Source: an uncultured Actinomycetota bacterium (GTDB lineage Bacteria; Actinomycetota; Actinomycetes; S36-B12; UBA10799). From it: DNA of 64,000 nt. Made by a program: the position numbers and the translations under genes. The first letter of the stretch is position 1; each line of letters begins with the position of its first letter. The notes below the pieces were generated by a model, which saw only the letters and a list, made by a program, of their open reading frames with translations, was not told where the DNA came from and did no database searches. The DNA is taken from NCBI GenBank assembly GCA_963704075.1, contig CAVPGV010000013.1:17481-81480 (forward strand), given 5' to 3'. This document shows, in pieces, positions 1 to 64,000 of the stretch.

Positions 1-1532
1 CGGCGGCGCGGTGATCATCGCCGTGATCCTCGCCGGGGTCTGCCGCAACCGCGGGTGGTCCTCGGCGATCCCCTTGATCCTCGCCGGGATCGCGGTCGGA
101 CTGGCACCCTTCGGTCCGCAAGGCCTGGCCGACCCTGAGTTCGTGCTGGTGGTGATCCTGGCGCCGCTGGTGTTCGGCGAGGCGCTGACGAGTTCGATCG
201 TGGACCTGCGGCGGGTCCGACGTCCGGTACTGCTCCTAGCGGTGGGGCTGGTCGTCGTCGGCGCCTTGGCCGTGGGCGCGGTTGCGCAGTGGGTGATACC
301 GGGAATCTGGACATCCATGGCGTTCGCGCTCGGGGCGATCCTCGGTCCCACCGATGCGGTCGCGGTGTCCGCCACGGCCCGAAAGGCGGGCCTGCCCACG
401 ACGCCTTGTGAACATCCTGGAGGGCGAGAGCCTGGTCAACGACGGGACGGCGCTGACATTGTTGCGCGTCTTCTCCCTGTCCGCGGCCGCCGGTAGCGTG
501 ACGGCCGCGGAGGGCACCCTGATCCTTCTCACGTCCGTTCTGAGCGGGCTGCTGGTAGGAGCCGCCGGGGGACTGCTGCTCATGTCCGTGGTGCGCCGGG
601 CCCGCGACACCACGGTGGCCAACGGCCTGATCCTGGTGGCTCCGCTCCCGCTGTACGTGGGCGCGGAGGCGTTGAAGGGCTCGGGCATCCTCGCGGTGGT
701 GCTGGCCGCCTTGATCGTGGCGCACGGGTCGTCCAATGCCGTCACGTACACGGGGCGGCTGCAGGCGACCGGACTCTGGATGACCATTACGTTCATCCTG
801 CAGTCGGCGGCCTTCTTCCTGGTCGGCCTGGAGATGCCCCGGGTGCTCGACGCCATGCCGACGGATCAGATCCCCACCTTGATCGTGGCGATTCCGGTGG
901 TCTTCGTGACGCTGGTGGTGATCCGGTTCGCGTTCGTTTTCCTAATGGCCCTTGTCAGCGGACAGTTGTCGGACAACCGGGGTTGGCTGGTGGCGGCATG
1001 GGCGGGGACGCGCGGTCCGATCTCGGCTCTGGCCGCGTTCACCGTGCCGGTTGCCACGGACGGCGGCGACCGGATTCCGTATCGCGAGTTGGTGATCAGC
1101 ATCACGTTCGGGGTGGTCATCATCTCCCTGCTGCTGGCACCGACCATCGCCTGGTTGGCGCGGGCGGTACATCTACCGAAGGACGACGACGCGTCCACTG
1201 AACGCCGGGTCCACTTGGCGCTGGCCCGCGCGGCGCTCAACCGGCTCGAGGAGATCGAGGAGGAGTCCGAACGCAAGGATTCACCGCTGCCGGCATCAGT
1301 GATCGGTCCGCTTCGATCACGGGCGCAGCAACGTCTGGAGCGCGCTTCGGCGATCTCGGAGCGGGAGGCTGCGCCGCACGACTCGACGGGCGCTCGAGAG
1401 CTCGCTGTGGAGATGATGCGTTCTGAGCAGGAGGAGTTGCTGCGGCTGCGTGATCGGGAGGGACTGCCCGACGAGATCGTCCGACACATGCAGCATGAGA
1501 TCGACGTGAGGATTCGGGCGCTCGGGACGTAG
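1..1532 (+). CDS. Na+/H+ antiporter (CPA1/NhaP type), 5' end probably outside window; frame interrupted once near 396 as assembled
   Basis: ORFs 11..496 and 354..1532 are two halves of one multi-TM antiporter (..GPTDAVAVSATARKAGLP | RRLVNILEGESLVNDGTALTLLRV..). Removing one C from the CCC run at 395-397 restores one frame. Confidence 0.8.
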
Positions 1533-1544
1533 CGGTGCCTCTTG

Positions 1545-2075
1545 TCAGGTTCGGCCTTCGGACTCCTGCGCCTGTTCCAGCAGATCGAGTTGCCGCTCGG
1601 CGGCCTGTGCGTGCATCCATGTCGCGTGCAGCACGGGTAGGCCAAGATCACGCAGGTGATCGACCACTTTGACGTCGTCGTCGACCACGGCCACGAGTTC
1701 ATGCTCCCGCGAGATCGTCTGAATGATCTCGGCTTTGTAGAACCGGGCTGGACGCCGGTCGTGGTTCGGGCGCATGTGCAGTTCCCCGCGGGGCAACCCG
1801 TTCTGCTCAAGCCAGTGCACGGTGTCACGACGGTAGCGGCGGGGTCGTCCCGTCACGTAGATGATGGTCGATCCCGCGGCCAGTGCCTCGTCGGTCGCCT
1901 GACGGCCGGGGGCCAGGACTGGATCATCGACTGCAGCGGCGAAGAAGCCGCGCCAGTTCTTGGGTCGCTCGTCGAGGAAGTGCAATCGGTGCCGGACGTC
2001 GGCGAGCACACCATCGATGTCGAACACTGTCACGTGCACTGTCCGACCGTATCCGCTGGGCAGGCCTCCCGGCAC
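1545..2075 (-). CDS. HAD-superfamily phosphatase (polynucleotide-kinase 3'-phosphatase-like)
   Basis: 176-aa ORF with the HAD motif I FDIDGVL, followed by YVTGRP and VVDDD motifs. Convergent with the antiporter gene. Confidence 0.7.
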   Translation of the reverse strand: MPGGLPSGYGRTVHVTVFDIDGVLADVRHRLHFLDERPKNWRGFFAAAVDDPVLAPGRQATDEALAAGSTIIYVTGRPRRYRRDTVHWLEQNGLPRGELHMRPNHDRRPARFYKAEIIQTISREHELVAVVDDDVKVVDHLRDLGLPVLHATWMHAQAAERQLDLLEQAQESEGRT

Positions 2076-2343
2076 TATTGCGGTACACGCGCCCAGCGAC
2101 GGACCTGCGTCCCCGATTCGACCCGGCCGACGGGCGGGTGTCCACGGCCGGACGTTGGGCAGTCGAACGGGTGTTGGGGAGTCGAAAGGGGCCCCGTTGG
2201 GCTCCCGGTTTCCCGTTTTGGTCCCCGATGTGAGCGACCGGGCTCTGCAGCGGGGCCGCCGGGCGACAGCAGCAACCGGGAACTGCCGTGCCCGCCCACC
2301 ACCTCAGTAGACTGAGAGGACTAACGGCCAGGAAGGCAGTCGA

Positions 2344-4296
2344 GTGTCTATTGATGTGACCGTGTCCGGGGAACCACGCGCCGTCGAGTCCGGGACGACC
2401 GCTGGCGAGGTGCTCGGCGATGACCGCTCCATCCTGGTGGCACGGGTGAACGGCGAACTGCGCGACTTGGACCACCCGGTCGCGCCCGGCGATGCGATCG
2501 AGCCGGTTCGTGCCCACGATCCCGAGGGACTGGCCGTTCTGCGTCATTCGACCGCTCACGTCATGGCCCAGGCCGTCCAGGACCTGTTCCCGGAGGCGAA
2601 ACTGGGCATCGGACCGCCGGTCAAGGACGGGTTCTACTACGACTTCCAGGTCGCCGAGCCGTTCCACCCCGAGGACCTCACACGCATCGAGAAGCGGATG
2701 GTCGAGATCCTCAAGAGCGGTCAGCGGTTCCACCGCCGGGTCGTCACAGAAGGGGAGGCCCACAAGGAACTCTCGACCGAGCCCTTCAAGATCGAGCTGA
2801 TCGGCAAGAAGGGCGGCAATTCCGACGAGATCATGGAGACCGGCGGATCCGAACTCACCGTTTACGACAACATCGACCGAAAGGGTGCGGTCTGCTGGTC
2901 CGACTTGTGCCGGGGGCCGCATGTCCCCAGCACCAAATACATCCCCCCGAACGCGGTCAAGCTCATGCGTACGGCCGCGGTGTACTGGCTGTCCGACGAG
3001 GACAACGAACAGTTGCAGCGCATCTACGGCACGGCCTGGCCGCACAAGGATGATCTGAAGGCCCACCTGCACTTCTTGGAGGAGGCTGCCCGGCGCGACC
3101 ACCGAAAACTCGGCTCCGAACTCGATCTCTTCTCGTTCCCGGAGGAGATCGGCTCGGGTCTGGCGGTGTTCCACCCGAAGGGCGGCATCGTCCGCACCGT
3201 CATGGAGGACTACTCACGGCAACGTCACCTTGCCGCCGGATACGAGTTCGTCAACACACCGCATGTGACCAAAGCGGCGCTGTTCGAGAAGTCCGGTCAT
3301 CTCGACTGGTACGCCGACGGGATGTACCCGCCGATGGATATGGATCACGCGCAGTACTACCTGAAGCCGATGAACTGCCCGATGCACAACCTCATCTACT
3401 CCGCCCGGGGCCGGTCCTACCGCGAACTACCGCTGCGCCTGTTCGAGTTCGGGACCGTCTACCGCTACGAGAAATCCGGGGTGGTTCAAGGGTTGACGCG
3501 TGCTCGCGGGTTCACCCAGGACGATGCGCACATCTACTGCACCCGTGAACAGATGCCCGCCGAACTCGACAGTCTGCTGACATTCGTGCTGGAGCTGCTC
3601 AAGGACTACGGGCTGACCGACTTCTACCTGGAGTTGTCGACGCGCGACCCTGAGAAGAGCATCGGCACCGAGCAGGAGTGGGACGAAGCCACCCGGATCC
3701 TGTTCGAGGCGGCGAAGGCCCAGGACCTGGAGCTCGTCATGGACGAGGGCGGCGCGGCGTTCTACGGACCGAAGATCTCGGTGCAGGCCAAGGACGCCAT
3801 CGGACGGACCTGGCAGATGTCGACCATCCAGGTCGACTTCCAGTTGCCGCAACGATTCAACCTCGAGTACCAGGGGCCGGACGGGACCCGGGAACGCCCG
3901 ATCATGATCCACCGGGCTCTTTTCGGGTCGATCGAGCGCTTCTTCGCAGTGCTGCTGGAACACTACGCCGGCGCTTTCCCCGCCTGGCTGGCACCGGTGA
4001 CGGTGGTGGGTATACCCGTGGCCGATCAGCACATCGGCCACCTGCAGGGCGTCGTGGATCTGCTGCGGTCCCAGGGGGTCCGTGCGGAAGTGGACACCAG
4101 TGCCGACCGGATGCCCAAGAAGATCCGTAACGCGCAGAAGCAAAAAGTCCCGTTCATGCTCATCGCCGGGGACGATGACATCGCGAAGGCGGCGGTGAGC
4201 TTCCGGTATCGCAACGGCGAGCAGCGCAACGGTATCCCCATCGACGAGGCAGTCGCCGAGATCGTCGCCGCTGTTGCCGAGAAGCGCCAGGTCTGA
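2344..4296 (+). CDS. thrS: threonine--tRNA ligase
   Basis: 650-aa ORF with a TGS-like N-terminus and class II aaRS core ([31 protein letters not shown]). GTG start with AGGAAGG just upstream. Confidence 0.95.
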
Positions 4297-4811
4297 TGGC
4301 CGGCGCCTCCGCGTGGGACCGGCTGTGGACGCCTCATCGCATCGCGTACATCAAGGGGGAGAACCGCCCGGATCATCAGGATGCCGGTGACGATTGCCCC
4401 TTCTGCCGGGTCCCCCGCCTCGATGACCCTGAGGCGCTGATCGTCCACCGGGGCGAGTTGGTCTACGTCGTGTTGAACCTGTACCCGTACAACCCGGGCC
4501 ACATGTTGGTGTGCCCCTACCGGCACATCCCGGACTACACACAGCTCGACGCCGCCGAGTTGCTGGAGTTCTCCGCCTTCACACAGGCGGCGATGACCGC
4601 GATGCGGGCGATCGCTGCGCCGCAAGGGTTCAACCTGGGTATGAACCAGGGTGCCATCGGAGGTGCGGGGATCGCCGGACACCTGCACCAGCACGTTGTT
4701 CCCCGGTGGGGCGGGGACACCAACTTCATCACTGTGGTCGGAGGCACCAAGACGATGCCCGCGCTGCTGGAGGAGACCCGGGAACTGCTGGCAGCGGCCT
4801 GGCCCAGCTGA
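4296..4811 (+). CDS. HIT family protein
   Basis: 171 aa with the histidine triad HLHQHVVPRW. Its start overlaps the thrS stop (TGATG). Same position as Rv2613c. Confidence 0.9.
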   Translation: MAGASAWDRLWTPHRIAYIKGENRPDHQDAGDDCPFCRVPRLDDPEALIVHRGELVYVVLNLYPYNPGHMLVCPYRHIPDYTQLDAAELLEFSAFTQAAMTAMRAIAAPQGFNLGMNQGAIGGAGIAGHLHQHVVPRWGGDTNFITVVGGTKTMPALLEETRELLAAAWPS

Positions 4812-4837
4812 CGCCGCCACTTCGCGCGTTGCGCGCG

Positions 4838-5718
4838 CTACTCCAGCGCGACCAGCCACGAACCGAGCATCGGGACCGGCTCGAGGCGTGCGGCCGCCAC
4901 ACCGCCGGGAGGCAAGTGCGACACCAGCGCGGGCTCGAGCAGGTCCGAGAGGGCCGAGATCGTCACCGGTTGTGTGGCCGGACCGAGGATCGTCAGGCAG
5001 GGTCCCAGCGCGCACCCTTGTGGACCCGCCGCGATGAGCGGCTGGTCGACGTCGTCGCCCGGCAGCACGGTGCTGGCGGCCGGCACGGACCGGGCCGGCA
5101 GGTGAGCGGCCAGCCAGTCGACGCCGGCCCCGCTGCGGGTATCGATCGTCACTGCCGGGGCGAGCAGTCCCTCCCGGATGGCTTCGTGGGGATCAGCGCC
5201 AACCGCGTCGGCGGCGTCGTAGAGAGTGTTCGTCTCGGCCTCGACGGCATCGCTGAAGTCGTCGCGGGGCGCCTCGAGCGTGCCGTCGGGGAAGTATTGC
5301 CGACCCGAGCGTCACATCGAGCACACCGATCACGCTCTCATCGTCGTCCAGCAGCGGCAACGTGGTGGTGAGCACGTCCTCCTCGAGGACGCGGGAAGCA
5401 ATGGCCGACGGCCTCGTTCACGTCGAGGGTGGCGGGGCCGAGATCGTGGACCAGAACGTAGCGGGCGCGGCCCGCTTCGGCGAGCAGCTGCCAGATCTCC
5501 AGGAAGCGCCCGTCCATCCCCTGACCTGCGCTGAAGAGGTGCACGCCGGCGTCGGCCGCGGCGCACACGGACTGAGCCGCGGGCAGCGGAAGATCGGCCG
5601 GTACGTGGGCTGCCACCACCCCGGCAGCGCGCAATCGGCGGGTCAGCCAGCGTGCCACCCCGTCCTGCAGTCCGAAGACGAGAACCACCGGGGGCGCGCC
5701 GGAACCAGAAGAAGCCAC
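4838..5718 (-). pseudogene. conserved hypothetical protein, reading frame broken twice as assembled
   Basis: Three minus-strand ORF pieces (5338..5874, 5193..5375, 4838..5152) read through as one protein: ..LDVNEAV | AIASRVLEEDVLTTTLPLLDDDESVIGVLDVTLGS | YFPDGTLEAPRDDFSDAVEAE..TIDTRSGAGVDWLAAHL.. Shifts lie near 5395 and 5290. Candidate GTG start at 5718. Function not recognised. Confidence 0.45.
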
Positions 5719-5770
5719 GCCCCGACTAATAGCATGAGTTGGTGTCACCACGCCTCGGAGGGAATCCCGC

Positions 5771-6373
5771 ATGCTGAACCAGACCAACGTGCGGGCTGGC
5801 CTCGCGAAGGTCGTCGAGCCGGTTGCGCGCGGCCTTCTGCGGATCGGGCTGTCCCCGGACGCGGTGACGGTCATCGGAACGGTCGGGGTCAGTGGGGCGG
5901 CCGCCTACTTCTTCCCCGACGGTGAGTTCGTCATCGGCATCCTGATCATGGTGCTGTTCGTCTTTTCGGACATGCTCGACGGCACTATGGCCAGGCTGCA
6001 GAAGCGGACCGGCGTGTGGGGAGCGTTCCTGGACTCAACGTTGGACCGGGTGGCCGACGGGGTCATTTTCGGGTCCGTTCTCATCTGGGCGGTGCGCGGG
6101 CAGTCGGCATGGGTGCAGGCGGCGGCATTCGTATGTCTCGTGGGCGGGTTCGTGATCTCCTACGCCCGCGCTCGCGCTGAGAGTGTCGGGCTCGACTGCA
6201 AAGTGGGCATCGCCGAGCGCACCGAACGCCTGTTGCTGCTGCTGGTCCCCGCGTTCTTCTACGGTCTCGGGGTTCCCTATCTGCTTCCGGCGGCGCTGTT
6301 CGTCCTCTCGATCTTGGTGTTGATCACCGTGTGGCAGAGATTCGCACACGTCTACCGGCAGGCCATGGCATGA
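5771..6373 (+). CDS. pgsA1: CDP-alcohol phosphatidyltransferase (phosphatidylinositol phosphate synthase type)
   Basis: 200 aa, multi-TM, with the CDP-alcohol motif DMLDGTMARLQKRTGVWGAFLDSTLDRVAD. Synteny with thrS, HIT and pimA. Confidence 0.9.
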   Translation: MLNQTNVRAGLAKVVEPVARGLLRIGLSPDAVTVIGTVGVSGAAAYFFPDGEFVIGILIMVLFVFSDMLDGTMARLQKRTGVWGAFLDSTLDRVADGVIFGSVLIWAVRGQSAWVQAAAFVCLVGGFVISYARARAESVGLDCKVGIAERTERLLLLLVPAFFYGLGVPYLLPAALFVLSILVLITVWQRFAHVYRQAMA

Positions 6374-7299
6374 ACATCCAGGACGAAGTCACCTACTGGG
6401 CCTACGCGACTGGATGGCGCATCGTCAGAGCCTTGCCGGAGAAGCAGGCGTACGGTCTGTTCGACCGCTTCGCCGATCAGGTATGGCGGCGCCGGGGCGA
6501 AGGTGTCGTGCAACTCGAGAAGAACCTGCGCCGGGTCCTCCCCGACGCTACGGAGGCGCAGATCCGGGAGGTCTCGCACGAGGGGATGCGCTCCTACTTG
6601 CGGTACTGGTGCGACGCCTTCCGACTGCCCTCGTGGACTCCTGAGGAGATCACCCACCGGCACCGGGCGGTCAACGCCCATCACCTCGAGGACGCCCTGG
6701 CCGCCGGTCACGGCGCGGTGTTCGCCGTGCCGCACGCGGGCAACTACGACCTGACCGGCGCCTGGGCCAGCATCCATTTCGCCCAGGTGATCAGCGTTGC
6801 CGAGCGGCTCAAGCCCGAGCGATTGTACGAGGAGTTCCTGGATTTCCGCCGAACACTGGGTATGAAGATCCTTCCGCACGCCGGTGCGGAGGGGGTGTTC
6901 GACCAACTCGTCGATCTGGTCCGCGAGAACGGCCTGCTCGCCCTGCTGGCCGACCGTGACCTCAGCCGCCACGGGGTGCAGGTGGAGTTCTTCGGCGAGC
7001 CGGCGAAGATGCCGATCGGTCCCGCGGCGATCTCGCTGCTCACCGGAGCGCCGATGCTGGCCACCGCCCTGTACTACCAGGGGCCACGCGCCCACGTGCA
7101 CGTCTTCGCCCCCGTGGAGAAACCTGCCGGTGACTGGACCTCGTCCAAGCGCTTCGACGAGGACTTCATCGGGGCCGCTCACGTCCTGACACAGTCCATG
7201 GCCGATCAACTTGCCGAGGGGATCGCCACCCATCCGCAGCACTGGCACATGCTGCAGCCGGTGTTCATCGCCGACCTCGATCCGCGGCGGCGACAGTGA
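6370..7299 (+). CDS. phosphatidylinositol mannoside acyltransferase (lysophospholipid/HtrB-type acyltransferase)
   Basis: HX4D acyltransferase motif HAGNYD. ATGA start/stop overlap with pgsA1. Position equals Rv2611c. The track ORF begins at 6331; I trimmed it to the coupled ATG at 6370. Confidence 0.85.
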   Translation: MNIQDEVTYWAYATGWRIVRALPEKQAYGLFDRFADQVWRRRGEGVVQLEKNLRRVLPDATEAQIREVSHEGMRSYLRYWCDAFRLPSWTPEEITHRHRAVNAHHLEDALAAGHGAVFAVPHAGNYDLTGAWASIHFAQVISVAERLKPERLYEEFLDFRRTLGMKILPHAGAEGVFDQLVDLVRENGLLALLADRDLSRHGVQVEFFGEPAKMPIGPAAISLLTGAPMLATALYYQGPRAHVHVFAPVEKPAGDWTSSKRFDEDFIGAAHVLTQSMADQLAEGIATHPQHWHMLQPVFIADLDPRRRQ

Positions 7300-8474
7300 A
7301 GGTCGGCATCGTCTGTCCCTACGACTGGACCTCGCCGGGCGGTGTCAAGGCCCACGTGCACGACCTCGCGGTCACCCTTCGCCGCTTTGGTCACGATGTC
7401 AGCGTGCTCGCGCCGGTCGACGACGACGAGTACCCGCTCGAGCCGTTCGTCGTCGACGGCGGCAAACCCGTCTCGGTGCCGTACAACGGCTCGGTGGCCA
7501 AGGTGAACTTCGGCCCGGTGTCGGCCACCCGGGTGCGTCGCTGGATCAAGGAAGGCGACTTCGATGTCTTGCACGTGCACGAACCGGCCTCGCCGACGCT
7601 GAGCGTTCTGGCGTGCTGGGCCGCGCGCGGGCCGATGGTCGCCACCTGGCACAGTTCCCTGCAACGGTCACGGGCACTGTCGGCCGCCTACTACCTGATG
7701 CAGACCGCGATGGAGAAGATCTCCGCCCGGATCGCCGTGAGCGAGGCTGCACGTCAGACTCTCGTCAAGCACCTCGGCGGTGATGCGGTCCTTATCCCCA
7801 ACGGGGTCGTGTGCTCGGACTACGAGGCTGCCCGGCCGTTGCCCGGCTACCCGCGCCAGGACCCGACGCTGTTCTTCATCGGCCGCATCGACGAGCCGCG
7901 CAAAGGACTGCACGTGCTGCTCGGCGCCCTACCGCGAATCGCAGCGGCGCATCCGGGTGTTGAGGTTCTGGTGGCCGGCCCCGGCGACCAGGAGCAGGCC
8001 ACCGAGGGCCTCGCGCCGGAGTTGAGGGACAACGTCCGCTTCTTGGGCCTGGTCACCGACGCCGACAAGATCAGCGGTTTCGCCAGCGCCGATGTGTACG
8101 TGGCGCCCAACACCGGTGGTGAGAGCTTCGGCATCGTGCTGCTGGAGTCCATGGCTGCCGGTACTCCCGTCGTCGCCAGCAATCTCGAGGCTTTCGCCAG
8201 CGTCCTGGACGGGGGGAGGTCCGGTGAGTTGTTCGTCAGTGAGGATCCCGATTCTTTGGCCGACACCGTGCTCGACCTGTTGGCCGATCCGCAACGGCGT
8301 GAAACCCTCGTGCCGATCGGTCACGAGCGGGCACGGCAGTTCGACTGGGAGGTCGTGGCCCGGGAGATCGAACAGGTCTATGAAAGCGTCACCGCGACCG
8401 GCGAGAAGGTCGAGAACGACATGCGCGGGCAGTTCGTCGGCCGGCTGGCCAGACCGAACCGGGACGAGGTCTGA
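7296..8474 (+). CDS. pimA: GT4 glycosyltransferase, phosphatidylinositol alpha-mannosyltransferase type
   Basis: 392 aa with GT4 signatures (EPRKG, GGESFGIVLLESMAAGTPVVAS). GTGA overlap with the upstream gene. Synteny as Rv2610c. Confidence 0.88.
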   Translation: MKVGIVCPYDWTSPGGVKAHVHDLAVTLRRFGHDVSVLAPVDDDEYPLEPFVVDGGKPVSVPYNGSVAKVNFGPVSATRVRRWIKEGDFDVLHVHEPASPTLSVLACWAARGPMVATWHSSLQRSRALSAAYYLMQTAMEKISARIAVSEAARQTLVKHLGGDAVLIPNGVVCSDYEAARPLPGYPRQDPTLFFIGRIDEPRKGLHVLLGALPRIAAAHPGVEVLVAGPGDQEQATEGLAPELRDNVRFLGLVTDADKISGFASADVYVAPNTGGESFGIVLLESMAAGTPVVASNLEAFASVLDGGRSGELFVSEDPDSLADTVLDLLADPQRRETLVPIGHERARQFDWEVVAREIEQVYESVTATGEKVENDMRGQFVGRLARPNRDEV

Positions 8475-9034
8475 TGGACGTCTGGATGGTCGTGCTGGTC
8501 GTTGTGCTGGTCGTGTTGTTCGTGTTGTACCTGTCGCAGACGGCCGCGCGTCTGGACCGACTGCACCACCGGGTGGACACCTCATTGGCCACCCTGCAGG
8601 CCCAGTTCATGGATCGGGCCAACGAGGTCCTGTCCTTGGCCAGTTCTGGGCGGCTCGATCCATCGACGAGCGTGCTGCTCGCCGACGCCGCCGACAATGC
8701 GCTGGCGCAGGCGCGCGCCAGTGACGCTGAGTTCACGCTCGCCCGGTCCAGCGCCGAGAGTGCGCTCACCAGTGCGCTGGAGGCGACCTTCACCGATCCC
8801 CAGGTGGTGGCCGAACTCGTGGACCAGCCCGATGGCCAACGCGCCGTGAACGACCTGTCCGCCACCATCCAGAAGGCCGCTTGGTCACGGCGTTTCCACA
8901 ACGATGCGGTACGCGCCACCTTGGCGGTGCGCCGTCAGCGCCTTGTCAGGCTGTTCCGCCTCGCCGGCTCGGCCGCCCTTCCGCACACCGTCGAACTCGA
9001 CGACGAAGTGCCACCGGCCCTGCGCACGCGCTGA
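8474..9034 (+). CDS. hypothetical membrane-anchored protein
   Basis: 186-aa ORF with one N-terminal TM helix (VVLVVVLVVLFVLYL) and an Ala-rich helical remainder. Start overlaps the pimA stop. Confidence 0.6.
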   Translation: MDVWMVVLVVVLVVLFVLYLSQTAARLDRLHHRVDTSLATLQAQFMDRANEVLSLASSGRLDPSTSVLLADAADNALAQARASDAEFTLARSSAESALTSALEATFTDPQVVAELVDQPDGQRAVNDLSATIQKAAWSRRFHNDAVRATLAVRRQRLVRLFRLAGSAALPHTVELDDEVPPALRTR

Positions 9035-9592
9035 CCGCCCGGTCGCTCCACGAGGTCGCCCAGGCCCTGGTCAGACGGCCGGGTCGCCGCGGTCTGTGTG
9101 CGGATCAGATACCTGAGCTGCCCGCCAGGCACCGGAACCGCTCTTGGCGGTCCTTCGGATTTCAGCAGTGGAGTCAGCGTTGAGTCAGTCCGGAGCTGAC
9201 GCCTTGTCGCTTTCGGACAGGTCGTCGCCGACGGTGCCGGACCCGGCCGGGCTGGTACCCTCGAGCCGGTGGGGTGAACCCGACTACCCCTCGACCTCAA
9301 AGGAAGCCTTCTGGTGAGGATTCGACCAGTGGCTGGTCGTTTCTTCACCGAAAGGAAGTTCGGGCCCACTCTGTGCAGGCGGCCGAAGCCGAGTATCACG
9401 TCGCCAACACAGCGCCCGTTCGCTGCCCCCTCGAATCCGAAGCGCCGCTTTGGCCGCGGGGTCACGCCGGCGACCTCGGCGTGCGCGTGCGTCGAGGTGT
9501 CCACGGCGACCGTCCATCGCGGGTGCACCGACGGCATTAGGTGGGTGGCAGCAACCGGCCCTACCATTGGTCTAGACCTGAAAGGAATTCTG

Positions 9593-10489
9593 ATGACTGA
9601 CCCCACCCATGTGACTGGTTCGGCCCGCGTCAAACGCGGTATGGCGGAAATGCTCAAGGGCGGCGTGATCATGGATGTGGTGAACGCCGAGCAGGCCAAG
9701 ATCGCCGAGGACGCCGGAGCCGTAGCGGTCATGGCCCTCGAACGGGTGCCCGCGGACATCCGTGCCCAGGGCGGCGTTGCGCGCATGAGTGACCCCGACC
9801 TCATCGACGGCATCATCGAGGCCGTGTCCATCCCGGTCATGGCCAAGGCTCGGATCGGGCACTTCGTCGAGGCGCAGATCCTGCAGTCGCTCGGCGTGGA
9901 CTACGTCGACGAGTCCGAGGTGCTCACCCCGGCGGACTACTCCCACCACATCGACAAGTGGCAGTTCACCGTTCCCTTCGTCTGCGGTGCCACGAACCTC
10001 GGAGAGGCGTTGCGCCGGATCACCGAAGGGGCGGCGATGATCCGCAGCAAGGGGGAGGCGGGAACGGGCGACGTGTCGAATGCGACCACCCACATGCGGA
10101 CCATACGCGACGAGATGAAACGCCTTGCGAACCTGCCGGAGGACGAGTTGTACCTCGCGGCGAAGGACCTGCAGGCGCCATACGACCTGGTCGCCGAAGT
10201 CGCGCGGACCGGCAGCATCCCCGTGGTGATGTTCACCGCCGGCGGCATCGCCACTCCGGCCGACGCCGCCATGATGATGCAACTCGGGGCGGACGGCGTG
10301 TTCGTCGGCAGCGGCATCTTCAAGTCCGGCAACCCCGCGGAGCGGGCGGCTGCGATCGTTGCGGCCACGACCCACTTCGACGACCCGGACATCCTCGCGA
10401 AGGTGTCGCGCGGACTCGGTGAGGCGATGGTCGGGATCAACGTAGAGGAGCTCCCGGAGCCGCACCGACTCGCCGAACGCGGCTGGTGA
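9593..10489 (+). CDS. pdxS: pyridoxal 5'-phosphate synthase lyase subunit PdxS
   Basis: [41 protein letters not shown].. is the classical PdxS/SNZ sequence. Trimmed from track ORF 9314 to the ATG at 9593, where homology begins. Confidence 0.95.
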
Positions 10490-11088
10490 CAGCGCGGGTA
10501 GGGGTTCTCGCGCTCCAAGGTGACGTCCGCGAACACGTGCGGATGCTGCAGGAATGCGGCGTGCAGGCGACCAAGGTTCGCACCCCGGCGGATCTTGCGG
10601 CGGTTTCGGGCCTGGTGATACCCGGCGGGGAGTCGACGACCATCGGCATGCTGATCCGGCGCAACGACCTGGAGGAACCGCTAGCGGCGGCACTCCGGGC
10701 GGGTTTGCCCGTTCTAGGAACGTGCGCGGGGATGATCCTGCTGGCCCGAGAAGTGCTCGACGGGCGACCGGATCAGTTGAGCTTCGGCGCGATCGACATG
10801 ACGGTGCGGCGTAATGCATTCGGCCGTCAGGTCGATTCCTTCGAGACCGCGGTTCCGGTGCCCGCACTGGCCGGGCCACCGGTGACCGCGGTCTTCATCC
10901 GGGCGCCCTGGGTGGAGCGGGTGGGACCCGACGTCGAGATCCTCGCCACGGTCGAGACCCAGAACGACCCGGATACAATCGTGGCCGTTCGGCAGGGCCG
11001 GGCGGTGGCGACCTCGTTCCACCCGGAGATGACCGACGACCGGCGGTTCCACACCTTGCTGGTCTCGATGGTTTTGGAGGAAGTATGA
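10486..11088 (+). CDS. pdxT: pyridoxal 5'-phosphate synthase glutaminase subunit PdxT
   Basis: 200 aa; [13 protein letters not shown] and GTCAGMILL (class I amidotransferase Cys). Overlaps the pdxS stop. Confidence 0.93.
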
Positions 11089-11837
11089 GCGGCCATTCCA
11101 AATGGGCCACCACGAAGCACAAGAAGGCGGCGATCGACGCCAAGCGCGGCAAGCTGTTCGCCAAGCTGATCAAGAACATCGAGGTGGCCGCACGCACCGG
11201 TGGGGGTGACCCCGACGGGAACCCGACGCTGTACGACGCGATTCAGAAGGCGCGGAAGAACTCGGTCCCTGTGGACAACATTGATCGAGCCGTCAAGCGC
11301 GGCTCGGGCGCCGAATCCGGCGGATCCGACTGGGAAACGATCATGTACGAGGGCTATGGCCCGCAAGGGGTCGCCGTACTCATCGAATGCCTCACCGATA
11401 ATCGCAACCGGGCCGCCGGTGAGGTTCGCGTCGCGATGAGCCGTAACGGGGGATCGATGGCCGATCCCGGCTCGGTGTCCTATCTGTTCGCACGAAAGGG
11501 CGTCGTGCTCGTGCCTGCCAGTGGGCTGACCGAAGATGACGTGCTGCTGGCCGTCCTCGACGCCGGGGCCGAGGAGGTCAACGATCTCGACGGCACGTTC
11601 GAGGTCATCTGCGAGCCGACCGATCTGGTGGCAGTGCGAACTGCTCTGCAGGATGCGGGACTTGACTACGACTCCGCGGAAGCCTCTTTCGTTCCCAGTG
11701 TGACCGTTCCGCTGGAGGCAGAGGGCGCGGCCAGGATCTTCCGTCTGCTGGAGGCGCTCGAGGACAGCGACGATGTGCAGAACGTGTATGCGAATTTCGA
11801 CGTGAGTGACGAGGTCATGGCACAGGTGAACGGCTGA
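11085..11837 (+). CDS. YebC/PmpR family DNA-binding transcriptional regulator
   Basis: [37 protein letters not shown].. is the canonical YebC N-terminus. 250 aa. Confidence 0.95.
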
Positions 11838-11932
11838 GTCTGACCAGTTCTGATAAGTATTGCCCCGTGACCAAGCGGCTTTCGCTGTCACGCCGATAGC
11901 GTAGGGTCCACGCGCCCGCAAGGAGGAACCCC

Positions 11933-13732
11933 GTGGCGAACAGCCCCGATCAGCCGAGTCCGAAGCGTCCGGCGGCCAAGAAGAGTCGTACTACCAGCGG
12001 TGACAAGGGATCCGGTGTCGTGCCCGAAGGGGCCAAGAAGGCGACTTCGGCCACCAGTAAGGCGCAAACGACCAGCTCACACAGTGAAGCGGCTGCCCCC
12101 GACAAACCCCCGGCGAAGAAGCCCGCCGCGAAGAAGCCCGCGGCGAAGAAACCCGCCGCGAAGAAGCCCGCGACCAAGAAGCCCGCCGCGAAGAAGCCCG
12201 CGGCCAAGAAACCCGCCGCGAAGAAGCCCGCGGCGAAGAAACCCGCGGCCAAGAAACCCGCGGCAAAGAAACCCGCCGCGAAGAAGGCTCCGAAGCAGCC
12301 GAGCCCGTTGCGCGGCAAACAGGCGAGCGTGGACGCCAAACGGTTGTCGGGGTGGGACTTCGCGACGTGGCGGATGGCCACCGACGACCCCGTCATGCGT
12401 TCGACCATGATCGGCCTATTGGTCTTGGACAAGAGTCCCGACTGGGAGGTCCTCAAGGAGCGTTACGAGCGCGCCACCCGTCTGGCGCCGATCCTGCGCT
12501 CCAGCGTCGTGGAGGGACCGATCGGCATCCAGACGCCACGTCTGGTCGTCGATCCCAACTTCGACCTGAATTTCCATATCCGCCGTTTCAGCATGCCGAA
12601 GGGGTCGACCTGGTCGGATGTCTTGGAAGACGCGCGCCGGCAGAGTATGACGGACTTCGACCGCGACCGGCCGTTGTGGAAGATGACTCTGCTGGAAGGC
12701 CTGCCCGGTGGTCGGGCGGCGCTGATCCTGAAACTGCATCACGCGATCGCCGATGGTCAGGGCGCGGTCCAGCTCGGCCTCGCCTTGTTCGACTTCGCAC
12801 CCGGAGGAGCCGATCTTGGTCCGATGCCGCCGGCTCCGGAGGCCGCCGTGCTGGACACGACCGGATTCCTCGAGGCGGTGATCCGCAACAACGTCGGGTG
12901 GGTCGCCCGGACGGCGGAAGACGCGATCAAGGGCCTGGGCCCCCTTACGATGGAGGCGGTCAAGAATCCCGGGGATCTCATATCGCGTGCCCGGCGGACC
13001 GCGGAATCGGTTTTCCGTTTCACGAGGATCCCGTTCGGACCGCTGTCGCCGATCATGCAGCAGCGCAGCATCAACTACCATTTCGACACCATCGACATGG
13101 ATTTCGGGGAGTACCGGGCTGCGGCGAAGCGGCGTGGCCGCAGCGTGAACGACATGTTCCTCGCGGCGATCAGCGTGGGGATGCATCGCTACCACGAACG
13201 GATGGGACGCCCGGTCGACGAGTTGCGCATGAACATGCCGATCTCCTTGCGGACCTCGGGTGAGGACGAGTCCAACGCGGTCACCATCGCACGTTTCGAG
13301 ATTCCGATCTCCAACGTCATCGACGACGTTCTGGAGACGGCTGCTCAGACCGTGCGTAGTTGGCGTGCGGAACCGGCCCTGAAACTGGCGGACAACCTGG
13401 CCGAGTTCTCCCGGTTCCTTCCTCCGGAGTTGCTATCGGCGGCGGCACAGACCTCCGATCTCACCGCCTCGAATGTCCCGGGTGTACCCGTCCCGGTGTG
13501 GCTGGCTGGGGCGCAGGTCGAGCGGATGTACCCGCTGGTCGCCACCATCGGCGCTGCGATCAACATCACGATGCTCACCTACAACGGCGTGGCCAGCGTC
13601 GGTATCAGCACCGACGACGCCGCAGTGGACGACCGGGACGAGCTGGTGCGCAGCCTGCGTCACGGGTTCCGGGAAGTGATCGGCTCTCCGGTCATCGCCG
13701 GTAATCCCTTGACGATCTCCCGCAAGGATTGA
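11933..13732 (+). CDS. wax ester synthase/diacylglycerol acyltransferase (WS/DGAT) with N-terminal Lys/Ala/Pro repeat tail
   Basis: 599 aa with the catalytic motif HHAIADGQG. The first ~125 aa are low complexity, including about 12 tandem PAAKK units. AAGGAGG sits 8 nt before the GTG start. Confidence 0.85.
   Translation: MANSPDQPSPKRPAAKKSRTTSGDKGSGVVPEGAKKATSATSKAQTTSSHSEAAAPDKPPAKKPAAKKPAAKKPAAKKPATKKPAAKKPAAKKPAAKKPAAKKPAAKKPAAKKPAAKKAPKQPSPLRGKQASVDAKRLSGWDFATWRMATDDPVMRSTMIGLLVLDKSPDWEVLKERYERATRLAPILRSSVVEGPIGIQTPRLVVDPNFDLNFHIRRFSMPKGSTWSDVLEDARRQSMTDFDRDRPLWKMTLLEGLPGGRAALILKLHHAIADGQGAVQLGLALFDFAPGGADLGPMPPAPEAAVLDTTGFLEAVIRNNVGWVARTAEDAIKGLGPLTMEAVKNPGDLISRARRTAESVFRFTRIPFGPLSPIMQQRSINYHFDTIDMDFGEYRAAAKRRGRSVNDMFLAAISVGMHRYHERMGRPVDELRMNMPISLRTSGEDESNAVTIARFEIPISNVIDDVLETAAQTVRSWRAEPALKLADNLAEFSRFLPPELLSAAAQTSDLTASNVPGVPVPVWLAGAQVERMYPLVATIGAAINITMLTYNGVASVGISTDDAAVDDRDELVRSLRHGFREVIGSPVIAGNPLTISRKD
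12107..12286 (+). repeat. tandem 15-bp repeat (about 12 units, consensus CCCGCSGCGAAGAAR) encoding (PAAKK)n
   Basis: Read directly from the sequence. In frame within the WS/DGAT ORF. Confidence 0.95.
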
Positions 13733-13818
13733 CCCCGCGTGTCATCCACAGCCTTCCCCGCGTCGCCGTCGAGAACCAGGTAGGCTGCCGTACAGTTGTA
13801 CGATCTCGAGGAGGCGGC

Positions 13819-14313
13819 ATGCGGGTACTCGCAGTGGATCCGGGTCTGACCCGCTGCGGCGTGGCTGCCGTCGAGTCCGGATCCGACGGCAAAGCGCGCT
13901 CGTTGCTGGCGGGTGTGATCCGGACCGATCCGCAGGACGAGCACGCGGTGCGATTGCGCCAGGTGTACGACGCCGTGCATGAACACCTGATGCAGATGGA
14001 CGTCGATGTGCTGGTCGTCGAGCGGGTGTTCAGCCAGAACAACGTACGGACCGCTATGGGCACGGCACAAGCAGCGGCAGTCTGCATGCTGGCCGCCACT
14101 CAGCTGGATCTGCCCGTACATCAGCACACGCCCACCGAGGTGAAGGCGGCCGTGACCGGATCGGGCCGCGCCGACAAGGCCCAGGTGGCGTTCATGGTGG
14201 GACGGATCCTCGGTCTGCGCGAGTTGCCCAAGCCCGTCGACGCGACAGATGCTCTGGCGCTGGGCATCTGTCACGTGTGGCGTTCACGCACGGCGGTGGC
14301 GGTGGGCCGATGA
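13819..14313 (+). CDS. ruvC: crossover junction endodeoxyribonuclease RuvC
   Basis: [16 protein letters not shown].. with GAGGAGG upstream. Trimmed from track ORF 13729. Confidence 0.93.
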
Positions 14314-14921
14314 TCGCCCAGATCCGCGGCCAGGTCGTGTTGCGCAGCGCCGAGGAGGTCGTCGTCGACGTTGGAGGTGTGGGCATCAGCGTGGTGGTCA
14401 CTCCCCGGACTGCAGCGGGCCTGGAGGTGGGACAGCAGTGTCTTCTCACCACCCATCTGGTGGTCCGGGAGGACAGCCTTACGTTGTTCGGCTTCGCGGA
14501 TGTGGGGGAGCGGGAGATCTTCCGGACCGTCCAGACCGTATCGGGCGTCGGACCGCGGTTGGCCCTGACCATGCTTTCCACACTGACCGCCGATCAGATC
14601 CGCGGTGCGATCGCCGACGAGGATGTGGCGGCGTTGATGACCGTGCCGGGGGTGGGTCGCAAAGGCGCACAGCGGATCATCGTCGACCTCAAGGACCGCT
14701 TGGGCGTCACGACCGCCGTGGCCGACACTGGCATCCCGTCCGAGGCGTCCTGGCGCACGCAGGTCAGCGCGGCGCTGACCGGTCTCGGCTGGTCGGCCAC
14801 AGAGGCTCAGACAGCGGTCGCCAGCGTCGCCCAGCAACCGGATTCCGGGCGTCTGACGGTGCCAGAGGCGCTTCGTCATGCCCTGCAGGTTCTGGATCGC
14901 AGTCCGGCGGTGGCACCGTGA
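14310..14921 (+). CDS. ruvA: Holliday junction branch migration complex subunit RuvA
   Basis: [32 protein letters not shown] overlap with ruvC. Confidence 0.93.
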
Positions 14922-15967
14922 GCGATCCCATCGTCTCCACCGGTGCCGACGACTCCGAACGGCTCGTCGAAGGGGCGCTGCGGCCGACGTCGCTGCGTGA
15001 CTTCATCGGGCAGGAACGGGTCAAGGACCAGTTGCGGCTGGTCCTGTCGGCCGCAAAACAGCGTGAGCACGTCGCCGACCATGTCCTTCTCAGCGGACCC
15101 CCCGGTCTGGGCAAGACCACCCTGGCCATGATCATCGCCGCCGAACTCGGGACGGCGCTTCGCTTGACCAGTGGTCCGGCGATCACCCATGCAGGGGACT
15201 TGGCCTCGATCCTCACCGCGCTGCAACCCGGCGAGGTGATGTTCATCGACGAGATCCATCGATTGTCCCGGCCGGCCGAGGAGATGCTCTACATGGCCAT
15301 GGAGGACTTCCGGGTGGACGTCGTGGTGGGCAAGGGCCCCGGGGCGATGTCCATCCCGTTGGACCTGTCGCCGTTCACGCTGGTGGGCGCGACGACCAGG
15401 TCCGGGCTGCTGCCCGGCCCGTTGCGCGACCGGTTCGGCTTCACAGCGCACATGGACTTCTACGACCCCGCAGACCTTCAGCAGATCGTGCGGCGGGCGG
15501 CCAGTTTGATCGGGATTGAGGCGGACCCAGCCGCCCTGGAGATCATCGCCGGCCGTTCACGTGGTACGCCCCGGATCGCTAACCGACTCTTGCGGCGGGT
15601 CCGGGATTACGCACAGATCCACGGTGACACGCGCGTGGACGTCGACTCCACCGAGGCAGCGCTGGCGCTGTTCGAAGTCGACGCGATCGGCCTCGACCGA
15701 CTGGACCGCGCGGTGCTGAAGGCACTGATTGGCAACTTCGGTGGCGGCCCGGTGGGATTGTCGACGTTGGCCGTGGCCGTGGGGGAGGAGTCGGAAACGG
15801 TGGAAACAGTGTGCGAACCCTTCCTTCTGCGTTCCGGCTACTTGGCTCGGACCCCGCGTGGCCGCATTGCGACCGCCAGGGCGTACGCACACCTGGGCCT
15901 GGCACTTCCGGCAGGAGCCGATCAACTCACGCTGACCGATCCACAGGATGTCGCACCCGGCGGGTAG
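14918..15967 (+). CDS. ruvB: Holliday junction branch migration DNA helicase RuvB
   Basis: [16 protein letters not shown], Walker [12 protein letters not shown], and IDEIHRL. GTGA overlap with ruvA. The part of track ORF 14249..15967 upstream of 14918 is a spurious extension. Confidence 0.95.
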
Positions 15968-15976
15968 GATCGGGCA

Positions 15977-16240
15977 GTGGAACTCGTGGTGTTGGCGTTG
16001 CCGTTGGTGCTGCTGTTCGGATTGTGGTTCACCATGATCCGTCCGCTGAGGCTGCGGCAGCGGGAGGCGCAGGCCGCCCAGATGGCGGTGCACGTGGGGG
16101 CCGAGGTGATGACGACGGCAGGTATCTACGGGACTGTCGTGTGGATGGAAGATCAGACGATCGGGTTGCAGATCAGCGACGGGGTCGTGGTGAAGTACGC
16201 GCGCGCCGCGGTGGCGAGTGTGATGGACGGCGAGGGATAG
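15977..16240 (+). CDS. yajC: preprotein translocase subunit YajC
   Basis: 87 aa with a single TM helix, then the conserved pattern MIRPLRLRQREAQ..VGAEVMTTAGIYGTV. Sits upstream of secD. Confidence 0.88.
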   Translation: MELVVLALPLVLLFGLWFTMIRPLRLRQREAQAAQMAVHVGAEVMTTAGIYGTVVWMEDQTIGLQISDGVVVKYARAAVASVMDGEG

Positions 16241-17974
16241 ATGGCTGCAGTAGCAAGGCCGAAACCATGGCGACCGCTGTTGTCGTTGCTGGTGATCATC
16301 ATCGGCCTCGGGGTGTGGGCCTTATGGCCCGGGACCTCCCACGTTCCGCGGCTCGGGCTGGACCTGCAAGGTGGCACCCAGGTCATCCTCGTCCCCAATC
16401 AGGCTGAGGGCGCAGGCGACATCACCGATGAGCAGTTGCAGCAGACGGTGGAGATCATCCGTCAGCGTGTCAACGGGTTCGGCGTCGCCGAGGCGGATGT
16501 GGCCATCCAGGGCTCAGGCAATGACGCGGCCATCGTGGTCTCGGTACCAGGGGTCAACCAGCGCGAGATCGCCGAGCAACTGAGCCAGACCGCACTGCTC
16601 GACTTCCGCCCGGTGTCGACAATCGTCGACCCGGCCATCATCGACACCACGGCGGCCCAGCCCGAGGACGCGGCGAACAACAACAACAAGAAGAAGAAGA
16701 ACAACAACAACAAGAACGGGGCCAGCGGCGAGAGTAGTTTCGCCGAAACGACCCCAAGCCCGGCAGCGGATGCCGCCAGCCCCGCTGCTGACTCCCCGAG
16801 CCCGGACAGCAGCCCAACGCAGGACGCGAACACGCAGGACGCGAACACGCTGGTGCCGCCGGTCGAGGGTGACAATGCGAACGACCCCGCCCTTGAGGAC
16901 GCACTGCTGAACCTCGATTGCACGGACCCTGGCAGCAGGCAGGGCGGCAAACCGGACAACCCCGAGAAATGGATCGTGACCTGCGATCGGGAGGGTACGG
17001 CGAAGTACTTGCTTGAACCGGCCTTCATCAAGGGCACCTCCATCACCAACGCCACCGCGGAACTCGCACAAGGCGGCGCCGGTGGTTGGGTCGTCAACCT
17101 GGAGTTCGACAGTGAAGGCGCGCAGGCGCTCTCCGAGATCTCCAACCGCCTGGTGAGCCTGCCCTCCCCGCAGAACCAGTTCGGAATTGTCCTTGACGGC
17201 CTGGTGGTCTCCTCGCCGTTCTTCCAGCAGCCGATCAACGACGGCCGTGCACAGATCAGCGGACAGTTCACCGCCGACGAGGCCAAGAACCTCGCGCAGG
17301 TCCTGAAGTTCGGAGCCCTGCCGTTGACGCTGGATATCGCATCGGTCGAAACAGTGACGCCGACTCTCGGCGCCGACTACCTCAAGGTCGGCTTGATCGC
17401 CGGTGCCCTCGGGCTCGGCCTGGTCGTGGTGTACCTGCTGTTCTACTACCGTGCACTGGGCATGGTGGCGGTGGTGTCGTTGGTGATCGCGGCCTTCATC
17501 ACGTACTTCGTCTTCGTCATCCTGGGCCGACAAGTCGGGCTGGCGCTGACCCTGGCCGGTGTGGCCGGTGCGATCGTGGCCATCGGTATCACCGCGGACT
17601 CCTTCGTGGTCTACTTCGAACGCATCCGGGACGAGATCCGCGAGGGTCGCAGCCTGCGGGCGGCGTGTGACGCCGGCTGGGCCCGAGCACGCAGCACGAT
17701 TCTGGCCGCGGACTTCGTATCGTTCCTGGCCGCGGTCATCCTGTACTACCTGTCGGTCGGGGCGGTTCGCGGTTTCGCCTTCGTGCTGGGCCTGACCACG
17801 CTGATCGACGTGATGGTGGCGTTCATCTTCACGCGACCGATGGTCAGCGTGCTCGCGCGTAGTGCGTGGTTCACCAGCGGGCACCCGCTGACCGGTCTGG
17901 ATCCGAAACGCTTGGGCGTCAAGACCATGCCCGGCCAGACATCGTCGCGCACCAAGGACAAGGTGGAGGTCTGA
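16241..17974 (+). CDS. secD: protein translocase subunit SecD (with low-complexity insertion)
   Basis: 577 aa. Conserved LGLDLQGGTQV, RVNGFGVAEADV and the C-terminal 6-TM SecD/F domain. Residues about 140-200 form an Asn/Lys then Pro/Ser/Ala/Asp-rich insert. Confidence 0.93.
   Translation: MAAVARPKPWRPLLSLLVIIIGLGVWALWPGTSHVPRLGLDLQGGTQVILVPNQAEGAGDITDEQLQQTVEIIRQRVNGFGVAEADVAIQGSGNDAAIVVSVPGVNQREIAEQLSQTALLDFRPVSTIVDPAIIDTTAAQPEDAANNNNKKKKNNNNKNGASGESSFAETTPSPAADAASPAADSPSPDSSPTQDANTQDANTLVPPVEGDNANDPALEDALLNLDCTDPGSRQGGKPDNPEKWIVTCDREGTAKYLLEPAFIKGTSITNATAELAQGGAGGWVVNLEFDSEGAQALSEISNRLVSLPSPQNQFGIVLDGLVVSSPFFQQPINDGRAQISGQFTADEAKNLAQVLKFGALPLTLDIASVETVTPTLGADYLKVGLIAGALGLGLVVVYLLFYYRALGMVAVVSLVIAAFITYFVFVILGRQVGLALTLAGVAGAIVAIGITADSFVVYFERIRDEIREGRSLRAACDAGWARARSTILAADFVSFLAAVILYYLSVGAVRGFAFVLGLTTLIDVMVAFIFTRPMVSVLARSAWFTSGHPLTGLDPKRLGVKTMPGQTSSRTKDKVEV
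16676..16717 (+). repeat. AAC/AAG trinucleotide tract encoding NNNNKKKKNNNNKN inside secD
   Basis: (AAC)4(AAG)4(AAC)4 AAG AAC, read directly. It is followed at 16819..16848 by a 15-bp tandem duplication (ACGCAGGACGCGAAC x2, encoding TQDAN x2). Confidence 0.95.
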
Positions 17975-19107
17975 TGTCCAGATTCGGTGACCTCGGCGGC
18001 AAGCTCTACCGCGGTGAGGTGTCCTACGACATCGTCGGACGACGAAACCGGTGGTATACGGTCTCCGCGGTCTTGATCGTTCTGGCCCTCGCTGGAATCC
18101 TGCTGCGAGGGCTGAACCTCGGTATCGAGTTCAAGGGCGGGGCGGAGTTCCTGGTCCCCAGTCAGTCGTGTTCGATCCAGGACGTCCGGACCGGCATCAG
18201 TGACACCGGGGTGGAGGTCGCGACGGTCACCGAAGTCGGTGGTGCGAACATCAGGGCCCAGACGCCGGCGGTGTCCAAGGAGCAGGATGCAGCTATCGTG
18301 CAGGCCTTGGCCGACACCTGCTCGGTCGACGCCGACCAGATCTCCAGTCGCAACGTGGGTCCCACCTGGGGCGGTGAGATCACCAGACAGGCCCTGATCG
18401 CGCTCGCGGTCTTCCTGGCTGCCGTGGTCATCTTCTTGTCGATCTACTTCCAATGGCAGATGGCGGTGGCCGCCTTGGTCGCCCTTGCCCACGACATCCT
18501 CATCACAGCGGGTATCTACGCCCTGGTGGGATTCGAAGTCACCCCGGCGACCGTGATCGGCCTACTCACGATCCTCGGGTACTCGCTGTACGACACGGTG
18601 GTGGTCTTCGACAAGGTCAAGGAGAACACCAAGGGGGTCACCGGTCAGAGCCGGTACACCTACGGAGAACTTGCCAACCTGGCGCTGAACCAGACACTGA
18701 TCAGATCGATCAACACGTCGATCGTGGCGCTGCTGCCGGTCGGGGCCATCCTGTTCGTCGGAGCCGGTCTGCTCGGTGCCGCGACCCTCATGGACCTGGC
18801 GCTGGTCCTATTCATCGGAATGGCGGTGGGCACCTACTCGTCGGTGTTCGTGGCAACCCCGGTGCTGTGCCAGATCAAGGAGCGGGAACCGGCGATGAAG
18901 GCCCTGTCCGCTCGCGTCGCGAAACGTCGTGCCGCGCGTGGCGAGCAGACCCCGGGCGAATCCGCCGCTGAGGATCAAGGCCCGACGGTGAGCATCGCTT
19001 CGGGAGCGATGGCGCCATCGGTGGAGCGACGGCATCGCCAGAACCGAGAGGCGTCGTCCACGCGTGTTCAGCCGAAGCGCACAAGTCGGTCGAAACGGCG
19101 CGGCTAA
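17974..19107 (+). CDS. secF: protein translocase subunit SecF
   Basis: MSRFGDLGGKLYRGEVSYDIVGRRNRWY.., then GIEFKGG and the 6-TM domain. ATG overlaps the secD TGA. Trimmed from track ORF 17866. Confidence 0.93.
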   Translation: MSRFGDLGGKLYRGEVSYDIVGRRNRWYTVSAVLIVLALAGILLRGLNLGIEFKGGAEFLVPSQSCSIQDVRTGISDTGVEVATVTEVGGANIRAQTPAVSKEQDAAIVQALADTCSVDADQISSRNVGPTWGGEITRQALIALAVFLAAVVIFLSIYFQWQMAVAALVALAHDILITAGIYALVGFEVTPATVIGLLTILGYSLYDTVVVFDKVKENTKGVTGQSRYTYGELANLALNQTLIRSINTSIVALLPVGAILFVGAGLLGAATLMDLALVLFIGMAVGTYSSVFVATPVLCQIKEREPAMKALSARVAKRRAARGEQTPGESAAEDQGPTVSIASGAMAPSVERRHRQNREASSTRVQPKRTSRSKRRG

Positions 19108-19176
19108 CGCCGTTGGGCAAGGATCGCCCCGGCCCGTAGACTCGGGAACACGAGTGAGGCGGTGACCTGATGGCGC

Positions 19177-21456
19177 GTGAGACGGCCCAGACTCTCGGGA
19201 ACCGATGAGTCGTCGGTGCCCGCGTCTGCTGTCAGTCGTGTCCAGGACGTCCCCCGGCGCCGGCAACTGCTGTCGCGGCTGACCGGCAGTGGCCGCACCT
19301 CGATCCCCGAACTCGAGCCGTTGTTGCGCACCCTGCGGCAGTTCCACCCCAAGGCGAACCGGCAGGTCGTCGAACGCGCCTACGTGATGGCAGCACACCT
19401 GCATTCGGGACAGAAACGCCGTAGCGGGGAACCGTACATCACCCATCCCCTGGCCGTGGCCACGATCCTGGCCGAACTCGGCATGACTCCGACCACCCTG
19501 GCCGCAGCACTTCTGCACGACACGGTCGAGGACACCGCCTACCCCTTGTCCCGGCTGCGCGAGGACTTCGGCGACGAGGTTGCGCGCTTGGTCGACGGGG
19601 TCACCAAGCTCGACAAGGTCCAGTACGGTGATGCGTCCGCGGCGGAGACCGTGCGCAAGATGGTCGTGGCGATGGCCCGCGACATCCGGGTGCTGGTCAT
19701 CAAACTCGCCGACCGACTTCACAACATGCGCACCATCGGGTGGATGCCGGAGGACAAGCAGCAGAAGAAGTCCCGCGAAACGCTGGAGATCTACGCGCCA
19801 CTGGCCCACCGGCTCGGCATGAACACGATCAAGTGGGAACTCGAAGACCTCGCCTTCGCAACGCTGTTCCCGAAGATGTACGACGAGATCGTCCGTCTGG
19901 TAGGACAACGGGCGCCGTCGCGCGATGAGTACCTCGGACAGGTGCTCGCCCTGATCGACGACGAGTTGAAGTCCAACCGGATCAAGGCGAAGGTCAACGG
20001 CCGGCCGAAGCACTACTACAGCGTGTATCAGAAGATGATCGTGCGAGGCCGTGACTTCGCCGATATCTACGACCTGGTGGGGGTCCGCATCCTGGTGGAC
20101 TCGATCCAGGACTGCTACGGAGTTCTGGGCCTGCTGCACGCGAAGTGGAACCCGGTACCGGGCCGTTTCAAGGACTACATCGCCAGCCCACGCTACGGCG
20201 TCTACCGCTCGCTGCACACGACGGTCATCGGGCCGGAGGGCAAACCCGTCGAGGTGCAGATCCGCACCCAGGAGATGCACCAGCAGGCCGAGTACGGTGT
20301 GGCGGCGCACTGGCGGTACAAGCAAGGGCGCAGTGGAGTCGACGACGGCCCGGACGAGTTCGCCTGGCTTCGACAACTGCTCGAGTGGCAGCGCGAGACC
20401 GAGGATCCCGACGAGTTCCTGGACAGCCTGCGGTACGAGCTCGGCTCGGGGGAACTGTTCGTGTTCACCCCCAAGGGTGACGTCATCTCGCTACCGGCCG
20501 GTGCAACGCCGGTGGACTTCGCCTACTCGGTGCACACCGAGGTCGGTCACCGGACGATCGGCGCCCGCGTCAACGGCAAACTCGTCCCGCTCGAGTCACG
20601 CCTGGACAACGGCGACACCGTGGAGATTTTCACATCGAAGACCGAGGGGCAGGGACCCTCGCGTGACTGGTTGAACTTCGTGGCCTCACAGAGGGCTCGC
20701 AGCAAGATCCGTGCGTGGTTCACGCGGGAGCGGCGCGAGGAAGCGGTGGAGCACGGCAAGGACATGCTGCTGCGCGAGTTGCGGCGCCGTTCACTGCCGA
20801 TGCAGCGCCTGCTGAACACCCCGGATCTGCTGAGCATCGCCGCCTACTACCGGATGTCGGATGTCAGTGCCCTCTACGCCGCGATCGGCGAGAGCAAACT
20901 CGACGCCGGGGTCGTCGTGGACCGCCTCATCGCCGGACGCGGTGGGAGCGAGGCCGCGACCGACGACACCGAAGAAGAGACGCCACCGCCCTCGGTGCGT
21001 TCCCGGTCGGCCGGTGACCCGGGTGTCGCTGTGGCCGGCACGGACGACGTCCTGGTCCGGCTGTCGAAATGCTGCACCCCGGTGCCCGGCGACGAAATCG
21101 TCGGCTTCGTGACCCGGGGCAGCGGGGTTTCGGTACACCGCAAGGACTGCGTGAACTTCCCCGAGTTGGCCCAGCAGCCCGATCGCCTGGTCGAGGTGAC
21201 GTGGCGGCCCAGCGCCGAATCGGTGTTCCTGGTCAACATCCAGGTGGAAGCACTGGATCGTGCCCGGCTGCTCTCAGACGTAGCACGAGTGCTGTCCGAC
21301 AACCACGTCAACATTCTCTCCGCGTCGTCGACCACCAACCGCGACCGGATCGCCATCTCGCGCTTCACGTTCGAGATGGCCGACCCGAAGCACCTCGGGG
21401 CCGTGCTCAAGGGAGTTCGGTCCGTCGAAGGGGTCTTCGACGCCAAGCGGGTGTGA
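19177..21456 (+). CDS. relA: bifunctional (p)ppGpp synthetase/hydrolase RelA/SpoT homolog
   Basis: 759 aa with an HD domain ([20 protein letters not shown]), a synthetase domain (YRSLHTTV), and TGS and ACT-like C-terminal domains. Confidence 0.95.
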
Positions 21457-21511
21457 GGCGATTCCGCGAGCCTGACCATTGCCGCGTCGGTAGACCTCCG
21501 CCGACCCGGTT

Positions 21512-22763
21512 CTATCCGGTGTCGGGTGGGGGTCGGTCGGTGGTGGTGTAGGCGCCGGTGGGGGTTTGGATGATGTGCAGGCGGCCGTGGTGGACGCGGC
21601 GGTGGTGGTATCGGCAGACCAGGACCAGGTTGGGTAGGTCGGTGGGCCCGCCCTGGTTCCAGGGGCGGATGTGGTGGGCGATGCAGCGGTGTGCGGGCAC
21701 GGTGCAGCCGGGGTGGATGCAGCCGTTGCCGTCGCGCACGGCCAGCGCGGCGCGTTGGGCTTTGGTGGCGTACCGTTCGGCGAACCCGACCGCCAGCGGC
21801 TGCCAGTGGACCTGATCGGCGGTCAAACCGACGACCAGGGTGAGGTTGGCGGTGCAGGTGTGTTCGGCCACCTCGGCCCGCGACATCAGCAGCCCGGACG
21901 GCCAGCGCACCCCGAGCCGGTGTGCTGAGTTGGTCGGGGGTGACGGTGATGGTGACGTGCCCGAGGCCGGTGGGCCGGTCGGTGTCATCGGTGGATCGGG
22001 TGGCGATCTCGGCCAGCGCGTCGGCGCGGCGCTGCCCGGGGGTGCGGGTGTCGTCCGGGCCGGTCGGTGCGGCGTACAGGTCGAACGCCGCGGCCAACGC
22101 TTGACCGGTGGCGGCGTCGAGTAGCCCGTTGAGGATCCAGGTGTTGTCCAGCCCCGGTGACAGGTCGACTTTGCGGCGTGACCGGTCGTGCTCGGCGAGG
22201 TCGTCGTGGATCTCGGGGCGGTACTGCTGGATGATCACCTCCAGGATCGTGCGCAGGTCGGCCGGGGTGTGCCGCGGCGGCGATCCCGGCCACCGTGGCC
22301 TCGATGCTGGCGTAGTCCTCGCCCAGGATCCGCCGGGCACCGCGGATGGCCCGCACATGCTCCAGGCTGATCGCCCCGCGGCCCAACGCGTGGCGGTGTC
22401 GGGCAGGTCGTCGCGCAGCGCCCGGGCGGTGTGCACCCGCCACCCCGCGGCCGCCGAGGTGATCCCGGTGGTCTTCGCCAGCCAGTCACCGGTGGTGCGG
22501 TGCCCGGCGATCTGCGCCCCACCAGCGGCGTCGTAGGCACCCAACAGCCGCATATCCGCGGCATCCACCTTGTTGCCCAGGATGTGCAACTGTTCGATCG
22601 CCCCGGCCAGGTCGTCCAGAGACTCACCGGTGGGGTCGGCGGCCACGATCGCGTCCACGGTGGCGTGCAGAGACGCGATCAGACCCGGCAACGACACCGC
22701 CGTGCTGGGCTGGTGCTGGTGCTGGTGCTGGTCATGATCCCCCTCCCCCTCTACTTCGAACAC
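21512..22763 (-). pseudogene. DUF222/HNH endonuclease (13E12-repeat-like family), three frame changes
   Basis: The N-terminus (MFEVEGEGDHDQHQHQHQ..LHILGNKVDAADMRLLGAYD..) lies in one frame. The middle pieces ISLEHVRAIRGARRILGED.. and ..LSPGLDNTWILNGLLDAATGQ.. and the C-terminal HNH domain (GCIHPGCTVPAHRCIAHHIRPWNQGGPTDLPNLVLVCRYHHRRVHHG) lie in other frames. Shifts near 22385, 22270 and 21920. Confidence 0.8.
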
Positions 22764-22987
22764 TAGTACGATAGATGTGCCCGGGCAATAGTCCGAATGA
22801 ACCTGTGCACAACGAGGTCACCTCGAAGGGGACACAGCGCCCGACTGGGGAGCGCGGCAGTTCAGGGGCTGGCTGAGAGTCCTAGCCCCCCGCCGTTGAC
22901 ACCTTCAGGTCGGCAGCGCCCCAGCCCGTCCGCCCCGGAAGACGCCGATCCCGACTGCGCCGTCTCGAGCGCCGTGAAACCCACGGA

Positions 22988-24253
22988 CTACAGCGTCGAC
23001 AGGCTCTTCTCCGCGGACTCCAGCATCAACCGCTGCTGGTTGAGGCTCTGCTTGGCGGCGTCGATCCTGGCCTCATCCCCGGATTGCTGCGCGGCAGCAA
23101 GCTCGGCCTCGAGTTTGTCGACGGAGGCCCGGTAGGCGTCCACCAGTCCCTGGGCCCGATCGCGGATCTCCGGGTTGCTGCGACGCCATGCCGTCGTCTC
23201 GGCCGATCGGATGGCGTCGTCCACGGCTCGTAGGCGGGCGTCTAGTTTGGGTTTGTCCGCTCGCGGGACGTGCCCGATCCCGGCGAACTCGCCCTGGATA
23301 TCGCGCAGGGCCCTACGAGCGGATTTGGCGTCCTTAATGGGCAGAAGTGCCTCGGCCTTGACGACCAGTGCCTTCTTGGCAGCGAGGTTCTGCTTCTGTT
23401 CGTTGTCGCGGGCGTTGAAGTTCTGCTTGCGGGCGCTGAAGAACTTCTCCTGTGCTCCGCGGAAACGCTGCCACAGGGCCTCGTCGTCGCGCTTCCCCGC
23501 GAAACCGGCCTTCTTCCACTTCTCCATCAGGTCCCGGAACGCCGCTGCGGTGCTCTGCCAATCGGTGGAATCCGCCAATGCCTCGGCCTGCTCGGCGAGT
23601 GCGGTCTTGGCCGCGACCGCCGCGGCGCGTTTGCGGTCCTGCTCGTCGCGGTGGACCTTACGCGCCTTGTCGAAGGACCTCCGCGCCGTCCGGAACCGCT
23701 CCCACAGCGCGTCGGTCGCCGGGCGCTGTTCCGCCGTCGGCTTGGGGAGCTTCTTCCATTCGTCGACCAGTGCCCGGTAGCGCTCACCGGTCTGCTTCCA
23801 GGCCGTCGATGTGGCCAGTTCCTCGGCCTCCGCGACGATCTTCTCGCGGGCCTGCTGGCCGGCCGCGGCTGCGGCTTTGCGCTCCTCGTCGAGGATCTGT
23901 CCGCGGATGTTCGCCAGCACCTCGAGCTGCCCGATCCGGGCCATGAGCAAGGAGATGTCGCCGATGAATGCCGGTTCCTCCAGGGCATGACGGGCCTTGC
24001 CCGCCACGACAAGCGCTTCGCGGGGCGAGCACTTGTTGTCCGCCAACCGCGTCGCGGTCAGTTCCAGCGAGTGGCTCAGGTCGTTGTACTTGGTCGCGTA
24101 GTAGTGCAGTGCCTCTTCCGCGCCGCCAGCGGCGAACTGTCCAACCGGCCGTTCGCTGCCGTCGGGCAGGCGCAGGAAGACTGTGCCGTCCTCGGCGACC
24201 CGGCCGAACGACTCGGCGGGAGCCGGCCCTGGCTTGGGTGTCTGGTCAGTCAT
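22988..24253 (-). CDS. DUF349 domain-containing protein
   Basis: 421 aa, helical, with repeated DUF349-type units (EWKKLPK..DALWERFRTARRSFDKARK; KWKKAGFAGKRDDEALWQRFRGAQEKFFSARK). Confidence 0.8.
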   Translation of the reverse strand: MTDQTPKPGPAPAESFGRVAEDGTVFLRLPDGSERPVGQFAAGGAEEALHYYATKYNDLSHSLELTATRLADNKCSPREALVVAGKARHALEEPAFIGDISLLMARIGQLEVLANIRGQILDEERKAAAAAGQQAREKIVAEAEELATSTAWKQTGERYRALVDEWKKLPKPTAEQRPATDALWERFRTARRSFDKARKVHRDEQDRKRAAAVAAKTALAEQAEALADSTDWQSTAAAFRDLMEKWKKAGFAGKRDDEALWQRFRGAQEKFFSARKQNFNARDNEQKQNLAAKKALVVKAEALLPIKDAKSARRALRDIQGEFAGIGHVPRADKPKLDARLRAVDDAIRSAETTAWRRSNPEIRDRAQGLVDAYRASVDKLEAELAAAQQSGDEARIDAAKQSLNQQRLMLESAEKSLSTL

Positions 24254-24257
24254 TGTC

Positions 24258-25107
24258 CTAGTTTCCGATCGACGCGGTCTTGATCACGATGGGTTGTGCC
24301 GGTGGTCCATCGGTCGCATCCGATGATCCCGCCTCCACGCCCCCTGCTGCAACGTACTTAACCACGTCGAGGCCGTCGGAGACCTTCCCGACGATGGTGT
24401 AGCCGGCTGGCAGGGTGGTCTTCTTGTACACCAGGAAGACCTGGCTGCTGGCGGTGTCGGGGCCCCGATTGGCCATCGCGACGGTGCCCGCCGGGTAGTT
24501 ACCTTCCCCCTCGTCCGGGAGGTTCTCGTCCGGAACGGTGAAGCCGGTCTCGCCGGTACCGTCGGCGCCGGGGGAGCCGCACTGCAGGACGAAGATCCCC
24601 GCCGTGGTCAGGCGGTGGCAGAAGTTGCCCTGAGTAGTAGCCCTGGTCGGTGAGGAACGCCAGTGCGTTGACGTTCTTGGGCGCGGCTTGCGCGTCCAAC
24701 GCGACAGTGATCCGGCCGCAGTTGGTGTTGAGTATCCAGTCGACGGTGCCGGTGAGGTTCTGATCAGCGGGTTCGTCCCAGGTCCGACCGTCGTTGCGCG
24801 GTGCCCCGGGCTCGGTGCAGGTCACCCCGGCCGGGGTCGCCACCGGACCCGGTGTGGCCTCGGCGGTCGGGGAGGCGGACTCGTCCGGGGCTGGTGACCC
24901 CTCGGCTTCCGGCGTGGCCTCGGCGCCCGCTTGCTGGGTGCTGTCGGGCCAGGCCGCCCACACCACGGCGCCGGCGACGACGGCGCCTGCGGCCAGAAGA
25001 CCGAAGACTCGGTTCCGGCGAGCCCGCGCGGATGCCTCGGCGCGACGCTGGGCCTGCCGTTCGGCCTTGGCGCGTGCGAGTTCGCGTCGACGCTTGTCGC
25101 TGGTCAT
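24258..25107 (-). CDS. membrane-anchored peptidyl-prolyl cis-trans isomerase (cyclophilin type), frame interrupted once near 24629 as assembled
   Basis: ORF 24499..25107 holds the basic N-terminus, TM helix, linker and the start of the cyclophilin domain (..NALAFLTDQGYYSG). ORF 24258..24476 holds the cyclophilin C-terminus (MANRGPDTASSQVFLVYKKT..). The intervening NFCHRLTTAGIFVLQCG.. is readable after removing one G/C from the run at 24628-24630. Position equals ppiB (Rv2582). Confidence 0.85.
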
Positions 25108-25214
25108 CGGCTGTCCTCCCGTCGGGCCAGACCGCCCCGCACGAGCGCGACGGGCGGCAACAGGAGTCTACGTGCCGCCGGAATCGGGACGGTCCGTGTG
25201 TCACGGATAGGCTG

Positions 25215-25937
25215 GTGTGTGTGTTGATCGCAGGATTTCCCGCTGGGCCGTGGGGCACCAACTGCTTCGTCGTGGCCACCGGTCCCCGCTCGGAGTGCAT
25301 CGTCATCGACCCCGGCAAGGACGCCATGACCGGAGTGGACGAGGTGGTCCGTGAGCATCATCTGCAACCAGTCGCGGTGCTCGTCACCCATGGGCATCTC
25401 GATCACATGTGGTCGGTCACGCCTGTGTGCGAAGCCCGTGACGTGCCCGCGTACATCCATCCAGCGGACCGTCATCTACTGTCCGATCCGATGGCGGGGA
25501 TCTCCGGAGACACCCGGGTCATGTTCGAGCAGATGACCGGCGGTCGCCTCCAGTTCGCCGAACCCGACGATGTGCGGATGCTCGAGGACGCGCAGTCGGT
25601 GGACCTGGCCGGTCTCACCTTCGGTGTACGTCACGCACCCGGCCACACGCCCGGCTCGACGGTGTTCCTGACGGATGCCCAAGATGACATCCCGCCGATC
25701 ATGTACTCCGGTGACCTGCTGTTCGCCGGCTCGATCGGGCGCACCGATCTACCGGGCGGGGACACTGCTGAGATGATGCGGTCGCTGTCGTCGGTCGTGC
25801 TGCCCCAGCCTCCCGAGACGGTAGTGCTCCCCGGTCATGGTGAGCAGACAACGATCGGACAAGAGCTGACCAATAACCCGTTCCTGGAACAGGCCCGCTC
25901 CCTGAATCTGCAGCAGCCACCGGGGCGTGGCCTGTGA
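25215..25937 (+). CDS. MBL-fold metallo-hydrolase (glyoxalase II-like)
   Basis: Metal-binding motif THGHLDHM. Its stop overlaps the start of hisS. Start trimmed from track ORF 24801 to a GTG at 25215 or 25221. Confidence 0.85.
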
Positions 25938-27190
25938 GCCTGCTGCAAGCACCTCGGGGTGTGCCGGAGTACCTGCCCGGCGTCTCCGCGGATTTCCTGG
26001 CCGTGCGCAACACTCTGGGTCGCGCCGCGGAACTCGGTGGGTACGGCTACATCGAACTGCCGGTCTTCGAGGACACCGCGGTGTTCGTGCGGGGGGTGGG
26101 GGAGTCCACCGACGTGGTGAGCAAGGAGATGTACACGTTCACCGACCGCGGTGATCGGTCGCTGTCATTGCGCCCGGAAGGAACGGCAGGCGTGATGCGT
26201 TCGGTGCTGGAGAACGGCCTGCACCGGGGGAGCCTACCGGTCAAACTCTGGTACGCCGGTCCGTTCTTCCGCGCCGAGCGCCCCCAGCAGGGTCGCTACC
26301 GGCAACTGCAGCAGGTGGGGGTCGAGGCGATCGGGATCGACGATCCGCTCCTGGACGCCGAGGTCATCGCCATCGCCGACGAGGGCTATCGGAGGTTGGG
26401 TCTGCGGGGATACCAGTTGTACATCTCCTCGATCGGCTGCCGGACGTGCCGGCCCGGCTACCGCGCGGCGCTGCAGGAGTTCCTGGCCGGTCTGCCATTG
26501 GATGAGCCGACGGCCGAGCGCGCCCGGCTCAATCCTCTGCGCGTCCTGGACGACAAACGCCCGGACGTCCAGCGCTTGCTCGAGGGCGCGCCCCTGCCGC
26601 CAGATCACCTGTGCGACGACTGCCGGGAGCACTTCTCGCGGGTCCAACAGGCACTGACTGCGCTCGGGGTGCGGTTCACCCTGAACCCGCGGCTGGTGCG
26701 CGGCCTGGACTACTACACCCGCACCACCTTCGAGTTCGACCACCCCGCGCTGGGTGCCCAGTCGGGTATCGGCGGTGGAGGCCGTTACGACGGCCTGATG
26801 GAGTCCCTCGGCGGACCGGACATGTCCGGGATCGGCTTCGGCCTGGGCACCGACCGCACACTGCTCGCCTGCCAGGCCGAGGGTCTGCACCCCGGAGACG
26901 TCAGCGCGGTCGACGTGTTCCTGGTGCCCGTCGGAGAGGCAGCCCGCGATGCTGCCTCTCGGCTGGCAGGCCGGATGCGCGCCGACGGCGTCCGCGTGGA
27001 TATGGCGTTCGGTGGCCGCGGGATGAAGGGCTCGATGAAAGCCGCCGACAAGTCCGGCGCCCGATGGGCCATCATCATCGGGGACAAGGAACTGGCCGAA
27101 GGCACGGTGCAGATCAAGCACCTGGAATCCGGCTCCCAACACAGCGTGCCCGCCGACGAGGTCGTTGGCGCGATATTGACAGGAGAATGA
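25934..27190 (+). CDS. hisS: histidine--tRNA ligase
   Basis: 418 aa with class II HisRS motifs ([35 protein letters not shown]). Confidence 0.95.
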
Positions 27191-27191
27191 C

Positions 27192-28941
27192 GTGAGAAGA
27201 ACCCATGCCGGAAGCCTGCGCGCATCCGACGCCGACCGGCAGGTGACGTTGTCCGGGTGGGTCGGCCGCCGGCGCGATCACGGCGGGGTGGCGTTCCTCG
27301 ATCTTCGCGACGCCTCCGGAGTCGTTCAGGTGGTCCTCCACGACGAGGCTGCGCACGATCTGCGGTCCGAGTACTGCATCACTGTCACGGGCACGGTTCG
27401 GGTGCGCCCAGCGGGCAACGAGAACCCAGAACTTCCCACCGGGGAGGTCGAGGTCGTCGCGGAATCGGTCGAGATCCTGTCGCCGGCGGCACCGCTGCCA
27501 TTCCCGATCGACGAGCACGTCGAAGTCGGCGAGGACACGCGGCTGCGACACCGGTACCTCGACCTGCGGCGTCCCGGGCAGGCGAACGCACTGCGCATGC
27601 GCTCGAAGGTCAACCAGCTCGCCCGCGACGTGCTGCTCGAGCGGGACTTCGTGGAGGTCGAGACGCCGACGCTGACCCGGTCGACGCCCGAAGGAGCCCG
27701 GGACTTCCTGGTGCCCGTCCGGCTGCAGCCGGGCCACTGGTACGCCCTGCCGCAGTCGCCCCAACTCTTCAAGCAGTTGCTCATGGTGGCCGGACTGGAG
27801 CGCTACTTCCAGATCGCCCGCTGCTATCGCGACGAGGATTTCCGCGCAGACCGGCAGCCTGAGTTCACGCAGCTGGACATCGAGATGTCCTTCGTGGAGC
27901 AGGAGGATGTGATCGAGGTCGGTGAGGCCGTGATCCGTTCGCTGTGGAAGGGGATCCTCGGCCACGACATCGGGTCGATTCCGCATATGACGTATGACGA
28001 GGCGATGCGGCGCTACGGCTCCGACAAGCCGGACCTGCGCTTCGATCTGGAACTGACCGAGTTGACCGAGTACTTCGGGCAGACCCCGTTCCGGGTCTTC
28101 CAGGCGCCGTACGTCGGCGCCATCGTGATGCCCGGCGGCGGCAGTCAGGCACGCAGAGCGTTCGACGCCTGGCAGGAGTGGGCCAAGCAGCGCGGCGCCA
28201 AGGGGCTGGCCTACGTGACCGTCGCCGAGGACGGATCGTTGGGCGGTCCGGTGGCCAAGAACATCTCGGAGGCCGAACGCGATGGCCTGGTGGCGGCCAC
28301 TGGTGCGAACCCGGGGGACTGCATCTTCTTCGCGGCCGGCAAGCCCGGCAGACGCCCGCGGCCTGCTCGCGGCGACCCGTGACGAGATTGCCCGGCGGCT
28401 GGGTTTGATCGACGAGTCCCAGTGGTCGTTCGTGTGGATCGTGGACGCCCCGATGTTCGAGGAGGTCGACCTGGACGACGGGTCGGTCGCCTGGACGGCG
28501 GTGCACCACCCCTTCACCTCGCCGAACGCCGAGTCGCTGGACACGTTCGACACCGACCCGGGTTCGGCTCTCGCCTGGGCCTACGACCTGGTGTGCAACG
28601 GCAACGAGATCGGCGGGGGATCCATCCGTATCCACTCCCGAGACGTGCAGCAGCGCGCTTTCGCCGTGTTGGGCATCGATGACAGCGAGGCGCAGGAGAA
28701 GTTCGGCTTCCTGCTCGAGGCGTTCAAGTACGGACCACCACCGCATGGCGGGATCGCGTTCGGGTGGGACCGCATCGTGATGCTGCTTGCCGGGGCGAAC
28801 TCTTTGCGCGACGTGATCGCCTTCCCGAAGACCGGTGCCGGTCAGGATCCGTTGACGGGGGCGCCCACGCCCATCACCGCGGCCCAGCGTGACGAGGCAG
28901 GGGTCGACTTCGTGCCCGAGGACGAACCCGAAACGGAATAA
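27192..28941 (+). CDS. aspS: aspartate--tRNA ligase, frame interrupted once near 28345 as assembled
   Basis: ORF 27192..28382 covers the OB fold, motif 1/2 region and insertion domain. ORF 28282..28941 covers [37 protein letters not shown]. The junction ..CIFFAAGK | [16 protein letters not shown] is restored by removing one C from CCC at 28344-28346. Confidence 0.92.
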
Positions 28942-28945
28942 CCGG

Positions 28946-30238
28946 ATGGATCTGTTCGACCAGAACGCCCCGGCACAGCCGTTGGCCGCCCGGGTCCGGC
29001 CGGCCGGGGTGGACGAGGTCATCGGGCAGTCGCACCTGTTGGGGCCGACGTCGCCGTTGCGGGCGCTGCTCAGCGATCCGGACGCCGCCACCAGTGTGAT
29101 CCTCTGGGGGCCGCCGGGGACCGGGAAGACCACGTTGGCCAGACTCGCCGCGGAGGTGTCCGGCCGACGCTTCGTCGCATTGGCGGCAGTCAGTGCCGGG
29201 GTGAAGGACGTCCGGGCGGCGATCGAACAGGCACGTGAGATCGGGCGCACGCGCGGCGAGCGGACGATCCTGTTCATCGATGAGGTCCACCGCTTCTCCA
29301 AGACGCAGCAGGATGTCCTGTTGCCGGCGGTGGAGCACGGCTGGATCACCCTGATCGCGGCCACCACCGAGAACCCGAGCATGAGCCTGGTCAGCCCGCT
29401 GCTGTCGCGGTCGATGCTGCTGGTGCTGTCCGCCCTCACCGATGACGAGGTCCGAGCGGTCATCGCCCGTGCGTTGGCACATCCTGACGGTCTCCCGGAC
29501 GTCACGATCGACGACGAAGCCACCGATCTGATCGTCCGGTTCGCCGGCGGGGACGCTCGACGGGCGCTGACCGCTCTGGAGGCTGCCGCAGGGCCCGGAC
29601 ACGAGATCACCGGCGAGGTGGTCAGGGCGATCATCCCGCAGGTGGCGAATCGCTACGACCGCGACGGCGACATGCACTACGACATCACCAGCGCGCTGAT
29701 CAAGAGCGTGCGGGGAAGCGACGTCGATGCCGCCCTGCACTATCTGGCCCGGCTGGTCGACGGCGGTGAGGACCCGCGCTTCATCGCCCGCCGCCTGGTG
29801 ATCCTGGCCAGCGAGGACATCGGGCTTGCCGACCCCTCGGCACTGCCACTGGCCATCGCGGGTCTGCAGGCCGTGCAGCTCATCGGCTGGCCCGAAGCAC
29901 GCATCACGCTGGGTCATGTGGTGATCCACCTGTCGTTGAGCCCGAAGAGCAACGCCGCCTATGTGGCCATCAACGAGGCGCTGGAGGATGTTCGATCGGG
30001 TCGGGTTTCGCCGGTTCCCGCCATGCTCCGCGATGCCAGTCTGAAGTCCTCGCGGGCGACGGGAGCTGGCCGCGGGTATCGCTATCCGCACGACGAGGGC
30101 GGTTTCGTGCCGGTGCGGTACGTGGAGGACCCGATTCTGGACCGCACCTACTACCGGCCCACCCAGCACGGGACGGAGGCGCGGGCGGCCGCGGCACTGC
30201 AGCGGCTGCGCGACGCGGTGCGCGATTCCGACGGTTGA
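28946..30238 (+). CDS. rarA: replication-associated recombination protein A (RarA/MgsA AAA+ ATPase)
   Basis: Walker A GPPGTGKTTLARL, Walker B ILFIDEVHRF, then the conserved MgsA C-terminal domain (YDITSALIKSVRGSDVDAALHYLARL). Trimmed from track ORF 28889. Confidence 0.92.
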   Translation: MDLFDQNAPAQPLAARVRPAGVDEVIGQSHLLGPTSPLRALLSDPDAATSVILWGPPGTGKTTLARLAAEVSGRRFVALAAVSAGVKDVRAAIEQAREIGRTRGERTILFIDEVHRFSKTQQDVLLPAVEHGWITLIAATTENPSMSLVSPLLSRSMLLVLSALTDDEVRAVIARALAHPDGLPDVTIDDEATDLIVRFAGGDARRALTALEAAAGPGHEITGEVVRAIIPQVANRYDRDGDMHYDITSALIKSVRGSDVDAALHYLARLVDGGEDPRFIARRLVILASEDIGLADPSALPLAIAGLQAVQLIGWPEARITLGHVVIHLSLSPKSNAAYVAINEALEDVRSGRVSPVPAMLRDASLKSSRATGAGRGYRYPHDEGGFVPVRYVEDPILDRTYYRPTQHGTEARAAAALQRLRDAVRDSDG

Positions 30239-30260
30239 CTGGTTCCGCGCCATCCGAAGG

Positions 30261-30299
30261 TTGAATGAGATGGACCACTGAGTGGTCGGTTTCATTCAA
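30261..30299. repeat. imperfect 39-bp palindrome between rarA and the small ORF upstream of alaS
   Basis: TTGAATGA-gatg-GACCACT-g-AGTGGTC-ggtt-TCATTCAA. AT-rich relative to its surroundings. Confidence 0.7.
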
Positions 30300-30340
30300 G
30301 CTTCCGGCCGATCGCCCGAACTGCTGCGTACACTGTCCGG

Positions 30341-30658
30341 GTGAGTCGACTCTTCTGGATGGGCGTTGGCGCCGCCGGCGGCATCGTTGCGTACCGCAAG
30401 GGGACCAATGCCGTCAACGGCGTCCGCGAGCGCAGTTTCCGGGAGAACTTGAGCAAGGTGGCCCAGACCGCTTCCAGCGTCGCCGCCTCGGCGCGCTACC
30501 TCGCCACCCTCGTGTCCGATGAGCCGGACGCGAATGTGGTGGACATCCGCAAGGTGGCCCGGCCAGACCTCCGTCGGGCACCTGCCGCCCCTGACATCCG
30601 CCCGGCAACCCTGGGGACCATGGACGCCCGGCGAGCTCCCGGAACCGCCCGCGAGTAG
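30341..30658 (+). CDS. small hypothetical membrane protein
   Basis: 105-aa ORF with an N-terminal hydrophobic segment (LFWMGVGAAGGIVAY). Located immediately upstream of alaS. No function recognised. Confidence 0.5.
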   Translation: MSRLFWMGVGAAGGIVAYRKGTNAVNGVRERSFRENLSKVAQTASSVAASARYLATLVSDEPDANVVDIRKVARPDLRRAPAAPDIRPATLGTMDARRAPGTARE

Positions 30659-30688
30659 CACGTCCGGACGGCAACTAGGCTTGCCCCC

Positions 30689-33361
30689 ATGGAGTCAGCC
30701 GAAATCCGACGTCGGTTCCTCGCGTTCTTCGAAGAGCGCGGTCACACCGTGGTGCCTAGCGCCTCGTTGCTGCTCAACGACCCCACCCTGCTGTTCGTCA
30801 ACGCAGGGATGGTGCCGTTCAAGCCGTACTTCCTCGGTGAGGCGGTGCCGCCTTACCAGCGGGCGGCCAGCGTCCAGAAGGTCGTGCGCACACTCGACAT
30901 CGAAGAGGTCGGCAAGACGACCCGGCACGCATCGTTCTTCCAGATGTGCGGCAACTTCTCGTTCGGTGACTACTTCAAGGAACTCGCGATCCCGATGGCC
31001 TGGGACCTGCTCACCAAACCTGTCCACGAGGGGGGCTACGGCTTCCCCGAGGACAAACTGTGGGTCACCGTCTACGAGGACGACGATGAGGCCGCCCGCC
31101 TGTGGCAGGAGATCGTCGGACTGCCCGCCGAACGCATCCAGCGCCGAGGGATGGTCGACAACTTCTGGTCGATGGGTGTGCCCGGCCCGTGCGGGCCCTG
31201 TAGTGAGATCTACTACGACCGCGGGCCTGAGTACGGCCGCGAAGGCGGTCCGGTGGTCGACGAGGAGCGCTACCTCGAGGTGTGGAATCTGGTGTTCATG
31301 CAGTTCGAACGTGGGGAGGGCCCCGGCAAGGAGGGTTTCCCGATCCTCGGTGAGCTGCCGAACAAGAGCATCGACACCGGCCTGGGCCTCGAGCGGATGG
31401 CCGCGATCCTGCAGGGTGTCGACAACATCTACGAGATCGACACGACCCGTCAGACCATCGACACCGCGGTGCGGATCACGGGGCGTCCCTATGGCCGCGA
31501 CCACGCCGACGACGTCGCCCTGCGGGTCGTGGCCGATCACTCCCGCACGTGTGCGTTCCTGATCTCCGATGGGGTGCTGCCCGGCAATGAGGGGCGCGGC
31601 TACGTCCTGCGGCGGCTTCTGCGCCGGGTGGTGTTCAACATGCGCCTGCTCGGAGCCCACGAACCCACTATGGGCGAGCTGATCGGCAGTGTGATCACCT
31701 CGATGTCGCCGCAGTACCCGAGTCTGCTGTCCGACGCCGGTCGGATCACGACCATCGCCGTGTCCGAGGAGGAAGCCTTCCGGCAGACCCTGCGCAGCGG
31801 CACCACGGTCTTCGACAATGCGGTGGCCGCCACCAAGTCCCGGGGCACCACAACGCTGTCTGGGGCGGACGCCTTCGCCTTGCACGACACGTACGGCTTT
31901 CCCATCGACTTGACGCTCGAACTGGCCGCCGAACAGGGCCTGCAGGTGGACCGCGACGGCTTCGCCGAGCTCATGACCGAGCAGCGTCAACGAGCCAAGG
32001 CCGATGCCGTCGCCCGGAAGGCCGGCGTCACACCACTGACGGCCTACCGCGAGGTCATGGAAGCCGCCGGGCAGACCGAGTTCACCGGTTACGACCAGTG
32101 GGAGTCCGAGGCCCGGGTGAAGGGTCTCCTGCGCGATGGCGAGACCGTCACATCCGCGGCAGCGGGACAGACGGTGGAAGTCGTCCTGGACCGCAGTCCC
32201 TTCTATGCCGAAGCGGGTGGGCAACTCGGCGATCACGGCACCATCCGCCTCGACGACGGAACCCTGCTGCACGTGGACGACGTCCAGATGCCGGTGCCCG
32301 GACTGTGGGTACATCGCGCCCGCGTGCTCGAGGGCGAGGCTGCGGTGGGCGCGCCGGCGGTCGGGATCGTCGACGTTGAACGACGTCGGGCCATCTCCCG
32401 GGCGCACACGGCCACGCACATGATCCACAAGACGTTCCGCGAGATGCTGGGCGACACGGCCACCCAGATGGGCTCGGAGAACGCGCCCGGCCGGTTGCGC
32501 TTCGACTTCCCGTACCCGAAGGCGGTGCCGGACTCCGTGCTGCGCGACGCCGAGGAGCGGGTGAACACCTTGCTGCTGGAGGACATGACCGTCTCGGCGC
32601 GCTGGATGACCCAGCCCGAGGCCCTCGAGATGGGCGCCATGGCCCTGTTCGGGGAGAAGTACGGTGACCGCGTCCGGGTGGTCTCCGTCGGTGACTGGGC
32701 GCATGAATTGTGCGGCGGCACCCACGCCCACCGGTCGGGTCAACTCGGCGTCGTGTCCTTCATCTCGGAGGGCTCGATCGGCTCCGGCGTGCGTCGGGTC
32801 GAGGCCCTCGTCGGATCTGACGCGTACTCGTATCTGGCCCGCGAACACCTTCTCGTCTCCGCGTTGAGCACCATGCTCAAGACGCCACGGGAGGACCTCG
32901 TCGACCGGGTGGGCAGCACGGTGGAGAAGCTCAAGAACGCCGAACGGGAACTCGCCCGGCTCAAGCAGCAGACGATGATGAGCAACATCGATGCGATCAT
33001 CGGCGAAGGCCAGCAGATCGGGTCGTTCCAGGTCTGGACCCTGCGGGCACCGGAGGGAACCGACGCCAAGCAACTGCGCGAGATCGCGTTGACCGGCATC
33101 CGCAAAGCGCCCACAGACCTGCCCGCGGCAGTCCTGGCGTCGGCCGTGGTGGACGCCCGGGTGTCGCTGATCGCGACCGTCAATCAAGCTGCGCAGGAGC
33201 GCGGGCTGTTCGCCAACGACCTGCTCAACAGCGCGCTGCCCAGCGTGGAGGGTCGCGGCGGGGGCAAGAAGGATGCCGCTCAAGGGGGAGGGGCGAAGCC
33301 GGAGGGCATCCCGTCGGCGTTCGCCTCCGCGGAAGCGTTCGTGCGGGGACTGCCGGCCTAG
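30689..33361 (+). CDS. alaS: alanine--tRNA ligase
   Basis: 890 aa. FFEERGHTVVPSASL, FVNAGMVPFK, HASFFQMCGNFSFGDYFK, the editing-domain HTATHM..CGGTH motif, and a DHHA1-like C-terminus. Confidence 0.97.
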   Translation: MESAEIRRRFLAFFEERGHTVVPSASLLLNDPTLLFVNAGMVPFKPYFLGEAVPPYQRAASVQKVVRTLDIEEVGKTTRHASFFQMCGNFSFGDYFKELAIPMAWDLLTKPVHEGGYGFPEDKLWVTVYEDDDEAARLWQEIVGLPAERIQRRGMVDNFWSMGVPGPCGPCSEIYYDRGPEYGREGGPVVDEERYLEVWNLVFMQFERGEGPGKEGFPILGELPNKSIDTGLGLERMAAILQGVDNIYEIDTTRQTIDTAVRITGRPYGRDHADDVALRVVADHSRTCAFLISDGVLPGNEGRGYVLRRLLRRVVFNMRLLGAHEPTMGELIGSVITSMSPQYPSLLSDAGRITTIAVSEEEAFRQTLRSGTTVFDNAVAATKSRGTTTLSGADAFALHDTYGFPIDLTLELAAEQGLQVDRDGFAELMTEQRQRAKADAVARKAGVTPLTAYREVMEAAGQTEFTGYDQWESEARVKGLLRDGETVTSAAAGQTVEVVLDRSPFYAEAGGQLGDHGTIRLDDGTLLHVDDVQMPVPGLWVHRARVLEGEAAVGAPAVGIVDVERRRAISRAHTATHMIHKTFREMLGDTATQMGSENAPGRLRFDFPYPKAVPDSVLRDAEERVNTLLLEDMTVSARWMTQPEALEMGAMALFGEKYGDRVRVVSVGDWAHELCGGTHAHRSGQLGVVSFISEGSIGSGVRRVEALVGSDAYSYLAREHLLVSALSTMLKTPREDLVDRVGSTVEKLKNAERELARLKQQTMMSNIDAIIGEGQQIGSFQVWTLRAPEGTDAKQLREIALTGIRKAPTDLPAAVLASAVVDARVSLIATVNQAAQERGLFANDLLNSALPSVEGRGGGKKDAAQGGGAKPEGIPSAFASAEAFVRGLPA

Positions 33362-33816
33362 TGCGCCCGGGAGTTCGGGTGTGCGTCGACGTCGGCTCGG
33401 TACGGATCGGAGTCGCCCGCAGCGACGCGTCGGGGACCCTGGCCGTTCCCGAACGCACCTTGGACGCACGTGGTAAGTGGCTGGACGAGCTCGTCGCCAT
33501 TGTGCGGGATTACGAGGCGCTGGAGGTCTTGGTCGGCCTGCCCGTCTCATTGGACGGCCGCGAGCATGCCGCCGCGGAGCGCGTGCGGCAGGTGGCCGCC
33601 GACATCGCTGCGGCGGTTCCGGATGTACCACTACGCCTGATCGATGAGAGGCTCACCACGTCCACCGCCCAGATGCAATTGCGTGAGGCCGGACTGTCCC
33701 AGCGCAAGGGTCGGTCGGTAGTTGATCAAGCGGCGGCTGTCATCATGTTGCAGAATACGCTGGACGCTGAACGTGCCACGGGTAGGATCCCGGGGACGCT
33801 GACGAACGGACACTGA
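33361..33816 (+). CDS. ruvX: Holliday junction resolvase-like nuclease RuvX (YqgF)
   Basis: 151 aa; VCVDVGSVRIGVARSD and DERLTT motifs. Confidence 0.9.
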   Translation: MRPGVRVCVDVGSVRIGVARSDASGTLAVPERTLDARGKWLDELVAIVRDYEALEVLVGLPVSLDGREHAAAERVRQVAADIAAAVPDVPLRLIDERLTTSTAQMQLREAGLSQRKGRSVVDQAAAVIMLQNTLDAERATGRIPGTLTNGH

Positions 33817-34913
33817 TGAGCGAACTCGGCTTGCACATGGAGGTCGAACCTCCGCATCGCCCGGACCCCGAGAAACGGGGCCGGGGGCCGCTGATCGCAG
33901 CATTGGTGATCTTCGTCCTCGTGCTTCTGGCGATCGGCGCCTTCTTCTTCAGGGACCAGGTGCTCGGTGCGGCCGCCGACGACTACGCGGGGTCGGGCGG
34001 CGACGAGGTGATCGTGCAGGTGCAAGAGGGGCAGACCCTGTCGGACATCGGCGCGACTCTCAAGGAGAAGGGAGTGGTGGCCAGTGCTCAGTCCTTCATC
34101 ACCGCCGCCAGCGCCAACGAGCAGTCCCAGTCGATCGGTCCGGGCTACTACCGGCTCGCTGAACGGATGAGTGGCCAGGCTGCCCTTGATGCCATGCTGG
34201 ACCCGGCGAATCTCGTCGTATCACGGGTAGTCATTCCAGAGGGTCTGCGTGAGGACCAGGTCGTGAAACGACTGGCCGCCGCAACGGACATCTCAGCGGC
34301 CAAGTTCAACCGGGCCATCAGGAATGCCGACGAACTCGGGCTTCCCAAGTTCGCCAAGGGCAATGCGGAGGGGTTCCTATTCCCTGCCACCTACGAGTTT
34401 CCACCGGGGTCCAGTGCCCGCGACATCGTCGGCGCGATGATCACGCGGTTCAACGAGGCGGCGGACTCACTGAACTTCGTGAAGGCGTCGAAGAAGACCG
34501 GTTACTCGCCCCACGAGGTCATGGTGATCGCGAGCCTCGTGCAGGCCGAGGGGCATCCCGACGACTACGGGATGGTCTCCCGAGTCATCTACAACCGCTT
34601 GGCCGCGGGCATGCCGCTGCAACTTGACGCCACTGTGAACTACGTCCTGAAGAAGTCCGAGATCAACCTCTCGCCCGACCAGATCGCCACGTCGTCGCCC
34701 TACAACACCTACGAGAACACTGGTCTGCCGCCCACACCGATCAACCAGCCAGGTGAAGCGGCCATGCAAGCGGCGCTGACCCCGGATGAAGGGGACTGGG
34801 TGTACTTCGTGTCGGTGAACCCGGATACCGGCGAAACGAAATTCACCGCCGACTACGACGAGTTCTTGAAGTTCAAGGCCGAGTTCGAGAGATACGTGGC
34901 GGAGAACCAGTGA
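33816..34913 (+). CDS. mltG: endolytic peptidoglycan transglycosylase MltG (YceG family)
   Basis: N-terminal TM helix plus YceG-type motifs (EGFLFPATYEF, ASLVQAEG, SPYNTYENTGLPPTPINQPG). Confidence 0.92.
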   Translation: MSELGLHMEVEPPHRPDPEKRGRGPLIAALVIFVLVLLAIGAFFFRDQVLGAAADDYAGSGGDEVIVQVQEGQTLSDIGATLKEKGVVASAQSFITAASANEQSQSIGPGYYRLAERMSGQAALDAMLDPANLVVSRVVIPEGLREDQVVKRLAAATDISAAKFNRAIRNADELGLPKFAKGNAEGFLFPATYEFPPGSSARDIVGAMITRFNEAADSLNFVKASKKTGYSPHEVMVIASLVQAEGHPDDYGMVSRVIYNRLAAGMPLQLDATVNYVLKKSEINLSPDQIATSSPYNTYENTGLPPTPINQPGEAAMQAALTPDEGDWVYFVSVNPDTGETKFTADYDEFLKFKAEFERYVAENQ

Positions 34914-35713
34914 CCCGACGGGCTGCGGTGGTCGGGTCCCCGATCGCGCACAGCCTGTCGCCGGCGTTGCACCGGGCGGCCTATCAAGCGTTGGGCCTGG
35001 ATTGGACATACGACCGCCACGAGGTTGTCGCCGAGGACCTCCCGTCTTTCGTCGACGGACTCGACGACTCGTGGGCGGGTCTCTCGCTGACGATGCCGTT
35101 GAAGCAGGCAGTCCTGCGACTGGCGCAGGAGGTCAGTTGGACCGCGCGGGTGACGAACTCGGCGAACACCCTTCTGTTGCCGCAACGACAGGCCTTCAAC
35201 ACTGATGTCGAGGGCGTCGCAACGGCCCTGCGGCGGGCTGGCTTCTCCCACCATGGGGGATTCGACGCGACCGTCGTCGGGGCCGGTGCCACCGCACGGT
35301 CCGCGGCGGCCGCAGTCCAGCAACTGGGCGCTGCTCGGGTGGACGTTCTCGCCCGGCGCCCGGAACGGGCTGGTGAAATGCGCGAGACCGCTGAGTTGAT
35401 CGGAATCGAACTGCACGTGCACCGGTGGGGAGAGCCGGCATATCTGCGGGCACCGCTGGTGGTCTCGACGGTACCGGCCGGGGCGGCCGACACCCTGGTA
35501 CCTGACCTTCCCGCGGAACCCGGCTGGCTTCTGGACGTTGTGTACTATCCGTGGCCCACCGCTCTGGCGGGTTCGTGGCAGGCCAAAGGCGGCAGGATCG
35601 TCTCAGGCCGCGAAATGCTGCTGGCCCAGGCCGAACGGCAAGTTGAACTCATGACAGGTCTGCCCGCTCCGACAGCGGCCATGCGGGCGGCGCTGCCCAC
35701 AACGCACGTCTAG
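34910..35713 (+). CDS. aroE: shikimate dehydrogenase
   Basis: 267 aa. VVGSPIAHSLSPALHRAAY, LSLTMPLK and NTD motifs, plus a VVGAGATARS Rossmann loop. Confidence 0.9.
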   Translation: MTRRAAVVGSPIAHSLSPALHRAAYQALGLDWTYDRHEVVAEDLPSFVDGLDDSWAGLSLTMPLKQAVLRLAQEVSWTARVTNSANTLLLPQRQAFNTDVEGVATALRRAGFSHHGGFDATVVGAGATARSAAAAVQQLGAARVDVLARRPERAGEMRETAELIGIELHVHRWGEPAYLRAPLVVSTVPAGAADTLVPDLPAEPGWLLDVVYYPWPTALAGSWQAKGGRIVSGREMLLAQAERQVELMTGLPAPTAAMRAALPTTHV

Positions 35714-35764
35714 GTGCGCCGATCGGCCATACTCGGTATCAGTCGAGGTGAAAGGACCCCGTTG

Positions 35765-36688
35765 ATGGCTGATATTGAGGTTCCCCATCCAGGTGCCTCC
35801 GATATCGTCGGGCGCCTGCTCAGTGACGCGCTGCGGGAGCACCCTGATGTGCAGTGGCTCGGACTGGTGTCCGAGGACGGCTTCGCGATCGCGTCCGAGG
35901 GGGAGGTGTCGGTCGACGACGATGCGGTGGCCGCCGGGGCGGTCCGGATGATGATCCAGGTCCGCGCCATGTCCAAGGCCCTCGGGCAGGCCGGTGCCTC
36001 GCAGATGTTCCTGGAGGGCAGCGACAGCGGGATCTGTGTGATCGACAAGGACCCATGGGTGCTTGTCGTCGTGGGAGCTCCGGGAGTTCCCATCGGGCTC
36101 TTGCGCTACGAGGCCCGCGAGATCGCTGAGGCCTTCCCGATGGGGCAGCGCCCGGCACTGACCGCATCACCGGAGTCCTCGGAGGACGAGGAGTCCGAGC
36201 CCGATGTCCAACCCGATTGGGCGGTGGTCAGCACCGGGACATTCCTGGCCGACGAGTTCGGGGAGGAACCGTCGGAGGATCAAGCTGATCAGGTCGCCGA
36301 CGAGGCGGTCGTGACCGAACCGGACGGCACCCCCGAGATCCGCTGGGCCGACGAGCCCACCATTTCCGATGCTGGTTTCGGTGATGACTTCCTCAGCGGG
36401 GACTCCGCTGCCTTCGCCGCGCCGGATTCCGACGTGGAGGAGCAACCGGCGCCCGACGATTTCGCGGACTGGACCTCTTCGGCGCCCGCCGCCGGGGCCG
36501 GCGATTCCATGTTCGACCTGCCACCACCTGCGCCTGATGTCCCGGTGTCCTTCGAGATGCCCGGCCCGATCGACGACGTGGTGGCCGGCGCTCTGGACGA
36601 CTTGTCAGATCTGGCAGCACCGACGGGGGACCCGATCGACCTGCCGCCGCCCATGGGTCCCGCTTTCGAACTGCCACCTCCCGAGTAG
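35765..36688 (+). CDS. Roadblock/LC7 (MglB-like) domain protein with long acidic Pro-rich C-terminal tail
   Basis: The N-terminal ~125 aa fit the Roadblock/LC7 pattern (HPDVQWLGLVSEDGFAIASEG...MFLEGSDSGICVIDKDPWVLVVVGAPGVPIGLLRYEAREIAEAF). The remaining ~180 aa are D/E/P-rich with three (F/I)(D/E)LPPP motifs. An alternative GTG start lies at 35714. Confidence 0.7.
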   Translation: MADIEVPHPGASDIVGRLLSDALREHPDVQWLGLVSEDGFAIASEGEVSVDDDAVAAGAVRMMIQVRAMSKALGQAGASQMFLEGSDSGICVIDKDPWVLVVVGAPGVPIGLLRYEAREIAEAFPMGQRPALTASPESSEDEESEPDVQPDWAVVSTGTFLADEFGEEPSEDQADQVADEAVVTEPDGTPEIRWADEPTISDAGFGDDFLSGDSAAFAAPDSDVEEQPAPDDFADWTSSAPAAGAGDSMFDLPPPAPDVPVSFEMPGPIDDVVAGALDDLSDLAAPTGDPIDLPPPMGPAFELPPPE

Positions 36689-36694
36689 GCCGGT

Positions 36695-37564
36695 ATGCAA
36701 CTTTCCGGCGCACTCGAGGCCTTCCGGGTCCAGGACGTCCTGGGTCTGGTGGGCCGCAAGCCGGGGCAATGGAAGATCACCCTGGACGGGGGTCCTCGCG
36801 GCCACAGCGCATTCATCGGGCTGCGGGACCGGCAGGTCGTGAGTATCTCCGCGGACTCGTCCCACCAGGATCTGGCGCGGCGGCTGGTGATCGAGGGGGC
36901 CGTCGGAACCACCGGTCTGGCGCAGGCTCTGCGACATGCGAATGAGAACCGGCTTGGGTTGGTGCGGTCTTTGGTCGATAGCGACACCGTGGACCCTGCT
37001 GTCATCCCTGCCACTGTGCGCGCCCACGTGGTGAGTTCGCTGGCATCGCTGACCCATTGGCGCACGGGCACGTTCTCCGTGGACACCGTGGATGTTCTGC
37101 CCGACGACGTCGAGGTCGCTTTCCCGCTGGCAGAACTCAGCGCCGACGTCGTGCAGTTGCTCCAGCGCTGGCGCCCGGCCGCCGACCTGCTCGGGGGGCC
37201 GGCGACTGTGATCGGCGCATACCCGGGTACGGTCCCTGGCCGATTGCGCGGGTTGCACTCCTTGATCGACGGACATCGGACCGTCGCGGAACTCACCGAA
37301 GCATCCGGCCACGGGGAGATCGGCACGGTGGTCGACCTGGCCGATCTGATCGAAGCGCGATGTGCTGTGCCGCTCACCGGCCAGATGGGCGCCGTCGAGC
37401 AGCGCCTGGCCATGCTGGCCGCGCTCGAGCGGCCCAGTGAGGCCGAACAGGGCCGTTCATCCCAGCCGACTCTGTCGGTCATTCCCGGTGGCGCTTCGCA
37501 GCCCGAACCGGTGGACGAGGACGACCTGCTTGCGACCATGCTGAAGGGGGTGCGCGGAGTATGA
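36695..37564 (+). CDS. DUF4388 (PATAN) domain protein
   Basis: The N-terminus MQLSGALEAFRVQDVLGLVGRKPGQWKITLDG..AFIGLRDRQVVSI matches the DUF4388/PATAN pattern (L.G.L..F.L.DVL.L......G.L.L). Its stop overlaps the pilB start (ATGA). Confidence 0.65.
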   Translation: MQLSGALEAFRVQDVLGLVGRKPGQWKITLDGGPRGHSAFIGLRDRQVVSISADSSHQDLARRLVIEGAVGTTGLAQALRHANENRLGLVRSLVDSDTVDPAVIPATVRAHVVSSLASLTHWRTGTFSVDTVDVLPDDVEVAFPLAELSADVVQLLQRWRPAADLLGGPATVIGAYPGTVPGRLRGLHSLIDGHRTVAELTEASGHGEIGTVVDLADLIEARCAVPLTGQMGAVEQRLAMLAALERPSEAEQGRSSQPTLSVIPGGASQPEPVDEDDLLATMLKGVRGV

Positions 37565-39227
37565 AGCAACTCGGCGACATCCTGGTGACGCAAGGCCTGA
37601 TCAGCACCGATCAACTGGAGAAAGCACTGCTCGAGCAGCGCAACGCCGGGCATTCGCTCGGGAGGGTGCTGATCGACTTGGGCATGCTCACGGAGTCGCA
37701 AGTCGTGCAGGCGCTGGCCGCCCAGATCGGGATGCGTTTCGTCGACCTCACCGAGATCACGATGGACGGGGCCGCCCTGACGAAGGTGCCCGGATCTGTC
37801 TGCCGGCGCCACAGTGCCATCCCGATCGGTTTCGAGAACGGCCGTCTGGTGGTGGCCATGAGCGACCCCGCGAACGTGTTCGCGATCGACGACATCCGGT
37901 CGGCCAGCGGTATGACCGTGCAGGCGGTGGTCGCCACCCGCACCGACGTGCAGGCCGCTCTGGACCGGCACTATCGGGCGGACGGGGAGCTGGACGAACT
38001 CACGACGGCTCTGGATGCCGACGAGGAGGACGAAGACCTCGCGTCCATCAAAGAGGTCGTCGAGGACGCCCCGATCGTCAAGTTCGTGAACCTGCTGATC
38101 ACGCAGGGTATCCAGGACCGGGCCTCCGACATCCATCTGGAACCCACCGAGCATGACGTCCGCGTCCGCTTCCGGATCGACGGCGTTCTGCACGAGGTGA
38201 TGCGCTCGCCGAAGTCGATCCAGTCCGGGGTGATCAGCCGATTGAAGATCATGGCCGACATCAACATCGCGGAACGTCGCATACCGCAGGACGGCCGGCT
38301 GAGCGTATCCGCCAACGGTCAGAAGGTGGACCTGCGGGTGGCCACGTTGCCGACCGTGTGGGGCGAGAAGATGGTCCTGCGAATCCTGGACAACTCCACG
38401 GCCATGCTCGACCTGGCCGATCTCGGATTCCGGGATGTCAACTACGAGCGCTACTCGGCCAGTTTCGGCAAGCCCTACGGGATGATCCTGGTCGTCGGTC
38501 CCACCGGATCGGGGAAGTCCACCACGCTCTACGCGACGGTGAACATCCTCAACCGACCGGAGGTGAACATCATCACGGTCGAGGACCCGGTGGAGTACCG
38601 GCTGCCCGGGGTCAATCAGGTGCAGACGCACTCGAAGGCGGGATTGACGTTCGCAGCGGCGCTGCGTTCCATCCTGCGCTCCGACCCGGACATCGTCCTG
38701 ATCGGAGAGGTCCGTGACCACGAGACCGCCCAGATCGCGGTGGAGTCGGCCCTCACCGGGCACCTTGTGCTGACCACGCTTGCACACCAACGACGCCCCC
38801 AGCGCCATCACGCGATTGATCGAAATGGGGATCGAGCCCTTCCTCGTCGGATCGGCACTGGACTGTGTGCTCGCCCAGCGGTTGTGCCGCAGGCTGTGCC
38901 CGAAGTGCAAGGAGGCCTACCAGCCGTCCGCGGCGGCGCTTGAAGTCCGCCGGGATTCACCTCGAACCCGGTCAGGAAGTGCCGCGCATCTACCGGGCGG
39001 TCGGGTGTTCGGTGTGTTCACGGACCGGGTACAAGGGTCGGGTGGCCCTGCACGAGGTGTTGCCGATCACCGAACGGATCGAACGGTTGGCCGTGGAGCG
39101 GGCCTCGTCGGCGACGATCGCGACCGCTGCCCGGGAAGAGGGCATGCAGACACTGCGTTCCGACGGGCTGGCGAAGGTTCTGGCGGGTGTGACGAGTTTG
39201 GACGAGGTTCTGCGGGTGGTTGTGTAG
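37561..39227 (+). pseudogene. pilB: type IV pilus assembly ATPase PilB (GspE family), two +1 frame interruptions as assembled
   Basis: T2SSE_N/MshEN-like N-terminus, Walker A GPTGSGKST, Asp box and Walker B (DPDIVLIGEVRD). Pieces HLVLTTL | [53 protein letters not shown] | [25 protein letters not shown] join across shifts near 38781 and 38941. Both shifts read as CTG becoming CTTG. Confidence 0.88.
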
Positions 39228-39403
39228 GCGGGTTCACCCGGTTCCGCACCTCGACCGTTGCACGGTTGTCGATTCCTCGTCCTCAGAACCAGCAACGCCG
39301 CAACACTCGGCCACGAAACCGTTTGCGAGGACCTCAAGCCGAGCGGCGCGCTCAAGGAATCGGTCACGACTGCCGACATCGACCATGAGTCGCCGCGGAA
39401 GGA

Positions 39404-40549
39404 TTGTCGATGTCGGTACAGAACATGCCACCACCGACCGCACCGGCGCGGCCGACGACCGAGCAGCACATCCGGGCAACCGACATCAGCCTCGTGCAGG
39501 CACTAGAGGCGATGTTGGCACTTGAGGCCAGCGACCTGCACTTGACGGTGGGGGCACCCCCCACGGTCCGGGTCGCCGGTAATCTCCAGTCGCTCGAGGG
39601 GGCGCCTGTCCTCGACAGTCCGTCGTTGCAGCGAGTCCTCTACGCGATGCTCACGCAACAACAACGTGAGGTCTTCGAACAGAGGCTGGAGTTGGACTTC
39701 TCCTACGCCCTGCCGGGCCGGGCGCGCTTTCGAGTCAACATGTACAAGCAGCGGGAATCGGTGGGTGCGGCTTTCCGGGTGATCCCCTTCGACATCAAGA
39801 GCCTTGAGTCCCTGGGCATTCCGCCCGTTGTGGGCTCCTTCGCGTCTCTGCCCCGAGGGTTCGTCCTCGTCACCGGCCCGACTGGATCGGGCAAGAGCAC
39901 GACTCTCGCCTCGCTCATCGATATCGCCAACACTCAAAGACACGACCACATCATGACGGTCGAGGACCCGATCGAGTTCCTGCATCGTCACCGGAGTTGC
40001 CTTGTCAACCAAAGGGAGGTCGGAACCGATACACATTCCTTCGCCGAAGCGCTTAAGCACGTGCTACGTCAGGACCCCGACATCATCCTCGTCGGCGAGA
40101 TGCGAGACCTGGAGACCATTCAGGTGGCGCTGACCGCCGCCGAGACTGGTCACTTGGTCTTTGCGACGTTGCACACGCAGGACGCCGCGCAGACCGTCGA
40201 CCGGATCATCGATGTCTTTCCTCCTCATCAGCAGCAACAGATCCGGCAGCAGGTTGCAGGGACGCTACAGGGAATCGTCTGTCAGACCCTCTGCAAGACC
40301 TCGGACGGCAAGAGTCGAGTCGCCGCCGCCGAGGTCCTGGTCGCCACCCCTGCGATCCGCAACTTGATCCGTGAGGGAAAGACGCACCAGATCTACTCGT
40401 CGATGCAGGCAGGAGCCCAGTTCGGAATGCAGACCATGGACCAACATCTTGCCGAACTCCTGCGTATGCGCAAGATCACCTTCGAGACCGGTGTCGAGAA
40501 GTGTCATCACGTCGAGGACTTCACGCGTCTCGCAGGGAGGTCACGATGA
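39404..40549 (+). CDS. pilT: type IV pilus retraction ATPase PilT
   Basis: 381 aa. ASDLHLTVGAPP, Walker A GPTGSGKSTT, the HRHRSCLVNQREVG region, DPDIILVGEMRD, GHLVFATLHT and AIRNLIREGK (the PilT-specific motif). Confidence 0.92.
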   Translation: MSMSVQNMPPPTAPARPTTEQHIRATDISLVQALEAMLALEASDLHLTVGAPPTVRVAGNLQSLEGAPVLDSPSLQRVLYAMLTQQQREVFEQRLELDFSYALPGRARFRVNMYKQRESVGAAFRVIPFDIKSLESLGIPPVVGSFASLPRGFVLVTGPTGSGKSTTLASLIDIANTQRHDHIMTVEDPIEFLHRHRSCLVNQREVGTDTHSFAEALKHVLRQDPDIILVGEMRDLETIQVALTAAETGHLVFATLHTQDAAQTVDRIIDVFPPHQQQQIRQQVAGTLQGIVCQTLCKTSDGKSRVAAAEVLVATPAIRNLIREGKTHQIYSSMQAGAQFGMQTMDQHLAELLRMRKITFETGVEKCHHVEDFTRLAGRSR

Positions 40550-41770
40550 GTCTCGCCACTTTCGACTACCAGGTACGGGACAGGGCTGGCAAAGTCGTCC
40601 GGGGTCGTATCGAGGCGGAGTCGCCCGCGGTGGTCGCCACGAAGCTCAAAGGAATGGGATACGCGCCCATCTCGATCACTCAGGCGAATGCCGGCCTGAA
40701 GAAGGAGATCAAGATCCCCGGCATGGGCGACAGGGTCAAGTTGAAGGACCTGGCGATCTCCGCACGGCAGTTCGCCACGATGATCAACTCGGGTCTGTCG
40801 TTGCTGCGTGCGCTGTCGATCCTCTCCGACCAAACCGACAACCAAGAACTGGGCGAGGTCTACGCGAGCGTGCGACTGAGGGTGGAGCAGGGTTCGTCGC
40901 TGTCGCAAGCGCTGGCCCAGCACCCCAAGGTGTTCCCACCCATCATGATCAACATGACCCGCGCGGGCGAGACGGGCGGATTCCTCGATCAGGTGCTCAG
41001 CCAGTTCGCCGACAACTTCGAGGCTGAGGTCAAGCTGCGGTCGACCAGTCAAGTCCGCGATGACCTACCCGCTGGTCGTCTTCGCCTTCGCGATCCTGTC
41101 CATGACGGCCATGCTGCTGTTCATCGTCCCGGTGTTCGCGGATCTGTTCGACGAGCCTCGGAGGTACCCTTCCGCTCCCGACCCGCATCCTCGTTGCGAT
41201 CTCGACCATTTTGAAGACCTTCATGCCGGTCATCCTGGTCGCATGCTGATCGCTGCCATGGTCCTCTGGCGCAAGTACAAGAACCAGCCGAGCGTCCGGA
41301 ATGTCGTCGATCCGATGAAGCTGAAGACACCGGTGTTCGGCAAGTTGTTCCAGAAGATCGCTCTGTCCCGCTTCACCCGCAACCTCGGGACGATGATCCA
41401 TGCCGGCGTGCCCATCCTGCAGTCGTTGGACATCGTCGCCGACACGACGGGGAACGTGGTGATCGCACGAGCCGTGCGTGACGTCGAACTGTCTGTGCGG
41501 CAGGGGGAGTCCTTGGCCGGTCCTCTGGTGCATCACCCCGTCTTCCCGCCGATGGTGGTGCAGATGATGGCGGTCGGTGAGGACACCGGATCCCTTGACG
41601 CAATGCTGCACAAGATCTCGGACTTCTACGACGCCGAGGTGGAGGCCACCACGGAGGCGCTGACCTCCTTGATCGAGCCGCTGATGATCGCTTTTGTCGG
41701 TGGAATCGTCGGCGCCATGATCATCGCCCTCTACATGCCGATCTTCAAGGTGTTCGAACTGATCGAGTGA
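40546..41770 (+). pseudogene. pilC: type IV pilus platform protein PilC (GspF family), three frame interruptions as assembled
   Basis: ATGA overlap with pilT, GGGAGG upstream. Two GspF repeats are readable: ..FEAEVKLRS.. | KSAMTYPLVVFAFAILSMTAMLLFIVPVFADLFDE | LGGTLPLPTRILVAISTILKTFMPVILVA | LIAAMVLWRKY... Shifts lie near 41050 (+1), 41155 (+1) and 41243 (-1). Confidence 0.88.
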
Positions 41771-41795
41771 CGGGCTGTCTCGGCTGGGGTCCGCC

Positions 41796-44665
41796 TCAGG
41801 CTTTGGCGTCCGCGCTCGGCCGACCGAACAACCAGCCCTGGCCCATCTGCCAGCCCTGTTCGTGCAGGATACCAGCTTGCTGCTCAGTCTCGATCCCTTC
41901 CGCCACCGTGGACAGTGCCATGCCATGCGCCAGGCCCTGCAACCCCTGAGCGAGCCTGCTCCGAGTGGGATCGGTGGCGATCCCACGGGTGAAAGAGCGG
42001 TCCAACTTGAGGCCCTCGACGGGGAGATCACGCAGGTGTGTGATCGATGAGAAGCCCGTGCCGAAGTCGTCGACCCACCAGAGACGCCGATCTCAGCGAG
42101 CGCATGCATGTTCTCCTGTATGCGTTGGGTGTCGGTGAGCAGCGACGTCTCGGTCACCTCCAGCTGGAGCTGAGATGGTAGAGCGCCGGTACGGGCCAAC
42201 TCACTCCGGACGCCGTCAACGAGTCCGGGGTCGCTCAAGGAGGCCGACGACACGTTCACGGAGACCCAGGTCGTCGTCGGCTGTCGCGCTGCCTGTTCCA
42301 AAGCCTGGCCCAGTATCGCCCGGTCCAGGTCGAGGATGAGATCGGCGTGAGCGGCCGCCGGGATGAAGACGTCGGGGGGCACCACGCGGTTCTCGGAGGT
42401 GATCCAGCGAGCGAGCGCCTCATAGCCCACGACGGATCGGGTGCTGAGGGACACGACTGGCTGGAACCACGCCCGGAACTGTCCTGCTGACAGTCCGTCT
42501 CGGATCGCGCTGCGGATGATCACGCGTTCGGTGGCCGCCTTGGCCATGCTGGCGTCCTGGAACTCCCACCGGTTTCCGCCCAAGGACTTCGCGTGGTGCA
42601 GGGCGGTCGACGCGTTCCGCAGCCATTCCTCGCCTGTCGACGCGTCAGCTCGGGCCGCGATTCCGATGCTGACAGTGACATCGATGCTGTGCCCGCCCAC
42701 CGAGGTTGGTGATTTCACGATCGATTGGATGAAGTCTGCCAAGTCGGCGATTGACTCCGTGTCGTGCAGGGGGAGTAGCACCGCGAACTCGTCCTCAGTG
42801 ATCCGCGCGACTCTGGTCGCGTCCAGTCGTTGTAGGTGTTCGGCCACGTGCGACACCACGCTGTCGGCGGCGGCATGGGTGAATCCGTCGATGATCGACC
42901 CCAAGTCATCGATGCCGACTGCTAGTAGGGAGCCTGCGCTCTCGGCCTGGGCCGCCAAGAACGATCGATCGAGATCCGCAAGCAGTGTCCTGCGATTCGG
43001 CAGTCCTGTCAGCTGGTCGTGTCCGGCTTGGTAGGCAAGGCTCATCCGTGCGCTCATCTCCGCCTGGATGTCATGCGCTGTCTCGATGAATCCGGTCGCT
43101 CGACCTCTGCCATCGCGTATGGCGCGCCCGGTGATGCGCATCCACTTCCATTCACCGTCAGCAGTTCTCAGGCGGGCCTCCCGCGTGTCGGCCGACGCCA
43201 ACAAGGTGTCGCGGATGAGGTCCTCGGGATGCACGAAGTCAGTGACATGCCGGCCAAGGATAACCTCGGGCTTCCAGCCGAGTGACTGTGTCACCGACGG
43301 GGAAATCCATGCAAGACGCCCGTCAAAACTCCACTCGTAGACCACGTCGGCGGCGTTCTCGGCCAGGCGGCGGTACTTCCTCTCGGACTCTGCCAGTCGC
43401 CGTTGTGCGAGGTGCCGCTCGGTGACATCTCGAAAGATGAAGTTGAGACTGTTTCCCACCCGAGATGCACGGACGTCCAGGTACAGGGGTTCGGTTGAAT
43501 CGGCGGTTCGGTGGTCACCGGATCCGGTGAATGCGAAGTCATCGAGTATCAAAGGCTCACCGGTCTCGATCACGCGCACATAGCGGTGGAACAGATTGCT
43601 GTTGGCATGCCCCGGAAACACGTCGAGAAGACGCATCCCGATCAGCTCTGGATGGGGGATCTTGAGGTATTCGCACGCCGCCGCATTCGCTTCCATGAGG
43701 ACGAAGTCGATGACCGTGCCCGCCGAGTCCGAGACCGAGTCCAGCGTCAAGTGCGGGTCGAATAGCGTCTCGAGAACCGCAGCCAGGCGACTCTCTCCAC
43801 GCTCTGCGCGCTCACGATGAATGACCAGGTCATGGACGTCGCGCATTCCCGCGACGATGCCCGCGGGTCGACCGTCTGCATCCCTGAGTTGTGTGGCGTT
43901 GCCGGAGAACCAGCGGTACTCGCCATATTTCTTCCGTAGACGTACCTCTATCGTGCGGCCAGAAGGCACGAAGTCGTCCTCCTGAAGAATGCGTCGCCTG
44001 GTCTCCGCGATCGCCTGCGCGTCATCGGGGTGGAGCAGATCGTGGAACGAAGTGCCGATGATCTCGCTGGGTGTCCATCCGAGGGCGGATTCGATGGTGG
44101 GGGCGATCCAGCGGACAATGCCGTCGGGTGCCGACATGTACACGATGTCGGAGGCGTTCTCCGCCAGCAGGCGGAATCTCTCTTTCGTCTCTTCAAGGCG
44201 CTGCTGGGCGAGCCGCCGTTCCGTTGCATCTCGCCAACTACCAACGCGTCCGATGATTGTGCCTTGCTCGTCGTACAGCGGTCTCACCGCCGAGGAGATC
44301 CAGATGTAGTCGCCGGATCGGTGCCGAGCCCGAAACTCCATGACCGCGGGTATCCCATGCGCCACTCGAGCGCGTGTCTCGCTGACCCGGTTCTTGTCCT
44401 CATCGTGGACGAAGTCGAGGAAGTCGCGGTTCGTGACCTCGTCTCGGGGCCATCCGAGCAGTTTCTCCACCGAAGGACTGATCCAGGTGACGGTGCCGAG
44501 GACGTCGGCGCGAAACACAACATCCGAAGCGTTCTCCGCAATGAGCCGGTAGTCCTGCAACTCGAGGTCCTCGGGCGAGGGAACCAAACGCTGCGTAGGC
44601 ACGGAACTGGGTTGCGACGCGGCCCAGCGTGAAACCCCGTCCCCGAGGGCACGCGCCTTCGCCAC
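41796..44665 (-). CDS. PAS x4 - degenerate GGDEF - EAL signalling protein (probable c-di-GMP phosphodiesterase), one frame interruption near 42082 as assembled
   Basis: GTG at 44665 preceded by GGAGG. Four PAS-like units (LIAENASDVVF, LLAENASDIVY, LMEANAAACEYL, LAENAADVVYEW). GGDEF site reads ARITEDEFAVLL. EAL motifs YEALARW and LEVTE, then after a 1-nt gap WWVDDFGTGFSS, LKLDRSF, AEGIETE and QGWLFGRP (ORF 41796..42005). The part of the track ORF below 41796 is antisense to pilC and is not part of this gene. Confidence 0.85.
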
Positions 44666-44928
44666 GTGAAGCCTCCATCTCCGTTGTCGAGTGCCGCAGA
44701 GTTCAGCCGGATGGCGTAACTGTTTCAGGTGGCATACGTTTCGTGCATCCTGAGCATCGATGCGCGTCCGCAGTTTCGCCCGCTGCCCATGCGTGATCTG
44801 GCGGCCGCAATGAGTCGAGTGGTCCAAGGGCCTCGACTTTCGCTGCAATCCGTACGGAATCGGTGCTCGGGGACGAATGATTTCCTCTGCCACCGCCACC
44901 GAGCGATTCGCCTCGCTGCATCGAATGG

Positions 44929-45320
44929 TTACGCTGCGTAGTCACGGGTGTTGGGTGTTTGGTGCGGTAGGTGCGTCCGGCGGGGCTGGTCCATTCCAGT
45001 TCGTTGTCGCCGATGGTCACGGCCCATCCGGTTTGGTGTGTGATGCGGTGGTGGCGTCGGCATAGGCAGTGCAGGTTGTCCGCGGTGGTGTCCCCTTCGG
45101 GATGGTGTGGTCGAGGTCGCAGCGGGCGGCCGGTACCGAGCAGCCGGGGAAGCGGCAGTGTTGGTCGCGGGCGCGTACGGTGCGGGCCGGGGCGCTGGGG
45201 ATGCGGTGCTGCCCGGGGGTGGTGTTGATGATCCGGCCGGTGGGGGTAGCCAGGCGAAGCAGGTCGGTCCATGCGGCACTGCCAGCTGCCGGGCGTTGGT
45301 CCACACCGGTCGTTGGGCAA
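44929..45320 (-). pseudogene. truncated, frameshifted DUF222-type HNH endonuclease remnant
   Basis: Only the C-terminal ~110 aa are recognisable: ..TPGQHRIPSAPARTVRARDQHCRFPGCSVPAARCDLDHTIP | PEGDTTADNLHCLCRRHHRITHQTGWAV..EWTSPAGRTY, split over two frames near 45085. No N-terminal DUF222 region. Confidence 0.7.
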
Positions 45321-45542
45321 CGCCTCATGCAGCGCGTAGGGCGTTTTCGTAGATCACCTCCAGCCGGCCGGCGGCTGCGGCCCGCACCGCCGGCGTCGAT
45401 CCCCTCGACGAGCCCGTCGAACTCGTCTAGATCGATGTCCCTGTCCATACCCCGAACGTAGAACAAAGGTATGCCAGAACGAAAAGCCACTACACAAGCC
45501 GACGAGTCAGCGGTCATGGGTCGCTGCGCGTAGTTTTGTTAC

Positions 45543-46214
45543 GTGCATTTGTATCTCGTCCGCCACGGACAAAGCCACGTCAACCTTGGCGACATCACCG
45601 TCTCGCATCGCGACGAGCCGTTGACCGATCTCGGTCGGGCACAAGCCGCTCGGGCAGGGGAGTGGATCCGGGAGAACATCCGCGCCACCGACTTCTACGC
45701 CAGCAGTGTCGCGCGCACGGCGCAGACCGCCCAGATCATCGGGTCCGTGATCGGGCAGCAGCCGACGCTCACAGACGGTCTGCGGGAGATCGGCACCTGT
45801 CGGCCGGACGGGACCCCGATTCCCTCGACGGAGTTTGAGACCTTCACTCCCGAGTTGTGGGGGACGTTGGATCCGTACACTCCGGTCACCGCGACGGGGG
45901 AGAGTTGGATGCAGTTCCGCTCGCGGATCGGAGCCTTTCTTGAGGACCTGGTTCCGGCGGCGCGTCGTAACCGCGTGATTAGCCCGCCCGAGGAGCCATC
46001 CGACCCCCGGAGAATTCTGCTCGTGGCTCACGCCGGTGTGATCGAAGCGGTGTTCGAGTACATCTTCGAAAAGGGGCCCTGGAGTGTGGTCGCGGTCGAG
46101 ACCCACCACACTGGGATCACGCACGTCGAACACCGTCCGCAGGTGAACCGCCCCGACTGGTGGCTGCACTACCACAACCTCACACACCACCTGACCGATG
46201 AAATGCGGACGTAG
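45543..46214 (+). CDS. histidine phosphatase family protein (phosphoglycerate mutase-like)
   Basis: 223 aa with LYLVRHGQSHVN (the RHG catalytic motif) and a later LLVAHAGVI (His motif). Confidence 0.85.
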   Translation: MHLYLVRHGQSHVNLGDITVSHRDEPLTDLGRAQAARAGEWIRENIRATDFYASSVARTAQTAQIIGSVIGQQPTLTDGLREIGTCRPDGTPIPSTEFETFTPELWGTLDPYTPVTATGESWMQFRSRIGAFLEDLVPAARRNRVISPPEEPSDPRRILLVAHAGVIEAVFEYIFEKGPWSVVAVETHHTGITHVEHRPQVNRPDWWLHYHNLTHHLTDEMRT

Positions 46215-46420
46215 CGGTCAACAGGGTGTCGCCCGAATGCGCGGGTCGTCGTCCGATCGGAGCAACTTGTCGCTGGGGGCTGAGACTCACCTGAAAGAGT
46301 GAAGTCGATTCTCGACGCGTCCGAATGGGTGACATCTGATGGAGCAGAACTGGATCACCGCACCCCGACTGCCCGATGCCTACTTCGTCATTGCAATCGG
46401 GGCACGACGGCCCCATATTC

Positions 46421-46427
46421 GAAGGAG
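46421..46427 (+). promoter_or_regulatory. Shine-Dalgarno sequence of pilA
   Basis: GAAGGAG lies 7 nt upstream of the ATG at 46435. Confidence 0.7.
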
Positions 46428-46434
46428 AACAGAA

Positions 46435-46839
46435 ATGTTCGCACGCATCCAAGAGGCGCGGGAGAATGAAGAGGGCTTCACCCTCATCGAGCTCCTCGTC
46501 GTGATCATCATCATCGGAATCCTGGCAGCCATTGCCATCCCGGTCTTCCTGAACCAGCGCGCCAGCGCGGCGAAGTCGTCGCTGACAAGTGACGCCCGCA
46601 ACGGCGCGGTGGCGATCGAGACCTTCTTCACTGAGAACCAGACGTATCCTGCTGACCAGGCCGCAGTTGTGGCTCTGGCCCCCTCGTTGTCCGCCAACAA
46701 CGCAGTGACGGCGTACACCACCACGGGCACTGCGTTCACCTACTGTGTCGAGGCCACGAACGGCGCCGCGATGGGCTGGGGAGTCACCTACGATTCGGCC
46801 GTGGGCGGTACGCAGGACCCCGACCAAGGTGGCTGCTAA
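46435..46839 (+). CDS. pilA: type IV major pilin (prepilin with class III signal peptide)
   Basis: MFARIQEARENEEG|FTLIELLVVIIIIGILAAIAIPVF carries the canonical G/FTLIE cleavage and methylation site with Glu+5. 134 aa with two Cys near the C-terminus (YC..GGC). Trimmed from track ORF 46339. Confidence 0.9.
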   Translation: MFARIQEARENEEGFTLIELLVVIIIIGILAAIAIPVFLNQRASAAKSSLTSDARNGAVAIETFFTENQTYPADQAAVVALAPSLSANNAVTAYTTTGTAFTYCVEATNGAAMGWGVTYDSAVGGTQDPDQGGC

Positions 46840-46848
46840 CCCCAACCC

Positions 46849-46887
46849 ACAACGGACCCCAGATCATCTGGGGTCCGTTGTTGTGTG
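46849..46887 (+). terminator. intrinsic terminator-like hairpin after pilA
   Basis: ACAACGGACCCCA-gatcatc-TGGGGTCCGTTGT, followed by TGTGTG, beginning 10 nt after the stop codon. Confidence 0.7.
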
Positions 46888-47066
46888 ACGGGGTACACAG
46901 ACATTGCGTTGCTGGAGGCCGCAGTCCGAGGCCTCTTGGTGAGGATCCGACCTCTGAGAAGCCGTTCTGGCACCGAAAGACCCGCGTCTTGGTTTATGGA
47001 GTGAGGGACGAGCGTTGTCAGGCACTCGTGATCAAGCGGTGACCGGAATCTGTCGAAGGAAACACC

Positions 47067-48437
47067 GTGGAGTCAACATCGCGTTTCGCTGCGCTCGCCT
47101 CCCGGCGGGCGGGAGTCGCTCACGGTGACTCCGGCTTCACCATGATCGAGTTGATGGTGTCCCTGGTGATCCTCGGCATCGTGTCGTCCGGATTCGCTTA
47201 TGGACTGCAACTGACTCTCGCCGTGACCCGCGACGACCGCGCACGCCTGCAGGCATCCAACCTGGCCGCCCGGGAACTCGAGATCGTGCGCAACGAGTTC
47301 GGCGCGTCCAAAGCCGCTCCCACCGCCATTGGTGCGGTGAGCGAGGTCACCAACCCGCATCCCCTCGCCGGCGGCACCAGCGGTCAGCCGCTGAACCTCG
47401 ACGGGACGAAATTCACCGTCGTGCGAACGGTGTCGTGGCTACCCGCAGGTACCGGCACAAGCCCGTGTGACGGAGGTTCCGCCGTCACCTATCCCTCCCT
47501 CGGGGTGAACGTGAAGGTCTCGTGGACGGAATCGGGCCAAAGCCGAGATGTTGAATCGAACACTGTCCTCACACCGCCCAAAGGAACACTGGCGACCATC
47601 AAGGGGTTCATCGCGGCGAAAGTCCAGGGCGCGGACGGCAACGGAGTTGCGGCGCTGCCCGTGGATCTCAGTGGCCCGGGCGGCAGCCAGACGCGGGTGA
47701 CGGCCGCCGACGGCTGTGCTGTCTTCGCCCTGACCACGACGGGCAGCTACACAGTGACACTCGACCAGCCAGGCTTCATCAGTTTCGACGGTCAACCGAC
47801 GACGTCGAAACCGGCGGTGGTGAGTGCGGGATCGATCCAGTTGGTGCCCTTCAGCTACGACCGGGCGTCGACGCTGCAGCTGGAGTACGTGGTCTCTGAC
47901 GGCGTGGGTCCTCAGTTCGGTCTGCCTGATCCGCCGCCTTCAGTCGTCCTGTTCAATCCGAGTCTGCCCACGATGGGTAAGCAGGAGATTGCCAGTGGGC
48001 AGACGACAGTGACAGGGCTGTGGCCGTTCCCCGACGGGTACTCCGTATGGGCGGGAACATGCTCTCTGAACGATCCCGCGGTAACGGGAGGCAGCCGACC
48101 CGAACCCGTGCGGCCCCAGCCCGGAGAAACACTGACAGCCGAGGTGCTGGTGAAGCCGGTGAAGCTCACGTTCATCGACGATTTTGAACAGCCCCTCGTG
48201 GGAGAACCCGTGCTGGTCAAGATCAACGACGAGACCGGCTGTCGCGAAACGGAGTTCCAACTGGGGACCACGGATGCCAATGGCGTAGTCCAAGGGGCCT
48301 TGCCTTATGGCCAGTGGAAGGCGAGGATCGATGACCCGGATGGGGTAGGTGAGGACTATCTCATGTCGGTCGACGTGTCCGCGGACGGTTCGGTGACGTA
48401 CCCTCTCGAACTGCCGCAGGGGGTGGGTGGCGGATGA
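47067..48437 (+). CDS. prepilin-type minor pilin fused to carboxypeptidase-regulatory-like beta-sandwich domains
   Basis: 456 aa. N-terminal G|FTMIELMVSLVILGIV prepilin motif. Later segments (GFIAAKVQGADGNGVAALPVDL..GSYTVTLDQPGF; KLTFIDDFEQPLVGEPVLV..DANGVVQGALPYGQWK) resemble CarboxypepD_reg folds. Confidence 0.7.
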   Translation: MESTSRFAALASRRAGVAHGDSGFTMIELMVSLVILGIVSSGFAYGLQLTLAVTRDDRARLQASNLAARELEIVRNEFGASKAAPTAIGAVSEVTNPHPLAGGTSGQPLNLDGTKFTVVRTVSWLPAGTGTSPCDGGSAVTYPSLGVNVKVSWTESGQSRDVESNTVLTPPKGTLATIKGFIAAKVQGADGNGVAALPVDLSGPGGSQTRVTAADGCAVFALTTTGSYTVTLDQPGFISFDGQPTTSKPAVVSAGSIQLVPFSYDRASTLQLEYVVSDGVGPQFGLPDPPPSVVLFNPSLPTMGKQEIASGQTTVTGLWPFPDGYSVWAGTCSLNDPAVTGGSRPEPVRPQPGETLTAEVLVKPVKLTFIDDFEQPLVGEPVLVKINDETGCRETEFQLGTTDANGVVQGALPYGQWKARIDDPDGVGEDYLMSVDVSADGSVTYPLELPQGVGGG

Positions 48438-49150
48438 ATTCACTCAACGCGGCGCGCAGGAATGACCAGGGGATAACCATGGTCGAGATGATGGTTGTGG
48501 TGAGCATCCTTGGAACGGTGCTCGCGATCGTCAGTCAGGGCTTGATCATTTCGCAGAAGACCCTCAACGAGAATGCCGGGCGACTGCAGGGCGTGTCACA
48601 GACCAACGTCGCGGTCGAAGCCATGACGCGGGTCCTACGCACGGCGATCCTTCCTTCGCAGGTCCAAGCCACGTGTTCTGGCTGTGACGTCGCCGCCTTC
48701 ATCGAAGGTGATGCCAGGTACGTCAAGTTTTACGCGAATGTCGACAACGACGGCATCCTGCCAACCTCGGGGACGACCGACTACGGGCCCCGGCGTGTGA
48801 CCTACAGCGTCGATGCGCAGAACGTCCTGACCGAGACGATCCAGAAACCGAACCTGCACGCGGTCAACGACTTCGACTACCAGTACTGCAACCCGGGGCC
48901 CTCCTGTCCGGTACAGACCCGGATCCTCACCAGGGACGTGGAGCCCGGGCCGCTGTTCACCTACTACGACCGGACCGGTGCCGTGATCGCAACGCCATTG
49001 CAATCAGCAGTCTCGCGGTTGAAGTCCGTCGACAGCATCGACCTCGTGATCGCGGTCCGGCCTTCCGATCGTGCCGACTCGTCGACGGTCACTGCGCGCG
49101 TCACCTTGCCCAACGCAGACTCCCTGATCCAACCCACGCCCACCCCTTGA
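48434..49150 (+). CDS. prepilin-type minor pilin (PilW/PulJ-like)
   Basis: 238 aa. N-terminal QG|ITMVEMMVVVSILGTVLAIV prepilin-type motif. Start overlaps the upstream stop. Confidence 0.7.
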   Translation: MNSLNAARRNDQGITMVEMMVVVSILGTVLAIVSQGLIISQKTLNENAGRLQGVSQTNVAVEAMTRVLRTAILPSQVQATCSGCDVAAFIEGDARYVKFYANVDNDGILPTSGTTDYGPRRVTYSVDAQNVLTETIQKPNLHAVNDFDYQYCNPGPSCPVQTRILTRDVEPGPLFTYYDRTGAVIATPLQSAVSRLKSVDSIDLVIAVRPSDRADSSTVTARVTLPNADSLIQPTPTP

Positions 49151-49154
49151 GGAG

Positions 49155-51278
49155 GTGACAGCCATGAATACCCAAGTTCCCGCCACGCCGAGCAGCGAGC
49201 GCGGAGCCGCGATGATCATGGTCATGGGGATGATCTCGGTGATGACTCTTGTCGTCACCGCAGCCCTGAGTTATGCCTTGAGCGTCGCTCCCCAAGTGGT
49301 CCGCGACGAGAACTGGCAGGCCGCGCTGGCAGCTGCCCAGGCGGGGGTGGACGACTATCTCGCCCGGCTCAACAGGACTGACGCCTACGCCTTGAGCGTG
49401 GATTGCTCGAATGTGGCATTGCGGGGTCCGAAGGCGGAGGCCAACGGATGCGGATGGACGAGCACGACCACCCCCGGATGGGTGGATGTCCAGGCCGGCA
49501 AGCCCCAGGCGGGCAAGTTCCACTACGACGTCAACACCGCCAACTTCTGGAAGGATGGCTCGGTCTGGGTGGAGTCGACCGGAAAGGTTCGCGGCATATC
49601 GCGGACGATCCAGGTACGCGTTGCGCGCGGGGGATCGACGGACTTCCTCTACTACACGGACTTCGAGGACGCGGACCCTCAGAACTTGGTCGCCTACCCG
49701 CCCGGCGACAGTGATTCACTGCCCACAGGCGGGGCCAAGTACAACGAATGCGGAAAGAGCGGACCTAGTCTGGCGACGTATTGGTGGCAAGGGGGCTCGC
49801 GTGTGACCAGCGGCCTCTGCCAGGAGATCCAGTTCGCTGGTTACGACGTACTCGACGGTGACGTCCATTTCAACGACAGTCCGCTCATGGGCGGCTACGG
49901 AGGGACCCGACCCCGCTTCCTCAAAGGCTACGAAGTGGCCGATCCCAACTGCACGGAGGAAGCCGGTGCCCCGGATGCCAGCGGTGTGGGAAAGTCCATT
50001 GGCAAAGGTAAATGCTGGCGCAGCACATCGTCGGTCTCGCCCTACCTGAGTAGCGCGGGGGCTCGGCCGGCTTTGCCGCTGTACCTGCCGGACAACTCCG
50101 ACAAGTTCTCCACCTACCCGGGCTGCAATTACTACGGAGACACGAGGATCAAGTTCAACAGCAACGGGACCATGACCGTGTGGAACACCACCAGCGCAGG
50201 CAAATCACTCACCGGTCCGTCCTCGCCGCCCGGCACGAACTGCGGCAATGCGTCACAGTTCGTGCCGGCATCCGGCACGAAGTATCCGGCGACTGGTCAG
50301 ACCATCCCGGTGCCGCAGGACCTCGTCATCTACGTGCAGGCGGCGGACTCGGGCTCCGCGGCCTGCGTGCCCGGCCAGATCGTCAACGGCTCGTCGTCGG
50401 GTAGCGCATCCAGCGACGTCATCCCACAAGGCAGCGGGGACCGCTACCAGGACGTCACCGACATCAGCTACTACAACCCATCGACCAGCAGCTATGGCGT
50501 CACCAAACGGTGGAAGAAGATCAGCGGGGATTGGAAGCCTGATCCCGACTTTGTTCCCGAGCGGCAGGAAACCACCGAGGTGCCGGAGGGCGACGTGCAT
50601 CCCCTGACCTTCGACTGTGGGTCTGGCAACGTCTATGTCGAAGGCACTGTGAAGGGCCGGGTCACGATTGCTGCGCAGAACAACGTGGTCGTGACAGGAG
50701 ACCTGGCCATCAACGGCACGGCCAAAGGCAACTCGGCCATCGGCCCGGACATGGTCGGCTTGGTCTCGGCGAACTCCGTGGTGGTCTACCACCCCGTTGC
50801 TCGGTCCCGGTCCACGAGCGAAGGTACCGCTTCAGCGACCAAGTCTCCCCGAAAGCTGAAGGTCGACTGCCCGTCGAGGTCCAGTGACACGCTATCCGAC
50901 AAAGATGGCAAGAACGGAAACACCATCACCTGTGAATGGCCGGTGAAGACAACCTTCGGGAGCAGTTACAGCAACATCTCGTATCCAGGCGCGACCAACT
51001 CGTCGGGCAACCGGTGGATCTACGCGTCCATCCAGACGCTGGCTCGCAGTTTCTGGGTGCAGAACTATAACCAGGGGGCCGATCTGGGAACTCTCTCGGT
51101 GAGGGGGTCGATAGCTCAGAAATGGCGTGGTGCGGTCGGCACCTCGGGTGGCACCGGCTACGCCAAGGACTATTCCTACGACTCCCGTCTTCAATTCGCT
51201 TCGCCGCCCTACTTCCCGCAGTGGACCAACGCCGCGTGGGGTGCCAAGGTCACCGGTGAGTTGTCGGCCCGCTACTGA
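49155..51278 (+). CDS. large pilus-associated protein with PilX-like N-terminal anchor (candidate tip or adhesin component)
   Basis: 707 aa. The N-terminus SSERGAAMIMVMGMISVMTLVVTAALSYAL resembles the PilX_N/TadG-type hydrophobic anchor. The remainder is Gly/Ser/Thr/Asn-rich and predicted beta-rich. No catalytic motif recognised. Confidence 0.55.
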   Translation: MTAMNTQVPATPSSERGAAMIMVMGMISVMTLVVTAALSYALSVAPQVVRDENWQAALAAAQAGVDDYLARLNRTDAYALSVDCSNVALRGPKAEANGCGWTSTTTPGWVDVQAGKPQAGKFHYDVNTANFWKDGSVWVESTGKVRGISRTIQVRVARGGSTDFLYYTDFEDADPQNLVAYPPGDSDSLPTGGAKYNECGKSGPSLATYWWQGGSRVTSGLCQEIQFAGYDVLDGDVHFNDSPLMGGYGGTRPRFLKGYEVADPNCTEEAGAPDASGVGKSIGKGKCWRSTSSVSPYLSSAGARPALPLYLPDNSDKFSTYPGCNYYGDTRIKFNSNGTMTVWNTTSAGKSLTGPSSPPGTNCGNASQFVPASGTKYPATGQTIPVPQDLVIYVQAADSGSAACVPGQIVNGSSSGSASSDVIPQGSGDRYQDVTDISYYNPSTSSYGVTKRWKKISGDWKPDPDFVPERQETTEVPEGDVHPLTFDCGSGNVYVEGTVKGRVTIAAQNNVVVTGDLAINGTAKGNSAIGPDMVGLVSANSVVVYHPVARSRSTSEGTASATKSPRKLKVDCPSRSSDTLSDKDGKNGNTITCEWPVKTTFGSSYSNISYPGATNSSGNRWIYASIQTLARSFWVQNYNQGADLGTLSVRGSIAQKWRGAVGTSGGTGYAKDYSYDSRLQFASPPYFPQWTNAAWGAKVTGELSARY

Positions 51279-51328
51279 CCGTCCACAGGCTTGCGCCACG
51301 ACATGAGTCCCACCACTAGGCTCGCACC

Positions 51329-52096
51329 GTGACGGTGATCGCCGGTTTCGTCGGTCTGCTGATCGGCTCGTTCCTGAACGTGGTCGTATGGCGGCTACCG
51401 CGCGGCGAATCCCTGTCCCATCCGGGATCGCACTGTCCGGCCTGCGGGCGTCCGATCCGGCACTACGACAACATCCCTGTGGTGTCGTGGCTTGTCCTCC
51501 GCGGGAAGTGTCGTGACTGTGGCGCCCGCATCTCCATCCGCTACCCCCTCGTGGAGTTGGGGACCGGTCTGGCGTTCGCGGCGACCGCTGCCTCGATCGG
51601 ATTCTCCGTCCTGCTGCCCTTCGCCTTATGGTTCGTGGCAGCCTGCATCGCCATGGTGCTGATCGATGTCGACCACCACCGCCTGCCCAACACATTGACC
51701 GTGTCCACGTATCTCGTGGTCGTCGCGGGCTTGGCGGTCACGGCGGCGGTCGACGACACCTGGTCAGCGTTCCTGCGAGCGGTCGCCGGAGGAGCGGTGC
51801 TCGCGGTGATCTACGCGGGACTGGCGTTTGCCTTCCCCAAGGGCATGGGATGGGGCGATGTGAAACTTGCGGCCGGGCTGGGCACGGCCCTGGCCTGGTA
51901 CGGCTGGGCCGAGTTAGTGGTGGGCGGTTTCGGTGCCTTTTTCCTCGGGGCGGTGTGGGGACTGGCCTCGATGGCGGCGGGAAAGGCAGGAAGGAAGAGC
52001 GCGTTGGCGTTCGGGCCCTTCATGATTGTGGCGACATTCCTGGCCATGGCATGGGGCGCGGATATCGCGACCTGGTACGCCAGTCTGCTGAGTTGA
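51329..52096 (+). CDS. pilD: prepilin peptidase / N-methyltransferase (A24 family)
   Basis: 255 aa. SFLNVVVWRLP, a CPACG..CRDCG zinc-type motif, and catalytic-Asp regions (IDVDHHRLPN; GMGWGDVKLAAGLG). Confidence 0.92.
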   Translation: MTVIAGFVGLLIGSFLNVVVWRLPRGESLSHPGSHCPACGRPIRHYDNIPVVSWLVLRGKCRDCGARISIRYPLVELGTGLAFAATAASIGFSVLLPFALWFVAACIAMVLIDVDHHRLPNTLTVSTYLVVVAGLAVTAAVDDTWSAFLRAVAGGAVLAVIYAGLAFAFPKGMGWGDVKLAAGLGTALAWYGWAELVVGGFGAFFLGAVWGLASMAAGKAGRKSALAFGPFMIVATFLAMAWGADIATWYASLLS

Positions 52097-52163
52097 TCTC
52101 ATCGGGACTCAATAAATCGCCTGCAATTGCCGATGCCTCCGGTGACGCGTTTCGGAGGTTTCA

Positions 52164-53209
52164 GTGAGCAGAGCCACGGTGGGTTTGGAGGTGGGATCCT
52201 CCGCGGTTCGTCTTGCGACGGTCAACCGCACCAGGGGTGGCCCTGTGCTCGAACACATCGGTGAGGCTGCCCTGGCCGCGGGTGCGGTCATCGATGGCGA
52301 ATTGCAGGACCCCGACGCATTGCGGATCGCGGTACGGCAGGCGGTCAAGAGCGGTAAGCCGGGTAGCAAGGGTGTTCGGCTAGGTGTGTTGAGCCAGAGG
52401 ATGGTAGCCCGCCAGGTCGATCTGCCGTGGGTGCCCGACAAGGAGTTCAAACAAGCTCTGCCGCTGTTGGCCGCTGATTGCCTCCCGATGCCCGTTCAGG
52501 ACTGTGTTCTGGACTTCCTGGGATCGGCTGAGGTCCTGGACGACGACGGCGCGAGACTCCGCAGGGGTCTACTCGTCGCAGCCAGTGAGCAAGGAGTCCA
52601 GGATGTGGTGGATGCGGTCGAGGCATCGGGCCTGCGCGTCGGCTCCGTGACCCTCACACCACTGTCCACTCTGGCCGCGCTGGCAGACGCGAACGCTCCC
52701 GCTCCTGAGGCATTGCTGGACATCGGGCACACCATGACGACCGTGACGATTCATGAGAACGGCCAGCCCGCGTTCGTGCGGATTCTCGCGCGCGGCGGCC
52801 GTGACATCACCATCGCGCTGGCAGACCATCTGGGTATCAGCGAAAGCGACGCCGAACGATGGAAGTGCGCAGTGCCGGCCATGTGGACGTCCATGAGCCC
52901 CGCGGATCGTGGCGCGACCGAGACGGCCATCCGCGAGGCTGTGGCCGACCTCGTTTCGGACATCCGCACCTCGATCGATTTCTACAACACCAGCGAGGGG
53001 ATCCGGGTCGGCCGGGCCTATGTCGTGGGAGGTGGCGGTGCCACGCTCGGCCTGGTGCCGATCCTGGCCTCTGTGCTGCGAGCTCCCGTCGACGGCCGGC
53101 AGCGGTCATGTCGTACGGCCCGGCAAGTCGCTCTCCCCGGCCGAATATGCACTTGCCGGCAGCCCGGCGTCCGCGGCCTGCCGTAGCCCTGGCACTGGGG
53201 GCGGCATGA
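52164..53209 (+). pseudogene. pilM: type IV pilus assembly protein PilM (actin-like ATPase), two +1 frame interruptions near the 3' end as assembled
   Basis: VGLEVGSSAVRLA.., DIGHTMTTVTI and VVGGGGATLGL motifs. The C-terminus reads LRAPVD | AGSGHVVRPGKSLSPAEYALAGSPAS.. | ..PAVALALGAA* across shifts near 53090 and 53170. The restored stop overlaps the pilN ATG (ATGA at 53206-53209). Confidence 0.85.
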
Positions 53210-53955
53210 CTACCGACTACCGGCAAAGCGCAGGCCCCGCGGAACAGCCCGAGCCCATCCCTGAGCGTGTGCAAGCACCAGTCGAGCCGGTTGGGGCATT
53301 GGCCACTCTCTTGCCTCGGAAGTCATTTCCGACGCCGAGTCTCATCCCGCCTGCCGTTCTGCGTCGCCGGGCCGTGGGCAAAGCTCAGCGGGCAGGGGCC
53401 ATCGCGCTGCTCGTCGTCCTCGGGGTATTCGGGGTCTTGTTCCTGCTGGGTCGGATGCAGCTCGCCGCCGCGCAGCAGCAGTTGTCGGCGGCCGAGCAGC
53501 AGCTGCAGGTCGCCGAGGCCGCAAAGGCCGAATACAGCGAAGTGCCCGCCGTGTATGCAGCGGTTGATGCGGCTCGGTCCGAACTGGCGCAAGCGATGGG
53601 AAACGAAGTGCAAGTAGCGCGTTTGGTGACGAACCTCAGCGCCATCATGCCCCCCTCGGTCTCGTTGACGACAGTCTCGATGACCATCGGTGAGGACGAG
53701 ACCACTTCATCCACAGCCGCCACCACGACCGATGTCATTGAGCCGCTGGTCGGGACGGTCACCTTCTCGGGGGAGGCCCGAAGTTTCAACGACGTGTCGA
53801 CGTGGATCGACACCTTGCGTGGACAAGCCGATTACCAGAACGTGATCCTGACCGACGTGTCGCGGGACACCGAGAACGGGATCTACATCTTCAGCAACTC
53901 CGCTGAACTCACCGATCAGGCCTTGTCCGGGCGGTTCGTCGAGGAGACGCAATGA
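53206..53955 (+). CDS. pilN: type IV pilus assembly protein PilN
   Basis: About 250 aa. Cytoplasmic N-terminus, one TM helix (AIALLVVLGVFGVLFLL), a coiled coil (QLAAAQQQLSAAEQQLQVAE), then a PilN-type periplasmic-like domain. Confidence 0.75.
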   Translation: MTTDYRQSAGPAEQPEPIPERVQAPVEPVGALATLLPRKSFPTPSLIPPAVLRRRAVGKAQRAGAIALLVVLGVFGVLFLLGRMQLAAAQQQLSAAEQQLQVAEAAKAEYSEVPAVYAAVDAARSELAQAMGNEVQVARLVTNLSAIMPPSVSLTTVSMTIGEDETTSSTAATTTDVIEPLVGTVTFSGEARSFNDVSTWIDTLRGQADYQNVILTDVSRDTENGIYIFSNSAELTDQALSGRFVEETQ

Positions 53956-54662
53956 AGAGCAATCCGAGGTTCTGGCAGATCGGGGCGGTCGTCGTCGTCC
54001 TGGTGCTCGGGTACGTCGGGTGGGTGTTGCTGGTCCGTCCGGTGTTCGCAGCCGTGGGGCAGACCCGCGACGAGACCACCGCCACAGAAGAACAGACTCA
54101 GCGGACGATGCTCGAGACACGGCAACTGGCCGAACAGAAAAAGGACCTGCAGGAACAGATCGACTCGCTGGAGCGGATTCGGGCAAAGATCCCGAAGGAT
54201 GTGAACGTCCCGAAGCTGATGCGGACCATTCAGGCCGAGGCGCGGGCCGAGGGTGTGGAACTGGACTCTCTGCAGCCAGGTCAGATCACGCTCTTCAAGA
54301 TTCCTGAGCCGTCGCCCGCGCCGAGTACCGCAAAGCCAGAAGCAAATGCCTCGCAGAGCCCAGCCCCCAAACCCGTCCCGACCCCGACGAACCTGGGCCA
54401 AGGCGTCGCGCCACGCAACACCGGCGTCGCGTATGTACCGCTGACGCTCTCGGGCCAGGGTGCGTACTCGGCCATCCGTCGACTGACATCGCGGCTGGAG
54501 CAGCAGCAGCGCGCGTTCCTGGTGACCTTGATCGACGTCAACCGGCAAGGCGACGACGAAGCCCAGGAGCCGCTGCAATTCACCATGCAGGCACGCGTGT
54601 TCGTCCTGAACGGCGACAACGTCAGCCTGCCGGCGGATCTGCGCACGGACGGAGGTGATTGA
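53952..54662 (+). CDS. pilO: type IV pilus assembly protein PilO
   Basis: 236 aa. One TM helix, a coiled coil (QLAEQKKDLQEQIDSLERIRAKIP), then ..LMRTIQAEARAEGVELDSLQPG.., typical of PilO. Overlaps the pilN stop. Confidence 0.75.
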   Translation: MKSNPRFWQIGAVVVVLVLGYVGWVLLVRPVFAAVGQTRDETTATEEQTQRTMLETRQLAEQKKDLQEQIDSLERIRAKIPKDVNVPKLMRTIQAEARAEGVELDSLQPGQITLFKIPEPSPAPSTAKPEANASQSPAPKPVPTPTNLGQGVAPRNTGVAYVPLTLSGQGAYSAIRRLTSRLEQQQRAFLVTLIDVNRQGDDEAQEPLQFTMQARVFVLNGDNVSLPADLRTDGGD

Positions 54663-55365
54663 GGTGTCGGAGTACCTCGAAGAGAACCGGCGCGCCGTGA
54701 TCATGCTGATCGTCGCGGTGTGTGTCGCGCTCTTGGGCGGCCTGTACCTGCTGCTGTCCCTTGGCGGCAACGAAGAAGAAGTGGCCCCGATACCGCACAA
54801 CGACAACCCCAGCGCCGTGCAGGACACGGACCCGGTCACCGACGAGTCCGAAGCCGTCGAGAGCATCTATGTCGCTCGGGGCACCAGCGCGAATCCGTTC
54901 GGGCCGTTGGCGGGCGCGCAGAAGCAGGAGAAGTCCACGTCCGGGACGTCTTCGGAGACCTCCACCAGCAAATCGACGACGAGTTCGACGAAGAAGACCA
55001 ACACACCGACAACTTCCACGCCGCCCAAGAAGAGCAGCGTCGAGAATCAGGAACCCGCACTGGAACCTGTCCCGCGGCAGAACGACCCTGCACCGAAGCC
55101 CGATGACCCGCAACCCATCGTTCCCGAACCCATCGGTGGCCCCGGAAAAGACGGTGAGGAGCTGCTGGTCCGCGTCATCGATGTGCAACCGGAACTGATG
55201 ACTGCCCGCGTCAACGGCGAGCGGACCAAGCTGTACCTCAACGAGCCGAACGAGCTCGGCGGCCTGACCTACCTGGCGCCGCTCGGAGGTGGCTGCGCGT
55301 GGGTGGGAATGTCGGACACCGAGGTGCGCTTCAGCGTGTGCAAGGGCAAGACCGAGCGCCTGTAG
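54655..55365 (+). CDS. PilP-like membrane-anchored protein with Ser/Thr/Pro/Lys-rich linker
   Basis: 236 aa. One TM helix, an ANPFGPL motif (compare the (R/N)(D/N)PF motif of PilP), a long STK/P-rich linker, and a small C-terminal beta-rich domain. 8-nt overlap with pilO. Confidence 0.5.
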
Positions 55366-55387
55366 GCCAGCGTGCCACGATGGGGGC

Positions 55388-56553
55388 ATGCTCAGGTGGT
55401 TGACCGCAGGTGAATCGCACGGCCCTGCTCTGACTGCGGTGCTCGAGGGGATGCCCGCCGACGTCACAGTCACGACCGATGACGTCGCTGCGGCGCTCGC
55501 CCGTCGCCGACTCGGATACGGCCGTGGCGCTCGGCAGAAGTTCGAGGCCGACGCCGTGGAGCTTCTCGCCGGTGTCCGGCACGGACTCACGCAAGGCGGG
55601 CCCATCGCGATCCAGGTGGGTAACTCCGAATGGCCCAAATGGCAGCAGGTCATGGCCGCCGATCCCGTTGACGCCGAGGTGCTGGCCAAGCAGGCCCGTA
55701 ACGCGCCGCTGACCCGGCCCCGGCCCGGTCACGCGGACCTCGTCGGTATGCAGAAGTACGGCTTCGACGACGCCCGGCCGGTTCTGGAGCGCGCCAGTGC
55801 CCGCGAGACAGCCGCGAGGGTCGCCCTTGGCGCTCTTGCCAAGGCCCTGCTCGACCAGGCGGCTGGAGTGAAGGTGTTCAGTCACGTCGTCCGGATCGGT
55901 TCCGTGGCCAGCGACGCCCCGCCGCCGTGCTCCGCGGACCTGGCCGCCATCGACGCGGATCCGGTGCGGTGCGCTGTGCCCGCGATCGGCGAGGCCATGG
56001 TCGCGGAGATCGACGCTGCCAAATCCGACGCGGACACTCTCGGTGGGGTCGTGGAGGTCATCGCGGAAGGTCTGCCGCCGGGGTTGGGTTCGTACGTGCA
56101 CTCCGACCGGCGATTGGACGCCAGACTCGCTGCTGCCCTCATGGGAATCCAGGCCATCAAGGGCGTGGAAGTCGGGGACGGATTCGCCCTCGCCGCCATG
56201 CGCGGGTCGAAGGCGCAGGACGAGATCCTGCTCGTCGACGGCGAGATCACCCGGCCCACCGGGCACAGCGGAGGGACCGAAGGGGGCATGTCGACCGGCG
56301 AGCCCTTGCGTGTGCGTGCCGCCATGAAACCCATCAGCACCGTGCCGCGGGCCCTTCGCACGGTGGACGTGGCCACCGGCGAGCCCGCGACCGCCATCAA
56401 CCAGCGCTCGGATGCGTGCGCCGTTCCCGCCGCTGGCGTGATCGCGGAGGCGATGGTCGCGCTGGTCCTGGCCGACGCCCTACTGGAGAAGACGGGCGGC
56501 GACAGCCTCGGCGAAGTCCGGCGGAATCTGACCGCCTACCTGGACACGCTGCG

Positions 56554-56557
<4 letters not shown>
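55388..56557 (+). CDS. aroC: chorismate synthase
   Basis: [15 protein letters not shown].., [14 protein letters not shown] and RPGHADL motifs. Trimmed from track ORF 55289. Confidence 0.95.
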
Positions 56558-58558
<2,001 letters not shown>

Positions 58559-58562
<4 letters not shown>

Positions 58563-59629
58563 CCGACGTCGGAGCCCGCCGCGACCGCCTGCGCGAACGG
58601 ATGGCGGCGGCCGGCTGTGATGCCATGCTGATCACCAATCTGCCGGACGTCCACTATCTGTGCGGGTTCTCCGGATCGAACGCCGGCCTGCTGGTGTGGG
58701 CCTCCGGCGAACTCCTGGCCACCGACGGGCGATATGTCACGCAAGCGGCGCAGGAGTCACCAGGGGTTGAGTTGCTGGTGACCCGCCGCATCATCCCGGC
58801 TCTGCTGGAGGCCGCACCGGTCGGCGTAGTGGGTTTCGATCCCACCGCTGTAACTGTCGCCGCCGTGCGGTCCGCCGCCGCCGAGGTGCCAGGCGTGACC
58901 CTGGAACCGGCCGATGTCGATGTGTCCGGACTGCGTCAGGTCAAAGATGCCGAGGAGATCGCGGCGCTGGAGCAGGCGTGCCGGATCAGCACTGAGGCTC
59001 TATCCGAGTTGACCGCTGAGATCCGGGTCGGGATGAACGAACTGGAGATCGCCAGGCTTCTGGAACTGATCATGGGGCGCCATGGCGCAGCCGACCGCTC
59101 GTTCGACAGCATCGTGGCCACCGGCCCGCACAGCGCGATCCCGCATCATCAGCCCACGCTGCGCCCGATCGCCGCCGGTGATCTGCTCAAGATCGATTTC
59201 GGCGCCTTGTATGGCGGGTACCACGCGGACTGCACGCGAACGTTCATCGTGGCCGCGGATCCGCAGCCCTGGCAGGCCGAGATCCACGCCGTGGTCGCCA
59301 AGGCCCAGCAGACGGGCATCGACGCATTGCGCCCGGGACTGACCGGTCAGCAGGCGGATGCCGCTGCCCGAGCCGTCATCGACGACGCGGGATTCGGGCA
59401 GTTCTACGGCCACGGTCTCGGTCACGGCGTGGGGCTGGAGATCCATGAGGTGCCGTTCCTCGGTCCAACGTCCACGCATACAGTGGAAGCGGGTGTTCCA
59501 CTGACGGTGGAACCCGGGATCTACCTGCCCGACCGGGGCGGGGTGCGCATCGAGGACACACTGTTGGTGCTCGAGGACGGCGCGCGGATCCTGACGGATT
59601 TCCCTCGCGACCTCGCGAGGGTCGGATAG
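58559..59629 (+). CDS. M24 family Xaa-Pro aminopeptidase/dipeptidase
   Basis: 356 aa with metal ligands in [29 protein letters not shown] and EPGIY..GGVRIED. Position equals pepQ (Rv2535c). Confidence 0.9.
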
Positions 59630-59643
59630 GTGGGAAGACACAC

Positions 59644-60207
59644 GTGGCGACGACCAACGACCTCAAGAACGGCTTGGTTCTGAATCTGGACGGACAACTG
59701 TGGTCCGTCGTGGAGTTCCAGCACGTGAAGCCCGGCAAGGGCGGAGCGTTCGTTCGCACCAAGTTGAAGAACGTGCTGTCCGGCAAGGTGGTGGACAAGA
59801 CGTTCAACGCGGGCGTGAAGGTCGAAACGGCCAACGTCGACAAGCGCGCCATGAGTTACCTGTACTCCGACGGCGACGACTACATCTTCATGGACGCCAC
59901 CACGTACGACCAGATCCCGGTCTCCGCCGCGACGGTGGGTGACGCGGTGAAGTATCTACTGGAGAACCAGGAGGCGATCGTCGCGCTGCACGATGGGACG
60001 CCCCTGTACGTCGACTTGCCCGCGAGTGTCGAGTTGGTGATCGAGTACACCGAGCCCGGGCTGCAAGGCGACAGGTCGACCGGTGGCACGAAGCCGGCCC
60101 GTCTTGAGACGGGCGCCGAGGTGGCGGTCCCGTTGTTCCTCGAGAACGGCGAGAAGATCAAGGTCGACACCCGAGACGGTTCCTATCTGGGCCGTGTGAC
60201 CTCTTAG
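59644..60207 (+). CDS. efp: elongation factor P
   Basis: [49 protein letters not shown].. is the canonical EF-P sequence. Confidence 0.97.
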
Positions 60208-60614
60208 TGTCCGCACGAACCAAGGCCCGCCGCCGCGCGGTCGAGGTCCTCTACGAGAGCGACCTGCGGCAGGTATCTGTGGACGACGCGATGGATTCAC
60301 TGTCGTCGCGACTGCAGGCGGTCAACCCCTACACGGAGGTCCTCGTGCGCGGCGTGCAGGCACATGCCGAACAGATCGACGAGACCCTGTCGACCTATGC
60401 CCAGGGCTGGACTCTGGACCGGATGCCTGCCGTTGACCGCGCCATTCTGCGGGTGGGGGCATGGGAGCTGCTGTGGGGGGATGTGCCCGAAGCCGTCGCT
60501 CTGTCCGAGGCCGTCGTGTTGGCCAACGAACTGTCCACCGACGACTCCGGCAAGTACATCAACGGGGTGCTGGCGCGGGTACGCGACGTGAAGCCGCGGA
60601 TGGTCCTGGAGTAG
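60207..60614 (+). CDS. nusB: transcription antitermination factor NusB
   Basis: 135 aa. ARRRAVEVLYESD, DRMPAVDRAILRVGAWELL and YINGVLARV motifs. Confidence 0.93.
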   Translation: MSARTKARRRAVEVLYESDLRQVSVDDAMDSLSSRLQAVNPYTEVLVRGVQAHAEQIDETLSTYAQGWTLDRMPAVDRAILRVGAWELLWGDVPEAVALSEAVVLANELSTDDSGKYINGVLARVRDVKPRMVLE

Positions 60615-60639
60615 GGCGCCGCTGCAAGTCCGGCACCCG

Positions 60640-60716
60640 TGGTGCCCTCGGTGGGATTCGAACCCACACTGCCAGGATTTTGAGGCCTGTGACTCTGCCG
60701 GTTGGTCTACGAGGGC
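60640..60716 (-). tRNA. tRNA gene with encoded CCA; anticodon position reads CAA (Leu) but variable loop is only 5 nt, so isotype is uncertain
   Basis: Minus-strand read: GCCCTCG-TA-GACC-AACCGGCAG-AGTC-A-CAGGC-CTCAAAA-TCCTG-GCAGT-GTGGG-TTCGAAT-CCCAC-CGAGGGC-A-CCA. The 7-bp acceptor stem and the GGTTCGAATCC T-arm are perfect. The anticodon stem has a C31/U39 mismatch. Confidence 0.75.
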
Positions 60717-60786
60717 GTGCGCTCACCATGGTAGCGAGGCCTCGTAGGCTGATCGACGACGGACGCGACCAGAAGGGCGGCGAACA

Positions 60787-61389
60787 TTGGGTGACGCACT
60801 GACGGTTCTGGTCGCCGAGGACGAAGCGTTGATCCGTATGGATCTGGTGGAGACCCTCAGGGAACTGGGTTTTGACGTTGTGGGCGCAGTGGGCGACGGG
60901 AGGTCCGCGGTCGAAACGGCTGCGAGCACCCGGCCGCAACTTGCCCTGCTGGACATCAAGATGCCCGACATGGACGGCCTGGCCGCGGCCTCTGAGATCA
61001 TCGGGCTCAAGTCCACCGCCGTGGTGATGCTGACCGCCTTCAGCCAGCCCGAACTGATCCAGCGGGCGGTGGCCGCCGGTGCCATGGGGTATCTGGTCAA
61101 GCCGTTCAAGCCCGAGGAGTTGCGTGCCGCGCTCACCGTTGCCTGGCAGCGTTACAGCCAACTGCTCGACGAGCAGCAGCGCTCGCGGGACCTGGAGCAG
61201 AGCCTGGCCGACCGCAAGACGATCGAGCGGGCCAGGGGACTAGTGCAGCAGCGTTTGTCCATCCCCGAGCAGGACGCCTACACGTGGCTGCGCAGGGCAG
61301 CGATGGATCAGCGGTTGAGCCTGGTGGAGGTGGCCCGGCGCACTCTGCAGGCGGCTACGGACGACACCGGCGCGGATTCCGCTACCTGA
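60787..61389 (+). CDS. ANTAR-domain response regulator (PdtaR-like)
   Basis: 200 aa. REC domain (VLVAEDEALIRMDL..LLDIKMPDMDG..MLTAF..GAMGYLVKPF), then an ANTAR domain (LADRKTIERARGLVQQRLSIPEQDAYTWLRRAAMDQRLSLVEVARR). Confidence 0.9.
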   Translation: MGDALTVLVAEDEALIRMDLVETLRELGFDVVGAVGDGRSAVETAASTRPQLALLDIKMPDMDGLAAASEIIGLKSTAVVMLTAFSQPELIQRAVAAGAMGYLVKPFKPEELRAALTVAWQRYSQLLDEQQRSRDLEQSLADRKTIERARGLVQQRLSIPEQDAYTWLRRAAMDQRLSLVEVARRTLQAATDDTGADSAT

Positions 61390-61466
61390 AGTCCGTATCT
61401 CGGATCTGCAACACATGGGCGGGCCTTGCTTGTACCGTGTCGTTTTGTCCGTAAGGTGTACACAAT

Positions 61467-61487
61467 TCGACGCGGCAGTCGCGTCGA
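61467..61487 (+). other. 8-bp perfect hairpin in the 5' leader of the binding-protein gene
   Basis: TCGACGCG-gcagt-CGCGTCGA, ending 26 nt upstream of the ATG at 61513. No U-tract follows. Confidence 0.55.
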
Positions 61488-61512
61488 GGTTACTTGAGAC
61501 AAAGGGGTACAG

Positions 61513-62799
61513 ATGTCCCGACCGATTATTCTGCGGTCGCTCGTGGTGGTGGGTGTCGCGAGTCTCGCGTTGGCTGGTTGTTCCAGCGACGACGGCTCCG
61601 GCGATTCCACCTCGAGCCCGACGGCGGAGTCCACTGCAGCCCAGGGTGATGGCACCTTGAAGATCGGCACGTTGCTGCCGCAGACGGGTTCGCTGGCCTT
61701 CCTCGGACCGCCCGAGTTCGCTGGCGTCGATCTGGCCGCCCAGGAGATCAACGAGGCGGGCGGCGTGAACGGCGCTGATGTCGAGACCATCGTGGGTGAC
61801 TCCGGTGACACCTCGACGAACATCGCGTCCCAGACCGTCGACCGTCAGCTGTCGCAGGACGTTGACGCGATCATCGGTGCTGCCTCCAGTGCGGTGTCGT
61901 TGACGGTGATCGACAAGATCACCAGTGCCGGTGTCCAGCAGGTCTCCCCAGCGAACACCTCGCCGGAGTTCTCGACCTACCCGGACAAGGGGCTCTATGC
62001 GCGCACCGCACCCCCGGACACGTTCCAGGGCCAGGTGCTCGGTGACCTGATCGCCGGCGACGGGAACAACTCACTGGCCATCCTCGCGCTCGACGACGCC
62101 TACGGCACCGGCCTGGCGGACAACGTCGAGAAGGCCTACACGGCCGCAGGTGGCACCGTCGCGTCCAAGCAGATCTACGACCCCAAGGCCCCGTCGTTCG
62201 AGGCCGAGGTGTCCGAGGCGAAGGCGTCGAACCCCGAGGCCATCACGCTGATCGGCTTCGACGAGTCCAGCAAGATCGTCCAGGAGATGATCAAGCAGGG
62301 TGTCGGGCCGGAGGACGTCCCGCTCTACCTGGTGGACGGCAACCTGTCGAACACGCTGTTCAAGGACCTCCCGAAGGGCTCGATGGAGGGCACTCAGGGA
62401 ACCCTGCCGGGCGCTGAGGCCAGCCCCGAGTTCCGTCAGGCGCTGCTCGACGTGGACCCGCAGCTGAAGGACTTCTCCTACGCTCCGGAGGCCTACGACG
62501 CGACGATCATCATCGCGCTGGCGGCCCAGGCTGCAGGTAACGACAGCGGGCAGGCGATCGGTGACACGCTCAAGCAGGTCACTGCCGACGGTGAGAAGTG
62601 CACCACCTACGCCGACTGCCTGACTCTGCTGGAAGAGGGCAAGGACATCGACTACGACGGTCAGTCGGGTCCGATCGACCTGAACGATGTGGGTGACCCG
62701 AGCAAGGCGATCATGGGCATCTACACCTACGGTCCGGACAACACCTACACCCGTACTGGTTCCCAGGAGGGTGACGTGCCGGAGCCCGAGCAGGGCTGA
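61513..62799 (+). CDS. ABC transporter substrate-binding lipoprotein (branched-chain amino acid / LivJ-type periplasmic binding fold)
   Basis: 428 aa. Lipobox LALAGC. The mature part fits the type I PBP pattern (LKIGTLLPQTGSLAFLGPPEFAGVDLAAQEINEAGGVNG). Confidence 0.85.
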   Translation: MSRPIILRSLVVVGVASLALAGCSSDDGSGDSTSSPTAESTAAQGDGTLKIGTLLPQTGSLAFLGPPEFAGVDLAAQEINEAGGVNGADVETIVGDSGDTSTNIASQTVDRQLSQDVDAIIGAASSAVSLTVIDKITSAGVQQVSPANTSPEFSTYPDKGLYARTAPPDTFQGQVLGDLIAGDGNNSLAILALDDAYGTGLADNVEKAYTAAGGTVASKQIYDPKAPSFEAEVSEAKASNPEAITLIGFDESSKIVQEMIKQGVGPEDVPLYLVDGNLSNTLFKDLPKGSMEGTQGTLPGAEASPEFRQALLDVDPQLKDFSYAPEAYDATIIIALAAQAAGNDSGQAIGDTLKQVTADGEKCTTYADCLTLLEEGKDIDYDGQSGPIDLNDVGDPSKAIMGIYTYGPDNTYTRTGSQEGDVPEPEQG

Positions 62800-62820
62800 G
62801 GCTCTTCGTAACACACCTGA

Positions 62821-62867
62821 GGTGCCCGCTCCCGATTCGTCGGGGGCGGGCACCTTGGTGTTTGTGG
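62821..62867 (+). terminator. intrinsic terminator after the binding-protein gene
   Basis: GGTGCCCGCTCCCG-attcgt-CGGGGGCGGGCACC (one G-U pair), followed by TTGGTGTTTGTGG. Confidence 0.75.
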
Positions 62868-62915
62868 CACGGCTCGCGGCCCATCGCGGAGCCTCGTTCC
62901 GTCGCCCCATTCGCG

Positions 62916-62980
62916 AAATAGCCCGTTGGTTGCCGAATCGCCTCGAACTTGGAGGCTATTGGGCAACCAACGGGCCATTT
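62916..62980. repeat. 19-bp inverted repeat (1 mismatch) flanking a 27-nt spacer that contains its own 5-bp hairpin
   Basis: AAATAGCCCGTTGGTTGCC (62916-62934) against GGCAACCAACGGGCCATTT (62962-62980). The spacer holds GCCTC-gaacttg-GAGGC. Confidence 0.85.
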
Positions 62981-62991
62981 CACATTTGCAG

Positions 62992-63045
62992 CAGGCCCTT
63001 TCCACAGGAGCGGTGGTGCGAACAGGCCCCTTTCCACAGGAGCGG
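62992..63045 (+). repeat. two direct copies of a 22/23-bp unit CAGGCCC(C)TTTCCACAGGAGCGG separated by 9 nt
   Basis: Copies at 62992-63013 and 63023-63045. A weaker third relative (GGGCCATTTCACA) lies at 62972-62984. Confidence 0.85.
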
Positions 63046-63087
63046 GAGGTTTCGTCAGGTCCGGGGATTTCGAGCCATAGTGGGTTG

Positions 63088-64000
63088 ATGCTCGAACAGT
63101 TGCGGGACATCGCGCAGAAGCGCCACGGTGTCCTTCTCACATCCGATCTGGAAGTTCTGGGGCTTGATCACAACGCCCGCCAAGCGGTCACGCGTGGGCT
63201 GCATCGCATCGCTCGTGGCGCGTTCTGTGTGGACAAGCCCACGAGTCCGTCGCACTGGCACTCCTTACGCACGGTGGCTGCACTGGCAGCCCGGAACGAC
63301 CATGTGATCGCGAGCCACGTATCCGCCGCGGTCGCTCATGGACTGCCGTTGTGGGGTACCGACCTGGACCTTGTGCACCTGACCTCTGCGAAGACCAGTC
63401 GTGTCGCGCGGGCCGGCGTTGTAGTCCATCGCGCCGAAGCGCCCCATGTGGACGCTCGAGGCATTCCGGTCACGGATGTGGCGCGGACCATCGTGGATTG
63501 TGCGCGCATTTCGTCGCGGGATTCGTCGGTGGCGATGGCTGACTATGCGCTGCACACGGGGATGACCACACGGGAGCAGCTCGCGGCCGCCCTTTCCGGG
63601 GCCGTTGGCCGAGGTGTCTCTAGGGCCCGTGCTGTGGTGGCACTCGCGGATAGACGTTCTGAGAGCGTCGGTGAGACCCGTACCCGGCTCATTTGCGTGG
63701 ATGCTGGCATTGACGTGACGCCCCAGGTGTGGCTGCGTGACGTTGACGGGATCGCTTTCGCGCGCGTGGACCTGCTCGTGGATGGCATGCCGGTGGTCAT
63801 CGAGTTCGATGGCAAAGAGAAGTACGAGTGGATCGAAGAAGGGCCGGTTGACCCCGCGGCGAAGCATTGGCAGGAGAAGGTCCGCCGCGAGCGGATCGAA
63901 GACCTCGGCTATGTGGTGGTCAACATCTATTGGTCCATGCTCGACAATCCTGCCGCAGTGGTGGCCAAGATCCGTCGCGCGATTCTTCGGGCGGATACCA
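63088..64000 (+). CDS. AbiEi_4-like N-terminal domain / DUF559 (Vsr-like endonuclease fold) family protein, 3' end outside window
   Basis: Not in the supplied ORF track because it has no stop within the window. I translated it codon by codon from the ATG at 63088 to 64000 (304 codons, no stop): MLEQLRDIAQKRHGVLLTSDLEVLGLDHNARQAVTRGLHRIARGAFCV...HVSAAVAHGLPLWG...VHLT...VVVHRA...IPVTDVARTIVDCAR...ESVGETRTRLICVDAGI..PQVW...ARVDLLVDGMPVVIEFDGKEKY...RRERIEDLGYVVVNIYW. Confidence 0.7.
   Translation, partial: MLEQLRDIAQKRHGVLLTSDLEVLGLDHNARQAVTRGLHRIARGAFCVDKPTSPSHWHSLRTVAALAARNDHVIASHVSAAVAHGLPLWGTDLDLVHLTSAKTSRVARAGVVVHRAEAPHVDARGIPVTDVARTIVDCARISSRDSSVAMADYALHTGMTTREQLAAALSGAVGRGVSRARAVVALADRRSESVGETRTRLICVDAGIDVTPQVWLRDVDGIAFARVDLLVDGMPVVIEFDGKEKYEWIEEGPVDPAAKHWQEKVRRERIEDLGYVVVNIYWSMLDNPAAVVAKIRRAILRADT

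Follow-up and report, generated by a model that had tools for sequence, protein, structure and literature searches.

Genes between aroE and aroC

The window analyzed here is a stretch of 64,000 nucleotides from an uncultured actinobacterium, and the interval of interest, 19,652 nt long (positions 35714-55365), agrees with open reading frame boundaries. The order of genes is alaS-ruvX-mltG-aroE in the left flank and aroC-aroK-aroB-aroQ-pepQ-efp-nusB in the right flank, which confirms both the coordinates and the flanks given in an earlier note on this DNA. The features, with profile matches or other characteristics in brackets, are the following:

34910..35713, +, aroE, shikimate dehydrogenase, left flank (Shikimate_dh_N 9.6e-22, SDH_C 5.9e-10)
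35765..36688, +, Roadblock/LC7-domain protein, its tail long, acidic and rich in proline (Robl_LC7 3.3e-08)
36695..37564, +, PATAN (PatA_N/DUF4388) protein (DUF4388 2.1e-08, profile 1-122 of 122)
37561..39227, +, pilB, extension ATPase (MshEN + T2SSE), split over three frames (T2SSE profile 3-243, 243-288, 292-370)
39410..40549, +, pilT, retraction ATPase, intact (T2SSE 9e-46; TIGR01420 pilT_fam 487 bits, cut-off 319)
40546..41770, +, pilC, platform protein, interrupted (two T2SSF domains in different frames)
41796..44665, -, PAS(x3-4)-GGDEF-EAL signalling protein, convergent with pilC (PAS, GGDEF, EAL)
44703..45517, -, remnant of an HNH endonuclease gene, degenerate and spread over two frames (HNH residues visible in the translation)
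45543..46214, +, histidine phosphatase (branch 1), upstream of pilA (His_Phos_1 2.8e-32)
46435..46839, +, pilA, major pilin, 134 aa (N_methyl 1e-08; IV_pilin_GFxxxE and PilA/GspG-type matches)
47067..48437, +, minor pilin 1, 456 aa, Ig-like domains (N_methyl 1.6e-07; weak Big_1/CarboxypepD_reg)
48434..49150, +, minor pilin 2, 238 aa (N_methyl 1.2e-06)
49164..51278, +, large pilin-like protein, 704-707 aa, candidate tip protein (PilX_N-type hydrophobic N-terminus, long alpha-1 helix, beta-rich body)
51329..52096, +, pilD, prepilin peptidase/N-methyltransferase (A24_N_bact 4.6e-36, Peptidase_A24 2.4e-13)
52164..53209, +, pilM, two frameshifts near the 3' end (PilM_2 1.2e-26)
53206..53955, +, pilN (PilN 3.8e-08; 61% identity to PilN of relative L003)
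53952..54662, +, pilO (PilO 2.3e-08, T2SSM_b 1.9e-04)
54664..55365, +, membrane-anchored protein in the PilP position (TM helix, conserved RGTxxNPFGPL motif, disordered S/T/P-rich linker, small C-terminal beta domain)
55388..56557, +, aroC, chorismate synthase (Chorismate_synt 1.7e-116)
56554..57058, +, aroK, shikimate kinase, frameshifted (SKI profile 21-156 in one frame, P-loop (1-19) in another)

In regard to the gene list of the earlier note, Pfam and NCBIfam back Roadblock/LC7, PATAN, PilB, PilT, PilC, PilA, PilD, PilM, PilN and PilO, the profile search it had proposed assigning Robl_LC7, DUF4388/PatA_N, T2SSE with MshEN, pilT_fam, two T2SSF, three N_methyl, A24_N_bact with Peptidase_A24, PilM_2, PilN and PilO. 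Its three prepilin-like or large pilus proteins correspond to two minor pilins with N_methyl and a large pilin-like protein that has no Pfam or NCBIfam match, while the three non-pil elements between pilC and pilA had been missed. The ATGA/GTGA overlaps at the junctions are present, as is the gap of 22 nt between the last pil stop (55365) and the aroC ATG (55388). No promoter or terminator signals defining operons were found above chance, and the pil genes are presumably co-transcribed with aroC. No secretin gene occurs in the aroE-aroC interval, and the description of a secretin-less, PilT-bearing cluster of T4aP type is supported.

The locus has its closest relatives in MAGs that carry the labels Candidatus Nanopelagicales, Micrococcales or Actinomycetota. 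Close relatives are L001, with 97.4% nucleotide identity over 21 kb, the same gene order and a PilB of 554 aa, and L003, with the same order and genes unbroken from aroE through PilO. The Roadblock/LC7 reading frame opens at 35714, the likely ATG being at 35765 according to the 307-aa L001 gene call and to tblastn with the L003 protein; this gene is confined to closer relatives. PatA_N is also found in the gene calls of L001, L003 and L004, and the PATAN stop overlaps the pilB ATG (ATGA). The PilT translation shows the AIRNLIRE motif. In the PAS-GGDEF-EAL protein, as read from the translations, GGDEF is degenerate (ITEDEF) and EAL keeps its motifs; the EAL domain is broken in two by the deletion of one nucleotide at 42081 (profile 3-147 and 175-236 in two frames), and the L001 counterpart is an unbroken protein of 956 aa. 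The HNH remnant gave no match in the Pfam search, and its position is occupied by an intact DUF222-HNH gene in L003 and L005. The His_Phos_1 gene is kept at the same position in L001-L005; the one lineage-specific insertion is the PAS-GGDEF-EAL/HNH segment.

The PilA leader, MFARIQEARENEEG, has 14 residues, and the mature protein begins with FTLIE; the C-terminal half is hypervariable, with 14.6% mismatches to L001. Minor pilin 1 is intact, with a dN/dS of 0.13. The 707-aa protein has 290 homologues, some of them called PilX by their sources, and its AF2 model (pLDDT 76, pTM 0.72) contains a helix at residues 16-74. The only near-significant Foldseek match of this model in the PDB is ComZ of Thermus (6qvi; E 0.01-0.075, probability up to 0.77), to which the protein bears a weak predicted resemblance. 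Both are very large and pilin-like, with a long N-terminal helix, a large beta-rich body and adjoining minor pilins, but sequence identity is 10-11%, TM-scores are low, and the N-terminus resembles PilX_N (ERGAAMIMVMG) and lacks the canonical G/FxxxE. This sole match, together with the fact that DNA uptake requires PilT-driven retraction, could indicate that the pilus serves primarily for DNA uptake (competence) and not for adhesion or twitching, with the 707-aa protein as a DNA receptor at the tip, similar to ComZ. We find such a primary role rather doubtful, as the E-values stay above 0.001, the TM-scores reach 0.18-0.30 at an rmsd of 17-19 A, and comEA, comEC and dprA were not seen within the window. 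A competence function is compatible with other pilus functions.

The last reading frame had been called PilP-like, a name to which position and topology alone lend themselves: it belongs to no Pfam family, none of its relatives (33 homologues, 46 representative clusters) contains a PilP domain, and its AF2 model gave no significant match in Foldseek, PilP (2y4y) ranking 31st at noise level (E 0.9). Its positional counterparts in distant relatives share a layout of TM helix, [DN]PF motif, linker and beta domain.

Frameshifts in pil and aro genes

As written, the core pil genes pilB, pilC and pilM carry two, three and two frameshifts, seven altogether. Compared with L001, pilB carries one additional nucleotide at 38782 and one at 38940, and pilC one at 41047, one at 41153 and two at 41245. 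The pilM shifts lie at about 53092 and at 53177 (an additional C compared with L085); compared with L003, the PilM C-terminus is scattered across three frames, and the correct pilM stop overlaps with the ATG of pilN. In aroK, an additional G is present at 56624 (compared with L085), and the essential aspS is split as well. Besides these five genes, at least five further genes of the window are frameshifted; a PPIase, a Na+/H+ exchanger and a DUF222-HNH gene are also split. Eight of the nine shifts in pil and aro genes add bases, six being insertions relative to relatives and two, in pilM, deduced from the +1 change of frame. Most shifts are 1-nt insertions, and most are located outside homopolymers.

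The corrected PilB has 554 aa (TIGR02538 659 bits, slightly below the cut-off of 675.65) and differs from that of L001 in a single residue; at the nucleotide level, 28 changes are synonymous and 2 are non-synonymous (dN/dS 0.02). The reconstructed PilC (dN/dS 0.12 against L001) matches intact 406-aa proteins with 96% identity over 100% of the length. The nearest relatives are assemblies of the "contig_N" style with their own breaks at other sites. Because the shifts are mostly insertions outside homopolymers, PilB is nearly identical to its relative and the essential aspS and aroK are hit, we interpret the frameshifts as, very probably, consensus errors of the assembly and not as decay.

It could also be that pilB, pilC and pilM are true pseudogenes, the lineage being in the course of pilus loss and its genome under reductive evolution. 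Seven shifts in these genes fit such a scenario, as do the other shifts, which strike dispensable genes (three in the HNH gene, others in the PPIase, the EAL gene and the Na+/H+ exchanger), two or three shifts per dispensable gene being expected from decay too. The shifts are clustered and not uniform, with none in alaS, relA, secDF, ruvABC, hisS and thrS (about 45 kb together); long essential genes such as alaS, relA and secDF are unbroken. In L001 and L004, pilC, the EAL gene and the minor pilins are broken independently. However, the single difference and dN/dS of PilB hold no trace of relaxed selection, and pilB has as many indels as non-synonymous changes (2:2), far from natural decay, in which substitutions normally exceed indels. 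The spectrum is biased towards insertions outside homopolymers, while bacterial mutation is usually deletion-biased, and decay would have struck essential aspS and aroK as well. We therefore consider decay unlikely. If the frameshifts are technical, the organism probably has an intact locus; the locus, earlier called complete, is not so as written, and would be only if all seven shifts were technical.

Position of the cluster in Actinomycetes

Among species-representative loci, aroE is located upstream of pilB/pilT in 41 of the 57 that could be assessed, and aroC follows the pil genes in 32. The 24 loci that show both flanks include those of Cellulomonas, Sanguibacter, Demequina, Kineosporia, Quadrisphaera and many MAGs. 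Since these loci share the order alaS-ruvX-mltG-aroE-[pil]-aroC-aroK-aroB, the aroE-aroC interval is the conserved position of the pil cluster in T4aP-bearing Actinomycetes, and the view of an insertion into the shikimate operon peculiar to this genome is not supported.

That the cluster is a recent, horizontally acquired island in an otherwise contiguous shikimate operon is suggested by a GC content of 0.62-0.65 in the pil region, slightly below the 0.67-0.69 of the flanks, and would also fit with aroE being said to lie close to aroC in actinobacteria without this pilus. Such an origin is nevertheless highly improbable, as the same placement and flank order are found in Cellulomonadaceae, Sanguibacteraceae, Demequinaceae, Kineosporiaceae and Acidothermaceae/Frankiales-type MAGs, with PilC identity from 86% down to about 56%, and the lineage-specific insertion is limited to the PAS-GGDEF-EAL/HNH segment. 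Linkage of pilMNO(PQ) to aroK-aroB is found in Proteobacteria too: in Gammaproteobacteria, aroK-aroB has been documented to follow pilMNOPQ in a conserved order (PMC7545093), and in Acinetobacter baylyi the essential aroB and aroK lie within type IV pilus operons (PMC5542475). Co-transcription with aro genes, which had been regarded as unusual, thus has precedents.

Proposed machine and comparison with known systems

Taken together, we consider it likely that the interval is a standard monoderm (secretin-less), retractile-type type IVa pilus cluster of an uncultured high-GC actinobacterium, in its normal Actinomycetes position and with frameshifts of most likely technical origin. Its function and regulation can be proposed from the established roles of the gene families. 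Cleavage and methylation by PilD would act on PilA and both minor pilins, and probably on the large PilX_N/ComZ-like protein as well. PilB, acting on the PilC platform held by the PilM-PilN-PilO complex, which the downstream membrane-anchored NPF-motif protein may join, would polymerise the filament through the cell wall, and PilT would depolymerise it, leading to retraction.

The PilB N-terminus, with an MshE-type c-di-GMP-binding motif, is a likely control point. The corrected protein matches the MshE-related motif NF053729 (67 bits, cut-off 38), although c-di-GMP binding is uncertain because the Arg of both canonical RLG motifs is replaced (KQLG, HSLG). Likely to control PilB are the PAS-sensor protein within the cluster, a probable phosphodiesterase given its degenerate GGDEF and intact EAL, and the Roadblock/LC7 and PATAN proteins, translationally coupled to pilB. 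In Synechocystis, PATAN domains bind the PilB motor (PilB1) (bioRxiv 10.1101/2021.06.11.447907).

T4aP are little studied in Actinomycetota, as previously stated; according to a 2019 review, the pili studied in Actinobacteria are Tad-type (PMC6916266). The Tad/Flp (type IVc) pili of Bifidobacterium breve and Micrococcus luteus (PMC6916266) belong to the same superfamily and occur in the same phylum, but their short Flp pilins, two platform paralogues, peptidase without a methyltransferase domain and lack of PilT/PilMNO are not features of the present locus. Zoospores of Actinoplanes missouriensis bear the only experimentally studied non-Tad type IV pili in Actinomycetota that we found cited (Kimura et al. 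2019, J Bacteriol 201:e00746-18, cited in PMC11522434); the lifestyle, with flagellated zoospores, is different. The Actinoplanes PilC falls outside the best 80 loci and is therefore more distant than about 54% identity.

In the gammaproteobacterial pilMNOPQ-aroK-aroB arrangement (PMC7545093; PMC5542475), the alignment-complex genes likewise directly precede genes of the shikimate pathway and share their strand. Here, in contrast, PilQ is absent and no PilP can be recognised, aroC stands between the pil genes and aroK-aroB, and the entire pil cluster, not pilMNO alone, is found in the aro neighbourhood.

The monoderm T4aP of Firmicutes (Clostridium perfringens, C. difficile, Streptococcus sanguinis; PMC6916266) are similar in having a single locus with PilB/T/C/D/M/N/O, a major and several minor pilins, and no secretin. 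Unlike these, the present cluster belongs to a high-GC actinobacterium, its pilin leader is short (14 residues), and it additionally holds Roadblock/LC7, PATAN, PAS-GGDEF-EAL, His_Phos and the 707-aa ComZ-like protein, with an NPF-motif membrane protein after pilO and the whole embedded between aroE and aroC.

Gene content and type of the pilus system

The interval 35714-55365, between aroE and aroC, had been read from the sequence as a secretin-less type IV pilus locus, and HMM searches agree with that reading for Roadblock/LC7, PATAN, PilB, PilT, PilC, PilA, PilD, PilM, PilN and PilO. The order of the flanking genes on both sides is also as described in the earlier note. GC content is 65-68% in the window and 62-65% over the pil region.

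Genes of the locus and its flanks, with the matches that identify them
Left flank, plus strand: alaS, ruvX, mltG, aroE (tRNA-synt_2c, RuvX and YceG among the genes called on L001, a near-identical contig; Shikimate_dh_N in the window)
35765-36688: Roadblock/LC7 protein (HMM match)
36695-37564: PATAN/DUF4388 protein (HMM match)
pilB: MshEN 2.1e-22 and T2SSE 1.3e-97
pilT: intact gene, AIRNLIRE motif (TIGR01420, 487 bits against a cut-off of 319)
pilC: single platform protein, two T2SSF domains
pilA: 134 aa, leader ...EEG/FTLIE (N_methyl)
Two minor pilin genes: N_methyl motifs
49164-51278, plus: 707-aa large pilin-like protein
pilD: A24_N_bact and Peptidase_A24
pilM, pilN, pilO: PilM_2 1.2e-26, PilN 3.8e-08, PilO 2.3e-08
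54655-55365: last ORF before aroC, 233-236 aa, no Pfam match (NPF-motif protein)
Right flank, plus strand: aroC, aroK, aroB, aroQ, pepQ, efp, nusB (Chorismate_synt 1.7e-116, SKI, Peptidase_M24, EF-P and NusB; DHQ_synthase and DHquinase_II in the related locus L085)

The ATGA/GTGA overlaps indicating translational coupling are real, and the last pil stop codon (55365) lies 22 nt before the ATG of aroC (55388). All ORFs in 35.7-55.4 kb could be accounted for and none of them encodes a secretin, as is expected of a monoderm. An Rfam search revealed neither a riboswitch nor any other RNA within the locus, its sole match in the window being a tRNA at 60643-60716 on the minus strand, and a scan for promoters and terminators gave no signal above chance, scoring no better than shuffled sequences.

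The components are those of a type IVa pilus (T4aP): PilB, PilT, a single PilC, PilMNO and a PilD with an N-methyltransferase domain, together with class III signal peptides (G-1, E+5) in three N_methyl proteins (G/FTLIE, G/FTMIE and G/ITMVE). After correction of its reading frame, PilB matches positions 2-562 of the 564 in TIGR02538 with 659 bits, slightly below the cut-off of 675.65, and the reconstructed PilC shares 96% identity with intact PilC proteins of 406 aa. A Tad/Flp (type IVc) pilus, recognized by a short Flp-type pilin, a TadB and TadC pair, a peptidase devoid of the methyltransferase domain and the lack of PilT, is ruled out by the 134-aa GFTLIE pilin, the single PilC, the A24_N_bact domain and PilT. 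Judging by the roles of these families, PilD would process PilA together with the minor pilins and, probably, the 707-aa protein, PilB acting on PilC within PilM/N/O and perhaps the NPF-motif protein would extend the filament through the wall, and PilT would retract it.

Frameshifts in the window

The locus had also been called complete, which does not hold for the copy in the window, where pilB, pilC and pilM are broken by frameshifts. At least 15 frameshifts are present in the 64 kb. Their positions were derived from comparison with relatives, among them L001, an ENA metagenome contig 97.4% identical to the window over 21,134 nt, and from Pfam profile coordinates, a home-made codon-usage segmentation being too noisy. 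A tblastn scan of junctions with the relatives' ORFs confirmed the shifts in pilB and pilC and is blind to short terminal pieces such as those of pilM and aroK, which were settled by hand and against L085 (91.5% identical).

Frameshifted genes
pilB: +1 nt at 38782 and at 38940, relative to L001
pilC: +1 at 41047, +1 at 41153 and +2 at 41245, relative to L001
EAL domain of the PAS-GGDEF-EAL gene: 1-nt deletion at 42081, relative to L001
pilM: +1 at 53177 (relative to L085) and a second shift at about 53092; C-terminus spread over three frames compared with L003, another relative
56554-57058: aroK, +1 nt (G) at 56624 relative to L085, cutting the P-loop off from the remaining SKI domain
27192-28941: aspS (aspartyl-tRNA synthetase), tRNA-synt_2 positions 2-184 and GAD in 27192-28382, positions 185-307 in 28282-28941
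24258-25107, minus: cyclophilin PPIase, Pro_isomerase positions 4-39 and 43-157 in two frames
11-1532, plus: Na+/H+ exchanger, profile positions 5-129 and 127-367 in two frames
21512-22763, minus: DUF222-HNH endonuclease, three shifts, spread over three frames

The T2SSE match of pilB falls in three frames (profile positions 3-243, 243-288 and 292-370), and the shift in aspS was placed between about 28344 and 28408.

Comparison with relatives makes it quite likely that these frameshifts are consensus errors of the assembly. If the two inserted bases are removed, PilB is a protein of 554 aa that differs from the L001 PilB in one residue, and of the differences between the two genes 28 are synonymous and 2 non-synonymous (dN/dS 0.02); for pilC, dN/dS is 0.12. 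The relaxed selection expected after two or three independent frameshifts is thus not evident in either gene, which also speaks against genuine pseudogenisation, an improbable explanation that nevertheless draws some support from the clustering of the shifts, with long housekeeping genes totalling about 45 kb left unaffected. Pseudogenisation is further opposed, and consensus error favoured, by the presence of two essential genes, aspS and aroK, among those struck; the split of aspS is a strong hint of errors in the contig consensus. The spectrum of the shifts argues for error as well, since it is biased towards insertions and most shifts in the pil and aro genes lie outside homopolymers, a combination unlike usual bacterial mutation. 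Eight of the nine shifts in these genes add bases, six of them seen directly as insertions relative to relatives, while those in pilM (at about 53092, and at 53177 before its confirmation by L085) were deduced from a +1 change of frame. Finally, the closest relatives, which are ENA assemblies with names of the 'contig_N' type, are broken at different sites: the 5' end of pilC in L001 carries two extra bases (L001 positions 9904 and 9936), L004 carries fragmented EAL and minor pilin genes (11.2-19.4 kb), and in L003 (71-2644) alaS is short, with 857 aa instead of 890 aa.

An annotation of this contig would label pilB, pilC, pilM, aroK and aspS as pseudogenes. As the shifts are probably consensus errors, it would be unsafe to deduce from the assembly that the pilus has been lost or that the organism is auxotrophic for aromatic amino acids, and the practical warning is that the frameshifts of this contig should not be taken as biology.

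Two genes outside the locus carry unusual segments. In SecD (16241-17974), an Asn/Lys-rich run, NNNNKKKKNNNNKNG, lies in the periplasmic domain and is odd at 65% GC; it may be either a genuine low-complexity insert or an artefact of assembly. The WS/DGAT acyltransferase (11933-13732) has an N-terminal extension of about 120 residues composed of PAAKK repeats, which also matches the histone H1-like HC2.

Variable genes, possible PilB control and proteins outside known families

The gene list of the earlier note passed over three elements located between pilC and pilA.

Genes between pilC and pilA
41796-44665, minus: PAS-GGDEF-EAL gene with 3-4 PAS domains, a GGDEF and an EAL domain
44703-45517, minus: degenerate HNH endonuclease remnant
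45543-46214: His_Phos_1 gene (HMM match)

In the translation of the first of these, the GGDEF motif is degenerate (ITEDEF) and the EAL, EVTE and DDFGTG motifs are intact, and on these motifs the product is predicted to be probably a c-di-GMP phosphodiesterase. As an insertion site, the junction of pilC and pilA varies among relatives. L001, L002 and L004 contain the PAS-GGDEF-EAL gene, in L003 and L005 an intact DUF222-HNH gene takes its place, and in more distant genomes pilC is followed directly by pilA. Both the PAS-GGDEF-EAL gene and the HNH remnant are found side by side in the window (41796-45517) and in L001, which points to successive insertions. Beyond this junction, the pilA region (46421-46839) has 14.6% mismatches to L001, the spacer to the minor pilin gene (46840-47066) has 7%, both with many indels, and the neighbouring genes have 1-2%; divergence is concentrated in the C-terminal half of pilA and in the spacer. 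Such divergence is compatible with diversifying selection, or with recombination, acting on the major pilin.

The Roadblock and PATAN genes occur only in closer relatives, where the gap between aroE and pilB is 2.8-5 kb compared with 0.1-0.3 kb otherwise, and on this gene-order comparison they are a clade-specific addition. No MglA GTPase or receiver domain was found near them. The PATAN protein is translationally coupled to pilB, and in Synechocystis PilB1 is bound by PATAN response regulators (bioRxiv 10.1101/2021.06.11.447907). PilB itself matches the MshE-related c-di-GMP motif model NF053729 (NCBIfam) in residues 3-55, with 67 bits against a cut-off of 38. Receptors of the MshEN type are recognized by tandem 24-residue RLGxx(L/V/I)(L/V/I)xxG(L/V/I)(L/V/I)xxxxLxxxLxxQ motifs, and in this PilB neither of the leading Arg residues is retained (KQLG..., HSLG...). 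PilB could be regulated through its MshE-type N-terminus, the PAS-EAL enzyme encoded in the cluster and the PATAN protein.

The ORF after pilO had been described as PilP-like. Neither the NPF-motif protein nor ten of its distant relatives from a profile search match Pfam PilP (PF04351), and a Foldseek search with its AlphaFold (AF2) model, whose C-terminal domain has seven strands and a pLDDT of about 75, returned nothing at E<=0.001; PilP of P. aeruginosa (2y4y) ranks 31st (E 0.9, TM 0.48 on target), among many small beta-barrels. Membership in the PilP family is consequently not borne out by these searches. The protein has 33 database homologues, all unnamed, and 46 representative clusters in a profile search of 1.84 billion proteins. 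Its alignment displays an N-terminal TM helix (residues 9-33), an invariant RGTxxNPFGPL, a disordered linker rich in S/T/P and, at the C-terminus, a conserved domain that spans about 65 residues and contains two cysteines. PilP is characterized by an R/GxxPF-type motif. Such a motif, a membrane anchor, a disordered region and a gene directly after pilO are all found here, and the positional counterparts in five loci of distant relatives (L007, L021, L027, L047 and L067) have the same layout of TM helix, [DN]PF motif, linker and beta-domain. The NPF-motif protein is plausibly a functional analogue of PilP. In genomes of the Cellulomonas type, the NPF motif is located at the C-terminus of PilO: in L025, L037, L045, L051 and L061 (Actinotalea, Sanguibacter and uncultured Cellulomonadaceae/Actinomycetes MAGs) pilO ends with ...NPFAP, little or no space is left for a separate gene before aroC, and the motif appears fused to PilO.

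HMM searches gave no family match for the 707-aa protein, which has 290 homologues, some of them named PilX at the source. Its model (pLDDT 76, pTM 0.72) combines a long N-terminal helix (residues 16-74) with a beta-rich body. ComZ-like proteins are defined by a pilin N-terminal helix and a large beta-solenoid insertion, and three chains of Thermus thermophilus ComZ (6qvi) are the top three Foldseek matches and the only ones close to significance, their E values of 0.01-0.075 falling short of the usual level. Likeness to this competence-associated pilin is a lead and not a proof.

Position between aroE and aroC and comparison with known systems

The reconstructed PilC was aligned with 13 homologues, the alignment was scanned against one genome per GTDB species, and the proteins of the window were mapped onto the best 80 loci. 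Of these, 57 have at least 4.5 kb of upstream sequence, and in 41 of the 57 alaS-ruvX-mltG-aroE lies directly upstream of pilB/pilT on the same strand. Downstream of the pil genes, aroC, often followed by aroK and aroB, is present in 32 loci among the best 80, and both flanks are visible in 24, including Cellulomonas humilata, C. iranensis, C. cellasea, C. citrea, Sanguibacter hominis, Demequina soli, Kineosporia babensis, Quadrisphaera granulorum and many MAGs. This order is not kept in Nocardioides and Aeromicrobium, where the locus is rearranged, nor in members of the Microbacteriaceae, for example Curtobacterium, Cryobacterium and Leifsonia. From this recurrence across species we infer that the interval between aroE and aroC is the usual home of the cluster in T4aP-bearing Actinomycetes, and not an insertion special to this genome. 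In actinobacteria that lack T4P, such as Mycobacterium and Corynebacterium, a prepilin-peptidase relic may be left between aroE and aroC.

T4aP were predicted in Actinobacteria earlier (PMC6668835), and the type IV pilus of Actinoplanes zoospores is one system that has been studied (Kimura 2019, as cited in PMC11522434); apart from this, reviews describe the pili of Actinobacteria as Tad-type (PMC6916266). Experimentally, actinobacterial T4aP are almost unstudied, and our literature search found no open paper on the aroE-pil-aroC arrangement in Actinobacteria. What is added to the known is the breadth of this synteny, the Roadblock-PATAN-PilB module, the variable c-di-GMP/HNH insertion site and the ComZ-like protein; the module, the embedded probable c-di-GMP phosphodiesterase and the 707-aa protein are testable leads on how these pili are regulated and what they do.

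It is possible, and we propose it only tentatively from the sequence comparisons, that an uncultured actinobacterial clade built a dedicated control module on the PilB of a monoderm T4aP, consisting of Roadblock/LC7 and a stand-alone PATAN protein coupled to pilB, with an inserted PAS-sensor c-di-GMP phosphodiesterase that could act on the MshE-type N-terminus of PilB, and that the pilMNO-aroK-aroB linkage, which is shared with Proteobacteria, may be an ancient, functionally maintained coupling and not chance synteny. Co-transcription with aro genes, regarded in the earlier note as unusual, and linkage to them have precedents: in Gammaproteobacteria aroK and aroB flank pilMNOPQ downstream (PMC7545093), and in Acinetobacter baylyi the essential aroB and aroK lie within type IV pilus operons (PMC5542475). 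With the synteny described here, the linkage of pil and aro genes found in Proteobacteria extends to a monoderm phylum.
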